From: Candidatus Anstonellales archaeon
GTDB lineage: Archaea; Micrarchaeota; Micrarchaeia; Anstonellales; J096
Assembly (NCBI GenBank): GCA_038890745.1
Contig: JAWAFD010000005.1
Location: 22,436-86,435, forward strand
Direction of reading: 5' to 3'
Length of the DNA: 64,000 nt
The notes below the pieces were generated by a model. That model was not told where the DNA came from and did no database searches. It saw nothing but the letters and a program-made list of their open reading frames with translations. Below, piece after piece: positions 1 through 64,000 of this stretch (its first letter is position 1; each line of letters begins with the position of its first letter). The translations under genes were made by a program, and so were the position numbers.

Positions 1-1104
1 ACCAAACTGTCCTGTTGCTATTGCTACTCTCTGCTGGCCTGCCCTTAACTCACCTCCTCCGCCCCCCTCCTTCACTTTCTTTCCTGTCCAGAACCTCCCT
101 TTTCCAACTCCTCTTAATCTTTCTTCTACTATTCCCATATTCTCCGCTATCCATGCTGGTCTTCCTCTTATCAACCCTTCTTTTACCCTACCGGGAAGAA
201 TTTTTGTCGCAATTCCTCCCATTGCTTCAACCGCTTTGGTAGCTGCTCTGGTTGTTACAGAGACGCCTTTTTCCACTGCTTCAACAGCTTTTTTAATAAA
301 AGAAACTTTCTTTCCTAACTCAACTGCTTTTCCGCCAAGTTTTTTTGCATGTGGGGCGACCTTAGCCACGACCTTAGCCTGTTGCAGAGTAATCCCTCCC
401 TTCCCTGTTATTCTTGCTCTTTGGCCTGTAATAAATCTTAAAGTATTCAGATCAAACCAGAAAAATGGGCTTCCACCAGTGGCATAGGAAGCAGCGAGAA
501 GCATGCCTGCGATTATAAAAAGAGGTAAGCAGATTGCAGGTGCGGTTCCTCCAAAAAGAGGAGGAAGGAGTGTTGGGATGTAAACGACTTGGGCATATGT
601 TGGGGAAAGGGTTGCAAAAATAGGCTGACCATTTTTATTTATGTATGCTGACTCAGGCCATGGGGCTGGTTTAAACCCTCCGCATGGAGAAACATCTTCA
701 AAAGAGGTTATACTTTCGTTTAGGCAGGGCTGGAGAAGGCAGTTTGGAGAAGAGGAGCAGCAAAACTTTACACCTATCGTACACCCCCTTACCATCCCTG
801 TTCCTGAGCATGTTTCGTTATAAGGTGTTAGGTCAAAAACCGCTTTTCCATTCTCATTTGTAAAAACCCTGCACCTAGAATAAAGGTCACCAGTTGCATT
901 ATACACTTCAATAAATAGGGTTGCGTTCCCAACAGGAAGCCTTTCTCCATTATAAACGGCATACATGTATATATCTACATTTTTTTCAACCAAACCTGCA
1001 ATAATCCCGGATTCATAAGCATTAAAAAGCTCCTCACAGCCAGGGCAGGGAGGCTGAGAGAAAAGCAAACTCATAAAAAATAAAAGAAAAAATACTTTTC
1101 TCAT
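1..1104 (-). CDS. Exported/membrane protein, runs off left window edge (not in ORF track)
   Basis: ATG at 1104 gives MRKVFFFYFFMSLLFSQPPCPGCEELF..., with a signal-like N-terminus, Cys-rich ectodomain, a TM segment (AICLPLFIIAGMLLAASYA) and then a K/G/A-rich region. The frame is still open at base 1. Confidence 0.8.
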   Translation of the reverse strand, partial: MRKVFFLLFFMSLLFSQPPCPGCEELFNAYESGIIAGLVEKNVDIYMYAVYNGERLPVGNATLFIEVYNATGDLYSRCRVFTNENGKAVFDLTPYNETCSGTGMVRGCTIGVKFCCSSSPNCLLQPCLNESITSFEDVSPCGGFKPAPWPESAYINKNGQPIFATLSPTYAQVVYIPTLLPPLFGGTAPAICLPLFIIAGMLLAASYATGGSPFFWFDLNTLRFITGQRARITGKGGITLQQAKVVAKVAPHAKKLGGKAVELGKKVSFIKKAVEAVEKGVSVTTRAATKAVEAMGGIATKILPGRVKEGLIRGRPAWIAENMGIVEERLRGVGKGRFWTGKKVKEGGGGGELRAGQQRVAIATGQFG

Positions 1105-1139
1105 AGTAGTTCTTCTAAGTGAAGCTTTAAATATCTTTT

Positions 1140-4100
1140 CTAATCATCAATCCAGCAATCCGAAACCCTTGTTTTAAGAGGAACGTCAAACCCGCAGAAA
1201 TTCGCGTATGTGCTTCCTCTTACGCATTCCTTGCTCTCATTTCCCGAAGTAGAGAATAGGATAGGAATGGGTTTTATGGAGGAGGACTGAATCGATAAGA
1301 ATGTTTTTGTGTTGTCCGCAACACAAATTTTTGGAAGCCCTTTTATAGAAGCAATTAGGTCTGAATACAAAGATGGCTCTGCCATCACATCCTGCAAAGG
1401 GTATTCCTCAAAAGAATACTTTCCTGCGCTGTAAACCCGACATTTTAGATTTCCAGAATAGGGAGGGGAAATACACATCTCTTTTACAACACAACCCTCT
1501 GGCCATTTCTGATTTCCAGAATATCCAGAGCACTGAAAACCAGTAAGCGGGTCGCCCAAATAATACCCATTACAAACACCTCTAAGAATGTCGACCTCAT
1601 CACATTCAACGCAGACGCACTCCTCGGAAACCTCGGCTTCGCTAACAAACGCATATGGGGTAAGACCTGATGAAATCTCAGCAGAGGATTCAACAGAACA
1701 GTAATCCTGCATATTTAAAGACGAGCCATCTGAGATGCTGAAATCAGAGAAATGCATCCCAATTATCCCTGAATTAACAAACCTTGCCCTTTGATAGGCA
1801 AGGTAGTTGAACATTCCATACTTATCTACAGGAGTGTTTACCTCTCTGATCATTAGCAGGGATGGCTTCCCGAACCTAGAAACAAGTTTTCTTGAAATGT
1901 TGTTTAATTTTTGAACAACGTATTCGTAAAACTTTATTTTTTCCTCTTCATTGTTAAGCGGAATTTTTGGGTTTATTTTTACTTCAACAATAAAAAGGTC
2001 TGAATTTTCCATAAGGGAATTGCATTGCTGCCCTGCAAAAGTTCCTTCCCTGGCACAGAACTCCTCTCCCGCTAAATGGTCTGACATTTCTAAACCATAC
2101 GCACTGTCAAAATTCTCAAGGAAAGACCTTTCAGAGTTTATATCCTGCGAATCAATGCCGGTTATGGTAATCTCACCTGAAAGCGCAGGCATACAATAGG
2201 GGCATGGTTCCTTAACCTCCATTGCCCTCTTCTCTAAATTTATTTCATAGTTGTTTCTTTCTTTTGCATTCCCTATAACAACAATTATCGGCCCCAAAGA
2301 GGATGCAGATTCTTTGTAATCGCCGGCATGGTTTCCTTGGTAGTCATCTGCGGCATAAAGCAGGCTTACGTATATATCGCGAAGGAGTTTGTATGCAAAT
2401 GTTGCATCCTCTTTGTAAACCGTGCGCTCAGGTTCATAGCAGCTATCGCATCCATAGTAAGTTTTGTAAAGCTCATCATCTTCGGCATAAAGAACTGGCA
2501 TAACCCCTGAAAATAGATAAGAAGTAAGCTTTCCTTTCATGTATTTCCAGTGAGGATAGAAATCAGGCCAGGAAACACGGGCATCATAGACATCACCATC
2601 TTGTCTTGTCGCATCCTTGCAGCCAAAAGCTAAATTGTAAGCATCGCACCTAAGCTGGTCATCACGATGCCCTCCACACGCAACCCTTGCATCAACACTA
2701 CCAGTGGAGATAACACGCCCGTTTTCATAAACCTCTCCAACAGTTTTTCCCTCCCACTCATTTGGGTTTCGCGCATTCAGGTTTGAGGGTGGCAGGATCT
2801 CAAGGAGAGGGCAGTAGTTTGCTATTCTTTTGTTTATTTCATTTGTAGTATCAGCCTCGTAATCATTCTTAAAATCTTCATAAGGTCCTTCTGGATAATC
2901 CGCAAGGTCTATTCGCGCTATTCCATTATTTTCAGAAATGGGAAGATCTTCGCTATTCGGGTCTCCGCCAGTCGGGTCATAGAATTCGTTTAATGGGTAA
3001 AGATGCTCAACAGCAATTGTGTTGAAGGTTGCAGGCTCGCACCATCCATATTCCTTTACAACTATGTTGCCCATTTCATCGGTTAAGCAGTTTCCAAAAT
3101 TTCCATCCTTATTTTTTCTTATTACTATTGCTGCGGATGCATACGCGCTGCATTCGCCATCCTCTCCCTGAGAGACGCAAAAATCATCATCTGTTAAACC
3201 AGAGCATATTTCTCTCCAATTTTCACCCATGCTCGAACCATCCAACCCGAATTTCGGGGGATAGCACACGGCGATATCATCTTTGTATTCTTCGCTCATG
3301 CAGTTTTCTATAAAATTCACAACATACGTCCCTCCTTCCTGGCATCCACTCCAGGTGGTTGGAACAATCTGGCAGTAATGAAGAATTGCCCATCTCGTTG
3401 GCTGGTCGTTCGGAAGAGGATAGTTCACAATCGGGCCGAGTGTTGAGCTGACGTCCCTTGAAAGGAATATCATAATCTTCCCATTGCTTATCTTTCCTGA
3501 AACCGGTGAAGGAGGAGTAAACAACCATTCTTCTGTTTTCAGGGATGCTCTACTCACTCCTAGAGTTTCCCCATCCCACATATCCACACTATTTTTTGGT
3601 TCATCTGAAGCAGGAACAGATTTTGTTCTTGTTGGGTTGCAGGCAACAGAGCCATACTCGTAGGAACAGCCGCACTCAACACCTTTGTTTGTTGAAGCAT
3701 GTATGCATACACTCCTTTTGTAAACGTTATTTCCACAAACCCCAGAGTAGCACTCAAACCCGCTCTCACATTCAAACTCTGCTTTTCCACCCTCAAAAAT
3801 CTGTGAGGCATAAATCGTGTGTCTAGGAAGAACGTTTGCATAATAGGTTGGAATTTCCTTAAACCCAAAAATTCCAACAGTTGCAGCAGTCAACCCGGTT
3901 CCTTCTTTTGCGAATTTTAAAACCCCGACATTTGCTGTTCTTCCATCGTTCGGATATTGTAATTCAACCTCTCCCTGGCTCCAGAAAGTATTTCCTCTAC
4001 CAGCTGCGCTCTCATCCTCAACATCTGCCCAGAAAAGCCCTCCGTACCAGTGCTTCACAGAACCCGGCTCATCCCCGAAAGGAGAGTTTGGAAGGGAAAG

Positions 4101-4832
4101 GGATTGGGTGGGGGAGGAGCAAACCATTGCTGGGTTTATCCCTCTGCATTCCCATTCGCACTCATAGTAAGAGGAGTATTCTTTGCCGTTTTCTGTGCAG
4201 GAATAAGCGCCATTTGTTTGTTGGCATTTTTTTTCAGCAAAAAAATAGTTTGAATACCTATCTTTTGTTCCAGTGTAGGAATTTAAGACCTTATCTGAGA
4301 GCGGGAAGAGGTACCGGTAAGTATCGTATTCCTCAAAGCTTTCTCCGATTCCAAACCTAAAACTATTCAGCATAAGCCCTTTGCTCATCGCGCTTTCAAC
4401 AGAAGGGGTCATTTTCAAAACATCGCATTCTGCATGCAGAAGGCCAAAAACAGCTCCTTGGCCTGTTGGAAGTTCTATGTTTCCCTTCTCAACATCCTCA
4501 TGGCTTATGAGAAGGGGAATGCCTATCTTTCCAAAATCACCGCAGAGCATTCCAGAGCATCCCTCAACACAAGATTTTACCTCCCATTCTGAACAAACAG
4601 AATAGTTGAAATCCTCAACCTCACAGAAAATAGGCTCATCATTTTCTTTCCATACTTTACAATCATCTTCACCAGTATAGCTAGGGTCTTCTGCGAGCTT
4701 GTCCGCAAAATAGCATTTATCGTTTTGAGCATATTTGTAAAGGCAGCAGTGCGCCTCTGGTTTCTGGAAGCAACCAACCATAAGAAGAAGCGCAAAACCC
4801 AAAAACAAAATAAATAATTTTCTTACTTTCAT
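1140..4832 (-). CDS. Large Cys-rich secreted protein / putative lipoprotein (1230 aa)
   Basis: Long ORF. Signal peptide ends LLLMVG-C (lipobox-like), with many Cys and acidic composition. Confidence 0.8.
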   Translation of the reverse strand: MKVRKLFILFLGFALLLMVGCFQKPEAHCCLYKYAQNDKCYFADKLAEDPSYTGEDDCKVWKENDEPIFCEVEDFNYSVCSEWEVKSCVEGCSGMLCGDFGKIGIPLLISHEDVEKGNIELPTGQGAVFGLLHAECDVLKMTPSVESAMSKGLMLNSFRFGIGESFEEYDTYRYLFPLSDKVLNSYTGTKDRYSNYFFAEKKCQQTNGAYSCTENGKEYSSYYECEWECRGINPAMVCSSPTQSLSLPNSPFGDEPGSVKHWYGGLFWADVEDESAAGRGNTFWSQGEVELQYPNDGRTANVGVLKFAKEGTGLTAATVGIFGFKEIPTYYANVLPRHTIYASQIFEGGKAEFECESGFECYSGVCGNNVYKRSVCIHASTNKGVECGCSYEYGSVACNPTRTKSVPASDEPKNSVDMWDGETLGVSRASLKTEEWLFTPPSPVSGKISNGKIMIFLSRDVSSTLGPIVNYPLPNDQPTRWAILHYCQIVPTTWSGCQEGGTYVVNFIENCMSEEYKDDIAVCYPPKFGLDGSSMGENWREICSGLTDDDFCVSQGEDGECSAYASAAIVIRKNKDGNFGNCLTDEMGNIVVKEYGWCEPATFNTIAVEHLYPLNEFYDPTGGDPNSEDLPISENNGIARIDLADYPEGPYEDFKNDYEADTTNEINKRIANYCPLLEILPPSNLNARNPNEWEGKTVGEVYENGRVISTGSVDARVACGGHRDDQLRCDAYNLAFGCKDATRQDGDVYDARVSWPDFYPHWKYMKGKLTSYLFSGVMPVLYAEDDELYKTYYGCDSCYEPERTVYKEDATFAYKLLRDIYVSLLYAADDYQGNHAGDYKESASSLGPIIVVIGNAKERNNYEINLEKRAMEVKEPCPYCMPALSGEITITGIDSQDINSERSFLENFDSAYGLEMSDHLAGEEFCAREGTFAGQQCNSLMENSDLFIVEVKINPKIPLNNEEEKIKFYEYVVQKLNNISRKLVSRFGKPSLLMIREVNTPVDKYGMFNYLAYQRARFVNSGIIGMHFSDFSISDGSSLNMQDYCSVESSAEISSGLTPYAFVSEAEVSEECVCVECDEVDILRGVCNGYYLGDPLTGFQCSGYSGNQKWPEGCVVKEMCISPPYSGNLKCRVYSAGKYSFEEYPLQDVMAEPSLYSDLIASIKGLPKICVADNTKTFLSIQSSSIKPIPILFSTSGNESKECVRGSTYANFCGFDVPLKTRVSDCWIDD

Positions 4833-4841
4833 TCTCTCCCC

Positions 4842-5798
4842 CTAAACCAATTTTGAGACCATTGAGATGAATGCTGTTGGCATCCCACCAAGTATGACTG
4901 TTGCAAACCTTATAAAAACAAAGGAAAGGGAAAGGGCTGCGAGGTTTCCAAGTAAAATCTGGTAGAAAACAGATGCCATGAAGTCCTGCATTGATTTGTG
5001 TTTTATCCCCATCTGGGCTGATTGCATGGAGAACCTGCTAAAATCCAAATCAAACCCTCTTCCTATGCTCAAATAGGTTGGGTAGTTGCAAACGGTTTCA
5101 GTTTCGAGCATAGGGGATTTTGGAGGGGCAACAAAACCCGATGAGGCAATCCATAGAACAGATGGGTAGATGTAGTAAAGAGCAATTGCTATTGAAATGA
5201 ACAGAGCACCAAGCCCACGGGTAAGCTTCATTGCGCGGAGAACTATTCCAACTGGAAGGAATATGGAGAGCATGTACTTTGAGATGTAATCTAGAACGTA
5301 GTATTGCGCTGCTAGGAAAACAGAAAGCTCTGTTCCTTTTTGTGTAAGGAACTGAACTTCAGAAACTCTTCTGTATATCGCCTCCCACCATCCCCCCTGA
5401 AAAATGGGGATGCCATACCATCCAAGATAGATTGATGAAAGTGGCATGACCCATCTCGCATCAGATGCTGCTGAATTCAGCACATCCTCCATTGATGCGA
5501 GCATGAGGAGCGTCTGCTCTTTTGACTGCTCAATCGCAAGAATGTTTATCGGACCCGGAGTTTGCGGGGGTGTAAGAAGGGTTGAAATCCCATTCAGTAT
5601 GAAAACAAGGAATATTATACCCAAGGCAACTGCAATATTGTCTATTATTTCAGCAATGGCAATCGTTTGCCCCCTCATGTCCATGAACATTTTCGCGAAC
5701 ATGTAATGGATTACTTCTATAAAAAATAGTATGAGCACTGAGAGGATTGCAACAATCCCCCAGTTTGTTTCCCAATCAGCAAGAAAATCCACCATCAT
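4842..5798 (-). CDS. Multi-pass membrane protein, CedA/VirB6-like paralog 6
   Basis: Shared motif FLPVGIVLRAMKLTRGLGALFISIAIALYYIYP; C-terminal ILGG; overlaps the upstream stop. Confidence 0.7.
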   Translation of the reverse strand: MMVDFLADWETNWGIVAILSVLILFFIEVIHYMFAKMFMDMRGQTIAIAEIIDNIAVALGIIFLVFILNGISTLLTPPQTPGPINILAIEQSKEQTLLMLASMEDVLNSAASDARWVMPLSSIYLGWYGIPIFQGGWWEAIYRRVSEVQFLTQKGTELSVFLAAQYYVLDYISKYMLSIFLPVGIVLRAMKLTRGLGALFISIAIALYYIYPSVLWIASSGFVAPPKSPMLETETVCNYPTYLSIGRGFDLDFSRFSMQSAQMGIKHKSMQDFMASVFYQILLGNLAALSLSFVFIRFATVILGGMPTAFISMVSKLV

Positions 5799-6880
5799 AC
5801 CATCCTCAAGAATCTTGCGATCTCTATTTCCTCCCCAAGGAATTTTCCGAGAGCGATTATTCCAGCAGAGGTGCCTATGAAGTTCAATGAAAGCAGGAAT
5901 GATGAGATTAAAAAGCTTATCGCACCGTATGTAAGCAACCTATCAAGAGAAACCGAGCAGACAGAGCCGTGCTGTGGTGGGCTGAGGTTTTTGCACAAAT
6001 ATATTTTTCCATCATGCTCCTTGAAAAAATAATCAAACTGCCCGAATAAGAATATGTTCCAGTCAAGCCCTCCCTTAAAGTATGGGTCTTTTTCATCTAT
6101 GTTCAACCCTCCTGGGGATGTCAAGTAGTGGATCTCATTTTGATTATCATATCCCCATTTTTCAGGCCTGAAAACAAGCCCTTCTATAACAAGAAGGGTA
6201 GGGAAGAAAACAATGAAGCCGGCTCCTATCGCAAGCAGAACACCCCCAACCCTTCTTGCAAAAGGTATAGATCGAAGGACAAGCCCAAGAGGGATGATAA
6301 GGAGGAAGCCCCCATTCATAAAAGAGCGCAACAGATATTTCTGCGAAAGAATGGTGAGAAGAGAAATTGTTGTTGTGTACGCCTGTGCGTTAAGAACGGC
6401 TGAAATCAAAGATGCCCACGCATCAGGGTTTAACCCAACCCCTTGGCCTGCGAGGAAGCACCAAAGGCTTTTACACTCGTATTTCCATACTGAAGAAATA
6501 AATCCTGCCATCATATTGTATATCCTTGTCATACGCATGGTGTTGTGCACATAGATACTCATGTTATCAAGGTAAGCATCTGCAAAATCGTACATACACA
6601 TATCTCCCTGCACTGAAAACCCTGTTAGTTCGGAAAGCACGGAAACATTGTAAATTGTTCCAAGATTGAGGAAGCTGAGGATAAAAACTGAGATGAGAGT
6701 TGAGAAAAAAAGCTGTGGAATCTCATCATGCGCCCAAACATCCAGTTTTGGGTTGTTTGTTATTTTTCCAATCATGTAAATTATTGAGATGATTATTGCA
6801 GAGGAAGCGATGCCTATGGCCATGGCTGTGTACACAAAGCCCATGTTCAGCATCTCAGGAGTAAATGTTGTACAGGTCAT
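5795..6880 (-). CDS. Multi-pass membrane protein, CedA/VirB6-like paralog 5
   Basis: Start moved to ATG 6880 (ATGA overlap with the upstream stop). Motifs NNPKLDVWAHDEI, IIPLGLVLRSIPFARRVGGVLLAIGAGFIVFFP, FLGEE. Confidence 0.7.
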   Translation of the reverse strand: MTCTTFTPEMLNMGFVYTAMAIGIASSAIIISIIYMIGKITNNPKLDVWAHDEIPQLFFSTLISVFILSFLNLGTIYNVSVLSELTGFSVQGDMCMYDFADAYLDNMSIYVHNTMRMTRIYNMMAGFISSVWKYECKSLWCFLAGQGVGLNPDAWASLISAVLNAQAYTTTISLLTILSQKYLLRSFMNGGFLLIIPLGLVLRSIPFARRVGGVLLAIGAGFIVFFPTLLVIEGLVFRPEKWGYDNQNEIHYLTSPGGLNIDEKDPYFKGGLDWNIFLFGQFDYFFKEHDGKIYLCKNLSPPQHGSVCSVSLDRLLTYGAISFLISSFLLSLNFIGTSAGIIALGKFLGEEIEIARFLRMV

Positions 6881-7899
6881 GCTATCCTCTCCAACTGCGC
6901 CAGCACAAAGGCGTACACCTCTGCGCCAAAGGCTTTTGAAGACGCACCTATCAGGGAGATGAGGACTAGAAGGGAAATCCCCTCTGAGAACATGGATTTT
7001 ACGAGCGCAAGGAAAACAGGACCGGAATAATCTGCGTTTATCATTGTTTCTGTCGCCTCCATGGCGTCGTACACCGGGTCTGCAGAACCGCTGCGACCCA
7101 TGTTCGTTGCCTTGCACTCAATTTTGGATGTGTCCACATTTATAGCCGGGTTGAGAGCGTTGATGTTTTGATACTCTGTGGAAACCCCATACATGAAAAC
7201 AATCATAAGCGGGTAGACAAAATAAAGCCCGAACGCAAGGGAAAGCAAAAACCCTCCCAGCCCCCTGCTTATCCCAAAGCATCTCATAAATATCCCAATC
7301 GGAAAAACAATCAAGAGAACAAAATCAGGGGTAAGCTTAAGGAGGAATATCTGGGAGCTTGTTGTTGCAATGGAAGCGCCAACTGTAGCTGCGTACATGC
7401 TGAGTGGGCTGGAAAACGCACTGAAGCCCATGCATGGGTTGATGCTGAAACCCATGTACACTCCTTTGCAATAGAAATCCTTTGTGGATTCCTTACTAAT
7501 GTCTTTTGAAACTGCTGCTATCTGGGTTAGGAGGAGTGTCTGCTCAGAGAGAAGCCTTTCGCTTATGTCTATTGCGAAGTTTATGTGCTTGGGTGTTGGA
7601 ACTGCATTAAGATTCTCATTCGGGAACCAATAGGAAGCAGCCCCTGCGGAAAACTGATCTATGATCGCAACCGCGAAAAGGAAGAGGGAGAACATGGCAA
7701 GGGTTGCGATCCACTCGTACGCCTCATGCTTGGCTGCAAGCTTCAGTCCCTCGCTCTCAAAAGCTATTCCGACCGCGTACACAACACTAATGAGTAGGGC
7801 TGCGATGAGCATCGCAAGAATGGAGGAAACCTCCCAGTTTTCTGGCTGGGCTGCAAAGGAAAGAGCAAACATCAACAGGAGGAATAATATTTTTCTCAT
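6877..7899 (-). CDS. Multi-pass membrane protein, CedA/VirB6-like paralog 4
   Basis: Signal peptide. Motifs ESEGLKLAAKHEA, VFPIGIFMRCFGISRGLGGFLLSLAFGLYFVYP, AFGAE. Confidence 0.7.
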   Translation of the reverse strand: MRKILFLLLMFALSFAAQPENWEVSSILAMLIAALLISVVYAVGIAFESEGLKLAAKHEAYEWIATLAMFSLFLFAVAIIDQFSAGAASYWFPNENLNAVPTPKHINFAIDISERLLSEQTLLLTQIAAVSKDISKESTKDFYCKGVYMGFSINPCMGFSAFSSPLSMYAATVGASIATTSSQIFLLKLTPDFVLLIVFPIGIFMRCFGISRGLGGFLLSLAFGLYFVYPLMIVFMYGVSTEYQNINALNPAINVDTSKIECKATNMGRSGSADPVYDAMEATETMINADYSGPVFLALVKSMFSEGISLLVLISLIGASSKAFGAEVYAFVLAQLERIA

Positions 7900-9620
7900 A
7901 AAAGCTCACCCAAACCAGGAACGAAAAGCTCCCCTCCTAAAAATGAGGCAAGCCCTGAGATGAAAACTATTGTTGCAGCTATGTTGAAAAGCGGAAGGAG
8001 GTAAGCGCTTATCATTATTTTCGCAACGTTTTCAACAAAACGAATGCCCGTGAGTGCTCCCCGGGAGGAATGGGTCTGGGTCGGAATTTTTGTGGCGCAA
8101 TGCTCCTCGCATTTTGCAAAAACAGGTGGATTGTAGGAAAAGCCTGGATCATCAAAATCAAGAATGGCTTTGCAGTCAGCCTTTCCCATATCCTCATGTA
8201 TTATGTAAACGCTCGTTTGCTTAGCTGCATTAATCATTCCCTCCCTGTTCTCAGCATAAAAACTCGTGTTTGCATTCTTCCATATCCGCCCTGGATTTTG
8301 CGGATAGTAGCTTTCGCATCCTGACTTGAATGTACTATAGTTTATATGATCATAGCAGTAGGAGGTTCCATTTGTATAAACCGCCATGCAGAAAGATGGG
8401 CAGTACTCGGATGAGGAGGGAATGGAAAAGGGTGCAACAACCCTACACCTTGAATCAACGTTTTTCAATTTTTCATAATCAGGTTCAAGAACAACCCTGG
8501 TCAAAAAGCATTTTTCTCTTGTTTTAAAAATTTCCGAGCAATTTTCTTTCACATCCGCGCAAAAAGGATTTTCAAATGGATAGGGAAGAACACGGCAGAA
8601 TGAAGGGCAGGTTGGTGGATAGTCGCAGGAGCATACACCGCCAAAACATTCTTTACTTCCATTATATATTCCTTCTAACTCCTCATTCGTCCATTCATTC
8701 TCCCGCGCAATTTGTATGAGCTGCAAATATGAGATTGAGTGTGTTGAGTTGTAGGCTACGGGTGAAAACATTTTGCATTCAAGAGGGCACTGCTCACCAA
8801 AGTCATACCCTATATCAGTAGAGAACCTGTTTTCTGTTATTGCGAAAGTTAGCAGAAACATCCCGGGAAAAACAACCATCGCCCCAAACCCAACAGCAAT
8901 CAACGTTCCTCCCCATCTTCTAGTGAGGAAGAAAGAGCGAAGGATAACTCCAGTAAGTATGAAAAAAGGCCCAAGGACAAATGCCATGTTATCCAAGAAG
9001 AATTTCTCGGCTAGTAAAAGGGAGTAGGCAGAGCTTAAAAAATCCATCAAAACCTGATCCCTTATAAGATAAATGGAAAAACCACTAGATATACTTAAGC
9101 TACCATAGAGGTAAAACCACCATCCAGGCTCGTCTATCGTAGAACTGGTATCCCCACCAAACCCTAATGATGAGGAAGAAATTTTGCCCCAAGTTATCGC
9201 ATCAAAGTATATCTCTTCAGCAATTCTTCTTACCTCCTTTATATACCATCCCAAATATTCAGAGGCGCTTCCTGCTACGCAGTTTCCCTGCGCGCATGGA
9301 ATTACCTGGGATGCAAGCGCATCCAAAAAACCGATGAAAGCAATTATAAAAATTACTATAAGCGCATTTATGAATATTTCTCCAAGCTCTATCTTTCCCC
9401 ATGCCTCAAGCTGGGAAAGCCCAAAGGATTTTCCACCAACTATGGCGAATATCGCAACCATGAGTGAGATAAGGATGAGAAGAAGAGAAACGAGTTGCCA
9501 GTTTGAGAGGACTGCTGAAACAAAGGTTGTTTGCGGAAGATTTTCGAGTGCCTGAGTGTATGTGGGCAGCTGGGCAAAAAGCAAAAGAACCAGCAGCAAA
9601 AGAATAAATATCTTTTTCAT
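7896..9620 (-). CDS. Multi-pass membrane protein, CedA/VirB6-like paralog 3 with Cys-rich insert
   Basis: Motifs GLSQLEAWGKIEL, ILTGVILRSFFLTRRWGGTLIAVGFGAMVVFP, FLGGE. About 230-aa Cys-rich loop. Confidence 0.7.
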   Translation of the reverse strand: MKKIFILLLLVLLLFAQLPTYTQALENLPQTTFVSAVLSNWQLVSLLLILISLMVAIFAIVGGKSFGLSQLEAWGKIELGEIFINALIVIFIIAFIGFLDALASQVIPCAQGNCVAGSASEYLGWYIKEVRRIAEEIYFDAITWGKISSSSLGFGGDTSSTIDEPGWWFYLYGSLSISSGFSIYLIRDQVLMDFLSSAYSLLLAEKFFLDNMAFVLGPFFILTGVILRSFFLTRRWGGTLIAVGFGAMVVFPGMFLLTFAITENRFSTDIGYDFGEQCPLECKMFSPVAYNSTHSISYLQLIQIARENEWTNEELEGIYNGSKECFGGVCSCDYPPTCPSFCRVLPYPFENPFCADVKENCSEIFKTREKCFLTRVVLEPDYEKLKNVDSRCRVVAPFSIPSSSEYCPSFCMAVYTNGTSYCYDHINYSTFKSGCESYYPQNPGRIWKNANTSFYAENREGMINAAKQTSVYIIHEDMGKADCKAILDFDDPGFSYNPPVFAKCEEHCATKIPTQTHSSRGALTGIRFVENVAKIMISAYLLPLFNIAATIVFISGLASFLGGELFVPGLGELL

Positions 9621-10531
9621 TGCACACCACCAAACGAGAGTGCTCTCCTTATCGCATCTATGGAGCTTATGGTGATTGCGAGAGCTATATTAGGGAAAAG
9701 TATTGTGTAAGGAAAGAACTTTGCAAACGCAATAAACCCATTCGCTTCGCAGCCACCAAAAAATGGGTCGCTTGCAACAGCGGAATTGCACGGAATGGAG
9801 ATGCTATCATAGCTTACTGCAAAAACAGAGTAGGAGAATGGAAGGAGGATGTAGAAAGAAAAAATAATCCCGAGAAGGATGTTCCCAGCCTCCCTTGCCT
9901 GCGGAACGAGCCGCGCCATGACTGCGAATGGTACGCTCCACGGAACGATCACATCCAAAGCAAGCTCAAACATTATTCCCTGCATCTTTGCTGAAAGAAG
10001 GAGCATGGAAAGAAGGTTTATGAGAATCTCAATCTGTGAGGCAACAATCTCCCTCCAATAATTCGTGTAAAGTACAACCCCACTTCCAGAAAAGTCGTAC
10101 CTTCCAGCGTATACAGAAGAGAGGATGCGGTAGTCGAAATAATCGCTGTACAACGTTCCTATCGTATTCTGGAGCTCGTTCTGCATTTTTGAAAAAAAGT
10201 TTTTTGAGTACTCAATTGGGTTATGAATTCCAGCGTACGCTGAGAGGTAGGAAGAAAAAATGGTGCAGCTTCCTATGAATATTCCCTGGATAAGCAAAAG
10301 CATTAAAACGGTTATAATTAGGTGGGAAAGTTCCTCTTTAGCAAGGACAATGAAGTTTGGAAAATGAAACGCAGAGCCGATTATGTAAACTATTGCGATA
10401 AGAAGGGCTGCAATCCCAACAAGTACCATAAGCACATCCCACCAGAAGTTATCCATTCCTGTTGTCGGGTCGCATACATTCTGAGCAAAAAGCAGGGAAA
10501 ATACCATGAGTAAAAAAAATGCTTTCTTCAC
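9617..10531 (-). CDS. Multi-pass membrane protein, CedA/VirB6-like paralog 2
   Basis: Start moved to GTG 10531 after a GGTGA RBS. Motifs HFPNFIVLAKEEL, SVPFAVMARLVPQAREAGNILLGIIFSFYILLP. Confidence 0.65.
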   Translation of the reverse strand: MKKAFFLLMVFSLLFAQNVCDPTTGMDNFWWDVLMVLVGIAALLIAIVYIIGSAFHFPNFIVLAKEELSHLIITVLMLLLIQGIFIGSCTIFSSYLSAYAGIHNPIEYSKNFFSKMQNELQNTIGTLYSDYFDYRILSSVYAGRYDFSGSGVVLYTNYWREIVASQIEILINLLSMLLLSAKMQGIMFELALDVIVPWSVPFAVMARLVPQAREAGNILLGIIFSFYILLPFSYSVFAVSYDSISIPCNSAVASDPFFGGCEANGFIAFAKFFPYTILFPNIALAITISSIDAIRRALSFGGVQ

Positions 10532-10535
10532 CCCA

Positions 10536-11660
10536 TCACCCTGTAAACCTTGAAAATCCATACATGAAAAATTCCCCTCCCAGTGCAATCGAGATGGAGC
10601 GGTAGGCACTAACCACTATAAGAGTGACTGAAACGAAGAATATTGTAAGCGTTGTGCTCAGCTCGATCACTGCTGGAATGAAAACGTCCATAACAGGAAC
10701 GAAAACCTCCGGAACCGTACTCATGAATTGAAACTTTATTACTGCCGTAAATTGCAATACGGCCATAAGAACAAATGCAGCACTGTACAGGAAGTCAACT
10801 ATATGTTCGCATACGTTATAGGGAAGAAGCCAGAAAAGCGGGATGCATATCGCAACATCGTAAACAAAATCCGTCGGTTGGACAAATGACTGAAATAATG
10901 GCGAGCATACAACTGGTGCAAACTTACTAATCCTCATAGGGTCTGGAATACTGCGATCCATTGACATTTCCTCAATATTATTCACAATCTCATTGTAATG
11001 AGGCATGGAAACTGCGACATCAAGAAAATCCCCGACAACAACAACCGCAGCAGGAAGAACTATGGCTGCTGAAAGGGCTAATGCGATCAGGGTCGCACCT
11101 ATTTTTCTTGTTCCCGGCATAAGCCTGAACGCAAATGCAATGGGCATGAGCCAGTCCTTTGCTATCCACGCTGCAAATGGGATTAAGATTTTCAGCGAGA
11201 CAATCGCAAAATAGAATGTGGAAAGAACATTTCCTATTCCATGGAGAGAAGAGGAAACAGGACCAAGCCCACGAAATGGCGCCTGACCCATATTAAGCTG
11301 AAAAATTGAGATGGGAATGGCTATATTGTAGCTTAGGCCGGCATACTGCCCTACTCGTGTGAGAACAGCGGAATACTGAACAAATAAAAATTTTGTTTTG
11401 TTTTCAAATTTTTCCAGCAAAGAGCCAGAAAAGTCCCCCACATTTTCATAGCCTGTGTAGGTTTTTATGAGTGAGTCTATTGAGTTTAGCATCCCAAAAA
11501 TTATTATGAGGAGCAGGATTCCTGTTATGGTTGCCCTCACCTCCTCTTTCACTTTCGCATCGAACTGAGGGTTGTTCAGAATTCCGGCGAGCATGAACCC
11601 AAGTGCTATCACAAGAATCGAAATGCCTATGATCGCAGGTAGGCAAAAGAATGGGTCCAT
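10536..11660 (-). CDS. Multi-pass membrane protein, CedA/VirB6-like paralog 1
   Basis: Start moved to ATG 11660 (MDPFF), which avoids overlap with the divergent gene. Motifs NNPQFDAKVKEEV, LMPIAFAFRLMPGTRKIGATLIALALSAAIVLP, ALGGE. Confidence 0.7.
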   Translation of the reverse strand: MDPFFCLPAIIGISILVIALGFMLAGILNNPQFDAKVKEEVRATITGILLLIIIFGMLNSIDSLIKTYTGYENVGDFSGSLLEKFENKTKFLFVQYSAVLTRVGQYAGLSYNIAIPISIFQLNMGQAPFRGLGPVSSSLHGIGNVLSTFYFAIVSLKILIPFAAWIAKDWLMPIAFAFRLMPGTRKIGATLIALALSAAIVLPAAVVVVGDFLDVAVSMPHYNEIVNNIEEMSMDRSIPDPMRISKFAPVVCSPLFQSFVQPTDFVYDVAICIPLFWLLPYNVCEHIVDFLYSAAFVLMAVLQFTAVIKFQFMSTVPEVFVPVMDVFIPAVIELSTTLTIFFVSVTLIVVSAYRSISIALGGEFFMYGFSRFTG

Positions 11661-11721
11661 CGCTAGGAGTTGAAAGTAAGCGCTTAAAAATGTTTTGTAT
11701 TCAAAGAAACAAGGGGAGAGT

Positions 11722-12567
11722 ATGAGAAAAATTATTGTATTGCTTATTGTGTTGGGAATGTTCGGAAGCGTGTTTGCAGCCACAGAGCAAAAGCTCGAGA
11801 TAATAGTAAAGGAGGTTAAGCCAGTTGTTTCCATGCAACCAATGAATTGCGACCCTGCAAACAACGGACCATTCAAGTTTATGATAACCCTTGGGTTTAA
11901 CAACGATTATCAAGTAGATGTTCCGGTATACTACTCGCTCTATGACATGAGAACAGGGGTATGGGTTGATAAGGACCTTCTTCTCGTTGTGGATGAGGGG
12001 AATATTGAGGATAAACAGGTTCAGTTTGATTTCTACTATGGAGGAAAAGGGAATGGAACGGTTGAGGTTCCGGCAATAGAGTTAAGGTATGCAGACCCTC
12101 TGCATGAAGGACTTACTATTAGAAAAAATATTACACTAACCGTTGACCACTGGGAAACAACAAATGAAATAATGGTTAAAAGGAACCTCGCGGAGATCGA
12201 GGGTTTGGTTTCTCAGATTGAAGAAAAGGGATGCGATGCTAGTGAGATCAAAAACAAAATAACTGAGATAAAAAACCTTTTGACAATATGCGAATGCCCA
12301 AATGCAAACAAACTCGCAACGCAAGTGAAATCACGGGCAAGTACTTTGCTTGCAGAATGCGTTCCTCCTGCTCCTGAGGAGGAGGAAGAGGAAATAAACA
12401 TAACCCCTCCGGAAGAGGAGAAACCACATGAGGAGGAAAAACCACCAGTAATAGAGCAACCTAAGGAAGAAGAGGAAGAAGAACCGGTGAAAGAACAGCC
12501 CGGCATGTGCCCATCGGCATTCGTTTTGGCAGCACTTGGGGTGGCGTTAGCTAAATGGGAGTATTAG
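11722..12567 (+). CDS. Exported surface protein with acidic/Pro linker and C-terminal Cys-hydrophobic sorting-like tail
   Basis: Signal peptide MRKIIVLLIVLGMFGSVFA; PEEEEEE/PPEEEKP linker; ends GMCPSAFVLAALGVALAKWEY. Confidence 0.75.
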   Translation: MRKIIVLLIVLGMFGSVFAATEQKLEIIVKEVKPVVSMQPMNCDPANNGPFKFMITLGFNNDYQVDVPVYYSLYDMRTGVWVDKDLLLVVDEGNIEDKQVQFDFYYGGKGNGTVEVPAIELRYADPLHEGLTIRKNITLTVDHWETTNEIMVKRNLAEIEGLVSQIEEKGCDASEIKNKITEIKNLLTICECPNANKLATQVKSRASTLLAECVPPAPEEEEEEINITPPEEEKPHEEEKPPVIEQPKEEEEEEPVKEQPGMCPSAFVLAALGVALAKWEY

Positions 12568-12887
12568 ATTTGTTGTTAGGATGGCTAAAAGGAAAGCCTA
12601 AGTATGCAGAAAAAAAGTACAAGTGCCCAAACTGCGGGGAAGAAATAACATTAGATATGGAAAGATGCCCGAAGTGCGGGACAAGAATAAAGAGCATGTT
12701 CAGAAAAAAATGCCCGAAGTGTGGAACCGCAAACCAGATTGATGCGAAAAAATGCGAGAAATGCGGGTTTGATTTTGAGGAGCTCGAAGTAAAGGAGAGG
12801 AAAACAATATACAGATGTCCGAGATGCGGGTACAAAATGGATTATTATGCAACAAGATGTCCTTCCTGCGGGATAAAATTTATGTGA
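12555..12887 (+). CDS. Multi zinc-ribbon (DZR-like) protein
   Basis: Six CxxC motifs in three pairs. Confidence 0.85.
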   Translation: MGVLDLLLGWLKGKPKYAEKKYKCPNCGEEITLDMERCPKCGTRIKSMFRKKCPKCGTANQIDAKKCEKCGFDFEELEVKERKTIYRCPRCGYKMDYYATRCPSCGIKFM

Positions 12888-12896
12888 GGGAGGAAA

Positions 12897-13481
12897 ATGG
12901 CGAACCCATTTACTAAAAAAGAAGAGGAGGTAAAAGCTCCTCCTGCTGCAAAGAAAAAAAGGACATATGAACTCGCTGTGGATGAGGAGGAGGCAGAAAT
13001 AAAGAAGCTGGACATAGATGATTTTGAGGATGTAATTTCCATAATGAGAAGGGCCATGTTTGAGATAGGGAAGGCAGAGGCAAAGCAGATTGAAGAGATC
13101 CTGAAGCTTGGTGCGAGCTATGGTGCGTATGTGGACAGGATGCTTGTTGCTGTTGGTTTGGCATGGCCCATATCTTTTGACAGAGCAACAAAAGTAATAG
13201 GAAAAGGACCGGCTAATGCCCTGTATTTAGAGGATGTTGCGCTTTTGCTTGCTTATGAAGGGAAAGGAATAAGACAGAAACTTGTTAAAGCAAGGGAGGA
13301 TGAAGCAAGGGCACTTGGGCTGAAATATGTAGTTGCGATAGCGAGCGAGGAGGTACCCAAGGAGGAGAATGTAATAGAGGTAATAAAAGAAAGGGGAACA
13401 AAAATAGAAAAGGTTTATTTGGAGAGAGGGTATAGTTTTTTCAAATCAAAAATAGGGTTGATTGCATTTAAGGAAGTTTAG
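12897..13481 (+). CDS. GNAT-family N-acetyltransferase
   Basis: Motif A LYLEDVALLLAYEGKGIRQKL and C-terminal VYLERGY. Confidence 0.75.
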   Translation: MANPFTKKEEEVKAPPAAKKKRTYELAVDEEEAEIKKLDIDDFEDVISIMRRAMFEIGKAEAKQIEEILKLGASYGAYVDRMLVAVGLAWPISFDRATKVIGKGPANALYLEDVALLLAYEGKGIRQKLVKAREDEARALGLKYVVAIASEEVPKEENVIEVIKERGTKIEKVYLERGYSFFKSKIGLIAFKEV

Positions 13482-13483
13482 CG

Positions 13484-13660
13484 CTACCGTCTATAAATTT
13501 TCTTTCTATGAGCTATTTTAAACACAAATATCGTTCTCTTGACTTCATCGATGCCGAGTATTATTCTGCAATCTCCGGCTCTGAGTCGGAACGCATCCAA
13601 CCCAGCAATATATCTTAGTATACAAAACACTAAAAAATGTTGCGGAACTTCGGCCAACAA
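13484..13660 (-). pseudogene. relE: 5'-truncated RelE/StbE toxin remnant
   Basis: Hand translation LLAEVPQHFLVFCILRYIAGLDAFRLRAGDCRIILGIDEVKRTIFVFKIAHRKKIYRR* matches the C-terminal half of the RelE at 32108-32362. In-frame stop just upstream; no antitoxin next to it. Confidence 0.75.
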
Positions 13661-13693
13661 AAGTTTTTATATCGAATGCAACAAAATCTATCC

Positions 13694-14635
13694 ATGGATT
13701 TTGAGTTTGCGGTTAAGTTTCCTTTCAGCAATGATGCAAAGAGGATAATAGAGGAGAAAAAACCGGAGATAAGAGATGAGATAATAGAAAGGGCATTGGA
13801 AAGGTTGAGGCATGCATTCAGAACCGGCAGGGTAATGATGGGAACCCCAATAAGTTTACAGGAAAAATTTGAAGAGATTCTCATATACGCGGTTTCCAGG
13901 ATAATTCTTGCAAGCGTAAACAATCCTTTTTTAACTAATAAATATGCTGTTGCATGGGCAAAGAGCGCTTATGAAAAAATGAGTTTCGAAGAAGCGGAGA
14001 GAATAGGGAAGGAGTTGGGAATAGAAAAGGTTGAGAGGGATGGGGAGATTTTTCTACCCATAGGGACGTATTTGGAGTTTGCACCCGAGGATGTGGCGTA
14101 CTCCCTTGTAAATAGAGAAATTGATAGCGGGTATGTTAAGATAAAGGAAAGGGAATTCCTTAGGATCGTACAGGAGGGAGTTAAAAAACATCTTGAAAAA
14201 CTTCCGCGTGGCAGGGTGAGGGATGAGAGAATAAAAAAAGCAGGGGAGCAGCTCTTAGAATTCCTCCCAAAAGTTGATGCAAAAACAACCGGCGCTATAA
14301 AAGGCGAGCACCCACCTTGCATAAAATCTCTTTTGGAGCAGGTGTATAAGCACGAAAACTTAGGCCATCACGCAAGATGGAGCTTGGCTGTTTATTTTGT
14401 GAACAAGCGGGTTAATACAGATGCAATAGTTTCCCTCCTCTCAAACCTTCCGGATTATAGCGAGAAAAAAACTAGGTATTATGTTGAGCATGCGAAAAAG
14501 AAGGGGTATGTTATGCCATCCTGCGAAACGATGAGGGCATACGGGCTATGCGTTGCAGAATGCGGAATAAAAAATCCATTGAATTGGGGTAAGAAATATG
14601 CTGGAGGAAAGGGAAAAGAACTGGATAAAGAGTAG
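13694..14635 (+). CDS. priL: DNA primase large subunit
   Basis: FAVKFPF N-terminus; Fe-S cysteines HPPCI...MPSCETM...CVAEC..KNPL. Start moved to 13694. Confidence 0.92.
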   Translation: MDFEFAVKFPFSNDAKRIIEEKKPEIRDEIIERALERLRHAFRTGRVMMGTPISLQEKFEEILIYAVSRIILASVNNPFLTNKYAVAWAKSAYEKMSFEEAERIGKELGIEKVERDGEIFLPIGTYLEFAPEDVAYSLVNREIDSGYVKIKEREFLRIVQEGVKKHLEKLPRGRVRDERIKKAGEQLLEFLPKVDAKTTGAIKGEHPPCIKSLLEQVYKHENLGHHARWSLAVYFVNKRVNTDAIVSLLSNLPDYSEKKTRYYVEHAKKKGYVMPSCETMRAYGLCVAECGIKNPLNWGKKYAGGKGKELDKE

Positions 14636-15665
14636 GTTCAGAAGGTATTACGTTAAGCATGAGCTTAAGCCGGATGCGGTTGAGCAGAGAGAGTTTGGGT
14701 ATGGGAATTGGGAGAAGAAGATAGAGGCAAGGCATCTTTCTTTTGAAAATTCCGAAAAACTTAATGAATTTCTACGCGAGCATGCCCCCCTTTATGTTTC
14801 CCGATCGACCGCATACTACGAGCGGCCAGCAGCCCAGCCGATGAACAATAAAGGATGGAGAGGAAGCGACCTTGTTTTTGATTTGGATGCTGAGATGGAA
14901 ATTTTTGACAGGGGAATTTTTGAGAAAGTGCGCTCTGATGCGATAAGATTAATAGAGGAGTTCTTGATCCCTGAATTTGGGGTGGATAAGAATAAGATTG
15001 CTTTAGTTTTCTCCGGGAATAGAGGGTTTCATGTCCATGTTTTTGATGAGAGGTTTAGGATGCTTGGGAGAGAAGCAAGAAGAGAGATAGCCTCCTACCT
15101 GGCTGGCATTGGCCTGGATTATAAAAAATTTTTTGATGTGGATAAGAAAAGCAAAAAAATACTAGGACCAACACCAAAGGAAGCAGGGTATAGAGGAAGG
15201 TTTGCGAGAATGGTTATAAAAACGCTTGAAACAGAGCCGGAAAAAATAAGCAGAATTTTTAACGAGGAGAATGAAAAGAAGAGGTTTGTCAAAGGTATTG
15301 AAGAAGGCGTGTGGAGCAGAACAAGGCTACCAAAAGTTATCGCGAGGTTGGATGGAGTTGCGAAGGAGCTTCCTGTAAAAAGCATAAATGTTGATGTTGG
15401 GGTTACTCAGGATACATCAAAATTGATAAGGCTGCCCGGCTCCCTCCATGGTTCAAGTGGACTAATAGTTCTACCAACAAATACATACGATATAGAAATA
15501 GAGGATGCGATTGCATTCAGAAAGGAAAGAGTAAAGATAAAGCTGAAGGAAAGCGTGAGTGTGGAAATAGGCGAGGGAATAAAGGCTGAAAAGGGTATGA
15601 TTGTTGATGTGCCCGAATACCTCGCCCTCTATCTTTTATTAAAAAACAAAGCAAACTTACTCTGA
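14598..15665 (+). CDS. priS: DNA primase small (catalytic) subunit
   Basis: DLVFDLD, FSGNRGFHVHV, LIRLPGSLHG motifs. Confidence 0.95.
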   Translation: MLEEREKNWIKSRFRRYYVKHELKPDAVEQREFGYGNWEKKIEARHLSFENSEKLNEFLREHAPLYVSRSTAYYERPAAQPMNNKGWRGSDLVFDLDAEMEIFDRGIFEKVRSDAIRLIEEFLIPEFGVDKNKIALVFSGNRGFHVHVFDERFRMLGREARREIASYLAGIGLDYKKFFDVDKKSKKILGPTPKEAGYRGRFARMVIKTLETEPEKISRIFNEENEKKRFVKGIEEGVWSRTRLPKVIARLDGVAKELPVKSINVDVGVTQDTSKLIRLPGSLHGSSGLIVLPTNTYDIEIEDAIAFRKERVKIKLKESVSVEIGEGIKAEKGMIVDVPEYLALYLLLKNKANLL

Positions 15666-16049
15666 TTTTTTCTGCATCCTCAACCTTGGTGGAATAAGGG
15701 GTGGCGCGGTGTTCAGGACCTTCGCAATTATCGTTCCATTCGCCGCCCCCATAAAATTAATATTATTCAAAGCTACTTCCATGTATTCATCCGGAAGCTT
15801 CTTGTCCTTTTTCCATGCATCAAGAATTGCTTTTTTTGTTTTTTCATTCTCCTTTGCGAATATCGTTCCACCTATCTTTATCTCCCCGGCATCCTCTCTG
15901 TAAGCCGCGATGTACTCGTAATCTATCTCAATCATATCCTCGTTCTTGCTTTCCCGCACATCCTTGAAACCTATCCTTATGTCCAGTCCTTTTATCTCTT
16001 TTTCTCCTCTCTTAGCCTCTATGGAGCTTACCCTGTTTCCAACTATCAT
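15657..16049 (-). CDS. Conserved archaeal hypothetical protein (possibly SecB-like fold)
   Basis: GGTGA RBS, typical composition, C-terminal LNTAPPLIPP. Family assignment uncertain. Confidence 0.6.
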   Translation of the reverse strand: MIVGNRVSSIEAKRGEKEIKGLDIRIGFKDVRESKNEDMIEIDYEYIAAYREDAGEIKIGGTIFAKENEKTKKAILDAWKKDKKLPDEYMEVALNNINFMGAANGTIIAKVLNTAPPLIPPRLRMQKKSE

Positions 16050-16114
16050 ACGCTCACCTCTTTTGTTTATGTAAGCATTATTATTAAAAACCTTCTCAAA
16101 TGCAAATTTAAAAC

Positions 16115-17128
16115 ATGTCCAACATAATTCTTGGGCTTACGGGTGAGAACTGCTCCGGAAAAACAACTGTTGCTGAGTACTTAAAGAAAAGGGGCTTCTA
16201 CTACCTTTCACTCTCTGATGTAATAAGGGAGGAGGTTACAAAGGAAGGAATGTCGCTTACAAGAGAAAACTTGGTGAAAAAAGGGAATGAGATGAGGAAA
16301 AGGTTTGGGGAGGGGGTTCTTGCAAAACTTACAATAAAGAAAATGGAGAAGGGTAAGAATTATGTTGTGGACTCAATAAGGAATCCGGGTGAGGTTGAGG
16401 AGCTTAAAAAACTGAAGAATTTTTATTTGATATATGTTAATGCTCCGGCTGAGGTTAGATTTGAGAGGATAAAGAAAAGGGGAAGGGAAGAAGACCCGCA
16501 AACCTTGGAGGAGTTTTTGAAACTAGAGAAGATGGAGGAGGAGAGCAGGGAGAGTTATAAACAGCAATTGAAAAAAACTGCGAAAATGGCTGATTTTACA
16601 ATTCTAAACGATTCCACTTTGGAGAGGTTACAGGATAGCGTTGATGGTGTTTTGAAAAATATTCTTGGAAGGTTTGAATTTGAAAGGCCGGTTTGGGATG
16701 AGTACTTTATGAATATAGCGAAGGTCGTTTCTTCCCGAGCTAATTGCATAAAAAGGAAGATAGGTGCTGTTATTGTGAAGGATAAGAGAGTAATAAGCAC
16801 GGGCTACAACGGAACTCCGAGAGGGGTTAAAAACTGCTATGAGGGAGGATGCCCTAGGTGCAATTCGTTTAGCGAGAGCGGAAAAAACTTAGAATCCTGT
16901 TTTTGCGCGCATGCTGAAGAGAACGCAATCGTCCAGGCAGCATACCATGGGGTAAGCGTGAAAGGAGGGGTGCTTTACACTACATACTCCCCTTGTCTAT
17001 ATTGCGCCAGAATGATAATAAATGCTGGAATTGTTGAAGTTGTTTATAATGAGCAGTATCCCCTTGCTGAGGACGCGCTTGAGTTGTTGAAAGCCGCTGG
17101 GGTAAAAGTAAGGGGGATGAGGGTTTAA
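16115..17128 (+). CDS. Fusion of NMP/dephospho-CoA-kinase-like P-loop domain and dCMP deaminase
   Basis: N-terminal GENCSGKT; C-terminal WDEYFM, GYNGTPRG, HAEENA, PCLYC zinc motifs. Confidence 0.88.
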   Translation: MSNIILGLTGENCSGKTTVAEYLKKRGFYYLSLSDVIREEVTKEGMSLTRENLVKKGNEMRKRFGEGVLAKLTIKKMEKGKNYVVDSIRNPGEVEELKKLKNFYLIYVNAPAEVRFERIKKRGREEDPQTLEEFLKLEKMEEESRESYKQQLKKTAKMADFTILNDSTLERLQDSVDGVLKNILGRFEFERPVWDEYFMNIAKVVSSRANCIKRKIGAVIVKDKRVISTGYNGTPRGVKNCYEGGCPRCNSFSESGKNLESCFCAHAEENAIVQAAYHGVSVKGGVLYTTYSPCLYCARMIINAGIVEVVYNEQYPLAEDALELLKAAGVKVRGMRV

Positions 17129-17176
17129 AAGTTAGGTTTATAAATAGTTTATAGGAAAAATAAATATGGTGATTGT

Positions 17177-18847
17177 ATGGCAGAACCAAAAGAAAAATAT
17201 CCTGTTGCGATAATGCCTGCAGATGCATTAGCATATGCTGAACCAAAACAAAAAAAGAGGATAAAAGAACAAAAAGAACAGCCAAAAAAAGAGATTAAAA
17301 AAACATATAACGAATTGAAGGTGGGCGATGAGGTTATTGTTTCCACTGATATGGGCGGTCCTTTTGGTAGGTATGATTTTCATGGAAAGGTCGTAAAAGT
17401 TACTGATTATGCGGTAATGATTGAAGCTCCTGTTACTGAGGAATGGAGAAATTATTGGAAGGCAACTCTGCACAGCATGGCTCCAATACTACCAGTACCC
17501 TACTCTATACTCTTAGGGGAGCTTGGCACAGACCCGTTTGGTTTTTGGGACTGGATGAAAAAAAATGCCGCGGATAAATTAGGAGGATGGGCATCTAGGA
17601 TCGAAGTAAGACCAACAAAAAAGGGATCTGTTTTGAGATATATTCTATACAAAGGCGATATTGAGAAGGGATACGTAAAAGAGTTGAAAGTCGGGGGGGA
17701 AGCAAAAACTTATCCTGGTGAATATGGTGGCAAGCCAATCCCAGCACCCGAAATGTTAAAGGAAGAAAAGCCAAAAAAAACCGGGGTAGGAGGGGCAAGA
17801 CCAAGGGTCGGAAGAAAGGCGGTTTCAAAAACTGAAATTGAAGAACTTGAGGGAAAAACAACAGAAGAACTTTTCAGCATGATTACACTGCAGTATGATG
17901 TGCCTGGAAAGTATAAGGGGTACAGCTATATGGGCGGTGCGAATGGTTTGCAGAGCGGGATAGAAGTTGCAATTGTCCAAATTTTGGCAAACAGACTTTT
18001 TGGAGCAAATTTACTGGTAAATGGAGTGTATGATGCAGAAACCATGGCTGCTGTTAAAGCACTCCAAGGAAGGGTAGGGGTTACGCAGGATGGGTATTTT
18101 GGAATTGATACCAAAACTGCACTTGGGGAATACTTAAAAATGAGGGCACCACCGAAAGAAGAGGAAGGGGAAGGGGGAGCTCCACCGGGAGAAAAACCAG
18201 TTGCTCCAACTCCAGGAGAAGCCGTGTTAGGAAGATTTGTCTTTACAAGAGAGATTGATAGGGATTACGTAAAACCACCGAAAGGACCAACCCAACTGAT
18301 GGACGAAAATTTCTATGTCAAGACAGATAGTGGATGGCTGACCGCAAAGGAGCTAGTAAGAAAAGACCTAAATGAAATAGACAAAAACTGGGAGACAGAT
18401 AAGGCCACAGCTGCAACTGTGGCATCAAAGGAGAACTGGAATACTAGAACGCTAACCAGAAAAAATATTGGTGTATTCTCTTGGGCAAACACAAAAAAAG
18501 TTTTATTCCCATACCTATATGCAAGTGGACAGATGGTTGAATTTAGAACATGGGAACCACTGGAAATCAAAAATGAGGAAGGAGAGGTAGTATTAAGAGT
18601 AGCTGCTGGGCAAGTTGTGCAAGGAGTAATCAGAGAATATGATGAAGGAGGAAAGGACGGGAGTATTACAATGGAGGTTACCGCAGTATTAGATGATTTT
18701 ACTGTTAATGGAGGAAAGCCAATAAAACCCAGCGGGGAAGAAACCAAACCCTCACCTGCTGTTGCAGCTATACCTACACCTACGGTTGCAGAAGGGGAGG
18801 AGGTATCTGATTTGCCGCCTCCGGCAGCAGAAAGGGACTATTCTTAA
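17177..18847 (+). CDS. Hypothetical protein with central peptidoglycan-binding-like (PG_binding_1) domain
   Basis: EVAIVQIL...VNGVYDAETMAAVKALQGRVGVTQDGYFGIDTKTAL fits the PGBD DGxxGxxT double-motif pattern. Confidence 0.7.
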   Translation: MAEPKEKYPVAIMPADALAYAEPKQKKRIKEQKEQPKKEIKKTYNELKVGDEVIVSTDMGGPFGRYDFHGKVVKVTDYAVMIEAPVTEEWRNYWKATLHSMAPILPVPYSILLGELGTDPFGFWDWMKKNAADKLGGWASRIEVRPTKKGSVLRYILYKGDIEKGYVKELKVGGEAKTYPGEYGGKPIPAPEMLKEEKPKKTGVGGARPRVGRKAVSKTEIEELEGKTTEELFSMITLQYDVPGKYKGYSYMGGANGLQSGIEVAIVQILANRLFGANLLVNGVYDAETMAAVKALQGRVGVTQDGYFGIDTKTALGEYLKMRAPPKEEEGEGGAPPGEKPVAPTPGEAVLGRFVFTREIDRDYVKPPKGPTQLMDENFYVKTDSGWLTAKELVRKDLNEIDKNWETDKATAATVASKENWNTRTLTRKNIGVFSWANTKKVLFPYLYASGQMVEFRTWEPLEIKNEEGEVVLRVAAGQVVQGVIREYDEGGKDGSITMEVTAVLDDFTVNGGKPIKPSGEETKPSPAVAAIPTPTVAEGEEVSDLPPPAAERDYS

Positions 18848-21747
18848 TCCTTTATTTTATATATTTTTACATTCTCATCCGGAGTAGTGTAAACAAGTTC
18901 AAACCCATCGAGCTCTTTCAGGAAAAATCCTTTGTATAGATTAGAATCATAAAACCTTCCTTTTCTATCCTTCCATCCATCCACAACCGTTCCGTTCTCA
19001 AGCCAAACCTTATCCTTTGTGTACACAAGGGTATAAACATCATACCCGCCAGATGAGGTTTTTCCATCATACAAAAGGAATGCCTTATTTAGGAGGAGCT
19101 CGCCTGCTTCATTTTTTCTATCTAAATAGTATGTTGCAGGTATCTCGTTCCCATTCGCGAGCGTGGTTGTGGAGAGGCAGTAGAAAGGCTTGAGAGAGCT
19201 CTGAATGCCTGATGGGGTTTCAACGGCACTGATTACATACGCGATCCTTCCTTTCTTTCCTGTAACGGGTGAAATGGTACATTCCTGATTTGAAACATAC
19301 ATCTGCTCCCAACTATTCTCAAATTCACACAAGCTTGAGCCAGGCCATTTTGAAACATCCGTAAGGTTTGCATGGGAGCACGCCAAATAATTCAATGCCC
19401 CGAATTTTCCTCCAAAATGTCCTCCTGTGAATATTAGTTCAGAATCGAAAAGGGCATACTCTGCACCATACTCTTTCATCGTCTCTTTTAGCGCAGGCTC
19501 GCTTTCCATTATGAATGCATACGCAACATGCGTAATCATATCGTGGTAGGCATGCTCATTTCTTATCACGGCATTCCTCAGGGCAAAAAAGTTCTCCCAA
19601 TGCCCATAATCCCACCAGCTTATTATTCTTGAACCCTCCGGAGTGTTGTGCCTAAGCCATTCCATAGAATCTATCCAGTATGGGGCAACCCTCTGGCATC
19701 TTATGGTCGCGGCAAGCTGCTCTGATGACGAAGGAGAGGTTGGGTTTGAGATAAGAGAGTATACGCACAATCCATAATCAAACTGGTAGTTTATTCCTTT
19801 GTTTGAGTATGCAATTGGGTCCTGGGCTGCTTCGCATGCTTGGGTTAACCCAAGGGAGCAGAGGTTTGCCATTTTTGATTGGAGTGCTAGGGGGTTGTCC
19901 TGAAATCTTACTTTATATGAATTGAATAGAAGCGGGCCTGTGTATGAAGCAGGGTCAAGGAAGCCCTCAAACAGAACAACAAAAAGCCCAAATGCAACGA
20001 GCCCATGGAAGATTTTTTTCTTAGAATTTTCATCCTTTGCAAAACCCGAGAGCATGTGCTCAAATTCTCCAAGTACTACTCCAAGAGACATGGCAAGAAA
20101 ATATCCCATGTAGATTGTGTATTTTGCTTTTATTATGCCAACAAGAGAGACAGGAAAAACTATTGCAAGGAAAAGAACGATTAGGCTGTCTTCACCCTTC
20201 ACAAATTTTCTATAAAGTGCGTATCCAGAAGCAACGAGAACTAGAAATATGAAAAACATAAGAAAGCTCACATCCTTATCCTCATACACAAGCGAGGATT
20301 CGAATATTGTGTTTGCAATCCCAACACCTATGTGATACATGGTATTAACGAACGAAGTAAATATGCTGAAAAATCCGTACAAAACATCCTGTTCTGAAAA
20401 TGTTTTCCCCAAAAATCCAAGAGAGCCGTAGAAGCTTCCTCCTGCAAGACCCTGCTCCTGGATTGTTCTGTGGAGAGGGAGTGTATACTGGGCGACTTGG
20501 AGGGAGTTTGAGGCAATGCTTTTGACAATATCGCCGAATGGAGTAAAAAAGAATGCTATCACAAGAACAGCCATAGCAATTCCTGCATAATTCATAATTT
20601 TTGATTTATCAAGGGAATAGGTTTTTTCAAAGTAGAGGAGAGCGGCCATAAACGCAACAACCCCGAAAAGGGCATAGCTCAGACTTCCGCCAAAATCAAA
20701 AACAAACCTTGCATTTGTATATGTTGAGTTAAGGGTTGAGGAAATGATAAGAGCAAGAAGGACAATTCCGTTTATGATAACTGGCACAAGGCTTTTCTCC
20801 CCTTTCATGAAAATATGGATAGCATGAATTGGGATGAAAATTAGGAGGGCTGAGAGAGCAACAACTATGGAGGAGGAACCAAAGTATATTGCAACAATAG
20901 CAAGGGCTGAGAGAATGGCAAACAGCAGGTCTCTGTTTTTTATCGCGAGCGCGTAGGACGCAAAAAAGAATGAAACCGAGAAGAATGCATATGGCTGGAT
21001 CTCAAACTCGCCTCCCATTGTTTTTATAACAAATATTGGGATAAAAGAAGCGAGGAACGCTGCAAGAAGGGAATATTCCCTTCTGTATTCTGATGATAGG
21101 AAGATGTAAAGAAAGAATACCGCAAGGGCTGCTGCTATGGGAGGGTAGATGCTGCAAACAGCAGAGAGAAGGTAATTATCTGCTTTTCCCCCCCATGTAT
21201 AGAATGAATACCACTCCGCCTCCAAAAATGAAAGGACTGGCTTTACCCTGTGATGGACCTCATGAGGCCACCATGCTGTTCCATCATTGAAAGGAGCATA
21301 CCCTTTTGTAAGATAGAGGTATGGCTCGTATGCATAATAGTAAGGGTCAAGCTCCTGATAGATCGGTCCATAGCTCTGCAACCTTATCCAGAATGCGAGG
21401 ATTACGAGTAGTATGATCCCTAGAAAAACCCATCTGTTTTCCATGGCTTCGTTTTTTATTCCGCTCAGTCCTTCAAACCCTTTTTTATAATAAAAAACTG
21501 CTATCGAGATCGCATAGAATATAAGGGTTGTGGTAAAGGCAAGGTTGAAAGAGTAGTTTATCCCGGCGAGCTGGGCAAGGAATATAATAAGTGGTGGGAG
21601 AATGATCCCAAGCGCAAAACCAAACCCTATTTTTTCTATTAAAAGAAGCTTTTTTTCCTTAAGAATGCCCAGGGCAAGCAGAACGCCTGGAATAAAGTTT
21701 GCCAGAAATACCCATAGCAAAAGATAGAACGGATTGAACGAAAACAT
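18844..21747 (-). CDS. aglB: Oligosaccharyltransferase STT3/AglB
   Basis: ELDPYY, TIQEQ and WWDYG motifs; many TM helices. Confidence 0.92.
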   Translation of the reverse strand: MFSFNPFYLLLWVFLANFIPGVLLALGILKEKKLLLIEKIGFGFALGIILPPLIIFLAQLAGINYSFNLAFTTTLIFYAISIAVFYYKKGFEGLSGIKNEAMENRWVFLGIILLVILAFWIRLQSYGPIYQELDPYYYAYEPYLYLTKGYAPFNDGTAWWPHEVHHRVKPVLSFLEAEWYSFYTWGGKADNYLLSAVCSIYPPIAAALAVFFLYIFLSSEYRREYSLLAAFLASFIPIFVIKTMGGEFEIQPYAFFSVSFFFASYALAIKNRDLLFAILSALAIVAIYFGSSSIVVALSALLIFIPIHAIHIFMKGEKSLVPVIINGIVLLALIISSTLNSTYTNARFVFDFGGSLSYALFGVVAFMAALLYFEKTYSLDKSKIMNYAGIAMAVLVIAFFFTPFGDIVKSIASNSLQVAQYTLPLHRTIQEQGLAGGSFYGSLGFLGKTFSEQDVLYGFFSIFTSFVNTMYHIGVGIANTIFESSLVYEDKDVSFLMFFIFLVLVASGYALYRKFVKGEDSLIVLFLAIVFPVSLVGIIKAKYTIYMGYFLAMSLGVVLGEFEHMLSGFAKDENSKKKIFHGLVAFGLFVVLFEGFLDPASYTGPLLFNSYKVRFQDNPLALQSKMANLCSLGLTQACEAAQDPIAYSNKGINYQFDYGLCVYSLISNPTSPSSSEQLAATIRCQRVAPYWIDSMEWLRHNTPEGSRIISWWDYGHWENFFALRNAVIRNEHAYHDMITHVAYAFIMESEPALKETMKEYGAEYALFDSELIFTGGHFGGKFGALNYLACSHANLTDVSKWPGSSLCEFENSWEQMYVSNQECTISPVTGKKGRIAYVISAVETPSGIQSSLKPFYCLSTTTLANGNEIPATYYLDRKNEAGELLLNKAFLLYDGKTSSGGYDVYTLVYTKDKVWLENGTVVDGWKDRKGRFYDSNLYKGFFLKELDGFELVYTTPDENVKIYKIKD

Positions 21748-21780
21748 GGGAGAAAACAGAACAAAAAAATATTTAAACCG

Positions 21781-22785
21781 CTATGATTGGGCGAGCAGGA
21801 GCGCATCCTCTCTCTCAGCAACTTCTGGTTGTGTTGCAAACATATACGGAGATTTCACTCCGCTAACTATCGCAGTCACAACAACACTATCCTCACTCAT
21901 GGATGGGTTTACCCGTGCGCCGAGCTTAACCTCTGCATCAGGAGAAAAACTAATGGTCATGAGCTCGCCTATCCGTATTGCCTCCCCAAGGGTAAGTTTT
22001 GGGCTTCCCTCAACATGCACAAGGGCTCCTTTTGCATCCTCATAATCCACCTCCAAAAGTGGATGGGTCAGGGTATTTTTCACGGCCTCTTCAATCTTAT
22101 TCGGACCTCTTCCCTCCCCCAAACTTATCATGGAAAGACCTTTCCTTGCCATAACTGCCTTAAAATCGGCAAAATCCATGTTTAGCATGGATGGGAGGAC
22201 TATAGAATCTGAAATTCCCTTCACCGCCCTTCCAACTATGCTGTCGGCAAGCTCAAACGCTTGATTGAGAGGAAGGTCTGGAAAATATTGGACTAGCCTG
22301 TTATTATCTATCACAACAACCGTATCACAAACCCCCATGAGTTTTTTTATACCCATCTGCGCTGTTTTTATCCTAGACCTTTCAAGCGCAAAAGGATAGG
22401 TGACCATTCCGATTACTATTGCTCCTTTTTCCTTTGCAACATCTGCAACTATGGGTGCAGCACCTGTTCCTGTTCCGCCGCCCATTCCCGCGCATATGAA
22501 AACAAGCTCGTTATCCCCTATTCTTTCAGAAATAAGCTTTCTGTCTTCCTCAGCGCATTTTTTTGCAACATCCGGCATCCCGCCTGCACCGAGGCCTTTT
22601 GTAATCTTTTTCCCAATAAGAATCTTCTCGTCAGCGTGAATGAATTTTAGATGTCTTGCATCAGTGTTTACTGCAATTGTTCGCGCGCTTTCTATTCCTG
22701 CTCTCTTCAACCTGCTGACCGCATTGCTTCCCGCTCCACCAACTCCGATCACTGCGATTCGCACATCTGCATTGTTCGCTGCCAT
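21781..22785 (-). CDS. ftsZ: Cell division protein FtsZ (downstream copy)
   Basis: GVGGAGSN, GMGGGTGTG, T7 loop NMDFAD. Start 22785 after GGTGA. Confidence 0.95.
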   Translation of the reverse strand: MAANNADVRIAVIGVGGAGSNAVSRLKRAGIESARTIAVNTDARHLKFIHADEKILIGKKITKGLGAGGMPDVAKKCAEEDRKLISERIGDNELVFICAGMGGGTGTGAAPIVADVAKEKGAIVIGMVTYPFALERSRIKTAQMGIKKLMGVCDTVVVIDNNRLVQYFPDLPLNQAFELADSIVGRAVKGISDSIVLPSMLNMDFADFKAVMARKGLSMISLGEGRGPNKIEEAVKNTLTHPLLEVDYEDAKGALVHVEGSPKLTLGEAIRIGELMTISFSPDAEVKLGARVNPSMSEDSVVVTAIVSGVKSPYMFATQPEVAEREDALLLAQS

Positions 22786-22829
22786 CGGGATCACCGGTCG
22801 CAAAAACAAAAAATAAAAAAGAAAAAAAG

Positions 22830-23903
22830 TTAGAGGAGGTCAAGGTCGCCTGAGTAGGCTGGTGCTGGAAGCGCCTCTTCCTGTGGGAACTGCCCAAGGA
22901 TGCTTGCGCCCCTTACGCCAGTAACTATCGCAACGATCTCAAGCTTCCCCTCATAGTTGTTCATTATCCTTGCTCCCCATTTTACATTTGCCTCCGCGTC
23001 CATCTGCTCTGTGATAATCTCTCCTGCTTTTATGGCATCGCCGAGAGTTAGGTCGCTCCCTCCTGAGATGTGGATGAGCGCGCCCTTCGCTCCCTCAAAA
23101 CTTACATCAAGAAGCCTGTTCTTCAAAACGCTTTCTGCAGCAGATTTTACCCTGTCTGCTCCTTTTCCTTCTCCAACAGCAATGAAACCTACTCCTCCTC
23201 CTTTCATGATCGCCCGTACATCTGCAAAATCTATGTTTATGAGGGATGGCTGGGTGATCGTCCACACCAAACCTGAGATCGCACGCGCCAAGATTTCATC
23301 CGCAACCGCAAAAGCCTCTGTCATCGGAAGGTTTGGGACAAGTTGAACAAGCCTGTTGTTATCCAAAATTATTACAGAATCGCAGTGCTCCCTAAGTTTT
23401 TTTATGCTCTCATCAGCTTTCTTTCTTCTCGCCCTTTCAAGAGCGAATGGGTACGTAACCATGGCAACTGTAATCGCACCCTGCTCCTTTGCTACCTCAG
23501 CAACTGTCGGTGCTGCTCCGCCACCCGTTCCTCCACCCATTCCTGCGCATATGAAAACCAGATGCGCACCTTCAAGCTCCTTTTCTATCAGATGCCTGTC
23601 CACTTCAGCCGCTTTTTCACCGATATCGGGATATCCACCTGCACCAAGTCCTTTTGTAATGCTCTTTCCAATCAACACCTTTTTCGCCCTTTCATGCACA
23701 ATGTTTAGGTGCTGCTGGTCTGTGTTTATTGCCACAAGGTCTGTTCCCTTTACCCCTGCCTTCACCAATCTGTTTATGGTATTGTTTCCGGCTCCTCCGA
23801 CCCCGCAGGTAACGATCTTTATGTGCTCGTTACCCAAGTCTTCCTCCTCCTTTGCCTCTGTTTTTGAAGAGGCGTTCAAGACATCTTTTATCAAACTATC
23901 CAT
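22830..23903 (-). CDS. ftsZ: Cell division protein FtsZ (upstream copy)
   Basis: GVGGAGNN, GMGGGTGGG, NIDFADV. Start 23903 after GAGGTGA. Confidence 0.95.
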   Translation of the reverse strand: MDSLIKDVLNASSKTEAKEEEDLGNEHIKIVTCGVGGAGNNTINRLVKAGVKGTDLVAINTDQQHLNIVHERAKKVLIGKSITKGLGAGGYPDIGEKAAEVDRHLIEKELEGAHLVFICAGMGGGTGGGAAPTVAEVAKEQGAITVAMVTYPFALERARRKKADESIKKLREHCDSVIILDNNRLVQLVPNLPMTEAFAVADEILARAISGLVWTITQPSLINIDFADVRAIMKGGGVGFIAVGEGKGADRVKSAAESVLKNRLLDVSFEGAKGALIHISGGSDLTLGDAIKAGEIITEQMDAEANVKWGARIMNNYEGKLEIVAIVTGVRGASILGQFPQEEALPAPAYSGDLDLL

Positions 23904-24065
23904 CCTGGTCACCTCGCAGAGGTCTTAAAACATATATTTATATAGTTTATTTTTTTCGTCGAAGAATAGAATACACATTTTTCAACCAAAACTATCCACT
24001 TCCACTAATCCAAGACGAAAAATATTTAAATGTATTTATTGAATGCATTTATTGAGGCGATCAGG

Positions 24066-24296
24066 ATGGTGCGGGTAATCACTATTAGGGATGATGTGTA
24101 CGCAAAGCTGAATAAGCTGAAAAAATCAAAGGGAATGAGTTTCTCTGAAGCAATAGACTACCTTGTTTCTGTTTCGCAGGAGAAGAGGACAGATTCAAGC
24201 ATAATGGAGTTTGCCGGTGTTCTTGGGCCTAAGGATGTTGATGAGAGGGAGTTTATTACACTGAAGAGGTGGCTGGATGGCAAAAATCTGCCTTGA
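24066..24296 (+). CDS. vapB: VapB-type antitoxin
   Basis: VITIRDDVYAKLNKLK..MSFSEAI pattern; overlaps the PIN gene. Confidence 0.85.
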   Translation: MVRVITIRDDVYAKLNKLKKSKGMSFSEAIDYLVSVSQEKRTDSSIMEFAGVLGPKDVDEREFITLKRWLDGKNLP

Positions 24297-24648
24297 TTCT
24301 GACATAATCCTAGATTTTTTGGAGGGAAGGAAGGCAACAATAGAGAAATTAAAACATTACATTGAAAAGGAGGAGATAGTCACAACAAGCGTTGTGATGT
24401 TTGAGGTTCTCTCTAGCGTAAAATCAATTGCGCCTGTGCTCAGGTTTATGGAGCAGCTGGATATTTTGGTTTTTGATAAGCAGAGCGCTGAGCTTGCATC
24501 AAAATTATACAGGGATGGAATGAAAGAAGGGATAAGGATACCTTCGCGTGCGATAATAAACGCGGCTATATGTATGAGGAACGATGCCTTTCTTCTTACA
24601 AAAAACAGGAATGAATATGAAGGGATAAAGGGGCTGAAGGTTGTTTAA
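24277..24648 (+). CDS. vapC: VapC PIN-domain toxin
   Basis: ICLDSDIILD, VMFE, LLTKN PIN motifs; some acidic residues appear substituted. Confidence 0.85.
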   Translation: MAKICLDSDIILDFLEGRKATIEKLKHYIEKEEIVTTSVVMFEVLSSVKSIAPVLRFMEQLDILVFDKQSAELASKLYRDGMKEGIRIPSRAIINAAICMRNDAFLLTKNRNEYEGIKGLKVV

Positions 24649-24651
24649 AAA

Positions 24652-26373
24652 CTATTTTCTCCTCTGAATCCCGAACATCTCCTCTATCTCCCTTGTTGTC
24701 GTAGCCTCATCTGGCGCTTTATCATTTCTCAACCTTACCATCCTAGGAAATCTAAGCGCATACCCTTTCTCTCCATGCAAACCTGCTGTGTGGAGAGGGC
24801 TTTCTGTTATTTCATCAAAGGCAACCTCTATCACATATTTTGGCTCTACCCAGAAATCAGGCTTTATTCTGTAAACCAAATCCTCGGGTGGCTCTTTTGT
24901 TTTTATCTCGCTCAGCAACTCTTTCAGCATCCTCATCTCCTCCTCAGTATATCCGGAGCCGATCTTTGCAATTGTTTCGAGCTTCCCGCTGTCCTCATTC
25001 CTAACCGCAACAAGAAGTCCTCCAAACTCAAACTCTGCCCTCGCTCCTTTTCCCAAATAATACCCAACGATCACCGCATCCACAGTATCCACTGCCTTCC
25101 CATAGCTCTTTTTCAACTTTATCCATGCAAACTTTCTTTTTCCGGCTGTGTATGGCGCGTTAAGGTCTTTTGCAACTATCCCCTCTAATCCCTTATTTAT
25201 AGAATCGTTGAAAAATTCTTCCAGTTTTTTTGGGTTGTCTGTTTCTATGCTCTCAGCAACTTCAAGGATTCCTGATGGGAAAACCTTTTTGAGCGCATTC
25301 CTCCTTTCTTTATACGGCTTTGTTGTGTAATCCTCCCCGTTAAGATAAAGAAGGTCAAAAACAAAAACATACAGCGGAAATTCTACGCTCGCCTTCTCTA
25401 TTCCGTATTTTCTCCTCCTGTGCATAGTTTCCTGAAAAGAATAAAACCTGTTTTTCTTTTTGTTGAAAGCAAGCGCCTCTCCCTCAAAAATTATTTCATT
25501 TGTTTTTAATTTTTTTATTGCGTTAACAACATCCGGAAACATCGGTGTCATCACATCTAATCTTCGCGAGTATATCTGCACATTTATACCCTTTTTATGA
25601 CATTGCATCCTAAACCCATCGTATTTTCTTTCCACCGCGCACCTTCCAATCTTTTTTATTATCTCCTCAGCTGATGCAAGCCTTTCTGCAAGGGCGGGCA
25701 TAAGGGGTTTGAATGGCTGGATCTTGAACTTTGATATTTTTTTGTAATCCTCCATCGCTGTTCTCACAACATATCCCAGATCAGAGCAAAGGTTGTACGC
25801 TCGCTCTATCTCCTCCCTTTTTTCCTTTGTTCCAAACAAAGCAACACTCAGCCCATCCAAAATGGTTGGGTCCCCCACCCCCAATCTTAATCTTCCCAAA
25901 ACTATTCTTATGATATATTTTGCCTCTACTGGTTTTGAGTTGTTCAAAAGCTCCACAAGCATCTTTATTTTTGCTTCCTGACTTCCTGCACCGGATGCCT
26001 TCGCGATCTTAACGAGGATATCGTACACATACAAAACGCTGAGCTGTTTTGCAAAAAGAGACATCTGCTTTTTTGCTTTCAGGAGTTCTTCAGCAACCCT
26101 CCCCAAATCCCCTATCTCCTTGTATTTCTTTTCCACAACATTTTTAGGGTAGCCTGTGGATTGGGAGATTGCCTCTATTGCAAACCTCTCCCCAAGCCCT
26201 AAGTTCAGCCCCATGTAAGGTGGAGCCAACTGCCCTTGAAGGAGGTAGGAAATTTTCTCAGCTTCTTCTGGGTTTGTTTTTTTGAACATACCGGCGAGAA
26301 GGTCTGTCATCTCAAGCCTTCCGCTTTTTCCTTCTATCTCCTCAAATATTTTTGCCAGCTCGGCAAAGTTCAT
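24652..26373 (-). CDS. lig: ATP-dependent DNA ligase
   Basis: ERKYDGFR, EGIVAK, WIKLK, ALRFPR motifs. Confidence 0.97.
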   Translation of the reverse strand: MNFAELAKIFEEIEGKSGRLEMTDLLAGMFKKTNPEEAEKISYLLQGQLAPPYMGLNLGLGERFAIEAISQSTGYPKNVVEKKYKEIGDLGRVAEELLKAKKQMSLFAKQLSVLYVYDILVKIAKASGAGSQEAKIKMLVELLNNSKPVEAKYIIRIVLGRLRLGVGDPTILDGLSVALFGTKEKREEIERAYNLCSDLGYVVRTAMEDYKKISKFKIQPFKPLMPALAERLASAEEIIKKIGRCAVERKYDGFRMQCHKKGINVQIYSRRLDVMTPMFPDVVNAIKKLKTNEIIFEGEALAFNKKKNRFYSFQETMHRRRKYGIEKASVEFPLYVFVFDLLYLNGEDYTTKPYKERRNALKKVFPSGILEVAESIETDNPKKLEEFFNDSINKGLEGIVAKDLNAPYTAGKRKFAWIKLKKSYGKAVDTVDAVIVGYYLGKGARAEFEFGGLLVAVRNEDSGKLETIAKIGSGYTEEEMRMLKELLSEIKTKEPPEDLVYRIKPDFWVEPKYVIEVAFDEITESPLHTAGLHGEKGYALRFPRMVRLRNDKAPDEATTTREIEEMFGIQRRK

Positions 26374-26432
26374 GGAGAGGTTTGAGGGATTGCATATTTA
26401 AACATTTTTGTTAATAATAATTGGGGGTAAGT

Positions 26433-27011
26433 ATGGCCAAAACAAGTACTGCCAGGATGATAAGGAATCTGATGGAGAAAAAGAACGGGTACGAGCTTTT
26501 TGTGGCTCTTGAGAAGAGACTCAATCTCCGTGAGATGAGATTTAATTCCAAAAAACTTGATCCTGATGGAATCGGGGCTTTAGCAGATGCGTATGAAAAA
26601 GTCTTGAATAAACCAAAAGCAACGCTGCTAAGGGATTTTATAGACTACCTTTCTGTAAGGGCAGAGAATGGAATGGGGATAGCAAAACATAATCTAGACT
26701 GCGATATGTTTTGCGAGTTTTTGGAAAGTTATATTATCGCGAATGATACTGAAAGAATAGAATTGCTCCAGGATGTTTATAAGGATGGTGGGCCGTTTAA
26801 AGATGCAATAGATGCGTATTATAAAAAAGCGGCAGCAGATGACCAAACCCCATTACTTGATTATGTGTATGAAAGGGCAGTTATCACAAAAGACCCTGAA
26901 CTGCTGAGATTAGCATACCAATTACATAAAGAGGCATCAGAGTACGATGGGTGGGATAAGAATGTAAGAATGCTTCTGCTTGGGGCGATGCTTTCTGAGG
27001 TGGGGGAATAA
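26433..27011 (+). CDS. Hypothetical protein
   Basis: ORF fills the intergenic space with a TATA-like site upstream; no recognisable motif. Confidence 0.6.
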   Translation: MAKTSTARMIRNLMEKKNGYELFVALEKRLNLREMRFNSKKLDPDGIGALADAYEKVLNKPKATLLRDFIDYLSVRAENGMGIAKHNLDCDMFCEFLESYIIANDTERIELLQDVYKDGGPFKDAIDAYYKKAAADDQTPLLDYVYERAVITKDPELLRLAYQLHKEASEYDGWDKNVRMLLLGAMLSEVGE

Positions 27012-27041
27012 CTTTTTATTCTTTTTTAAAGAGTTTATTCC

Positions 27042-27959
27042 ATGCAGGCGAAAACAAAGAAAACCATTTCTGATATAAAGGCACTAAAAATACAGGGGGC
27101 AAGGAATGTTGCAAAAGCAGCGCTTAATGCTTTAATATACGAGATTGAAAACTCAAAAGAAAAAAGCTCAAATGAATTTGTGAGGAAAATTTCAAAAACA
27201 ATAGAAGTGCTAAGCAAGGCAAGGCCAACAGAGCCGATGCTTAGGAATGTTATGGGAAGGGCGCAGAACTATATTGTGAAAAACAGGAGGAAGGACGCTG
27301 CGCTTTTGAAAAACGGCGCGGTTTCTGAATGCAGAAAAATTTTAAAATACATGGATGAAAGCGTGGAGAAGATTAAAGAGTACGGGGCAAAATACCTTCC
27401 TGAAAAAGCAACGGTACTCGTTCACTGCCACTCCTCCACCGTAACTGGAATAATAAAAAGAGCGGTGAAGATGGGAAAAGAAATAGATGTTATTGCATGC
27501 GAAACAAGGCCAAGGTATCAGGGCAGGATTACTGCAAAGGAGCTCGCAGAGGAAGGAATAAAGGTAACCTTTATCGTAGATGGGGCGATGAATGTTTTTG
27601 CTAGAAAGGCTGATCTGGCTCTTGTTGGTGCGGACGCAATAACCGCTGCCGGTGATCTGGTGAATAAGATAGGAACATCAACCCTCGCGCGCATAATCCG
27701 GACTCATGACAAAAGCTTTTTTTCTGCTGCTGAAACACTAAAATATGACCCAATGACCCAGTATGGGGCAAGGGAGGAGATAGAAGAAAGGGACCCTGAT
27801 GAAGTGTGGGATATAAGGATGAAAAACCTGAAAATAAGAAATCCTGCGTTTGATGTCACAGCCGCAAAATACATAAATGCGTACATAACAGAGAAAGGGA
27901 TAATCCCGCCGCAGTCTCTTATCAGCGTGCTCGAAAAGGAAAGAGAAGAAAAAGTTTAA
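27042..27959 (+). CDS. Ribose-1,5-bisphosphate isomerase / eIF-2B-like family protein
   Basis: KIQGA, ARPTEPML, VHCHSSTV, ETRPRYQG, VGADAI..VNKIGT, NPAFDVT motifs. Confidence 0.88.
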   Translation: MQAKTKKTISDIKALKIQGARNVAKAALNALIYEIENSKEKSSNEFVRKISKTIEVLSKARPTEPMLRNVMGRAQNYIVKNRRKDAALLKNGAVSECRKILKYMDESVEKIKEYGAKYLPEKATVLVHCHSSTVTGIIKRAVKMGKEIDVIACETRPRYQGRITAKELAEEGIKVTFIVDGAMNVFARKADLALVGADAITAAGDLVNKIGTSTLARIIRTHDKSFFSAAETLKYDPMTQYGAREEIEERDPDEVWDIRMKNLKIRNPAFDVTAAKYINAYITEKGIIPPQSLISVLEKEREEKV

Positions 27960-27984
27960 AACCTAATTTATCAGTATTAAAACA

Positions 27985-28193
27985 GCGGTTGTGGTCTAGA
28001 GGTAGGACTCTGGCTTCCCAAGCCAGCGGCCCGGGTTCAAAACCAAACCCAGGGGGAAGTTTCCCCCTAGGTTCCAGGTCTCCTCCTTAACCCCATCACT
28101 TTTGCTCGTATAAGATAGGGGGGTAGAAGCGTGAGGGGGGAATAAGAATATGCTTAAGTCCCCCCTTGGCTGGTGGAAATCCCGGCAACCGCA
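27985..28193 (+). tRNA. tRNA-Gly(CCC) with 138-nt intron at position 59/60 (intron 28042-28179)
   Basis: Acceptor GCGGTTG/CAACCGC+A, anticodon arm CTGGC-TTCCCAA-GCCAG, T-stem CCGGG/CCCGG. BHB: TTCA/TGGA central helix, AAA and AAT bulges, CCA/TGG outer helix. Confidence 0.93.
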
Positions 28194-28218
28194 CTATAAA
28201 AAAATTTAAAAATACTTT

Positions 28219-28923
28219 GTGGTTAAATATTTTATGCGGTGGGGGATAAAACATTCATTTTCTGTTTTTGAGGATAGGCTTCCATATCTAAAAAGAGCTG
28301 AAATAAAAAGATACAGAGGAATTCTTCCGAAGTTTTCAGAAGAGTATGAAAGAAAATTTGGAAGGGAAAAATTGACAAGGATCGCATTTCCGCTCATAGA
28401 GGAAGCAATCACAAAATACCCGCCAAAGAACTTTCAGAAAGGATATGTCGGCGAGAGTTTGGCCGCGGCAGTGGTCTCTCTATTTATGGATGAAAGCGAA
28501 CTCCTTATAAGAAATCTAAAATTTTTCTACGAGTTTGGATGCGGGGAAATAGACTTGGCGATATTCAACGGTCCTTTCTTGACCGCAATAGGTGAGGTAA
28601 AAACTGGTGTAAATGGAAAACACAAAAGAAACCTTTCGAAAGTAAGGCACATCCGCGAGGCCCTGGGCTTAAGCGTAGATAGAGAAGAGATAAGTATTCT
28701 AAGCAGAATCTCTTTATCAGTAGCAAACATAGAGGGAATGACTAAAATAAGTCCGGTTAGGATAGACCTGGGCCCGAACAAAATAGAAATATACATTATG
28801 TATATGGCAAAGCTTTTTTCAGTCGGCCCATGGGACGCATGCTCAGAGAGTAATCCAACCATCAAAATACCCATTCACTCATCTGGAATAGGAATCCTTG
28901 CGGATGAATTGAAAATGTTGTAA
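28219..28923 (+). CDS. Hypothetical protein with PD-(D/E)XK nuclease-like motif
   Basis: GYVGESLA...GEIDLAIF..AIGEVK pattern; start uncertain. Confidence 0.55.
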   Translation: MVKYFMRWGIKHSFSVFEDRLPYLKRAEIKRYRGILPKFSEEYERKFGREKLTRIAFPLIEEAITKYPPKNFQKGYVGESLAAAVVSLFMDESELLIRNLKFFYEFGCGEIDLAIFNGPFLTAIGEVKTGVNGKHKRNLSKVRHIREALGLSVDREEISILSRISLSVANIEGMTKISPVRIDLGPNKIEIYIMYMAKLFSVGPWDACSESNPTIKIPIHSSGIGILADELKML

Positions 28924-28939
28924 ATAAGAAATTGAGTGC
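28912..28939 (+). repeat. 28-bp direct repeat, copy A1
   Basis: AAAATGTTGTAAATAAGAAATTGAGTGC, identical to 29876-29903. Confidence 0.95.
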
Positions 28940-28961
28940 GAATGGATGAGTTTATAAATAT

Positions 28962-28999
28962 TGCTATAAAAATATAGCACATGCTACAAAAATATAGCA
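28962..28999 (+). promoter_or_regulatory. Tandem 18-bp palindromic operator over the MNT start codon
   Basis: TGCTATAAAAATATAGCA (28962-28979) and TGCTACAAAAATATAGCA (28982-28999), just after the TATA box TTTATAAA. Confidence 0.75.
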
Positions 29000-29505
29000 G
29001 GTACAAAATTCTGCAGAAGTTTTTCGACTTTCCAACAAAAAGTTTTTATATGAGAGAGATTTCGAGGATTGTTGGAATATCCCAACCATCAACAATAGCA
29101 CATCTAAAAGCATTGGTAAAGGAAGGATTCATAATAAAAGAAAAGAAAGGTATATACCCATCATTCAAAGCAAATAGAGAAAATGAGCGGTTTAGGGTAT
29201 ACAAAAAATTAGACCTTATAATAAGGATGCATGATAGCGGCTTTATAAACTATATCCTTGATCTCTGCCTACCCGACTCATTGATACTGTACGGATCGGC
29301 TTCTAAGGGAGAGGACATAGAAACCAGCGATATCGATATATTTATTCAGTCTAAGGAGAAAAAAATAATTGTTGGGAAATATGAAAAATTATTTAATAGA
29401 AGAATTGCTCTTTTTTTTGAAGAAAACTTCTCGAGATTACCCGCAGAACTAAAAAACAATATTCTAAATGGGGTAGTACTACACGGGTATATAAAGGTGT
29501 TCTAG
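28981..29505 (+). CDS. wHTH-minimal nucleotidyltransferase (MNT) antitoxin
   Basis: N-terminal HTH (YMREISRIVGISQPST); LYGSASKGEDIETSDIDIFI. Confidence 0.9.
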   Translation: MLQKYSRYKILQKFFDFPTKSFYMREISRIVGISQPSTIAHLKALVKEGFIIKEKKGIYPSFKANRENERFRVYKKLDLIIRMHDSGFINYILDLCLPDSLILYGSASKGEDIETSDIDIFIQSKEKKIIVGKYEKLFNRRIALFFEENFSRLPAELKNNILNGVVLHGYIKVF

Positions 29506-29931
29506 ATGGAGTTGATTAAGGTTACGCCCAATAGAGAAAGGGCTGTTAGCATCCTTCGCATGGTTTCTTTAATAGAGAAAAGAATAGAGAAAGAGGATAA
29601 AGAAAAAATGGCTGCACTCATAATAGTGGATTATTATGAAATGATGAAGGAGCTCATCACTGCGATACTCTTAATCGATGGGTATAAAACACTGAGCCAT
29701 AAAGATCTGATAGAATATCTTAAACAACACTATCCTGAATTCAACCAACACGACATTTCAATCTTGGATAGAATTAGAGTTCTGCGAAACAGGGTAAGTT
29801 ATGAAGGTTTTTTTATTGAGCCATCCTACCTTACTAGGAATGAAAATACCTTCAAAAAAATAATTCAAAAATTAAAAAATGTTGTAAATAAGAAATTGAG
29901 TGCCAACAGCAGCCGCCTTTCCCGCCCATAG
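29506..29931 (+). CDS. HEPN-domain protein (MNT-HEPN toxin)
   Basis: Abuts the MNT gene; GYKTLSHKDLI and LRNRVSYEG (R-x4-Y variant of the HEPN motif). Confidence 0.8.
   Translation: MELIKVTPNRERAVSILRMVSLIEKRIEKEDKEKMAALIIVDYYEMMKELITAILLIDGYKTLSHKDLIEYLKQHYPEFNQHDISILDRIRVLRNRVSYEGFFIEPSYLTRNENTFKKIIQKLKNVVNKKLSANSSRLSRP
29876..29903 (+). repeat. 28-bp direct repeat, copy A2
   Basis: Identical to 28912-28939; overlaps the last 3 nt of the 5S rRNA. Confidence 0.95.
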
Positions 29932-30016
29932 GGCAGTAATCGGACAGCCGTGAGAGGGCTTAACTTCTGTGTTCGGGATGGGAACAGGTGTTACCCCTCT
30001 CCTATGGCCGTTGGCA
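29901..30016 (-). rRNA. rrf: 5S rRNA (unlinked)
   Basis: Reverse complement TGCCAACGGCCATAGG...CCCATCCCGAACACAGAAGTTAAG...GCTGTTGGCA; helix I termini are complementary. Confidence 0.95.
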
Positions 30017-30047
30017 AAGAGATTTTCTGTAAAGAAATGTTTTTAAA

Positions 30048-30545
30048 TCATTTCTTAACTCCCAAACTTTCATATGCGTTATTAACTTCTTTTTTTGCTT
30101 CTTCCAACATTTTTATTTCATCGCGCATGGCTTTAATTTGTTCCATGTTCTCTGATAGCATATACAGAGAATATCCCAAAAGCATCAATGTTGCAATCGT
30201 AGATGGCAACAAACCAAACCCAAGATGGAGGAATCGGTCTGCAACGGTAAGGGCCAATGAGCCAACAAAAGCACTAAAAAGAATAGTTAGTACATGAATA
30301 CTAAACACCTTGTCAATTTTTAACAGTTTTTTGGTCCGGTACAAATCATCTTCAATCTCGCGTTCCAGAACACTTAAGATATTTTCTGGTTTTTTATTTT
30401 TATAGTTATATTCGCAATCTCTGCATGGGTCCTCTGTCAAAAGAACGTTCTTTTTACCAAATGCAAATTTGTTGTACGTCTGCACCAATTCATTCATATG
30501 TTGCGGAAATTTGCTCATGTCTAAAGGTTTTATCGTCCTTCCCAT
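30048..30545 (-). CDS. Hypothetical membrane protein (2 TM, CxxC)
   Basis: GGTGG RBS; two hydrophobic segments; coiled C-terminus. Confidence 0.65.
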   Translation of the reverse strand: MGRTIKPLDMSKFPQHMNELVQTYNKFAFGKKNVLLTEDPCRDCEYNYKNKKPENILSVLEREIEDDLYRTKKLLKIDKVFSIHVLTILFSAFVGSLALTVADRFLHLGFGLLPSTIATLMLLGYSLYMLSENMEQIKAMRDEIKMLEEAKKEVNNAYESLGVKK

Positions 30546-30608
30546 AATACCACCATTTTACATTTTTTAACCGAACATTATTTAAAACATTTCGCTTCCT
30601 CTTTCCTC

Positions 30609-32099
30609 ATGGAAAAAATAACGCACTGGGCAGAAAGGCTTGCAAACGAGGTAATTGCAAAAAAAACAGAGCCATACATAATTACCGGTGGGATGACAAC
30701 CTCTGGACCTGCGCACCTTGGAACTGTTTGTGAGTTTCTTTTTCCGGATATGGTTAGGAGGGTTTTGGAGGGAAAGGGGAGGAAAGTAAAATTTTATTTT
30801 GTCGCAGATATAATGGATGCTTTTGATTCCATTCCTGCTTCTCTGGAAGAAAAACGAAAGATGCTAGAGCCGCATCTTGGAAAGCCATTGTGCTATGTTC
30901 CTTCTCCGGATAGTAGGGCGAAAAGTTATGGCGACTATTTCTTGGAGCAGGCAATGTATTTAATGAAAGTTTTTGGGGTTGGATGCGAAGTTGCCCGAGT
31001 AAATGAGCTCTATGAAAGAGGGGCTTTTGATAAGTATGCAAAGTTATTTTTTGAGAAATTAGAGATTGTTAAGGAGATCGTTGAGAAAACGAGTGGAAGG
31101 CAGCTTCCCAAGGACTGGAGCCCTATAATGCCTGTATGTGAAAAATGCGGAAAGATAGCGACAACAAGGGTTTTGAGCTATAATAGTAATGGGGAGTACG
31201 AGTATTCCTGCGATAAGGATGTTGAGTATACAAAAGGATGCGGGTTTGTTGGGAAAGCAAAAATTTCTGACCATAGGTATAAGTTGCAGTGGAGGTTGCA
31301 CTGGCCTTCTTGGCAGGACTACTTTAAAACAAGCATAGAAGGAGGGGGGGTGGACCATTTTACAAAGGGTGGGAGCTGGGATACTGCAAAAGAGATTCAT
31401 AGAAAGGTTTTTGGAAAAGAGCCGCCAATTGGGTATAAATATGGGTTTATACTATTTGAAGGAAAGAAATACTCAAAAAGCAAAGGAATAGGCATGGGAA
31501 TGATGGAGATAATAAAGCTCGTTCCTCCTGAGGTAGTTGCATATACGCTCATAAAATTCGACCTTGAAGAAAACATAGATTTTGTTCCTTCAAAAGAGAA
31601 TGTGCTAAAAATGATAGAGGATTATGAGTATGCATCTGAGTTAAAGGATGCTGAAGAAAAGGCTGATGTAAAAAAGAAAAAAGCGTACGAGCTTGCCGGA
31701 AAAAGAACATGGAAAGCAAAGTTCAGGGATGTTTTGCTTTACTATCAGATTTATAGGGAATGGGATAAGGTTGAGAGATTTTTAGGGAATGTGGAGTATG
31801 TTAAGCCATTTATAGAGGAATGGATAGCAAAAAAATTTGTTCCGGAGACCTATGATTTTGCGTATAGACCAAAAAAAGCAACCGGCGCAGTAAAAGAATT
31901 TTTTGAAAGTTTGAAGGAAGGAATGAGCGATGTTGAGATACACAACAGAATTTACGAATTTGCAAGGGGAAGTGGAATAGAACCCTCTGAATTCTTTAAG
32001 CAGATCTACCAAACCTTGATAGGAAAGGATAGAGGGCCGAAAGCAGGAAGGTTGATAGAGGTTTTAGGAGTGGAAAGGGTAAAAAAAGACGTTTTATGA
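30609..32099 (+). CDS. lysS: Class I lysyl-tRNA synthetase
   Basis: THWAE, SGPAHLG, LQWRLHWP, GGVDH, KYSKSKG, GPKAG motifs. Confidence 0.95.
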   Translation: MEKITHWAERLANEVIAKKTEPYIITGGMTTSGPAHLGTVCEFLFPDMVRRVLEGKGRKVKFYFVADIMDAFDSIPASLEEKRKMLEPHLGKPLCYVPSPDSRAKSYGDYFLEQAMYLMKVFGVGCEVARVNELYERGAFDKYAKLFFEKLEIVKEIVEKTSGRQLPKDWSPIMPVCEKCGKIATTRVLSYNSNGEYEYSCDKDVEYTKGCGFVGKAKISDHRYKLQWRLHWPSWQDYFKTSIEGGGVDHFTKGGSWDTAKEIHRKVFGKEPPIGYKYGFILFEGKKYSKSKGIGMGMMEIIKLVPPEVVAYTLIKFDLEENIDFVPSKENVLKMIEDYEYASELKDAEEKADVKKKKAYELAGKRTWKAKFRDVLLYYQIYREWDKVERFLGNVEYVKPFIEEWIAKKFVPETYDFAYRPKKATGAVKEFFESLKEGMSDVEIHNRIYEFARGSGIEPSEFFKQIYQTLIGKDRGPKAGRLIEVLGVERVKKDVL

Positions 32100-32107
32100 T
32101 TTCAGAG

Positions 32108-32362
32108 TTAGGTTTTATAGATATTTTTTCTATGCCCTACTTTGAGGACATGGATCTCCTTCTTCTTTTCATTGATATCAAGCAAAATGCGGTAATCGCC
32201 GACGCGACATTTCCAGCAGTTTGCATCAGTTATCTTTTCAACAAAATGGTATGGCGCGAGTTCTAGTTCAGTTATTTTTTTTATAACACGCTTCGCTATA
32301 TCCCTATTTAGTTTTTTTATGTCCTCTCTAGACCTAGGAGCCCAAATTATCTTGTAAACCAT
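32108..32362 (-). CDS. relE: RelE/StbE toxin
   Basis: CRVGDYRILLDI...VLKVGHRKNIY. Confidence 0.9.
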   Translation of the reverse strand: MVYKIIWAPRSREDIKKLNRDIAKRVIKKITELELAPYHFVEKITDANCWKCRVGDYRILLDINEKKKEIHVLKVGHRKNIYKT

Positions 32363-32605
32363 CTAAAGACCCAGTTCAGCCATCAGTTCCTTTGTAGTTA
32401 TACCTTTTCCTTCCCTGATCTGCTTTCTGGCAGTTTCTATATCCTTTTTTGTTTCTTTACTAAGTTTGCCTTCGGTTTTTAGTTTCTCGTAAATTGTTAT
32501 AAGCTTGTTTATCACCTCTTCGTAGCTTTCCCTCGCATAATCCTTCATACTTGCTAGTTTCTCTTTTGTTTCTTTATGTATTAAGATTGTTGTGTACGCA
32601 GACAT
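32363..32605 (-). CDS. Cognate antitoxin of RelE
   Basis: MSAYTTILIHKETKEKL..ESYEEVINKL pattern, directly upstream of the toxin. Start moved to 32605. Confidence 0.8.
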   Translation of the reverse strand: MSAYTTILIHKETKEKLASMKDYARESYEEVINKLITIYEKLKTEGKLSKETKKDIETARKQIREGKGITTKELMAELGL

Positions 32606-32718
32606 ATATATCACATATATAGTTATGTATATATACATATATAAACTTTCCTATCATTCTAAATAAAGCCTCCTTTAAGAAAATAAAAGTAAAAGAAAAA
32701 AAGAAAGAAAAGGCAGAT

Positions 32719-35487
32719 TTACTGCCTCTTCACACCAGCCAAGAACTGGTCTACTGCAGCCAATGTGTCTTCTGCTGTGTATCCTGCAACAATTATCTTG
32801 TTGCCAACTTCCTTCACTACGACATTGTTTGTTGAGTCAATTGTCATGCCTGCTTCCTCAAGGGCTGCTGCTGTAACTGTGTTTACTGCCTGTCCACCGA
32901 CTGTAATCACAACGCCGGTGCCAAGGCCTGTTGCCTCTGTGTCTAAGTACATAAGGTTGCTTGTGAGTGTGTATGGAACAGATGCTTTAACCTCAGCACC
33001 CATTGCCTGGTTATTCTCATCAACAATCTGTGCGTTCACGCTCTCAACTGCGCATGCTCCACCAGAAACACTGCATGGTGCAACAACCTCATCTATGCTC
33101 TTCACTTTTATTGAGACATTACCAACATTGCATGTTCCGCCCTCAGGAATCTTCTCGCATGTGAAGGTGTCTGGGTTAACTCCTGCCATAACCACTGGTC
33201 TGAAAGTGAACAGCGCGTGCACTGGTTTACTTGCTACTGAGAAATCTCTGTTCTTTCCTGTTTTCTTTGCATAGGTGCCTCTTAATGTTATGAAGTCGGT
33301 TTGGTAGTCCTGCCCATCAACCCATCCGTTGTTGTTATCGTAGCCTGTAGGATTATTGATAAAGCTGTCAAGTGGATTATCTCCATCGCGAACCACCATA
33401 AAGCCTACTTCATCATCATCTGGAGGTGCACCAAACACACCAAGGAAGGAATCTTTGGTTCCGATTACACTTGGGTCTGCAATTACGCCGACTACATCTA
33501 CAAGGTCAGAACCACCATTAACTGGGTCATCCCAAGCGCCTATGTCTTCGGTTAAATAGAGCTCAACAAGACCAGAGTTTGAGTTAGTCGGATCGTAGAT
33601 TACAACTCTGCCTTCATCCCCTGCATAATCATACTCAAACGGCAGTGAGTTGACAGATGTACCCACTACGTCATGGGCTGCGTAATCAACAAACTGGTAG
33701 TTGCCGTTTTCATCCATGATTATTACATCTCCTGGAGAAGCAAGACCGCACGTATCAGCCGCAATGTCCGCGGCATCGTAAATTACAAAGATTTTTTCAG
33801 CATCTGAGAATCCTGCCGCATTAGTGAATGCAGGCGTTAGTTTTTCTTTGTCTGACCATACTTCAACTGCACCGCTGAGAACTACACTAGTGCCCGCAGC
33901 GCAGTCACCCCACGAACTCACGCCATCTCCCTTGAATTCTTTTCCTCCAAGGGGACCTGTGTAAGAGTTATCCATCTTAAATTTCAGGGTGTCCCGGTCA
34001 ACTGCTTCAAGGCCATTGTAAACCAATTCATATCCTTGGTAGTCTTTAAGGTCGATTACTGGATATGCTTCGCCTTTGGTCATGTCCTCAAGTTCCTGCT
34101 CATTGTAGAGAACAATCTCCCTCAAGTGGGTTGCGTAGTCATAGGTGTTTTTAGGAGCTGTTGTTCCATACTTGTCCGACCAGCCGAAAAGAACTTTCCA
34201 GTCTGTATCGTCGCTCTCTATGAATTTTTTTCCGGATTCAAGTTCTATCTCATCTGCATAGATTGCAAACTCAGCCCATTTCGCAAGCAGTCCGTAACCA
34301 GGTGCTGTTTGGTAGACATGCACTTTTATATCACCGTATCCTGGGACATAGACTTTTTTCGTTTGCCCTGGTGCAATCTGATCCTTAATCGGGTTTCCGT
34401 CCGGAGAGGTAATTATTTTGTCTTGAAGGTCTCTAAATGATACAATTGCTGGTTTTACTGTTTCTAAGGTTGAAATATCGTCAAGGCACACCTTAACGCC
34501 CTTCTCCTCCCATGTAAGGCAGTCTCCTACGTCTACAATTCCATAGGTGGCTTCCTTTGCGAGCTTAATAATTGTGCCAGCTTCTCTGTATACTTCCTTG
34601 TCGCTTAGTACTGCAGTTGTGCTCACAGGTGGTTCAACATCGCTGATTACCCAGTTTTCGCCAAGGAACTTTATCTGCATTCTGTATGCTTCAATTTGAT
34701 CAGTTACAGCGCATTCATACCAGTAGGATTTTCCTGGGTCCCCTGGACAAAGCGGTAATCCGTTGTCTCCTGGCGCAAATACCAAAGCATAGAGCCCGGT
34801 GTCTATGGAAGGCGCCACCTCATCGTTTTTGTCTCCCATGTTAGAGTAGCCAGAGAACCACGCAAACTGGTATTCAACCCAGTTTGATGTTCTTCCTGCT
34901 CCTGCCTGTACAGACACTTTTGAGAATGGAACAAAGTTGTCACCAGATATTTTGTATGCAGCTGCACCACCGCCAACGTTAGAGAAACTACCAGCGTTAA
35001 ATAACAGACCACCTATCTGATCCTGGTAAGGCGTTCCTTTTTCGTTCAAAAGGTCCTTTTGGTATGTGTAGAGGTCTGCATTGCCTTGATACCACCTATT
35101 CTCCAACTCCCTGTCCATAAAGTCGTCAATCAGCAATCCAAAGTTATGCACTCCTGTTCCCAATCCCGGAATTGTAACTTCCAGGGTTGTGGTCTCCTGT
35201 GAAACATCGCAGGTTCCTGTTCCTGCTCCACCAGTGCATGTTGCTGTTGCAGATGCTTTCAGGGTTTTTGTTGCATAGGCATTGTTTGCCAATTTTGCTA
35301 CAATCTTCGCTGCTCCTACGCCGTCGCTTGCTGCTGCCTTTTCCCCGACAATGACCTTAGCCAATGGTTGGCCATTGTCGTTCACCAGCACTGTGTTGCC
35401 GTACATTACGCCGGCAAAGGCCACAGAGCTGGCCAAAATTGTGGCTCCTGCCACAATTGCTCCAATTTTCTTCAGGTTCAATTTCAT
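32719..35487 (-). CDS. S-layer protein (Methanococcales/Thermococcales-type N- and C-terminal domains)
   Basis: MKLNLKKIGAIVAGATILAS, VIVGEKAAASDGVGA, C-terminal VGGQAVNTVT...IIVAGYTAEDT. GGTGA RBS and T-rich terminator. Confidence 0.88.
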   Translation of the reverse strand: MKLNLKKIGAIVAGATILASSVAFAGVMYGNTVLVNDNGQPLAKVIVGEKAAASDGVGAAKIVAKLANNAYATKTLKASATATCTGGAGTGTCDVSQETTTLEVTIPGLGTGVHNFGLLIDDFMDRELENRWYQGNADLYTYQKDLLNEKGTPYQDQIGGLLFNAGSFSNVGGGAAAYKISGDNFVPFSKVSVQAGAGRTSNWVEYQFAWFSGYSNMGDKNDEVAPSIDTGLYALVFAPGDNGLPLCPGDPGKSYWYECAVTDQIEAYRMQIKFLGENWVISDVEPPVSTTAVLSDKEVYREAGTIIKLAKEATYGIVDVGDCLTWEEKGVKVCLDDISTLETVKPAIVSFRDLQDKIITSPDGNPIKDQIAPGQTKKVYVPGYGDIKVHVYQTAPGYGLLAKWAEFAIYADEIELESGKKFIESDDTDWKVLFGWSDKYGTTAPKNTYDYATHLREIVLYNEQELEDMTKGEAYPVIDLKDYQGYELVYNGLEAVDRDTLKFKMDNSYTGPLGGKEFKGDGVSSWGDCAAGTSVVLSGAVEVWSDKEKLTPAFTNAAGFSDAEKIFVIYDAADIAADTCGLASPGDVIIMDENGNYQFVDYAAHDVVGTSVNSLPFEYDYAGDEGRVVIYDPTNSNSGLVELYLTEDIGAWDDPVNGGSDLVDVVGVIADPSVIGTKDSFLGVFGAPPDDDEVGFMVVRDGDNPLDSFINNPTGYDNNNGWVDGQDYQTDFITLRGTYAKKTGKNRDFSVASKPVHALFTFRPVVMAGVNPDTFTCEKIPEGGTCNVGNVSIKVKSIDEVVAPCSVSGGACAVESVNAQIVDENNQAMGAEVKASVPYTLTSNLMYLDTEATGLGTGVVITVGGQAVNTVTAAALEEAGMTIDSTNNVVVKEVGNKIIVAGYTAEDTLAAVDQFLAGVKRQ

Positions 35488-35620
35488 GCTTTCACCTTTT
35501 CCTGCATCGCCGAAATCTTTGCTTGGGTCCAAAAGGACTTGGCGATGCACTGGACCCATAACCCTGTTTATTCGTATGAATAAACGGGTTGAAAACTTCT
35601 CAAACATAAGCTTTATAAAG
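35488..35620 (-). promoter_or_regulatory. S-layer promoter and structured ~100-nt 5' leader
   Basis: TTTATAAA box near 35612-35619; 5' hairpin 35560-35590; two crossing helices 35503-35558. Confidence 0.7.
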
Positions 35621-35684
35621 TTTTTCTCTAAGTATAAAGAGATATTTATAAAAAATTGAATGGAGCATGGCAATCAACGAAATA

Positions 35685-36920
35685 CTACCTAGACAACTGA
35701 CTATTAAATAAGGATTTTTTTAGTAAAAAATCTATGGCGGAAAGGTATGTTATTCCGGACTCTATCTCAAAGCTCGGAGGATAGAGTGTGATCAAGAATT
35801 TCTTTATTCCTTTCTTAAGGGAAACTAAACCCTCTGTTTCTCGGGCAAATGTTTTTTTATCATTTATTTCATAACTTGCGTTTATTCCTGCGACTGGCCT
35901 CATATTGTCGGCAAGCAAAAAATCAACCTCTCTTTTTTTCTGCTCATAAAATATATTATATCTTTGGTATGACTTTAACTCATTATAAATAATATTTTCA
36001 AAAAGACGTGTTCTGTCCACGGTTGAGGAGGGCAAAATTGTAGAGAATGCTGTATCAACAGCGTACACTTTCTTAGGATTTGCTTCCTGGATTCTAAGTG
36101 AAGGACTGTATTTGTTTACAACATCTAAAAGAAAGGCTTGAGTAAGATAGAATATGTATCCCTTTACCGTGCTTTCATGATCTAATCCACAATAATCTTT
36201 GAGTTTTCTGTAGGAGAACCTGCTCCCTACGTTTGAAATAAGAAAAACTGCGAGTTTATGCAAAGAGTCTGGTTTTTTTATGGAAAAACGAGGGATTATG
36301 TCTCGGTAGAGAATTCTGTTAAAATACTCCGCAGCAAGTGTTTTCTCATTCGTTAGAACTACCCTGGGAAATCCTCCAAGGTCTATATATTTCTCAAGTT
36401 GAGATCTAAGCTCATCTCGGTCACTTGTTTTTATTTTCCTAAATAGCAGGAATTCCCTAAAAGAAAGAGGCCGGATGATGTACGTTATCGTCCTTCCTGT
36501 AAGAGCTGTGGAAAATTCTGAACACAATAGTTTTGAGTTTGAACCGGAAACAAAAACCTTAACTCTGCGGTTGATTCTGGATGCAAATTTTTCCCATCCT
36601 TTTACATTCTGAACCTCATCTAAATAAAGAATCTTCTCTTTTTTTTCATTAATAATGGAGAGTAGTTTTTCAAAATCAGAATAGTCGAAGTTTATAAGCC
36701 TCTCATCCTCAAAATTTATGTAAACCCCACCATACTTTTTTGCTAGGGAATAGAGAACAAATGTTTTTCCTGACCTCCTCACGCCAGCAATAACACTAAC
36801 CTCTTCAAATTTTAAGCTTTTTTCCAATTCTGGGAGGATTTCTCTTTCTATGGGATTCTCCTTTCTAATCAATTCTTCGTATGAAAGTACTGTTTCCCTC
36901 AGCTCCTCACGACCTAGCAT
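35685..36920 (-). CDS. AAA_14/DUF4143 ATP-binding protein
   Basis: GVRRSGKT, YINFEDERL, LDEVQ, SGSNSKLL, GGFP, KKVYAVD, LFENII, EVDF motifs. Confidence 0.9.
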   Translation of the reverse strand: MLGREELRETVLSYEELIRKENPIEREILPELEKSLKFEEVSVIAGVRRSGKTFVLYSLAKKYGGVYINFEDERLINFDYSDFEKLLSIINEKKEKILYLDEVQNVKGWEKFASRINRRVKVFVSGSNSKLLCSEFSTALTGRTITYIIRPLSFREFLLFRKIKTSDRDELRSQLEKYIDLGGFPRVVLTNEKTLAAEYFNRILYRDIIPRFSIKKPDSLHKLAVFLISNVGSRFSYRKLKDYCGLDHESTVKGYIFYLTQAFLLDVVNKYSPSLRIQEANPKKVYAVDTAFSTILPSSTVDRTRLFENIIYNELKSYQRYNIFYEQKKREVDFLLADNMRPVAGINASYEINDKKTFARETEGLVSLKKGIKKFLITLYPPSFEIESGITYLSAIDFLLKKSLFNSQLSR

Positions 36921-37008
36921 AATTAATTAAAAAAAAGAAGTATTTTTAAATGTTCGCATTGCAGTGCGCAATTTTTTGAATTTTTGCGCAATACTATGCG
37001 CGAATAAC

Positions 37009-37431
37009 TCATCTTGACCCAATAGGAGAGAATAGTTCTTTTACTTTTCCTTCTATTAATTTTTCTATTCCAAACTCTCTTTTTGTGTGTGCTTTTATTA
37101 CAAATGCCTTCCAAGGCATTCCGCGGGAAAATGCAACCTTCACCCTTCTATGTCCATCAAGGATTATCCTTTTCCCCTCTTTTTCTAAAACTATTATAGG
37201 AGTAGAATAATTGTATCGTGTTATTGCCTCATTTATTTCCTTTGCGTACTCATCAAATGTTGCTTTCTGCTCTTCACCCGGATAGGTATAGTAAAGCTCT
37301 CCTAGCTCTGCAGAGGTAAGAATCTTTTCTTCCCGGTCGAATATCTCTTCTGGGTAGAGCCGCTGGTAGTATGCAATAAGCTTTTCAAAAAGCTCCCTTT
37401 CCCTTTTTTCATCAATCAAACCTACGGGCAT
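37009..37431 (-). CDS. ParB/sulfiredoxin N-terminal-like domain protein
   Basis: PIIV...IILDGHRRV motif. Confidence 0.75.
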   Translation of the reverse strand: MPVGLIDEKRERELFEKLIAYYQRLYPEEIFDREEKILTSAELGELYYTYPGEEQKATFDEYAKEINEAITRYNYSTPIIVLEKEGKRIILDGHRRVKVAFSRGMPWKAFVIKAHTKREFGIEKLIEGKVKELFSPIGSR

Positions 37432-37481
37432 GAAATCACCAAAAAGAGTAGGGTTGGAATATTAATAAATATTGCGGATGG

Positions 37482-38036
37482 TCAGCGCAGCCCAGCAACC
37501 GCTCTATCAAGAAGCTCTGCGCTCCAATCCACCCTATCCCCTCTCTTTCTTTTTCCTTTTATCAGGCTTAGTATTAACTCTATGTTTTCTTCTAACCTGC
37601 GCGCGCTGGAGTTTATTTCAAAAATCTTTGCCTTTTTGTAATTCATTTTTGCTTTTACAGAAAAATAGTCCAAAAGCTCTACGAGAACATTATCCTCTAT
37701 TTTTTTCTCACCATACCCTCTTTTTTTCATTCTTTTCACAAGTCTATCTGGATGGCAGCGGATTACAAAGACATAATCCGCTTTGAGCGGGAATTCACAG
37801 AGAAGATGGCCTTCAAAAATAATATTTTTTGATCTTCCGTAATATTTGTTCAGTTTTGCCCGCAGCTCTTTAACATCAACTATCCGGGCTTTTTTTGCCC
37901 GGTCATAGCCGGAAAAAATTTTTTTCTCCTTTACAAAATCAGAAATATGAAGAAGCTTGTGGTTTAATTTTTTGGAGAGTTTTTTTGCGAGGGTTGTTTT
38001 TCCTGAGCAGGGAGAGCCGGTTAGAACTATGCGCAT
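37482..38036 (-). CDS. Archaeal adenylate kinase (AK6/Fap7-like)
   Basis: LTGSPCSGKTT, IFEGHL, RMKKRGYGEKKIEDN. Confidence 0.88.
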   Translation of the reverse strand: MRIVLTGSPCSGKTTLAKKLSKKLNHKLLHISDFVKEKKIFSGYDRAKKARIVDVKELRAKLNKYYGRSKNIIFEGHLLCEFPLKADYVFVIRCHPDRLVKRMKKRGYGEKKIEDNVLVELLDYFSVKAKMNYKKAKIFEINSSARRLEENIELILSLIKGKRKRGDRVDWSAELLDRAVAGLR

Positions 38037-38063
38037 GCGAGGAATTGAAAGAAAGGGTTTAAA

Positions 38064-39104
38064 TCATTTCTTCAATTTTCCCCTCATCTTCGCGTATATT
38101 GCATAAGGAACATATTTTTTCCTGTTTATGTAATCCATTGTTTTTGGTGCTTTATCCGCTTTTTCTTTTATTTTTTCCGTAACTTCAATAAAAAACGAAT
38201 CGCTTCCCGCCCCGCTTCCAAAACTTGTTAAAAGAATTTTATCACCGGGTTTTGCAATATCCAGAACAGCAGAGAGACCAAGAATGGATGCGCCAGAGTA
38301 GGTATTCCCAATAACCGGTGTGAGAAGGCCAGGAAGGAGCTTTTCCTTCGGAATTCCAAGCATCTTTGCAGCCCGGAGAGGGAATTTTGCATTCGGCTGG
38401 TGGAAAATAACATAATCATAATCCTCTATTTTTGTTTTTGTTTTTGCAAGAAGGCCGTTTGTTGCTCCTAAAATGTGCTTAAAATACGCTGGCTCTCCTG
38501 TAAACCTCGCCCCATGGCTCGGATAGTCTGCTCCCTGCCTTCTCCAGAAATCAGGAGTATCTGTTGTAAAAGAGTATGTTGCCTTTATTACTGCCAGGCT
38601 TTCGCTTTCAGGACCGATTATAAAAGCAGCCCCTCCTGAACCTGCTGAGTATTCCAGCGCATCGCCCGGCTTCCCCTGTGCAGTGTCCGCGCCTATAGCC
38701 ATTCCATACTTTATGTATCCTGCGTCCACAAGCCCCATGCACATCTGCATCCCTGCTGTTCCTGCTTTGCATGCAAACTCCAAATCCGCAGCAGTAAGCT
38801 CGGGTGTGGCGTCTATTGCTTCTGCAACTGTTGAAGCCGTTGGGTTTACTGCATAAGGATGACTCTCGCTTCCAACATAAATAGCACCTATTTCCTTTCC
38901 ATCTATCCCTGCTCTCTTTAATGCATTTCTTGCAGCTTCAACCGCAATAGTGGTGGTGTCCTCATCCACTCCTGCAACTGCTTTTTCCTTTATTCCTAAA
39001 CCCTCTTCTATCCTCTTCGGATCCTCCCCCCAAACCTCTGCTATCTCTTTGGTTGTTATTCGGTAAGTTGGAACGTACGCTCCATACCCTATAATGCCTG
39101 CCAT
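38064..39104 (-). CDS. Hydroxymethylglutaryl-CoA synthase (archaeal type)
   Basis: [45 protein letters not shown]. Confidence 0.95.
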
Positions 39105-39214
39105 ATAATCACGGTTTGCTTAATTTAAAGATGGGTTTAAAAAATTAGCGAAAACTAGTTCGGCAATCGCAGAATGGAAAGGTATTTAAACCTTATTTAA
39201 CATTAAATTATAAC

Positions 39215-40138
39215 ATGAGAAAAATAACAAAAGGGGTCAAAAATTTTGCTATCGCCGCAGGGATTATGGTAGCAAGTTTATTCCCAAACAAACTGGTGGA
39301 AGGAAAAACCTATGATACTGAATTGACACAAAGCGTGGCGCAAATTTTGGATAAAAGGTACGAGAATGATACAACTGAAACAGGAAGAAAGTGGAGAATA
39401 ATTTCAAATAAGGAAAATATAACCGCAAATGATGTATACGATTTTTTGAGTGGAAATTTGAGTGCAATAATGTATGTTGAAGATATATGCCCTACATGCG
39501 TACTAGGGTTGGCTGAAATAATAAGAAGGCAAAACTTAGAAAGTCAGGGAAGTAATAAGGAAGGAAATGGCGGGGTAGATATCAAACCGAGCGGACAAAG
39601 CGAGCAAGAAAAACCGAAACCAGAAGGGAAGGGGATTTCACAAGAAGCAAAGAACTTCTTTAGCAAAAAAATAGAGGTTGGAGGGAAGAAAATGAGTGCA
39701 TTGGAGTATTTAATAGCATGCGGGTATACAAATGAAGAGATAGAAGCAATTTATGGAAAAATAAAAAAAGACTGGGAAAATGTAACTCCGAATTTGAACA
39801 TGGAATTTCTTGATGCCTATGCACTAGAAGTTACGGGAAGAGTTTTGAAACCAACCGAACCAAACAACGAGCTTACGCAAGCTCAGATAGATAGTTTGAG
39901 GAGTTGGGCGCTGGATACCCTTCAGGCGACATTTGAAAACTCATTGGGGGCTGCGAAAAAACTTTGGGATAACTATTACAAATGGGGGGACAAAAGTCTT
40001 GATGGGGTATACAAGTTCTGCCTTGATGTGAGAAGTTTGTGCGACAAAAGACAAGGAGAAGTAGTCCAAACGGTGATAGATAAGATAGGTCTATACACAA
40101 AAGAGAGAAAAGAAACCCAAGAAGAAATGCGAAAATGA
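39215..40138 (+). CDS. Hypothetical exported protein
   Basis: Basic plus hydrophobic N-terminus; CPTC motif; own TATA box. Confidence 0.65.
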   Translation: MRKITKGVKNFAIAAGIMVASLFPNKLVEGKTYDTELTQSVAQILDKRYENDTTETGRKWRIISNKENITANDVYDFLSGNLSAIMYVEDICPTCVLGLAEIIRRQNLESQGSNKEGNGGVDIKPSGQSEQEKPKPEGKGISQEAKNFFSKKIEVGGKKMSALEYLIACGYTNEEIEAIYGKIKKDWENVTPNLNMEFLDAYALEVTGRVLKPTEPNNELTQAQIDSLRSWALDTLQATFENSLGAAKKLWDNYYKWGDKSLDGVYKFCLDVRSLCDKRQGEVVQTVIDKIGLYTKERKETQEEMRK

Positions 40139-40149
40139 ACTAATGTCCA

Positions 40150-40683
40150 CTAGATAAAATATCTGTTTATTTTTTCGCTTTCTACAAACTCCTTTATTTT
40201 TTCTAAATTCAAATAATCGCTCCTTCTCAAAAATGCGATGAATTTTCCTAAAAGGACATTTGCTTTATGCTCATCTATGTTCAGAGCATTCAAAACTTTT
40301 TTTATGTACGCGACCGCTTCTTTTTTCTCTTCCTCATCAACATAGGCAAGTTTTATTGAAATTATTTTTCCAAAAACATCTATCCTTACGACATCCTCTT
40401 CTGCAATCTCCTCAAGCTCCTCTCCTTCTTTAACTGCAATCGCTTCAAGTTCCTTCCACAAACTTGCTGGAAGGTACTCTAGAATATCTTTTTTGTCGTT
40501 CAAAAAATCATAAAGAATCGCTGGTGTAAGTTTTTCGTCTCCGTAGGAATATGGGGAGAGGAATTCCATAAGTTTTTCCCTTGCAACCCCCCTTGCTCTC
40601 ATCAACTCATGAATGACAGCTATCATGACAGGGATCTCGCTTGGCTCCGCCTCAAAACGAATGCTTTCTATAAAGGTTTCCAT
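40150..40683 (-). CDS. Hypothetical protein
   Basis: E/K-rich ORF with typical composition. Confidence 0.6.
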   Translation of the reverse strand: METFIESIRFEAEPSEIPVMIAVIHELMRARGVAREKLMEFLSPYSYGDEKLTPAILYDFLNDKKDILEYLPASLWKELEAIAVKEGEELEEIAEEDVVRIDVFGKIISIKLAYVDEEEKKEAVAYIKKVLNALNIDEHKANVLLGKFIAFLRRSDYLNLEKIKEFVESEKINRYFI

Positions 40684-40732
40684 AAGGATTAATTAATGGC
40701 GCGGATATAAAAATGTTTTCTGTCATTTTTTC

Positions 40733-41782
40733 ATGATGGTTGTTCTTTGCAGATTCTGTAATGAGAGGTTTAAGAAAAAATTCAAAGAGGGCGAGTGCTA
40801 CATATGCAAAGGGAATGTCGAAAAAATAATAAGAAATGTTGAAAAGGTAGACATAAAATTACCGGTGAAAAACGCTGAGTCTTTCTCCATCTCCACAGCA
40901 ATCCCGAAAGAGGTTGTTTTAAGAGAGGAGGACGTATTCGACATCGTTTTGGGCGAGAGTATAAAAAGCTGGCTGAATGCAAAGGTTGTTGAGATTCTAG
41001 CAAAAAAAACAAAACTGAAATACAAGGCAACATATTCTGATGTAAATTTTACTATTGATTGGAGCGGGAATGTTTTTGCTTCTGTGAAAAACCTTTTCAT
41101 ATTCGGAAGGTACAAAAAATATTCTAATGAGATAAGCCAAAGTAAGGGATACTGGAAGGGAAAGGGAAGCGTTGAAGAGAGTATAGGAGAGGTGATGGAG
41201 GAGGAATGCGAAGGAACGCGCCATAGTCTGCATGCCTCTGGGAGGGAGGATGTGGATGCCCTGAATTTTGCAGGCAGGCCCTTTGTTATGGAGATTTACA
41301 GCGCAAAGGAGAGAAAACCGGATTTGGAAAAAATTAAGAGGAGAATAGATGAAACCGGAGTTGTCGAGGTAAGCGATTTGAGAATTGTTGATGGAAGCGC
41401 TGTTGCGATAATTACAGATTCTCATTTTGATAAGAGGTATAGAGCCTATCTAAGCGAAGAATTGAGCGAGGGGCAGAAGAAAAAAATAAAGGAATGTATA
41501 GAAGGAAAGATAATAGAGCAGTGGACGCCGAAAAGAGTTGAGAGAAGAAGGGCAAAGAAAATTAGGAAAAGGAAAGTTTATTCTATTGATTTCGGAGAGG
41601 ATGGGGAGGGGCAGTATGCCGAGGTAGAGGCAGAGGCGGGAACATACATAAAAGAGTTGATCAATGGGGATGAAGGAAGGACAAAACCGAGCTTTTCTGA
41701 AATTTTGGGTAAGCCCTTGGAATGCAAAAAGCTTATAGTTGTTGCGATAAAAGATGATTTTATAAGGGATGTGGTGGGTTGA
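40733..41782 (+). CDS. pus10: tRNA pseudouridine(54/55) synthase Pus10
   Basis: N-terminal Zn cysteines, HASGREDVDA, GRPFVME, QWTPKRV, AGTYIKELINGDEGRTKPS. Confidence 0.93.
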   Translation: MMVVLCRFCNERFKKKFKEGECYICKGNVEKIIRNVEKVDIKLPVKNAESFSISTAIPKEVVLREEDVFDIVLGESIKSWLNAKVVEILAKKTKLKYKATYSDVNFTIDWSGNVFASVKNLFIFGRYKKYSNEISQSKGYWKGKGSVEESIGEVMEEECEGTRHSLHASGREDVDALNFAGRPFVMEIYSAKERKPDLEKIKRRIDETGVVEVSDLRIVDGSAVAIITDSHFDKRYRAYLSEELSEGQKKKIKECIEGKIIEQWTPKRVERRRAKKIRKRKVYSIDFGEDGEGQYAEVEAEAGTYIKELINGDEGRTKPSFSEILGKPLECKKLIVVAIKDDFIRDVVG

Positions 41783-41786
41783 GAGT

Positions 41787-42635
41787 ATGATGGACTTATT
41801 CGCGCAGTATTCAATTCCGTTTGAGGGGGTAAGGATAGCGGTTGCGATATTGATGGTAGGTATAGGAACGTATTTTGACCTGTTCAAAAACAAGAATGTT
41901 CCGGACAAATTTCTTTATGCATGCCTAGGGGTCGCATTTTTGTTTGCTGTATTTCCTTTCAACAATCTATCTGTTTATGCGCTTGCGCAGGGAATTTTTA
42001 TTTTTGCAATCGGCTACATGATGTATAAGGCAGGGCAGATAGGTGGGGCTGATGTTTATCTTCTTTCTGCAACAGCCATGCTCATCCCAGTTCCGCCTTC
42101 AATTACTGGAATAACGATGGCGGTTCCGTTCATATTTTTTGTGATAATTTTTTCAGGCCTAATCTTTACGGCGTACAATATAGTTTATTTTATTGTAAAA
42201 CTATCGCATGAAAAAATAACAAAAATAGATTGGATATACCTAATCCTCGCGATTCCTTTCGCGATATTCGCATACTTCTACTCAAACTCAATCTTCTACT
42301 CTCCAATCTATTTTTCAATAATAACAATTCTGTTTGTTGGTGCTGTTGTTTTCGGAGCGTTCAGGGAAACTATAATGAAGCATGCTGTTGTGAAGGTTCC
42401 GGTTGGAAAAGCTGAGGAAGAGGTTTTCGCATCAGAATACGCGAGCGAAAGGGAGAGAAAAATAGTAAGGGTAAGGGTGATAGATAAGAAAACTATCGAG
42501 GAATTGAAAAAAGCAAAAATAAAAGAAATAACGGTTTACGGAAAGCTTCCACCATTCCTACCATTCGTTTTTGTTGGTGTCTTGCTCTCTTTATTTTTTG
42601 CAAACCTTCTTTTCCCTGATATTATCTTACCGTAA
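41787..42635 (+). CDS. A24-family prepilin/preflagellin peptidase
   Basis: TYFDL, QIGGAD, C-terminal PPFLPF; multiple TM segments. Confidence 0.85.
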   Translation: MMDLFAQYSIPFEGVRIAVAILMVGIGTYFDLFKNKNVPDKFLYACLGVAFLFAVFPFNNLSVYALAQGIFIFAIGYMMYKAGQIGGADVYLLSATAMLIPVPPSITGITMAVPFIFFVIIFSGLIFTAYNIVYFIVKLSHEKITKIDWIYLILAIPFAIFAYFYSNSIFYSPIYFSIITILFVGAVVFGAFRETIMKHAVVKVPVGKAEEEVFASEYASERERKIVRVRVIDKKTIEELKKAKIKEITVYGKLPPFLPFVFVGVLLSLFFANLLFPDIILP

Positions 42636-43071
42636 CTTTCAAAACCTCCTCTTCTTTCTTTTTCGCCTTTTTCTTCATTCTTAGAGTTAAGACTCCGTCT
42701 TTGTACTCTGCCTCAACACCATGCGGGTCTGCATCAGAAGGAAGGAGAACACTTCTGTAAAATCCTGCATAGCTCTTTTCGCTGTAAAAGTAGCCTTTCT
42801 TTTTCTCCTCTTTCTCTTTTTTCCTCTCCCCTTTTACCCTTAGCTCGTTTCCGACAATATCCACGCTTATGTCTTTTTTATCTATTCCGGGCATGTCTAT
42901 TTTTACAATATATCCATCCTTATCCTCTTTCATCTCAATCTCTGGTACTTTGAACTTAGCCATGCCCATTGTCTTGAAATCAACCTCTCTCTTCATAAGC
43001 TCATCCCACATCCTGTCCATGTGCTTCCTGAATCTCTTTATCTCCTCGTACGGATCGAACAAAACCCCCAT
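42622..43071 (-). CDS. Hsp20/alpha-crystallin small heat shock protein
   Basis: DMPGIDKKDI, FYRSVLLP, AEYKDGVL. Start 43071 after GGTGA. Confidence 0.92.
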   Translation of the reverse strand: MGVLFDPYEEIKRFRKHMDRMWDELMKREVDFKTMGMAKFKVPEIEMKEDKDGYIVKIDMPGIDKKDISVDIVGNELRVKGERKKEKEEKKKGYFYSEKSYAGFYRSVLLPSDADPHGVEAEYKDGVLTLRMKKKAKKKEEEVLKVTVR

Positions 43072-43111
43072 TCTATCACCGAAAAGAAATTTGCAAAAAA
43101 AATTTAAAAAA

Positions 43112-44125
43112 TTATCTAAATGGCCTTGAATGCCGTCTAAGAGGAAGGACTGTTCCACCAGAATAAAAGGAGAATATTTTTTCCGCACTTTCCATCTCTT
43201 CTGGATTGAGGGCTGCCCGCATGTCCGCTTCTATGAGAATCGCTGGGTAGGCGTAGGATGGGGAGAGGGAAGAGAGGGTGTAGAGGATTGAAGCAAATTC
43301 ATTGAAAGAGTATTTTGAGGGGAGGAATTCTATTCGAAGCGGTCGGTCGTTTTTTGATGGCTTTAAATAGAAAATGTTTATTCTTTTTCCCCATGGGTAA
43401 AGATCCTTGATTATGGTGTTTTCTTCCCGGTAGTTGAAAACGAATGTTCTTTCGCCCTCGTTCAGCAGGAAATGGAGAAAAACGCTATCAGAGCAGTTTT
43501 CATCAATTTTATTTTTCACAATTTCCATAAACCTCTTTCCTCTTGAATCCTTTATCACACCAGCAATCGCAACCCCTTTCTTTTCGCATAAGGAGTAGAG
43601 TTCTTTGTAAAGGGAAACGACCTTTCCATACTCCTCATGAAGCTGGGAATCCTCGCTCGGCCTGTCAGAGAGAAGAGGGGTAAGGGAGCCATCAAGTAGG
43701 AAAATTTCTGGTGAGAAGTTTTTTATTGCATTGATTGCATTTTTTATCTCGAGATTTAGCCTGAATAGATTTTTATGCCAAACAACCTCCCTTTCATCCA
43801 GCCCGGTTTTAACATCATACTCTATTTTTGATGAAGGAGAGGGAAAGTAATCAACGGTGCAGAGTTTTGTTTTTTCATACACAAATTTTACGGCAACGGC
43901 CCTTCCCAAAAGGATATCAACCCCGTGTAGCTCTTTTGAGAGAAGGCCGGCATCATTCGCTCCGATCGTTAGGTTTATTTCTGTTTTTTCAACCGGGATG
44001 GCAATCTCTTTTTCAAGCGCCTCTTTGAAAACGGCGCTGCTCTCCCGCAGAATTTTCGCCTTTTCTGCCCTCTCTTTATTTATGGAAACAACATACTCGG
44101 CTGCTTTTTTTAGTTCGTTGAGCAT
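43112..44125 (-). CDS. nurA: NurA-family nuclease
   Basis: FLLDGSL, GVIKDS, LNEGERT, LRIEF, YAYPAILIEAD motifs. Confidence 0.85.
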   Translation of the reverse strand: MLNELKKAAEYVVSINKERAEKAKILRESSAVFKEALEKEIAIPVEKTEINLTIGANDAGLLSKELHGVDILLGRAVAVKFVYEKTKLCTVDYFPSPSSKIEYDVKTGLDEREVVWHKNLFRLNLEIKNAINAIKNFSPEIFLLDGSLTPLLSDRPSEDSQLHEEYGKVVSLYKELYSLCEKKGVAIAGVIKDSRGKRFMEIVKNKIDENCSDSVFLHFLLNEGERTFVFNYREENTIIKDLYPWGKRINIFYLKPSKNDRPLRIEFLPSKYSFNEFASILYTLSSLSPSYAYPAILIEADMRAALNPEEMESAEKIFSFYSGGTVLPLRRHSRPFR

Positions 44126-44218
44126 AGGTTTGTTTTTGGGTGGAAAAGATAAAAAGAGTTGCGATACATGAAAGCTTTTTAAGTATAACTATACAAAACA
44201 TGTGCGTTGGGTGGGAGA

Positions 44219-44911
44219 ATGAAGAAATTGTTAATGGTTTTAGTGGTGGTTTCGCTTGTTCTAGCGATGCCAGCTGTGAAAACAGTCAGTACGGTAAGTA
44301 AAGCAACAGCAAGCACACTCAAACCCGGAACTGCGGTAAAAACGCCTTTAAACCCAAAAACAATAGATATCTGTAGCGTACGCAGACCGTTTCTACTCGA
44401 AAACTGTGAGTCATTTGAAATGTATAACATAACAGTAACATTTCACAATGCTACGATCTACAACGACAGTTCTAAATGGGCAAGCTTCAGCATATCCGAT
44501 CCAGAAGGTTACGTATATTTCATGCTTAGAGAAGGACAAAACTATTACTTCCTTCCAAAAACCGGTAAATTACTAAAACTAAAGCTCCACCAAGTTATAA
44601 ACCCAAACCAAGTGCAGGTTAGTTATGTGTGGTGCCCGGCAATGATCTACCCAAGGACGGTAACTGTTGCGGCTGAGGACCAGGTAGGAACAACCCATGG
44701 AGGGTATGGAGCATCCGTCTACCTTGGACAGATACTGCCATCCCTTATACCGGTGTATGAGTATGATTATATGTATAACTGGGTCGGATCTGATAATGTC
44801 TTTGAAGGCAGTTATACCGACTTCGTTGCAAATGGATACACTTATAGATTTACATATCTAAACCGTGTATCACCCAACACAGCAAAGGTACAATTTGTTG
44901 AATACAACTAA
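44219..44911 (+). CDS. Hypothetical exported beta-rich protein
   Basis: Signal peptide MKKLLMVLVVVSLVLA; N-glycosylation sequons; T-rich terminator. Confidence 0.7.
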   Translation: MKKLLMVLVVVSLVLAMPAVKTVSTVSKATASTLKPGTAVKTPLNPKTIDICSVRRPFLLENCESFEMYNITVTFHNATIYNDSSKWASFSISDPEGYVYFMLREGQNYYFLPKTGKLLKLKLHQVINPNQVQVSYVWCPAMIYPRTVTVAAEDQVGTTHGGYGASVYLGQILPSLIPVYEYDYMYNWVGSDNVFEGSYTDFVANGYTYRFTYLNRVSPNTAKVQFVEYN

Positions 44912-44972
44912 CTAACTTTTTCTTTTTTTCTTTTATGCAATGTTTTTAAGCGCTTACATTCTATTTTTTGCA

Positions 44973-45323
44973 ATGGTTAAGCAGGCGATTGTTGTAAGAA
45001 TGGACTTGAAAATGGGGAAGGGGAAGATGTGCGCGCAGGTTGCGCACGCATCCATCTCTGCATACAAGGAAGTGGTGAGAAAGAATAAGAGGATTGCTGA
45101 GGAATGGGAAAAGGAGGGGATGAAAAAAATCGTTCTGAAAGTAAAAAATTTAAATGAGCTTCTAGAGTATTATGAAAAATGCGCGGAAGCAGGAATACCG
45201 GTTTCGCTTATAAAGGATGCCGGCCATACACAGATTGAACCGGGAACAATAACCTGCTTTGGTGCAGGTCCTTGGGAGGAAGAAAAAATAGATGGGGTGC
45301 TTGGAAGGTTAAAGCTTTTGTGA
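44973..45323 (+). CDS. pth2: Peptidyl-tRNA hydrolase Pth2
   Basis: KQAIVVRMDLKMGKGKMCAQVAHA, DAGHTQIEPGT. Confidence 0.96.
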   Translation: MVKQAIVVRMDLKMGKGKMCAQVAHASISAYKEVVRKNKRIAEEWEKEGMKKIVLKVKNLNELLEYYEKCAEAGIPVSLIKDAGHTQIEPGTITCFGAGPWEEEKIDGVLGRLKLL

Positions 45324-45332
45324 GGTGAGAGG

Positions 45333-46226
45333 ATGGATAGGTTGGATGTGATAATCTTTCTTTCAACAATAGGGGTATTTGTTGTTCTTGCGGTTATTTT
45401 CACTGCCCTTCTCTACGCAACTGGTGGGGACCTAATATATGTCCTACCGTTCTCATTCCTGATGCTTTTTATACAATGGTACATCGGTCCGTTTATGGTG
45501 AAGGTGTTTACTGGGGCGAAGGAGGTTAGCGAGGAGGAGGCACCGGAACTGCATAAGATGGTTGAGGAATTGGCAAAAAAAGCAGGGATTCCAAAGCCAA
45601 AAGTGTGCATAGTAAACAACCCATCTCCGAATGCGTTTGCGTTCGGAAGGACGCAGAAAAGTAGCTATGTAGCAGTGCATACTGGGCTGATGAATGCGCT
45701 TAGTGAAGAGGAGGTTAAGGCAGTTCTTGCACATGAGATAGGGCACATAAAACACAGGGATGTTTTCGTAATCACCATGGCTTCTGTCCTTCCTGTTCTT
45801 CTATACTGGGGGGTTATATTCGCTCTGGGCGGGAGGAACCGAGAGAGGCAGAATCCTTTTGCAGTATGGATGGGCGCGCTTTTTGCGCAGTTTATAGGCC
45901 AGCTTGCTGTTCTCTGGCTCTCTAGGCAAAGGGAGTTTTTTGCAGATGCTTTTTCTAAGAAAGTTATTGGGGACCCGCTTCCTCTTGGAAGGGCCCTTGT
46001 AAAAATAAGTTATTCGCTGAATAAATACAGAGAAATAGAAAATCCATCCATGAAAGCATTCTACATTGGGGAGGCAGAGCATCTGAGCGAGGATGTTTTA
46101 AGAGCAGTGAGCGGTGGAAAAGAGGATATAATGGAAGCTATAAAGAGAGATGAAGGAATGGGTATTCTAGAGCTTTTCAGTACCCACCCAAGAACAGTAA
46201 AAAGGCTGAAAGCGCTCTTCTCATAG
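45333..46226 (+). CDS. htpX: HtpX-like M48 zinc metalloprotease
   Basis: PNAFAFG, AHEIGH, SRQREFFAD, FSTHP. Confidence 0.93.
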   Translation: MDRLDVIIFLSTIGVFVVLAVIFTALLYATGGDLIYVLPFSFLMLFIQWYIGPFMVKVFTGAKEVSEEEAPELHKMVEELAKKAGIPKPKVCIVNNPSPNAFAFGRTQKSSYVAVHTGLMNALSEEEVKAVLAHEIGHIKHRDVFVITMASVLPVLLYWGVIFALGGRNRERQNPFAVWMGALFAQFIGQLAVLWLSRQREFFADAFSKKVIGDPLPLGRALVKISYSLNKYREIENPSMKAFYIGEAEHLSEDVLRAVSGGKEDIMEAIKRDEGMGILELFSTHPRTVKRLKALFS

Positions 46227-46234
46227 GTGAGCAT

Positions 46235-46744
46235 ATGTACATGAGCGATGTGGATATAAAGAAGGCGATAAAGAAAGGAGAAATAAAAATAGAACCGCTA
46301 AGTGAGGAGCAGATAGGGCCGGCAAGCATTGACCTTACGCTTGATAATATATGGTGGTTTCCGAAGAAGAAAATGTTTCCTGTTGATTTGAAAAAAGTTG
46401 GATGGGAGGAACTTATGGAGAAAAAGGTTGCGGAGAGGATAGTGCTAAAACCAGGAGAGCTCTGCCTCGGCATTACAAAAGAAAGAATAACACTGGCAGA
46501 CAATATAATCGGAAAATTAGAGGGGAGAAGCCGATATGCGAGGGTGGGGCTATCTGTACATATCACTTCTGCGCTTGTCCAGCCCGGTGTGAGCAACCAC
46601 CAGGTTTTGGAGATTGTGAATAATGCACCTTTTCCGGTAGTACTGCACGAAGGGATGAGGGTAAGCCAGATTGTTTTTGCAAAGACAAAAAGCAAAACCT
46701 CAAAACCATACAGAAAAGTAGGGAAGATAGCGGTTAAACAATAG
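46235..46744 (+). CDS. dcd: dCTP deaminase
   Basis: IGPASIDLTL, EGRSRYARVGL, VLEIVN, GMRVSQ. Confidence 0.92.
   Translation: MYMSDVDIKKAIKKGEIKIEPLSEEQIGPASIDLTLDNIWWFPKKKMFPVDLKKVGWEELMEKKVAERIVLKPGELCLGITKERITLADNIIGKLEGRSRYARVGLSVHITSALVQPGVSNHQVLEIVNNAPFPVVLHEGMRVSQIVFAKTKSKTSKPYRKVGKIAVKQ
46732..46743 (+). repeat. 12-bp direct repeat, copy B1 (3' end of dcd)
   Basis: GGTTAAACAATA, repeated at 47515-47526. Confidence 0.7.
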
Positions 46745-46775
46745 GAATTTAAAGTTTGTTTGCTGAGTAGTCTGC

Positions 46776-47342
46776 ATGAAGGTTGATGTTGAGGTAAAGG
46801 CAAAACCAAGCGGCATAGATAGATTCGTTTATGAATTTGTGAGGATTTTGGAAAGATATACGAATTATGCGTTAGTAAGTGGGTATGTTGCAATCTTGCT
46901 CGGGATGGAAAGACCTACGCAAGATATTGATGTTATAGTGGATGGATTTAAGAGTAAAAAAGAGTTCCATCGCTTTTTGCATGAGATAGAAAAAATAGGA
47001 TATTCAATAGCAATAAAGAAAGAGTGGGTGTATGAAATTTTTGAAAAAAGAGGAGAGAAAATTGATATTTTTACGAAAAAACAGTGGTATTTTGATTTTA
47101 AAAAAGCAAAAAATATCTGGGATGTGAATTCCGTAAAATATTCGATAAAAATAAAAAAAGGGAATTATGTATTCAGGACAGCCCCACCAGAGATTCAGGT
47201 GCCGTACAAACTCTTACTTGGAACCGACAAAGATATAAAGGATGCCAAATACATCTATGAAAGATTAAAAGATATCATAGATATTGAAACAATGAAAAAG
47301 AATGCTAGATTGATGAAAGTTGACCTGAGCTTGATAGTATGA
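46776..47342 (+). CDS. Nucleotidyltransferase-family protein (putative antitoxin/toxin)
   Basis: YALVSGYVAILLG.ERPTQDIDVIV and C-terminal YKL..GTDKDIKDA. Confidence 0.75.
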   Translation: MKVDVEVKAKPSGIDRFVYEFVRILERYTNYALVSGYVAILLGMERPTQDIDVIVDGFKSKKEFHRFLHEIEKIGYSIAIKKEWVYEIFEKRGEKIDIFTKKQWYFDFKKAKNIWDVNSVKYSIKIKKGNYVFRTAPPEIQVPYKLLLGTDKDIKDAKYIYERLKDIIDIETMKKNARLMKVDLSLIV

Positions 47343-47527
47343 AGAAAACAAAGATAAAGGCAAAAAGGATCACACCACTCCCTCCTGTTCCGAAGCTTGC
47401 AAGACAAAGGATGGGCAAAAAGAGGAGATATGAAGAATATATGAGACCGATCGAGTACATAGCAAAACATAGGAGCCCAAAAATACTTTTATACAAAAAG
47501 GCGAGAAGAAGGGTGGTTAAACAATAA
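47339..47527 (+). CDS. Small basic protein coupled to the nucleotidyltransferase
   Basis: ATGA overlap with the upstream stop; 62 aa, K/R-rich; ends VKQ as dcd does. Confidence 0.5.
   Translation: MKKTKIKAKRITPLPPVPKLARQRMGKKRRYEEYMRPIEYIAKHRSPKILLYKKARRRVVKQ
47515..47526 (+). repeat. 12-bp direct repeat, copy B2
   Basis: GGTTAAACAATA; overlaps the stops of both convergent genes. Confidence 0.7.
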
Positions 47528-48044
47528 CCCTTTTCTCAGTCACCACTGCGTCCATAACCGCATCATGCTCTTCATGCGCAAAATGCCTCACCTGAAAATC
47601 AAAACACACGCCGATTTTGAATGGATTGAATTTCTTCAAAAACTTATCGTAGTATCCTTTACCATACCCCAAACGATGCTTTTTTGGTGAAAACGCTAAC
47701 GCGGGTACAATGATAACATCTATTTTTTCTTTCCATTTAGGAGAAATGGGCTCAGGTATTCCAAACCTTCCTTTTTTCAATTCTTCAAAAGAATTAAACG
47801 GAGCAAAAACCAATCTTTCTTTTTCGAGCCGTGGGAGGAGGAATTTTTTTGTTTTATCTTTCATCAGTTGCAAAATCCTAACTTCATTTTTTATTGGAAA
47901 ATAGAGTGCAACAGTTTTTGCATCTCTGTACTCCTCCATTCTCCTTATTTTGTTGCATATTTTTCTGCTTGCGTTTTCAATAAACCCTTCGCTCAGGGAA
48001 AGCCTCTTCTTAAGCATTTCCTTCCGTAGTGTTTTTTTATCCAT
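47517..48044 (-). CDS. 5-formyltetrahydrofolate cyclo-ligase
   Basis: MDKKTLR, FGIPEP, IIVPALAF, RLGYGKGYYD, HDAVMD. Confidence 0.93.
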   Translation of the reverse strand: MDKKTLRKEMLKKRLSLSEGFIENASRKICNKIRRMEEYRDAKTVALYFPIKNEVRILQLMKDKTKKFLLPRLEKERLVFAPFNSFEELKKGRFGIPEPISPKWKEKIDVIIVPALAFSPKKHRLGYGKGYYDKFLKKFNPFKIGVCFDFQVRHFAHEEHDAVMDAVVTEKRVIV

Positions 48045-49215
48045 ACATCTCGCCCAGCATGTATATGGAGCCAGATGCAATTATTAAATCTTCCTCCCCT
48101 GCAATGGATCTTGCATACCCTATGGCCTTTTTCGGCTCTTTTATCACTTTCCCTCCATAGTAATTGGCTATATTTTCTGCCCTTTCGCTCCTCTCTATTT
48201 TTGCCTCTGTTGCAATCAGAACATCCGGCTTAAGAATATCGAGCATTTTCTTCCAATCCTTATCCCTCATCGCACCAAAAACAAGAATAAACTTTTTTTT
48301 GTTAAAAAGTTGGATTGCGTTTTTAAGGGACTGGGCGCCGTTTGGGTTGTGCGCTGAATCAAAAACAACAAATGGGTTTTTCGAAATTATTTCAAGCCTA
48401 CCTTTTATTTTTGCTTTTTCTATTCCTTTTACTATACCATCCTCGCTTATTCCCAACTCCTCTCCGGCCCTCGCAGCGATGCTGGCATTCTCCATCTGGT
48501 GTTTTCCTATAAGGGTTGTTTTTAGAACAAATTGTTTTTTTCCTTTATACAAAAACTCATTCCCATTCATATTGCATTTTTTCTCCTCAAAAAAGAAATC
48601 CCTCCCAAGTGCGTAAGCCTTCTTCCCTATTTCCTTTGCTCTTTTATCAAAAACATCCCAAACATTGCAGACTATTGCGTTGCTGTTTTTCATTATCCCT
48701 GCCTTTTCGCCTGCAATCCTCTCCAAACTCTCACCTAGAAATTCCATGTGGTCAAAATCTATCCTTGTTATCACGCTCAGTTTTTCCTTTGCAACATTCG
48801 TCGCATCCAACCTTCCGCCCATCCCAACCTCCATAACCGCAAAATCAACTTTTTTATCTGAAAAATAGGTATACGCAAGCGCGGTTGATGCCTCAAACTC
48901 TGTAAGGTCTGTCTTGTTTGCAATCTCCAGAATGCGCGGTTCGTATTTCGCTATCTCCCCATCGCTTATCTCCTTTCCGTTTACTTTCACTCGCTCGCTC
49001 CATTTTACTAAATGGGGAGAGAAATAGCTTCCAACCTTGTACCCGGATTCTTTGAGAAAAGAGGAGATGTAAGAAACAACAGACCCCTTGCCGTTCGTTC
49101 CGGCGACCAGGATCACAGGATAGTTTTCCTGTGGGTTTCCCAAAATTTCCATCGCTCTTTTTATTCTGTCAAGGCCGGGCCTGCTTCCCTTTTGCAGAAG
49201 AGAATCAAAAACCAT
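48037..49215 (-). CDS. folC: Folylpolyglutamate/dihydrofolate synthase
   Basis: AGTNGKGS, SPHL, EVGMGGRLDATN, DSAHNP, SGSIY. Confidence 0.95.
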   Translation of the reverse strand: MVFDSLLQKGSRPGLDRIKRAMEILGNPQENYPVILVAGTNGKGSVVSYISSFLKESGYKVGSYFSPHLVKWSERVKVNGKEISDGEIAKYEPRILEIANKTDLTEFEASTALAYTYFSDKKVDFAVMEVGMGGRLDATNVAKEKLSVITRIDFDHMEFLGESLERIAGEKAGIMKNSNAIVCNVWDVFDKRAKEIGKKAYALGRDFFFEEKKCNMNGNEFLYKGKKQFVLKTTLIGKHQMENASIAARAGEELGISEDGIVKGIEKAKIKGRLEIISKNPFVVFDSAHNPNGAQSLKNAIQLFNKKKFILVFGAMRDKDWKKMLDILKPDVLIATEAKIERSERAENIANYYGGKVIKEPKKAIGYARSIAGEEDLIIASGSIYMLGEMYG

Positions 49216-49219
49216 AAGC

Positions 49220-49537
49220 CTACCTCTGCTTATATGCCAGCTCCTTTTCTTTTCTCATTGCTTCGATCAAACTCTTTATCTTTCCATTATTCGTCTCAAT
49301 AGCGTATCCTTTCTTCCCGCCTTTTATCATCGTATACAAATTGCTATTTTCAAGGTCTTCAACAAATTTTTCAAACCCTTCTTCAAAATATTTATTTAGT
49401 TTCCATTTGGGGATAAGAAAAATATATTCCTGTCCCTCCAGCTTTATATTCACAACAGTATAGTCCTTTGCAAGCATATTCCTCAACCTGTTGTATTCAG
49501 AATCGGTTAGGTTTGTGTTGAAATGCTCCTCACTCAT
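49220..49537 (-). CDS. Hypothetical protein within folate cluster
   Basis: Start overlaps the folD stop; no recognisable motif. Confidence 0.6.
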   Translation of the reverse strand: MSEEHFNTNLTDSEYNRLRNMLAKDYTVVNIKLEGQEYIFLIPKWKLNKYFEEGFEKFVEDLENSNLYTMIKGGKKGYAIETNNGKIKSLIEAMRKEKELAYKQR

Positions 49538-50361
49538 TTTTTCCTCCTCCTTTTCGCAGCAATAAGCGTGTTTTTTAGGAGATAGGCAACCGTAAGCGGC
49601 CCAACACCTCCGGGGACTGGTGAGCAGTGTGCTTTTTTTATTACATTTTCAAAATCAACATCCCCTACAAGCTTCCCTCCAACATCTGTTGTTCCAACAT
49701 CTATTATATACGCTCCTCCCTTTACCATCTCGGATTTTACGAGGCCCGGGCTTCCAGCAGCGGCAATCAGAATATCTGCTTTTTTTGTGTGCTCTGCTAA
49801 ATTTTTTGTTTTTGAATGACAGAGTGTAACGGTTGCATTTTTCTGCAAAAGCAAAACAGAAACCGGCTTCCCTACAATAACGCTTCTTCCGATAACAACC
49901 GCATTCGCGCCTTCAATTTTTGCTCCATAGTATCCAAGGAGATGGAGTATTCCTTGGGGGGTTGCGGGAATAAAGTAGGGGTCACCGGAGGAAAAAAGCG
50001 AGCCTAGGTTGTATGGTGAAAACCCGTCCACATCTTTTTTTGGGTCAACGCTCGAAAGAATCTCAAATTGGTCTATGTGATTGGGGAGCGGGAGCTGGAC
50101 GATAAACCCATCTATTTTTCTGCTTTTGTTAAGTTTTTGGATGAGTGAAAGAAGTTTTTGTTTTTTTGTTTTTTCCGGCAAACGGAAAACCTCTGTTTTT
50201 ATTCCGACCTCTTTTGCGCGCTCCATCTTTGTTTTAACATACTTCTGCGATGCGGGATTGTTGCCAACGAGAACTATTCCGAGCGTTGGTTTTGTTTTTT
50301 CTGCCTCGACCTTAACCTGTTTGAGAATTTCATCAGCAACAGGCTTTCCGTTCAGAATCAT
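49534..50361 (-). CDS. folD: Methylenetetrahydrofolate dehydrogenase/cyclohydrolase
   Basis: IVQLPLP, KDVDG, PATP, GRSVIVGKP, PVPGGVGPLT. Confidence 0.96.
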   Translation of the reverse strand: MILNGKPVADEILKQVKVEAEKTKPTLGIVLVGNNPASQKYVKTKMERAKEVGIKTEVFRLPEKTKKQKLLSLIQKLNKSRKIDGFIVQLPLPNHIDQFEILSSVDPKKDVDGFSPYNLGSLFSSGDPYFIPATPQGILHLLGYYGAKIEGANAVVIGRSVIVGKPVSVLLLQKNATVTLCHSKTKNLAEHTKKADILIAAAGSPGLVKSEMVKGGAYIIDVGTTDVGGKLVGDVDFENVIKKAHCSPVPGGVGPLTVAYLLKNTLIAAKRRRKK

Positions 50362-50411
50362 AAATTCTATTGCGAGGAATACTTTTAAATATTCTTTCCC
50401 AATAGAAAACT

Positions 50412-50792
50412 ATGGAAGAAAGAAGGCTGCGCGGTTTGGGCCCAACAACTGAAGAAGATATTGAAAAAATGGCTCTTGAGATGAGCTGGGAGCAGATAGC
50501 TGAATTTTTGAAAAGTTTGAGCATAGAGATTGAAAAAACAGGAGAAAAAGAGAAAAAATTGCAGGCTAAACTAAAAATGGCAAAACAGCTTCTCCAGGAG
50601 TATGGGGGGCATCCTGAAAAAATCACTCCTGAGCTTTACACACGGCTTGTTGAATTCACAAAAGAGGTTGAGGAAAGGCTTGCGGAGTCAGAAGAGCAGA
50701 GGAAAGAGCTTCTCATTACTTTTAAGATTGTGATCGCAAAGCTTAGGAAGGAAAAGCTTGCTTTCAAAACACGCGAGCCGGAGGAGGATTAG
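50412..50792 (+). CDS. Hypothetical coiled-coil protein
   Basis: E/K/L-rich helical ORF at the head of a + strand run. Confidence 0.65.
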   Translation: MEERRLRGLGPTTEEDIEKMALEMSWEQIAEFLKSLSIEIEKTGEKEKKLQAKLKMAKQLLQEYGGHPEKITPELYTRLVEFTKEVEERLAESEEQRKELLITFKIVIAKLRKEKLAFKTREPEED

Positions 50793-51392
50793 GTGCTTGT
50801 CTGCGAGAGCCCGCACATAGAGCTTGTCGGTCCATTCTTGTTTATAGATGGGAGGCTTGCAAAAGGAAACGCCCATGGTGCGAAATCCATGGAAAAGGTT
50901 TTGATGGAGAAACCAAAAACAGATAAGTTGGTTTATACTGAATATGAATTGGGAAAAAGCAAGGATGGAAAAGTGATAAGCATAATAACGATACTTGGAA
51001 GGGTTGTGGGAAAAGAGTTTGGAAGAACGCGTGGTTGGAAAGCAGATGAGGTCTTTCAGGTGCTCAGCGGCCAAGGACTTTTCATGCTGCATGAAGAAAA
51101 AAAGGATGAGAGCATCGCTGTTGAGAGGGTTGCTGCGAAAAAGAACGGAATGGTTGAGAGCGGCGGGAGAGGGGTTGTGATATACAATACAGAAAACGAG
51201 CCGCTCGTTGTTGCATGCGCTAGTAGAGGGAGGAGGGAGTATGAGTTTTTTGAAAAAATTAAAGGGCCGGCTTTTTTTCTCACAAAAGACGGATTTGTGC
51301 AGAACCCAAACTGCCTTATAAAATCAAATGTTCAAAGAAATGCGCATCAAGGGGATGCTGTCTCAAAAATGGTTAGAGAGGTGTTTGGATGA
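50793..51392 (+). CDS. Degenerate cupin-type glucose-6-phosphate isomerase-like protein
   Basis: Collinear with the downstream PGI (GKEFGRTRG..EVFQVLSGQG..YNTENEPLV..IKGPAFF) but lacks the His ligands. Confidence 0.65.
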   Translation: MLVCESPHIELVGPFLFIDGRLAKGNAHGAKSMEKVLMEKPKTDKLVYTEYELGKSKDGKVISIITILGRVVGKEFGRTRGWKADEVFQVLSGQGLFMLHEEKKDESIAVERVAAKKNGMVESGGRGVVIYNTENEPLVVACASRGRREYEFFEKIKGPAFFLTKDGFVQNPNCLIKSNVQRNAHQGDAVSKMVREVFG

Positions 51393-52096
51393 TAGTTTAT
51401 GAACGTCCTTTGAGGATAGAATGGGATAATGATACAATAATGGTTGATGGAAAGTTCATGAAGTATGAAGCAAGGAAAATATCTGAGATGAATGATGTTC
51501 TTTATTCTTTTGAGGCATTCAGCGAGGACTATCCGGTATACTTTATGTATAGAGGAATAGTGGTGAAGAGCGGAATAAGGTATGACCTTACCCTCATTCC
51601 AAACAAGGTTTTCGGAGAGGAGTTCATAAAAACATACGGCCATTACCATCCTATCGCAGAAAACAATCTTACATACCCAGAGGTTTACCAGGTTCTTTAT
51701 GGAGAGGCCATCTTTCTTCTCCAAGGAAAAAACAGGGATGGAAGCGTGAATGTAATAAAGGTAAGGGCAAAGAAAGGGGATGTTGTTCTCATCCCGCCAA
51801 ACTTCGGGCATGTTACGATAAACGCATACTACACCCCTCTTCTGCTCGCAAACCTTTTGGCAGATGGGTTTAGGGCTGAGTATGAGGAGTATAGGGAAAA
51901 CCATGGGGCTGCGCTCTACTACACGACAGGTGGATGGATTCCCAACGGAAACTATGTTGTAAGAGGGATAAAGGAATACAAACCAGAAGAGATAAACGAG
52001 CAGTTTAATTTTAGATCAGCAGACTTGCTAAATGAATTTTTTGCAACACCGGAAAAATTCGAGTTTTTGAAAAGGCCGAGTTTACTGATTAGATAA
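51389..52096 (+). CDS. pgiA: Cupin-type (archaeal) glucose-6-phosphate isomerase
   Basis: KTYGHYHP, YPEVYQVLYGEA, IPPNFGHVTIN, HGAALY. Confidence 0.9.
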   Translation: MIVYERPLRIEWDNDTIMVDGKFMKYEARKISEMNDVLYSFEAFSEDYPVYFMYRGIVVKSGIRYDLTLIPNKVFGEEFIKTYGHYHPIAENNLTYPEVYQVLYGEAIFLLQGKNRDGSVNVIKVRAKKGDVVLIPPNFGHVTINAYYTPLLLANLLADGFRAEYEEYRENHGAALYYTTGGWIPNGNYVVRGIKEYKPEEINEQFNFRSADLLNEFFATPEKFEFLKRPSLLIR

Positions 52097-52128
52097 AAAT
52101 AAAAAAGTTTCCGAGCTGAGATGGGCGT

Positions 52129-52956
52129 ATGTACGTACAAGAAACCTTTAACAGAGCATTTAAACTCACCAGAAAGTATTGGATGAATATTATACTCTTT
52201 ACCGTACCTATGCTTGCGTTCTATGCAGTTGCTACAACTCTTGCAGGAATTATGTATACGGGTTCTTTTTTCCTACCTATAATAGTATCACTAACAAAAG
52301 AGAACTGGCTCGCGCTCGTTGTTTTGGGTATTGTTTTTGGTATGTTTTTATTACTGGCTCTTATCCTTGCTTCAGTTTTCGCCAGCTTGATGTACAATCG
52401 TGTTGCATATCTCACCAGCAGAGAGACTGCGATTCCTGTTAGTATAAAATCTTTGTCTTCTCTTTTTGAATATGCAAAAGAAAATTTTATTCAGCTCTTA
52501 AAACTCACTTTGCTTAACATTTTGGTTGCTTTTTGCATTGTGGCGTTTTTCGCACTTATTATTGTACTAGCATCCTACCTTCCACTTCAGGATGTGATAA
52601 AAATAGGAATCATTATTTTGTTTGGGATTTTTGCCGCTTTGATATTTTTAATTATGGGTGTGGTTTTTGGTACTGCGTTCGTATTGTTCTTCATGGGGAA
52701 TGAAAAAACCGGGATATTAAAATTAGTACGTATGGGCTGGCGAGTATTCAAGGATAATGTTGTAGAGTATATCTTATTCGGGCTTGCATATCTAGCAACC
52801 TATGTTGTCTACCTTGCGGTTACATTCGGGCTTGGTATGCTTTGCTTGGGTCCGCTGTCGTATATATTTGCGTTCATCTACTCATTTTATATACTAGTTG
52901 CTTTTTTTGTGTTCATAGAAAAAATTTCAGAAAAAAGTAGAAAGCAAAAGCGCTAA
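52129..52956 (+). CDS. Hypothetical multi-pass membrane protein
   Basis: About 6 hydrophobic segments. Confidence 0.7.
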   Translation: MYVQETFNRAFKLTRKYWMNIILFTVPMLAFYAVATTLAGIMYTGSFFLPIIVSLTKENWLALVVLGIVFGMFLLLALILASVFASLMYNRVAYLTSRETAIPVSIKSLSSLFEYAKENFIQLLKLTLLNILVAFCIVAFFALIIVLASYLPLQDVIKIGIIILFGIFAALIFLIMGVVFGTAFVLFFMGNEKTGILKLVRMGWRVFKDNVVEYILFGLAYLATYVVYLAVTFGLGMLCLGPLSYIFAFIYSFYILVAFFVFIEKISEKSRKQKR

Positions 52957-55628
52957 ATATCCAGCTTTTCCGCTCTATTAACCTTTCCAAATGCTATCTG
53001 CCCCTTCCCGCCTCCTTTGCCCCCTAATTTGTTTATAACCATTGCGGCTATTTCATTTGCGTTTTGTTTTGCATTCTTTCCGGTCGCAACTACAAAGTTC
53101 CCCTCTTTATTCATTATCACAACCATTGCCTTCTCATGCTGGATGAAGAGGTTGGCCATTTTCTGCATCATGCTCACATCGTAATCGCCAAGAACGAAAA
53201 CAACTTTTTGCTTTGCTATGCTTTCATGCACAAATTCCTGCACCTCAAGCTGAGCTATCCTTTCTTTTAATTTCTCTATCTCTTTTCTCTGCGCCTTCCA
53301 TTCCTCGAAAAACCTCTCAACAGCAGAAGGAAGTTTTTCTGGCTGGACAGAGATTTTTTCAGCAGCTTCCAAAAGTATTTTTTCTTTTTGTTGAATGTAA
53401 TCAACGGCCGCACTCCCGGCCTTTAAGGTTATCCTCTCTACCCCATCCTTAACCCCTTCCCTTCCAACAATTTTTACCATACCTATCTCACCGGTTGTTT
53501 TTAGCATGTGGTGGGTTCCACCGCACGCCTCTACATCAACCTCTCCTATCTTCACTATACGCAAATCCTTTCCAGGAACAGCCCCTCCCTGATAGATACG
53601 CATTCCGTATTTTTTCTCTGCAACATTCCTTGGGAGAATCTCAGCAGTAATAGGAATGTTCTGCATCACGTATCCATTAACTATCCTTTCTATCTCCTCC
53701 AACTGTTCTTTTGTAATTGTTTTGTAGTGCGTAACATCAAGATGGGCAATGCTTTCATCTTTATAGGAACCTGCCTGCCAAACATGGTTCCCCAGAACCT
53801 TTCTGCATGCCGCATTCAGCAGATGGACTGCTGTATGATTTCTCGTTATTTGTTTTCTTCTTTCCACATCAACCCTGCATCTCACCCGCGCTCCTTTTTT
53901 CAAACCGCTCGCGTTTTCAACAACATGAAAAACTACACCGTTGGCTTTTTTTGTATCCATAACTTTTTTATCACCAATAAAGCCGGTATCACCGATCTGC
54001 CCACCCCCCTCTGGATAGAATGCAGTTCTGTTAAGAACAATACCCATTCTACCTTCGCACTCAACAAAACCCAAAACCTTTGCATCAAACTCCTCAACAG
54101 GTGGTTCTTTGTAATAGAGTATTTCTGTTTTCGGGAATTTTGAAACATCCACTTTCATTTTCTTTTCCTCTTCTTTCTCTTGATGTTTCTCCAAAAGCTC
54201 GTAGAAATTCCCTGGGACCTCTACCTTTACTCCTCTTTTTCCTCCCTCTTCAGCAATCAATTCAGGAGGAATTCCATCGCTTTCGTATAGTGTTATGAGT
54301 TCTTTTTGCGAGATTGTTTTTTTCGTGGAGAGCAAAACCTCAACCTTTCGCGCTGCGTTTTGTTTTGCGTTTTTGTATTTGTTTTTTTCCTCTTTTAGAA
54401 CATCTGCGGTAAGCTCAACCCCTTCCACAAGATCCGGGAAAAGCATGCGCAAAAATTCAGCATGCTCCTCTAAAATCTTGTGATAATCCCATGAAAATCT
54501 GTACTCCTCCTCAAACGCAAAGACCCTTCTTGCAAGCATCCTTAGATTGTATCCCCCTCCGCTGTTTGAGGGAAGCATGCCGTCTTTGAGGGTAAAGAGG
54601 AGGGTGAGGAGATGGTCTGCTGTTGCGTAAACTGCTTGAAGGGCGCCGAGGGTGGAAAAAAGCTCTTTTTTATCCATTCCAAGTTCTTTTGCAATCCTAT
54701 CCTTTTCAGCCTCCACATCCTTAGCCTCTTCTATATCAAGCCCGCCACAAAGTTTTGCATACTTTAGCAACAGATTTTCGTCTATTTTTATTCCCGCGGT
54801 TTCTTTCATTTTTTTCGCGGGGCCAAGAACAAGCTCGTAGCTTGTCGGTGAGCCGTGGCTTATCCATGGGAACCTCGCAAGCCCTGCACCCATATCTATC
54901 ACTTTTGTTTTTAGCTCCCTTGACCTTCCATCCGGAAGTTCTTCATATTGCATGAATACACAGTTTCCAAGCTCTAAACCTTTCACAAAATATTCCATGC
55001 TTGGGCCAAAATTACCCCCTCCGATCCAAACATCCTCTTGAAAAACTATCTCATCCTCTTTTATCCCGAGTGCTTTCATAAACCCTAAGTCATGCCCTAT
55101 CGCTTCCTCCTTCCAGTAGAAAAGGCCTGTTTTCTTTGTATTGAACGCATGCTGGCCTATCATAACAAAGTTGGAATAATGCCTCCCCGTAACCCCAACA
55201 TTAGCGATATCATTAAAGCGGATGCACGGCTGAGGAACAATCAGTGGATTTGCTATGGGCTCAAGTTCGCCGCTTACAACATAAGGCTGGAAAAGGTTTA
55301 TGCCTGCGATCGTGAAGTATAAATCATCCCTCCATCTCGCAACTGTTGGGTAGGGTTTTATGCTCTCGTGCCCGTGCTTCACAAAATATCTCTCTATAAC
55401 CTTCCATGTCTCAACATACCCCATTTTCTTTCCAGAAGGATTGCCTATGAACTGATACCCCGAGCAGGCAGAATCCCCGCATACCTCTCTTTTCTCTTTT
55501 GCCCAAAAATTTCTACCGCATTTTTTACATCTCTGTCTCGTAAATCCTTTCTCCACTAAAATTTTGAGTTTGTAATGTTTTTCCCATTGTTTTGAGAACT
55601 GGTTTCTCAACTCTTCTTTTGAAAGCAT
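52953..55628 (-). CDS. alaS: Alanyl-tRNA synthetase (archaeal type)
   Basis: N-terminal Zn ribbon, VARWRDDLYF, QPCIR, IDMGAG, NHTAVH, EACGGTH, GGKGGG. Confidence 0.97.
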   Translation of the reverse strand: MLSKEELRNQFSKQWEKHYKLKILVEKGFTRQRCKKCGRNFWAKEKREVCGDSACSGYQFIGNPSGKKMGYVETWKVIERYFVKHGHESIKPYPTVARWRDDLYFTIAGINLFQPYVVSGELEPIANPLIVPQPCIRFNDIANVGVTGRHYSNFVMIGQHAFNTKKTGLFYWKEEAIGHDLGFMKALGIKEDEIVFQEDVWIGGGNFGPSMEYFVKGLELGNCVFMQYEELPDGRSRELKTKVIDMGAGLARFPWISHGSPTSYELVLGPAKKMKETAGIKIDENLLLKYAKLCGGLDIEEAKDVEAEKDRIAKELGMDKKELFSTLGALQAVYATADHLLTLLFTLKDGMLPSNSGGGYNLRMLARRVFAFEEEYRFSWDYHKILEEHAEFLRMLFPDLVEGVELTADVLKEEKNKYKNAKQNAARKVEVLLSTKKTISQKELITLYESDGIPPELIAEEGGKRGVKVEVPGNFYELLEKHQEKEEEKKMKVDVSKFPKTEILYYKEPPVEEFDAKVLGFVECEGRMGIVLNRTAFYPEGGGQIGDTGFIGDKKVMDTKKANGVVFHVVENASGLKKGARVRCRVDVERRKQITRNHTAVHLLNAACRKVLGNHVWQAGSYKDESIAHLDVTHYKTITKEQLEEIERIVNGYVMQNIPITAEILPRNVAEKKYGMRIYQGGAVPGKDLRIVKIGEVDVEACGGTHHMLKTTGEIGMVKIVGREGVKDGVERITLKAGSAAVDYIQQKEKILLEAAEKISVQPEKLPSAVERFFEEWKAQRKEIEKLKERIAQLEVQEFVHESIAKQKVVFVLGDYDVSMMQKMANLFIQHEKAMVVIMNKEGNFVVATGKNAKQNANEIAAMVINKLGGKGGGKGQIAFGKVNRAEKLDI

Positions 55629-55699
55629 AAAGAGAATTCACTAAAAACCTATTTAAATCTTCGCGACATGTTACGCCAAAAAAAGAAAGAGAAGGGAGG

Positions 55700-56371
55700 T
55701 TAGTCTAGCTCCAGCCAGAAGTAATATGTTTCGTACTGCCCTGCAACTTCGTTTGTTGCGGCAAGCAATTCATAATCTCCAGTTAGGCCATTAAATAGGT
55801 TACCACCTTGAGTAATGTTTACGCAAAATGCGATATCTGTTTTTGCAGCAGGAACTGCTTGGTCCGCAACCGCGCATGTTTCAAACCCTCCAACACCTGT
55901 GTAGTTTCCTGCGCTTCCTGAAACAGATGTTCCGGCAATATCAACGCTGCAGCTAGTTGAGAGGGTATTTGCTGCGCTATCTGTATCAGTTCCTACAAAC
56001 CCCCAAACAGCATCTATCGCAGCTGCAGTAACTGCCTGGATTGCGCTCCAGTCAAACCCGCTTGGGGCTGCAACTGCGCACACCTCACCACCATTCGCGC
56101 TGTTCCATGCCCATGTAAAGAACATGGGTTGATTTATTCCTGGTGCCAAAACAATTCTTCCGGTTACATTTCCCCAAAATCCTGCCCATTTTTCAGTTGA
56201 GATGTTTCCGGTTAGGTTTATCTCTGTTACGTTTCCTCCCTCAGTTGTGTAGTTTGCGTTCGCCACCTGTGTATATTTTCCTGTCTGGCCTACCGTCCAT
56301 CCTTCTGCTGGCTGGATTGCTAGCAAAACCCCAGCAAGAACCAGCAAAACCAAAAACGCCTTTCCTTTCAT
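55700..56371 (-). CDS. Small exported protein, single unknown beta-rich domain (candidate fibre subunit)
   Basis: Signal peptide; EGGNVTEINL..TEKWAGFWGNVTG; ends YYFWLELD; seven N-x-S/T sequons. Confidence 0.75.
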   Translation of the reverse strand: MKGKAFLVLLVLAGVLLAIQPAEGWTVGQTGKYTQVANANYTTEGGNVTEINLTGNISTEKWAGFWGNVTGRIVLAPGINQPMFFTWAWNSANGGEVCAVAAPSGFDWSAIQAVTAAAIDAVWGFVGTDTDSAANTLSTSCSVDIAGTSVSGSAGNYTGVGGFETCAVADQAVPAAKTDIAFCVNITQGGNLFNGLTGDYELLAATNEVAGQYETYYFWLELD

Positions 56372-56446
56372 ACCATCGCCTTTGCAAACTGTCGCCTTTC
56401 TTTATTCTTCATCACTATTTTTAAATGTTTCTCCTGAGTTTTTTAC

Positions 56447-58120
56447 ATGCATACCAGAATTTTTTTGTTTTTTATGCTAATTTCATGTATGGTAAATTCT
56501 GTGGTTGTAATAAATAGTTTTGATGGAAGGGATGTTGTTTCTGGTGTTTATTACGCGCATGTGGTAGGCGATACTGTTAGGTTCGTTCCTCAAACAGGAG
56601 ATGTGACGACAACTGTTAAAAAAATTGGAAGCGGGAATTCAGTATTTCTCATAGAATCAAAGAATAACCCTGTTTATTCCGGGTTGGATGTCCTTCTTAT
56701 AAACAATGGGAACGGGGTGGAGGCATACAAAAGCGAAGACCCGTACAAAACGAATGTTGAGCTTGCGAAAAAATCCGGTGCAAAAAACTTTATTCTGATA
56801 AGTCCCTCCTATGGGTATTCTGCTGTTTCTGTTCTTCCTTACGCAAAGCTTAAGAAAGCATACCTGCTTTTTGCAACAAAAGATAATTTCAATTCCTTGA
56901 GGGATGTCCTGGAAGATGCAGAAAGCATAATGGTTTATGGGTATGTTGATGAGGAGGTTGAGAAAGAGCTTGAGGGAATGGGAAAAAGATATGAAAAAAT
57001 AAATACCGGCGATAAATATACTGATAACATCGAGATAGTGAAAAAGTATTTTTCGCTCAATCCGTCAAAAAAACAGGCGATACTTACAGATGGGAACTTT
57101 TTGGAAGATACGATAATTGCTGGCGATGATCCGATAATTTTTATCTCCATGATTGTCCCTGACAATACCTATAAATTTATAAAGAATGAAGTAGAGGGAG
57201 GCCAGCTTTCTGTTGGGCTTGTTATAGGTGAGGAGTACGCACAGCCTGCGTACAACTTGAAAAAGAGAATAAATAATGAATTGGGAGAGAATAAACTCTC
57301 TGTTCTTGTGAAAATGGGGCAAAGCGTACCCGCGCTCGGGGAGCAGCTTCTTCCTTTGGATATTTTTGTTCTACCTGGTCCGATAGTCTCACTTTCAATA
57401 AAAGAGGCCAACTACAATGATAATACAAAGGCCATAGAACTTGTTTACAGGAATGATGGAAATGCGCTCGGGTATTTTAAGAGTAGTTCATTTGTGTATG
57501 TTGGCGGAAAGTATCTTGCAACAGTGGGGGATAGCGAGCCTGTTGGAATAAAACCCGGTGAAGAGAGAGGGGTAAGGTATAGTTTGGAAATTCCTCCTGA
57601 AATGGAGGGCGATATTGTCCTCAATTCAACAGTGATATATGGCGCTTCCTCAAAAACATTTGACAATGGGTTTAGTGTTGTTCTAAATGCTGGGAGGATA
57701 AGGTATGAGGACCTCAGCTCACTCATGGTAGAGGAAGCGGTTTATGATCCAACGGAGGACGAGCTAACAGCAAAGGTAAGGAACAATGGAAACACAAATG
57801 CATATTTTGTTTTTTCTGCGGAGTATTCGGAGAATGGAGCGAAAACAACAATTGAGGATGATAATGTTTATGGACTCAAGGTTGGGGAGGGAAAGGTTTT
57901 GAAGATAAGTAACCTTCTCATAAAGGATCCTAAGAAATCGGGGATGAAAGTTAGGATTAGGTATGGGGAAAGAGCCGCATTCCTGGATAAAACTGCTGAA
58001 AAAGAGGTGGAGATTCGTGGCGGGATTCCTATCTGGCTAATCCTACTCGCACTGATCATTCTTGGGATAATTGCTTATTTTGTTTTGAGAAGAAAGAAAT
58101 GGCAAAGGCAAACTTTATAA
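56447..58120 (+). CDS. Membrane-anchored surface protein with cell-wall-binding-2-like repeats and Ig-like domains
   Basis: Signal peptide; DPYKTNVELAK and GDKYTDNIEIVK repeats; RNDGN/RNNGN Ig-like motifs; C-terminal TM then RRKK. Confidence 0.7.
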   Translation: MHTRIFLFFMLISCMVNSVVVINSFDGRDVVSGVYYAHVVGDTVRFVPQTGDVTTTVKKIGSGNSVFLIESKNNPVYSGLDVLLINNGNGVEAYKSEDPYKTNVELAKKSGAKNFILISPSYGYSAVSVLPYAKLKKAYLLFATKDNFNSLRDVLEDAESIMVYGYVDEEVEKELEGMGKRYEKINTGDKYTDNIEIVKKYFSLNPSKKQAILTDGNFLEDTIIAGDDPIIFISMIVPDNTYKFIKNEVEGGQLSVGLVIGEEYAQPAYNLKKRINNELGENKLSVLVKMGQSVPALGEQLLPLDIFVLPGPIVSLSIKEANYNDNTKAIELVYRNDGNALGYFKSSSFVYVGGKYLATVGDSEPVGIKPGEERGVRYSLEIPPEMEGDIVLNSTVIYGASSKTFDNGFSVVLNAGRIRYEDLSSLMVEEAVYDPTEDELTAKVRNNGNTNAYFVFSAEYSENGAKTTIEDDNVYGLKVGEGKVLKISNLLIKDPKKSGMKVRIRYGERAAFLDKTAEKEVEIRGGIPIWLILLALIILGIIAYFVLRRKKWQRQTL

Positions 58121-58143
58121 ACTATGTAAATTAAGATATAGCG

Positions 58144-60174
58144 ATGAGAAAATTTGCGTTTTTGTTGCTGTTGTTCTCTATTCTTTTTGCAGATGCAAAT
58201 GTAACATCAGAAGGAGGGAATGTAACTCAGATTTTTTTTAACACTACTTTGTTGAGTGAAAATTGGGATGGGATGTATGGGCAGGTTGTTTTGGGAGTCG
58301 GTTCAACAGTAACATACACTGTTGTTGGTGATAATATAATCAGGATAGATTTAAGCGGAAGCAGCCCGCCAGCTGGCTGCATCGTTAGGTACATAAATAT
58401 TGTAGCTATAAACAGAACTCTTGCATCGCCTTTGCCTCCGCTTACACCAGGAAACCTCACCCAGCTCGATGAGCTGATAAACTCAAGCGAGAATGCATCT
58501 TATGCATTCACATTCACAGACTCTTACAGCTTAAGTTTTGCAAATGTAACAAATGTTCCTTCTCTTTACACCCGCTCTTACGATGGCCTTAATCATTTTG
58601 AAATGGGGTATATGAACGATGCGAATAAAGACCTTGTTTTTGTTGCAAAATACAACGCCGATAAAATCGATTGGAACAACACACTAAGCGACTACCAGAT
58701 CATGCTCCCAAAAGGAAGTGCAAACATGGATTATACGCTTGCTGTTGATACTGTTTATACCTGCCCACCAGGCGGAGGAGGCGGAAGGAGCCATGAGCTC
58801 TACATCCCACCGATCCCTTCGCAGAGCTCAAAAATAGGAGAAACAAAAAATGTTCTTATATTTGTTGAGAATATTGGGGATTACACAGAAACAAATGTTA
58901 GATTAAGCGTTGTCTGCCCTGCCTCATTTTCATGTGGAAACGCAAACCTTGGAACAATCCATACAAACGCGGAAAAGAATGCTACAATAGCCATAGCTGG
59001 GAATGAGATTGGAACATTTATTCTAAAAGCAGAGGCAAGAAGCGATGATGCCTACACATATAGGGAGTTTTATTTTACTGTTGAGCCTGAATGCATAAGG
59101 AATGAGGATTGCGCAAGCGAGGAGTATTGCGAAAACGGAAAGTGTGTTGAGAAAAAGGAGATAAATGAGACATGTAAAAATGATTATGAGTGCAAAACAG
59201 GGCTTTGCGAGGGAATGAAATGCGTCGAATGTAAGAAAGATGAGGAGTGCGCGTGGAACGAAAAATGCGCAAATGGTTTTTGTGTTTTGATTGTTTGCGA
59301 ATGCGGCGAGGTAAAGAATCATGCATGTGTTCCTTATGAATGCTGCACGCATGAAGACTGCATGGAAGGTGAGGTTTGCATAAACCATGTCTGCACAGAA
59401 AACAAAGCGAATGTTGAAGTGGTTGGGAAAAACATGACTGAGGGAGCATATGTAGATGTTTTTGTGACTGATTTGTTGGGAAATCCTATAGAAGGGGCTC
59501 GGGTGTATACTGAGAATATGTTTGCTTATAGTGATGGAAGTGGAAGAGCAAAAATAAGAATACCCTATTCTGGGATAATATATGTCGATGCACTTGGGAA
59601 GAGAATTGGAAAATATCTTGATATAACAAGGCTTGCGTATATAAAAATAAAGAGTTCAGCTTATGTGATGGAAGAGATACATGGAAGTGTTAGGGATAGC
59701 AAGAATAAGGGAATAGGGATTGTTGAGATTCTTTATGATGATAATAAAACCGCATGGAGCGATGGAAACTCTGAATTCAAGATTCAATTTGGAACGCCCG
59801 GCTTAAAAGAGGTTAGAGGAAAAAAAGCGGCGTATCTCATAAAAAGCGCAACAATAGATGTTGTTTCACCTGCGCAGGTTTGCTATTTCCCGTACCTGCT
59901 CAATCTTATTGGCTTAAGGGATAATGAAATTTTTGCTCTTTGGGTCGCTGCTGTTCTGCTCGCAGTTTTCAATTTCTTTGCATATAGAAAAAGAACACTA
60001 TCAAAGTTTGTGCGTGCATTCCTTTATTCTTTCGCACCCATCCTGCTCTCCTTACCGAACACCTGGCCGCTGAGTATATGCTTCATGATGAATATTGTTT
60101 GCCTACAAGTTTTGTATGAAGTTGCGCTTATCATAAAGAAAAAACAGCAGGGGAAGAGAAGGAATAAAGAGTAA
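58144..60174 (+). CDS. Membrane-anchored surface protein: shared beta-rich domain, CARDB-like domain, Cys-rich repeats
   Basis: EGGNVTQIFFNTTLLSENWDGMYGQV; Gly linker; repeated CxxxxxCxxxxxCxxxxC-type units; C-terminal TMs. Confidence 0.75.
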   Translation: MRKFAFLLLLFSILFADANVTSEGGNVTQIFFNTTLLSENWDGMYGQVVLGVGSTVTYTVVGDNIIRIDLSGSSPPAGCIVRYINIVAINRTLASPLPPLTPGNLTQLDELINSSENASYAFTFTDSYSLSFANVTNVPSLYTRSYDGLNHFEMGYMNDANKDLVFVAKYNADKIDWNNTLSDYQIMLPKGSANMDYTLAVDTVYTCPPGGGGGRSHELYIPPIPSQSSKIGETKNVLIFVENIGDYTETNVRLSVVCPASFSCGNANLGTIHTNAEKNATIAIAGNEIGTFILKAEARSDDAYTYREFYFTVEPECIRNEDCASEEYCENGKCVEKKEINETCKNDYECKTGLCEGMKCVECKKDEECAWNEKCANGFCVLIVCECGEVKNHACVPYECCTHEDCMEGEVCINHVCTENKANVEVVGKNMTEGAYVDVFVTDLLGNPIEGARVYTENMFAYSDGSGRAKIRIPYSGIIYVDALGKRIGKYLDITRLAYIKIKSSAYVMEEIHGSVRDSKNKGIGIVEILYDDNKTAWSDGNSEFKIQFGTPGLKEVRGKKAAYLIKSATIDVVSPAQVCYFPYLLNLIGLRDNEIFALWVAAVLLAVFNFFAYRKRTLSKFVRAFLYSFAPILLSLPNTWPLSICFMMNIVCLQVLYEVALIIKKKQQGKRRNKE

Positions 60175-60182
60175 GCATCTAC

Positions 60183-61463
60183 TCAAGATCCGCGAAGAAC
60201 CCACTTCCATAGAGGAATAAATTTTATATTTTTTCCGTTTATTTTAACGGATTTGTCTTCATCTTCAGTTATCACAATCCCATCTTTTATTCCAACCTCG
60301 TCCATGGCTTCGCAAATGCCATCCCTCTCCCTTTCATTAAAATTGCTAGCGCTTACTTGAATAGCATGTTTCCCTCCTCTGGCATCAACTCCAATAAAAT
60401 CACACTCGTACTTATTTTTATAGTAGTAGACATCGTATCCTCTGCGTCTTAGCTCCATGAAAACAAGGTTTTCGTAAAGCCAACCAATATCTTTGGTTGC
60501 TTTAGTAGAAAGACAATTTACTAAACCATTATCTACAACATAAATTTTTTTTGGGTTTACTGCTCTTTTTTTTGGAGAGTTAGAATAAATGGAAACAAAA
60601 TAAAAATACAACGTGTCCTCTGCATACCCTGCAATCTCGTATAGCATGTCCTTACTTATTCTCTTGTTCTGTGATTTGAGAAAATTATAATATTTATTTA
60701 TGGAAAATGGCCTGGAAAAATTGTTTACTAGATACAAAAGAAGCTCCTTCACAAGATGGGGGTGTGGGATCGAGTATCTCTCAACAATATCCCTAAACAC
60801 GACAAGCTCAAAATAATTCCGTAAGATTTGGCATCTTACAAAATCGTCCCGGCCTACAACTTCAGGAAAACTTCCCTTAAACAAATACTCATTAAAGTAT
60901 TTTTTAAGTAGATACCTTTCTTTTGAATAAAGCATATCTGCTCTAAATTTTATTCCTCTGCTTTTGAGATACTCTTTAAACGAGAACGGAAAAACCTCGT
61001 AATTCCATGTTCTACCTCTTAACTCTGTTGCTATTTCTCTGCTCAAAAGCTTCGCAGAACTTCCAGTGAGGTATATTTCACAGTTTTCTGTATCATAAAG
61101 TCTTCTAACAAATTTTGACCAATATGGAGCATTCTGTATCTCATCAAACATAAAATAGACCTTTCTTTTTCTGTTTTCTGGATAGAGCTCATAGAAAGCT
61201 GAAAGTATTGTCTGGAGGTCTTCTTTTACCATACTTGTAAGCCTTTCATCCTCAAAATTAACATATAGTATCTGTTCTTTTTTTACACCGGCATTTAGAA
61301 GGTTATCGATTATTTGAAAGAGGAGGTATGTCTTCCCGGACCTTCTTGGACCTATGATCGTATAAATCTTACCTATATCAAGCAACCTTATTTCTCTTGA
61401 TGTATACTGTCTTTCAGGAAACCCTTCTGCAATTATAGTTTTTATCAACTCCCTGTCTATCAT
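60183..61463 (-). CDS. AAA_14/DUF4143 ATP-binding protein
   Basis: GPRRSGKT, VNFEDERL, FDEIQ, TGSSAKLLSREIAT.LRGR, KKIYVVDNG, YENLV, ECDF. Confidence 0.92.
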   Translation of the reverse strand: MIDRELIKTIIAEGFPERQYTSREIRLLDIGKIYTIIGPRRSGKTYLLFQIIDNLLNAGVKKEQILYVNFEDERLTSMVKEDLQTILSAFYELYPENRKRKVYFMFDEIQNAPYWSKFVRRLYDTENCEIYLTGSSAKLLSREIATELRGRTWNYEVFPFSFKEYLKSRGIKFRADMLYSKERYLLKKYFNEYLFKGSFPEVVGRDDFVRCQILRNYFELVVFRDIVERYSIPHPHLVKELLLYLVNNFSRPFSINKYYNFLKSQNKRISKDMLYEIAGYAEDTLYFYFVSIYSNSPKKRAVNPKKIYVVDNGLVNCLSTKATKDIGWLYENLVFMELRRRGYDVYYYKNKYECDFIGVDARGGKHAIQVSASNFNERERDGICEAMDEVGIKDGIVITEDEDKSVKINGKNIKFIPLWKWVLRGS

Positions 61464-61464
61464 A

Positions 61465-61517
61465 TTTCCTTTTTATAAGGAAACAATTTAAAAAACTTTT
61501 CCTTTTTAAAAGGAAAA
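61465..61517 (-). promoter_or_regulatory. Two palindromes flanking the ATPase TATA box
   Basis: TTTCCTTTTTATAAGGAAA (61465-61483) and TTTTCCTTTTTAAAAGGAAAA (61497-61517). Confidence 0.65.
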
Positions 61518-61569
61518 TATAAAAAAAGGTGGAGGGTTTGCCTTTCTAAACAAAAAGATGCTTAAAAGC

Positions 61570-61601
61570 ACTTCACTCAAGTTCCACCCAAAACTCAATC
61601 A
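61570..61601 (-). repeat. 32-bp direct repeat, copy C2
   Basis: ACTTCACTCAAGTTCCACCCAAAACTCAATCA (+ strand), identical to 62606-62637; supplies the HEPN stop codon. Confidence 0.95.
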
Positions 61602-62036
61602 TTTTTTTCTTTCTCTAAAATATTTGCTAACGGCGTTTTTTGTAGATTCTGCATAATTAATAACTTTCATGGCGGTCTTATCGTTATAGACTGCGCCATA
61701 GTCCGCACCTTCACGTGCATTCATTGCATAGTAAAAATAATCTAAAAGTTCGGTAAGAAGACCTTTCTCAACAAAGAGATGCTTAAACGCTGCCATCAAG
61801 CAAAAGTGGCTTTTTTCTCTATAACCTTTTGAAAAAACAAGCGCACGAATCGAATGAAAAATAGAATAGTATGCTTTAATCGTAGCCCATTTAACATCCC
61901 TATTCTGTAATGAATGTTTTGCCATAGTCAGGTCATATTCTGCCTCTCTTAACTCCTTTTCTATGAACGAAAGAGGGACTTCTCTTTTGATGATATTCCC
62001 TTTTTCTACACAATATTCAAACTCCCTTGCCATCAC
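61599..62036 (-). CDS. HEPN-domain protein (MNT-HEPN toxin)
   Basis: AEYDL..A, WATIKAYYSIFHSIRAL, GYREKSH, AREGADY. Confidence 0.88.
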   Translation of the reverse strand: MMAREFEYCVEKGNIIKREVPLSFIEKELREAEYDLTMAKHSLQNRDVKWATIKAYYSIFHSIRALVFSKGYREKSHFCLMAAFKHLFVEKGLLTELLDYFYYAMNAREGADYGAVYNDKTAMKVINYAESTKNAVSKYFRERKK

Positions 62037-62557
62037 TTCACCATCCGTCCAGATGTTATCTGATTGTATAGAGCTTTGTCCTTTTTTTTCAATCCAATAA
62101 ATTCATCTGTGCTTAGTACCAATGGTGAGAGTTTTCTTTCAGCTCTAAACCTAGTAATGACATCAAAAACACTATCTTTTTTCTCCGTTACTATACAGAT
62201 ATCCACATCACTATCCTCCTTATCTTCACCCGAAACGCAACTTCCAAAAATATATACCTTATGCGCGAGCGGAATTACGAGCTCAAGGAGTTCTTTAATC
62301 TCAATAAGTGTAAAGAGAAATTTAAACTCTCTTAATATGACACTCTCCATATTTGCTTTCGAGAACACCATATTTCCTTTCTTTTCCTTTTTTATGAGTC
62401 CTTCCTTCTCCATTTCTCGTAGTACGATGCTGACATTGCCAACACTTAAACCAAGTATTCGTGAGAGCTCTCTAACAGTGTAGCCCTTATCATAGTTTCT
62501 TCCTAAAAATTTCATGATCCGCAGATGGCTTATTGTGATGTTCATTTTTTTGAACAT
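62033..62557 (-). CDS. wHTH-minimal nucleotidyltransferase (MNT) antitoxin
   Basis: YTVRELSRILGLSVG HTH; IFGSCVSGEDKEDSDVDICI. Start moved to ATG 62557. Confidence 0.9.
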   Translation of the reverse strand: MFKKMNITISHLRIMKFLGRNYDKGYTVRELSRILGLSVGNVSIVLREMEKEGLIKKEKKGNMVFSKANMESVILREFKFLFTLIEIKELLELVIPLAHKVYIFGSCVSGEDKEDSDVDICIVTEKKDSVFDVITRFRAERKLSPLVLSTDEFIGLKKKDKALYNQITSGRMVK

Positions 62558-62576
62558 ATGTTTATAATTTTGAACA
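62539..62576 (-). promoter_or_regulatory. Tandem 18-bp palindromic operator over the MNT start codon
   Basis: Minus strand TGTTCAAAATTATAAACA then TGTTCAAAAAAATGAACA, 20-bp period. Confidence 0.75.
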
Positions 62577-62605
62577 AACAAGATAAAAATCTTTCTACTC
62601 ACCAG

Positions 62606-62637
62606 ACTTCACTCAAGTTCCACCCAAAACTCAATCA
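62606..62637 (-). repeat. 32-bp direct repeat, copy C1 (3' end of beta-helix gene)
   Basis: Encodes IEFWVELE* of the upstream gene. Confidence 0.95.
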
Positions 62638-64000
62638 CACCGCTGCTTCCTTTATATGTGCTAAGGTTTGCCGGCACTCTTATCTCATAGTTGTAGGTCG
62701 CGCTTGAGTTTATTTCCGTAAGGAAAACAACATCCTGATTTTGTGCAATACTAAATTCAGGCCCTCCCTGAGAAGCATCCCAGCATATCCCTGTTTTGAA
62801 CACGTTGTTTTGGGTTGTGGAGTTTGCAACTGGAATGAATTGAACTAAGCGTTTCCATAGAATAATGTCTTTTGTTTCCTTTGGATTGCTTCCATCTGTG
62901 CTGTATGTTGCGTTGATATTATCTGGTTCTGCTGAGTAGCCTAAGAGAGTGTCAAGCTCTGTAAAGTCGTTTGTTGAGTTTTCTCCACTCACATTTCTTC
63001 CGAGCGCGGTAAGGTTTATCCATTCTATATTCGCATCCCCATTTACTACATATACCTTTCCTTTTTGTCCATTCCATATCCATGAGTAGAAAACTGCTGT
63101 TGAATTTTTAGCAAGAAGGATCTCTCCACTTATGTTTCCGAAGAAATAATGCCACACTTTTGTGCATCTATATGTGCAACCCTCATGCCCGCTTTCGTTC
63201 CAGTTATCCCAACTATCGCATTTGTCATCCTCGCCAATGTTTGTGCTGTTTGTGTTATTAATATCGAATATACTATTAAAGCAAACATAGTTTTGCGTTA
63301 GGTTATTGTTTCCAGAATCTGGATTTAATTGTATACCTATCTTTAAGTTATTTCTAACGATGTTTGATGATAGTGTGTTATTAAATGTTGACCACAACGT
63401 AATGCCCGATTGCGTATTATTGTATAAAGTATTATTTATCAAAATGTTAGCATCACCAAATTCTATGTTAAACCCATGCTGCCAGTTATCATAGGCAGTA
63501 TTATTATATAAGGTATTATTATAACTCGCCCACAGGTAGAAACCATATTTGTTATCATATGCAGTATTATTGGCTACGTAATTGTTATTAGAATCCTGCC
63601 AGAAGTAGAAACCGGTGAGAGAGTTGGTATAAGCGATGTTATGGATGAATGTGTTATCAGAACTCGACGCCAAAACAAAACCCATCTCTGAGTTATCGTA
63701 AGCAATATTATCATAAAAAGTGTTATTATGCGGGTTCATGTAGAGATAGAAACCACGCCCATTATTGTAGGCCGTATTGTTATAAACTTTATTGTTTCTA
63801 GCCGTTAAACCATACAAACGAAAACCACAGTGGTCTGACCCTATTTGATTGTATGCGGTGTTGTTGAAAATGATATTGTTGGAGGAGGATATCCAAAAAC
63901 CATCATCTGAATTATTATTTGCCACATTATCAAAAATTAGCGTATCGTTTGCGCTGCTTGATAAAACAAATCCATAATACGTATTATTGTACGCTGCATT
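62609..64000 (-). CDS. Parallel beta-helix (NosD/CASH) repeat surface protein with C-terminal shared beta-rich domain; starts beyond right window edge
   Basis: NNTAYNN..GF repeats, frame open to 64000; C-terminal TKVWHYFFGNISG...YEIRVP...IEFWVELE. Confidence 0.85.
   Translation of the reverse strand, partial: NAAYNNTYYGFVLSSSANDTLIFDNVANNNSDDGFWISSSNNIIFNNTAYNQIGSDHCGFRLYGLTARNNKVYNNTAYNNGRGFYLYMNPHNNTFYDNIAYDNSEMGFVLASSSDNTFIHNIAYTNSLTGFYFWQDSNNNYVANNTAYDNKYGFYLWASYNNTLYNNTAYDNWQHGFNIEFGDANILINNTLYNNTQSGITLWSTFNNTLSSNIVRNNLKIGIQLNPDSGNNNLTQNYVCFNSIFDINNTNSTNIGEDDKCDSWDNWNESGHEGCTYRCTKVWHYFFGNISGEILLAKNSTAVFYSWIWNGQKGKVYVVNGDANIEWINLTALGRNVSGENSTNDFTELDTLLGYSAEPDNINATYSTDGSNPKETKDIILWKRLVQFIPVANSTTQNNVFKTGICWDASQGGPEFSIAQNQDVVFLTEINSSATYNYEIRVPANLSTYKGSSGVIEFWVELE

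Follow-up and report, generated by a model that had tools for sequence, protein, structure and literature searches.

A tandem array of six divergent genes in a genome of Micrarchaeota encodes VirB6/CedA-like proteins that belong to a system that is real, without a name, and widespread in this phylum, and we lean toward the reading that the six proteins form the stalk of a type IV secretion system (T4SS)-like machine for contact and protein delivery. The T4SS-type identity of the machine is very likely, and the assembly of the six products (G1–G6) into one hetero-oligomer is predicted and probable; that the machine serves contact or protein cargo rather than DNA is a more tentative part of the reading, at a little under an even chance. 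The paralogy of the six proteins, their fixed order, and the coupling of their operon to two further genes, G7 and G8, were observed directly, and the arrays co-occur with pilins and a split VirB4, to which they are physically linked in some lineages. In its working, the system resembles the T4SS/Ced core, and it is not CedA.

Results

The six-gene operon

The window, which here means the whole 64,000-nt stretch of DNA that was analysed, corresponds to C5:22436-86435 of genome G000 (0.99 Mb, 94% complete), and its DNA is present in hot-spring metagenome runs, four of five of which come from one study. Its close homologs carry the source label Candidatus Anstonellales, and the matching Atlas clusters are mainly Microcaldota, which places the genome in Micrarchaeota (DPANN). 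The features of the locus are as follows, in window positions.

1..1104, minus strand: 5' part of G8 (whole gene C5:23539-21221, 772 aa)
1140..4832, minus strand: G7, Cys-rich predicted lipoprotein, 1230 aa
4842..5798, minus strand: G6, position 6, 318 aa
5795..6880, minus strand: G5, position 5, 361 aa
6877..7899, minus strand: G4, position 4, 340 aa
7896..9620, minus strand: G3, position 3, 574 aa
9617..10531, minus strand: G2, position 2, 304 aa, GTG start
10536..11660, minus strand: G1, VirB6/CedA-like paralog, position 1, 374 aa
11722..12567, plus strand: divergent membrane-anchored gene, sharing a 61-bp intergenic region with the operon

The description of this locus in an earlier note as six consecutive, tightly coupled minus-strand genes was borne out by the ORFs and their coordinates, as the genes abut or overlap by 4 bp (successive gaps from G1 to G6 of 4, -4, -4, -4, and -4 bp), and the operon extends past G6 to G7 after 9 bp and then to G8 after 35 bp. 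G2 has a signal-peptide-like N-terminus and a shortened C-terminus, and G3 carries a Cys-rich insert of ~270 aa ahead of its last helix (20 Cys in the whole protein), position 3 being also the one with the largest median length across arrays. G7 gave no match in Pfam or NCBIfam, and its homologs lie directly 3' of most A-type arrays. The divergent gene, which has a homolog in one genus mate only among the loci fetched, is probably not core to the system. Elsewhere in the window, a 556-aa protein (17177-18847, plus strand) contains a peptidoglycan-binding domain (PF01471, E 2e-6, over the cut-off), in an archaeon a possible sign of bacterial contact, and the regions 18844-23912 and 32719-35673 hold what we take by eye to be an oligosaccharyltransferase, two tandem ftsZ genes, and an S-layer-like protein, all ordinary.

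Homology and shared motifs

The pairwise identity among G1–G6 is 15–25%, and their homology nevertheless exceeds chance. Pairwise phmmer analysis, with the genome's 7,689 six-frame ORFs as the database, gave E-values such as 4.5e-8 for G1–G2, 1.2e-8 for G4–G5, 2e-7 for G3–G5, and 6e-7 for G4–G6, and all six were linked through such pairs even where other pairs fell below significance, in agreement with the shared ancestry proposed earlier. A profile of G1–G6 recovered seven more ORFs in the genome at E<=1.1e-11 (next match, 0.19), comprising a second six-gene array, array B (C1:232511-239086), and a singleton (C1:82157-83080). As for the three motifs that had been read in all six proteins, motif (ii), which begins PxGxxLR, was indeed present in all six operon genes (9 of the 13 members of the family carry it, and none of 1,103 other called ORFs), but motif (i), which follows a transmembrane segment, was found in three of the six, with Glu as the sole invariant residue, and motif (iii), the LGGE-like end, in four, G6 ending in LGGM and G2 being shortened.

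Relation to CedA and VirB6

The resemblance of motif (ii) to CedA, proposed in the earlier note, was supported by the CedA HMM NF041796, whose best match in the genome was G4 (window 7159-7491, E 1.5e-4) and covers the motif (ii) region. Positions ~90-200 of this profile match only G4 and the singleton, and matches occurred in 25 of 61 genomes. Membership of the paralogs in CedA was rejected, as the best score was 20.1 bits in this genome and 26.8 bits across the 61 genomes, against a curated cut-off of 330 bits. The Pfam families TrbL and TraG_N gave no match to G1–G6 or to 18 other family members.

An AF2 model of G5 (pLDDT 83) had R388 TrwI/VirB6 as its top structural match, the top whole-length matches being the R388 VirB6/TrwI stalk (7o3v, 8rt9, 8rtd) and the DotA-IcmX protochannel (9ngy); these matches, together with those of NF041796, support the proposed remote homology to CedA/VirB6. 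Each subunit is predicted to start with a hairpin that resembles a pilin, followed by a pair of long helices, the helix-turn-helix of motif (ii), and, ahead of the last helix, an outward domain that varies; five hydrophobic segments are predicted, and array members with large surface inserts reach a total length of 1,352 aa. The presence of six genes does not prove a hexamer, because the solved VirB6 and DotA structures are described as pentamers (PMC12857230).

Second array, spread, and gene order

Downstream of array B lie, here too, a G8-type gene and a G7-type gene. The latter (C1:243663-246089; L036:13663-16089) encodes a lipoprotein with a partial transglycosylase SLT match reminiscent of VirB1 (E 7.6e-4; 19.5 bits, cut-off 21.3). 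In another genome, a 765-aa protein encoded directly before the array (G028 L044:2733-5030) resembles, by eye, a FlaI/VirB11-type ATPase.

Among near relatives, 30 of 31 carried the family, as did 135 of 151 genomes of the phylum (each at least 80% complete; genomes under about 1.6 Mb), and 3,596 protein representatives matched it at E<=0.001. These 151-genome tallies include G054 as one row, on which no conclusion rests. In the other 16 genomes (f16, f20, f22, f23, f24, and six of the eight of f17), no gene of the family, pilin, or VirB4-N was found.

A tree of 145 sequences, from 24 six-gene arrays plus the singleton, with six loci having other than six matches left out, clustered the proteins by position, its deep nodes being weakly supported. 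The A and B copies join at positions 1, 2, 5, and 6 (local support 0.84–0.95) and form separate clades at positions 3 and 4. This grouping by position indicates that the whole operon was duplicated, with each position keeping its identity. The conservation of gene order, which had been suggested for checking, was likewise found, with the order 1–6 kept in 14 of 15 held-out loci. Three single-contig genomes of f13/f14, with one six-gene array and one singleton each, stand outside this claim because the position classes are ambiguous there.

T4SS partner components

In accordance with the earlier observation that no ATPase or pilin is visible in the window, neither VirB4 nor a pilin was found in its 64,000 nt, and the profile matches for both sit on other contigs, so that the proposed genome-wide search for VirB4/CedB and VirB2-like pilins did yield candidates. 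The genome encodes two VirB4-type ATPases, whose best profile matches are CedB/VirB4, below cut-offs. Directly before each of them stands a gene whose product has a fold like the N-terminal part of VirB4 (one modelled), so that VirB4 is divided between two genes, one for the N-terminal part and one for the ATPase. There are three VirB2-like pilin candidates, two of them at E 0.014–0.1, and a homolog matched TrbC at E 1e-4, under the gathering score. Several pilins are carried by many genomes. The T4SS-type parts are dispersed over four contigs in G000; in f15 and f13/f14 genomes, VirB2, VirB4, and VirB6-like genes stand in single operons. The singleton locus has the order pilin-singleton-ATPase.

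In this 94% complete genome, the relaxase PF03432 was absent from a profile search in which a control gave its signal, and PF13814 was absent from one in which no control did. The genome yielded no recognisable VirD4-type coupling protein, VirB5, or VirB7-10.

Several other features were also observed. The singleton locus of G120 (L116:3472-10882) encodes a pilin, the paralog, VirB4-N, an ATPase, a coiled-coil protein, and a second ATPase of 740 aa, which could be a coupling protein. A VirB4-like ATPase in G033 (L086:5484-8627) contains an intein bearing LAGLIDADG domains. In G000, a perfect 16-bp palindrome occurs in eight copies on C1, C2, and C4, and a one-mismatch copy lies beside a DprA gene (C1:86169-87651, E 1.2e-60) just downstream of the singleton-ATPase operon, an arrangement not seen in related loci.

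G8 and its tip cassettes

G8 comprises a signal peptide, a Cys-containing domain, one conserved transmembrane segment, and a variable helical tail, and its homologs have the signal peptide and one transmembrane motif in common and then diverge over 600–3,800 aa. Beyond G8 and outside the window (C5:13018-21232), five orphan tip cassettes are encoded, together with six partner genes in convergent orientation. Four of the five orphans repeat part of the G8 junction (residues ~491-595; 86–100% nucleotide identity), and the fifth has 137 bp in common with the first. Every tip, including that of G8 itself, stands tail-to-tail with a partner gene of 150–193 aa on the opposite strand, whose product has a signal or lipoprotein-like N-terminus. 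The six tips are mutually related variants, as are the six partners, and the GC content here is 0.34–0.40 versus about 0.42. A ParE/RelE-like toxin gene (E 5.4e-5) is located within the cassette array (C5:14643-14921; L039:4643-4921).

The genus mate G001 keeps one tip-partner pair (55% and 47% identity), the contig of G002 terminates within the junction, and no orphan cassettes were found at 12 other G8 loci. Logan contigs from three runs of a single study (one of the runs may be the source sample) contain joints among junction copies, which fit reshuffling, although assembly across repeats can yield an identical picture. The locus has the layout of polymorphic toxins, with a repeated junction ahead of the orphan C-termini and a partner gene for every one of them; domain searches matched no toxin domain in the G8 tips or partners. 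Simple topology would place the G8 tail in the cytoplasm and the partners outside, in which case transfer would be required.

Discussion

Among known systems, Ced of Sulfolobales and Ted of Thermoproteales (CedA/CedE/TedA, CedA1/TedC, and CedB/CedD/TedB) are similar in being a chromosomal, relaxase-free T4SS core with a VirB6-like channel, a VirB2-like pilin, a VirB4-like ATPase, and paralogous subunits. Their VirB6-like channel protein is described as having a pilin-like N-terminus (PMC9905601), a feature also predicted for the array paralogs. The present system differs in its six fixed paralogs per array, the presence of a singleton beside two arrays, scores far under the CedA/CedB cut-offs, five predicted hydrophobic segments and variable surface domains, a VirB4 split in two genes, and the partners G7 and G8; DNA import induced by DNA damage is a feature of Ced/Ted. 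R388 VirB6/TrwI and Legionella DotA-IcmX share the pair of N-proximal anchor helices and the long helices of the stalk, but form homopentamers that sit, together with VirB5 and outer-membrane components, in diderm envelopes, in contrast to an archaeal array of six different subunits with no VirB5 or VirB7-10 recognised. Rickettsiales are reported to have tandem VirB6 paralogs, four in Anaplasma (PMC7648143), which by their description are likewise extended, with very variable hydrophilic extensions, in host-dependent cells, but belong to another domain of life, with four rather than six members and, unlike here, a full VirB set. Chromosomal T4SSs of Patescibacteria (PMC12102498) and giant VirB4 proteins of nanohaloarchaea (PMC10266531) offer relaxase-free T4SS remnants, pilin arrays, reduced episymbiont genomes, and a proposed action on hosts, in other lineages and architectures; the parts of these two sources consulted mention no six-paralog VirB6 array.

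With regard to G8, the CDI and Rhs polymorphic toxins have arrays of orphan C-terminal cassettes after a full-length gene; shared too are the repeated junction that precedes the alternative C-termini and the small partner gene that goes with each of them. TraG/Eex entry exclusion (PMC11493245) is a second comparison for the cassettes and partners. The present locus differs in having no known toxin domain and in having partners on the opposite strand with signal or lipoprotein-like N-termini, and G8 itself is not VirB6-like.

In the proposed mechanism, G1–G6 would co-assemble into one stalk of a chromosomal machine that serves contact with neighbouring cells and the delivery of proteins to them. 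By analogy with R388, a VirB4 motor, here most likely that of the C2 operon, would raise pilins of the VirB2 type out of the membrane and onto the stalk, giving a pilus or conduit, and G7 would bind the target surface. G8 would be a passenger or tip, its C-terminal variant setting specificity, and the convergent partner would neutralise the cognate tip, so that the tip versions of G8 may let cells tell kin from strangers. The fullest version, in which most Micrarchaeota carry a vertically inherited T4SS that has a ring of six different VirB6 proteins as its channel and that docks to neighbouring cells and injects proteins into them, and the G8 tips of the genus with their immunity lipoproteins provide kin discrimination, is rather unlikely as a whole.

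The main rival to contact and protein delivery is a Ced/Ted-like importer or exchanger of DNA for repair or nucleotide supply, in which the paralogs would be a DNA channel and G8 and its partners an entry-exclusion-type filter; we consider it a serious but somewhat unlikely explanation. The closest named families are CedA, CedB, and CedD, the pilin-singleton-ATPase locus resembles cedA1-cedA-cedB, and Ced is described as also having paralogous channel and ATPase subunits and no relaxase (PMC11868833); the six tips and six partners, furthermore, are related variants and not toxins of unrelated classes, a pattern that matches exclusion groups (PMC11493245). On the other hand, Ced has no counterpart of the large variable surface inserts or of G7 and G8. 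The separating tests (palindrome, DprA, and relaxase) are weak: the 16-bp palindrome was found in 0 of 8 system promoters (best, 6–7 mismatches) and DprA exceeded its cut-off in 7 of 151 genomes, counts that weigh little because Ced needs neither.

It is also conceivable, though improbable, that the six proteins are a platform for pilus assembly and adhesion only, with no translocation. R388 VirB6 is reported to act as a platform that recruits pilins and whose resting structure is closed (PMC12857230, PMC12624023), and the multiple pilins in many genomes, the large surface inserts, and the lack of a recognised VirD4-type coupling protein in this genome are in line with such a role; however, a role without cell-to-cell delivery or recognition would not readily account for tip cassettes that have cognate partners, and both the motor and the array are kept in two copies. 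An unrelated helical membrane family, with convergent likeness to VirB6/CedA and co-occurrence due to shared ancestry only, is highly improbable, since three independent components point to a T4SS and their linkage in one operon in several families largely refutes it.

This archaeon is tiny and comes from a mostly host-dependent group, and the locus supplies a concrete parts list for the question of how DPANN archaea attach to other cells and trade material with them. Our search of accessible article texts found no description of this system, although supplementary annotation tables could name its genes, and the main text of a cryo-tomography study of a Micrarchaeota co-culture, which centres on nanotubes, contains no mention of VirB, Ced, or type IV secretion (PMC11329633). 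The parts list, kept in 135 of the 151 sampled genomes, is testable by proteomics, tomography, and structure prediction, and the tip-cassette array lends itself to a direct test of toxicity and rescue. If the proposed stalk is real, its six non-interchangeable subunits would depart from the pentameric VirB6 rule, and, if the kin-recognition reading is true, the system would represent contact-dependent kin discrimination in DPANN archaea.

Follow-up and report, generated by a model that had tools for sequence, protein, structure and literature searches.

Results

Three repeat-bounded modules

The window analysed here, a 64,000-nucleotide stretch of the genome of a Candidatus Anstonellales archaeon, carries three small modules with a nucleotidyltransferase gene, each enclosed by two copies of a direct repeat, and two ATPase genes of the DUF4143 type. 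The repeats are exact over 28, 12 and 32 bp in modules 1, 2 and 3, and the last open reading frame (ORF) of every module ends in or passes through the second copy, both as described in a first-pass annotation of this DNA. Each insert comprises two small genes only and no mobility gene. Module 1 lies beside the 5S rRNA gene:

28219-28923, plus strand: host gene upstream of module 1, with its stop codon inside repeat copy 1
28912-28939, plus strand: repeat copy 1, 28 bp exact
28962-28979: 18-bp palindrome directly ahead of the start codon, a predicted operator that the wHTH domain would bind
28981-29505, plus strand: wHTH plus minimal nucleotidyltransferase (PADLOC PDC-M05A; GSx10DxD present)
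29506-29931, plus strand: HEPN-like partner (PDC-M05B, weak match)
29876-29903, plus strand: repeat copy 2, toxin residues 124-133, overlapping the 3' end of the 5S rRNA
29901-30015, minus strand: 5S rRNA, convergent with the cassette

The HEPN-like toxin of module 1 has lost its own stop codon (141 aa versus ~132 aa in its family), and its ORF reads through the repeat into the antisense strand of the 5S gene. The repeat itself codes for the conserved C-terminus, a C-terminal helix, of this toxin family and resembles the corresponding site in the genomes G001 and G002 in its 3' half alone; the host gene ends ~15 residues earlier than its G001 and G002 orthologs. In a contig from a same-species strain (run X4), module 1 is precisely missing and one 28-bp copy is kept: exactly 964 bp are skipped, the 28 letters fit both sides, and elsewhere there are 12 differences in 1642 positions. 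This empty allele may be a one-way deletion and not a refillable site. A single contig of run X1 crosses module 1 including both repeat copies, which argues against an assembly error, but it possibly comes from the source sample and hence is not independent. Of the empty sites and circles that the first-pass annotation had suggested looking for, an empty site was thus found at strain level; among the matches listed in contigs of four runs, which drop rare forms, there was no circle junction.

Module 2 occupies the site behind the dCTP deaminase gene (dcd):

46235-46744, plus strand: dCTP deaminase, host gene upstream of module 2
46708-46743, plus strand: repeat copy 1, decayed, ~36 bp, exact core 46732-46743
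46776-47342, plus strand: predicted nucleotidyltransferase (DUF2204/DUF6036/AbiEii-like neighbourhood, an Atlas lead only)
47339-47527, plus strand: 62-aa basic ORF ending inside repeat copy 2
47491-47526, plus strand: repeat copy 2, exact core 47515-47526, containing the stop codon of the convergent gene
47517-48080, minus strand: 5-formyltetrahydrofolate cyclo-ligase, convergent with module 2

The 12 exact bases are the core of a decayed ~36-bp copy in which 28 of 37 aligned columns are identical. Taken by itself the core is near chance, since 2 of 290 ends of neighbouring co-oriented core genes do as well; 1.4% of the same comparison reached the gapped score. Searches of Pfam, NCBIfam and PADLOC returned no match for the nucleotidyltransferase, the module lacks both the GSx10DxD motif and a HEPN partner, and the sole database match of the basic ORF was a near-identical copy of itself. 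Homologs of the module are present in 15 of 151 genomes. At the empty G002 site the cyclo-ligase gene overlaps the end of dcd and a homologous single copy of the repeat is present, so that this repeat is target-derived.

Module 3 follows a host gene whose product ends in FWVELE:

62609-63925, minus strand: beta-helix (NosD-like) host gene, ending FWVELE
62606-62637, minus strand: repeat copy 1, made up of the host gene's final codons and stop
62033-62602, minus strand: wHTH plus minimal nucleotidyltransferase (PDC-M05A), likely start 62545
62538-62557: 20-bp palindrome over the likely start codon, predicted operator
61599-62036, minus strand: HEPN protein of the AF0298/2hsb type (Pfam HEPN, PDC-M05B)
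61570-61601, minus strand: repeat copy 2 (32 bp exact), which opens with the HEPN stop codon
61541-61569, minus strand: 29-bp copy, 90% identical to the internal HEPN-gene stretch 61762-61790 and abutting repeat copy 2

This repeat, of which the empty G001 site has a single, diverged copy, is target-derived too. The 29-bp HEPN-like piece is likely the remnant of an earlier cassette. In another family, an MNT-HepT pair with a 53-bp decayed duplication lies at an FWVELE gene.

We predict that the modules are toxin-antitoxin gene pairs. In modules 1 and 3 an MNT gene with GSx10DxD lies directly upstream of a HEPN-type gene, the order of the HEPN-MNT type VII (PDC-M05) systems, which are described as archaea-enriched, mobile two-gene modules (PMC12988326, PMC3710099, PMC2701414). 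Unlike those systems, the MNT proteins here bear an N-terminal wHTH domain and score below the NCBIfam MntA cut-off, and the toxins lack the histidine of the Rx4-6H RNase motif, both having Rx4Y instead. The module 1 toxin family has an invariant upstream His, and the module 3 toxin matches AF0298/2hsb, a HEPN variant with an alternative His (PMC3710099).

DUF4143 ATPases

The two ATPases of the window are:

60183-61463, minus strand: AAA_14 + DUF4143 ATPase (PDC-S01), missing at the G001 site
61465-61527: two palindromic boxes upstream of this ATPase
35685-36920, minus strand: second AAA_14 + DUF4143 ATPase (PDC-S01), inserted relative to G001

Both are missing at the same sites in G001. No repeat flanks the first (score 8); a box similar to the two upstream of it lies on both sides of a related ATPase in G022. 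At the second ATPase, comparison of the upstream gene end with the ATPase end revealed no duplication above chance; the best match has a score reached by 60% of 290 core pairs, and we discard the degenerate ~19-bp repeat that the first-pass annotation had proposed for probably one DUF4143 ATPase.

Empty sites, controls and re-use

The site of each of the three modules is empty in at least one same-genus genome (G001 or G002). The empty sites of modules 2 and 3 have a single homologous copy; that of module 1 matches in part. Further single-copy empty sites were found at MIPS, at pyrG (18/31 bp) and at locus C2:77591. Repeats bound 9 of 17 TA-like modules in two genomes, leaving 8 without; the VapBC and RelBE pairs of the window have none. 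Order-wide, 7 of 30 wHTH-MNT loci have a repeat and 23 do not, versus 1 of 299 cross-paired and none of 30 inverted controls. No core triple among 1262 had a repeat of at least 15 bp, and at least 20 bp was found at 7 of 136 lineage-specific segments. The enrichment over core genes that the first-pass annotation anticipated is therefore present.

Across loci the repeats range from 12 to 140 bp, unlike the product of a fixed-stagger enzyme. Toxin-antitoxin repeats are unique, mutually unrelated, mostly unstructured and share no motif with those of the ATPases; for modules 1 and 3 each, only two full copies occur in the genome. Cargo is mixed (MNT-HEPN, NT-like, RelBE-like and, by motif, Doc-like). 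The second copy begins -2 to +14 bases from the last stop codon in 7 of 9 cases, and at several loci the start of the repeat and the junction have the stop codon or 1-3 bases in common. Duplication of a host gene 3' end, as first proposed, is not the general rule: the copied stretch can be any gene boundary, including 3' ends, promoters, a terminator-like tract and, in one case in G002, the 3' end of tRNA-Asp (18 bp), and the module 1 repeat is for the most part the coding sequence of the toxin's C-terminus. All three window sites are convergent, as are 42 of 136 lineage-specific segments and 475 of 2604 adjacent pairs in the background; specific targeting of convergent junctions was rejected, with only 5 of 18 ATPase/TA-family inserts convergent.

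Between G000 and G002 the pyrG cassette has 77% identity, against a core median of 78%, and the same left junction, and in each genome both repeat copies carry that genome's two variant bases. Shared species-specific bases around an inherited cassette point to recurrent recombination, and two bases at this one locus suggest that the copies were homogenised. Sites are also re-used by different cargo, as seen at dcd in G001, in the HEPN remnant behind module 3 and in the MNT-HepT pair at an FWVELE gene of another family.

Candidate engines

A search for tyrosine recombinases (PF00589) found none in 18 genomes of the family plus G000 (77-94% complete), compared with 62 of 121 genomes of the order. 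Neither tyrosine nor serine recombinases nor reverse transcriptases (RVT_1) were detected in G000, G001 and G002, and no Y1 transposase in G000. Cas1 occurs at one locus in G000, near a CRISPR array on contig C3, and is lacking in G001 and G002 (82% and 88% complete). Cas1, reverse transcriptase, resolvase, tyrosine recombinase and Y1 transposase were thus not found where an engine is needed, and DprA, found only in G000 of the three genomes, is not a general explanation. RadA is present. With empty alleles that are real and no recombinase gene found, the earlier proposal of integrase-free mobile cassettes stands; a chromosomal trans-acting tyrosine recombinase, one of its two suggested routes, is disfavoured (0 of 19 family genomes), and homology-assisted capture fits.

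Discussion

Insertion with long target duplication has been published for restriction-modification genes, with its mechanism unproven (Furuta, Abe and Kobayashi 2010, PMC2853133, citing Nobusato et al. 2000), so the pattern is not undescribed, as had been supposed. Our modules behave like this class with different cargo, MNT/HEPN instead of restriction-modification genes. As described there, no mobility gene is carried, the direct repeats vary in length and occur as one unique copy at the empty site, and some overlap gene 3' ends. In contrast, the cargo here is toxin-antitoxin-type pairs without a predicted DNase in an archaeal host, one repeat is cassette-derived and one pair is apparently homogenised. 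According to PMC2853133, no archaeal restriction-modification system passed the repeat screen, whose cut-off was 30 bp; most repeats here are shorter (28 bp for module 1, versus 32 bp for module 3 and a decayed ~36 bp for module 2), with several per 1-Mb genome. Literature searched at the level of abstracts held no report of this footprint for toxin-antitoxin or DUF4143 genes, and the term 'direct repeat' does not occur in PMC2701414 and PMC12988326. The pattern likely extends bacterial restriction-gene insertion to archaeal toxin-antitoxin genes.

Gene ends are also duplicated by integrative elements, through a Campbell-type single crossover that yields attL and attR. Here too one copy is present at the empty site and two after insertion, and the interrupted boundary is restored, but no integrase was found on the element or in family members, and repeats at different sites are unrelated. 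Casposons and Cas1-type integration produce target duplications of a few tens of bases, as here, but these inserts lack terminal inverted repeats, G001 and G002 lack Cas1, and lengths range too widely. Retroelements, whose inserts begin no earlier than the transcript start, do not fit: no RVT_1 was found in the three genomes, and the inserts include a TATA-like and palindromic leader upstream of the start codon.

A cassette between two copies of a stretch that is single in relatives was likely gained or lost by the host's own recombination. Our best explanation, to which we give about an even chance, is that cassettes without a mobility gene enter and leave by short-homology recombination of the host via circles, filtered by dense gene packing. 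Each cassette consists of a promoter-like leader followed by genes of the antitoxin and toxin types and is cut near the last stop codon. A rare illegitimate join would produce a circle of the cassette plus a short flank piece, host-derived in modules 2 and 3 and the cassette's own tail in module 1, and one crossover, by RadA or a short-homology pathway, would then turn this circle and a one-copy chromosome into the two-copy allele. For module 1 a one-copy allele does exist within the same species, and loss and regain via the repeats would keep the copies identical. Where genes abut, mainly insertions that duplicate the shared boundary signal would be viable, and we propose that this accounts for the apparent targeting of gene ends and promoters. 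Gene replacement in Sulfolobus islandicus needs no more than 35-40 bp of homology (PMC6249222). Against the circle model, the 12-32 bp of the modules are shorter than this, about half of the TA-like modules and most wHTH-MNT loci have no repeat, and the first, illegitimate step is inferred only. The position of the second copy near the last stop is also tighter than random circle formation predicts, so that later trimming or a further rule would be needed.

The strongest alternative, which we consider possible though clearly less probable, is one-step break repair, in which a staggered or resected break captures a linear cassette by microhomology and fill-in duplicates the target, with no cycling; empty alleles would then be ancestral or simple deletions. 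The variable repeat lengths and the bases shared at junctions agree with it, and double-strand breakage has been suggested for restriction-modification cases (PMC2853133). It would, however, need added gene conversion for the identical species-specific variants in both pyrG copies, it leaves unexplained why the module 1 repeat is the toxin's own tail, and the toxin-antitoxin cargo has no predicted DNase.

Improbable, in our judgement, is mobilisation by the PDC-S01 ATPase-nucleases (AAA_14 + DUF4143), which would act in cis, on the palindromic repeats that bound them, and in trans, on toxin-antitoxin cassettes. In the three genomes repeats bound 7 of 17 AAA_14-family and 3 of 5 shorter ATPases, while the best of 555 core genes scored 16. 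All 7 loci of one subfamily carry palindromic repeats, in differing neighbourhoods and three families, with the same motif in 6, and at ATPase empty sites the repeat is missing or kept as a solo copy. The FWVELE site has ATPases next to toxin-antitoxin cassettes both here and in a second family, but such co-location may just reflect tolerated hotspots. The toxin-antitoxin repeats, mostly without structure, have no motif in common with those of the ATPases, and the ATPases have no known activity, with validation pending for most PDCs (PMC12988326). An equally doubtful extension is a recombinase-free cassette economy in Micrarchaeota: toxin-antitoxin pairs and single defence genes would travel as circles of ~1 kb and dock at gene boundaries, and the widespread PDC-S01 ATPase-nucleases would drive this as a novel type of mobilising enzyme, using the palindromic terminal repeats of their own genes and working in trans on toxin-antitoxin cassettes.

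Insertion at att-like cores by the site-specific integrase of a passing virus, or by a divergent recombinase, is very improbable. The duplicated tRNA-Asp end, the re-use of sites and the tyrosine recombinases elsewhere in the order would suit it, but none was found in the 19 family genomes, a resolvase search of three genomes was empty, and the repeats have no common sequence or constant length. Assembly artefact or chance is hardly credible: the genome is a metagenome assembly and the module 2 core alone is near chance, but the X1 contig crosses module 1, X4 has the exact one-copy allele, the core, cross-paired and inverted controls are nearly clean, and the same layout recurs in independent genomes.

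It is an old question how toxin-antitoxin and defence genes on chromosomes move when no transposase is present, and for the restriction-modification footprint the mechanism was still unshown in 2010 (PMC2853133). The tally across toxin-antitoxin genes, the strain-level empty allele, the repeat homogenisation and the site re-use are new. With no detectable tyrosine recombinase, several cassettes per Mb, filled and empty alleles within one species and re-used sites, these archaea, sampled from hot springs, make the mechanism testable. If the circle model is true, 12-32 bp of homology would suffice for gene gain and loss in these archaea.

Direct repeats around small cassettes and their content

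The direct repeats that the first-pass annotation reported in the window bound small putative toxin-antitoxin (TA) cassettes:

28912-29931, module 1: wHTH-MNT (minimal nucleotidyltransferase) and HEPN-type pair (PDC-M05A/B); 28-bp repeat
46708-47527, module 2: nucleotidyltransferase gene predicted from an Atlas lead, and an orphan ORF of 62 aa; 12-bp repeat
61570-62637, module 3: wHTH-MNT and HEPN-type pair (PDC-M05A/B); 32-bp repeat

The repeats of modules 1 and 3 are exact, each with just two occurrences genome-wide, and that of module 2 is exact over 12 bp but is the core of a larger decayed copy of ~36 bp. The repeat claimed at the DUF4143 ATPase gene (35685-36920) is no better than chance. 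Toxins of modules 1 and 3 carry Rx4Y in place of Rx4-6H, like the AF0298 type in the available text of PMC3710099. A palindrome lies at the start codon in both leaders, and we infer autoregulation of both modules. The inserts have 33-36% G+C, against 41% for the genome.

Empty sites in relatives and strains

We compared the genome (G000; 0.99 Mb, 93.8% complete, with the window on its contig C5) gene by gene with two genomes of its genus, G001 (82% complete) and G002 (88%), whose core genes are ~78% identical to it at the DNA level; ORFs were called with a home-made program and paired as reciprocal best hits. For strain alleles, four runs of a single study were used, X1, X2 and X4 among them; G000 may itself derive from X1 and X2. 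Empty alleles were found: module 1 is absent from both relatives, and a contig of X4 skips exactly 964 bases of it, keeping a single 28-bp copy, with 12 further differences over 1642 bases; one contig of X1, possibly the source of G000, spans the filled allele. G002 lacks module 2, and there dcd and a convergent ligase gene overlap within a single repeat copy. G001 lacks module 3 and the adjoining ATPase; the FWVELE end of the host gene occurs there once, in diverged form.

The gene at window 44207-44911 is absent in X4 (joint 44136 to 44957, 26 other letters between) and has no flanking repeat. At G000:C2:77591-78162, a small gene and a Doc/Fic-like gene (motif by eye) lie between 26-bp repeats, of which G001 has one 21-bp copy. 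At window 27985-28171, a weak tRNA match is followed by a high-copy repeat family, at several times the depth of its flanks, members of which also lie near further tRNA-like loci of G000. Just outside the window, at G000:C5:13000-22400, two-gene units are repeated in an array; they share long segments, and a single RelBE-like pair is embedded among them.

What is duplicated

The copied stretch had been described as a host gene 3' end; it proved to be any kind of boundary. It is a CDS end in modules 2 and 3, the stretch where a gene's end overlaps the start of the following gene at the MIPS site, the region immediately upstream of pyrG at the pyrG site, and elsewhere a T-rich tract or the 3' end of tRNA-Asp. 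The second copy starts -2 to +14 bases from the last stop in 7 of 9 cases. The module 1 repeat encodes toxin residues 124-133, and these correspond to a C-terminal helix conserved in 119 homologs (usual stop near residue 132); the host gene, for its part, falls ~15 residues short of its orthologs. The toxin tail was thus probably copied upstream, where it would now provide the host gene's stop, and the X4 allele may be an excision scar. The tRNA-Asp of G000 (C5 ~8480-8560, outside the window) has an extra ~50-base stretch in its T-arm region, which may be an intron; its position corresponds to the end of the duplicated 18-bp copy of G002 (C28:27349-28100).

Enrichment over core genes

With 120-base windows at gene boundaries, which were narrow enough to miss several known cases, exact repeats of at least 15 bp occurred in 0 of 1262 core triples (12-14 bp in 8), and 136 lineage-specific segments included 7 with repeats of at least 20 bp and 10 with at least 12 bp. 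Among 17 hand-picked TA-like modules of G000 and G002, 9 had exact repeats of at least 12 bp (8 of at least 18 bp) and 8 had none. Order-wide, scores of at least 15 were reached by 7/30 HEPN and 5/18 AAA_14 loci versus 0/20 dcd loci, and in a phylum sample 7/30 wHTH-MNT loci scored at least 14 versus 1/299 cross-paired and 0/30 inverted controls; loci are the best hit per genome, related genomes are not independent, and the sets, which overlap, count both module 3 and the pyrG case of G002.

Site re-use and the route of movement

Sites are re-used. At the dcd site, G001 carries different cargo, a shortened ATPase-like insert in opposite orientation; a likely HEPN remnant of 29 bp lies behind module 3; and in another family an FWVELE-ending gene is the site of an MNT-HepT pair whose 53-bp duplication has decayed. 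The pyrG cassette is common to G000 and G002 (77% identity, same left junction), yet within each genome its two repeat copies are identical, and the two variant bases particular to that genome stand in both. A single old insertion does not explain these repeats; homogenisation does, as would one circle that entered again and again. Compared with its G002 counterpart, the pyrG-site HEPN gene of G000 (C4:2274-3253) carries an internal deletion; both repeat copies are intact.

A trans-acting recombinase had been suggested, yet PF00589 was found in none of the 19 genomes of the family (G000 and 18 others), hence not even a XerA-type enzyme was detected; 62 of 121 genomes of the order have it. With no PF00589 in the family, no resolvase or reverse transcriptase found in G000, G001 or G002, and RadA present in G000, host short-homology recombination via circles is the route we favour, and we give it about an even chance of being how TA cassettes move. 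No circle was seen in the contigs of the four runs. One-step break repair ranks second and is rather unlikely. Cas1 and DprA occur, among the three genomes, in G000 only. That PDC-S01 (AAA_14 plus DUF4143) ATPases act in trans is improbable, and a visiting integrase is the least credible route.

Solo ATPases as a second class

Solo ATPase genes in G000 are flanked by palindromic repeats of 20-54 bp, one at the stop codon and the other just upstream of the start.

Eight solo ATPase genes of G000 whose bounding repeats (23-54 bp) are near-identical and for the most part palindromic
C1: 9488-10694
C1: 105842-107146
C1: 119694-121089
C1: 308193-309358
C2: 191776-193120
C2: 218601-219761
C5: 10325-12987

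In one subfamily 7 of 7 loci, set in different neighbourhoods, have such flanking repeats, and 6 of them share a motif. Empty sites have either no repeat or a solo copy, and strain X4, without the C1:105842 gene, kept one 25-bp copy. Such repeats are carried by the element itself rather than duplicated from the target. G001:C11:9338-9387 is a degenerate solo copy of the palindromic repeat, at a site occupied by a 421-aa ATPase in G002 and by another ATPase, with a repeat of its own, in G000. In G001 (C25 ~7675-7710, near the contig end), the MIPS-site MNT gene is directly followed by a palindrome resembling the repeat of a 358-aa ATPase of G000.

Standing of the footprint

The route had been called undescribed, which is not supported: the footprint behaves like the insertion with long target duplication set out in PMC2853133 and restated in PMC3874152, both as far as their available text goes. 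Our partial literature search found no report of this footprint around TA genes. In that text, PMC2853133 treats restriction-modification cargo in bacteria, found no archaeal case that passed its screen and does not settle the mechanism. The TA footprint is real, and it is a variant of a known yet unexplained insertion pattern.
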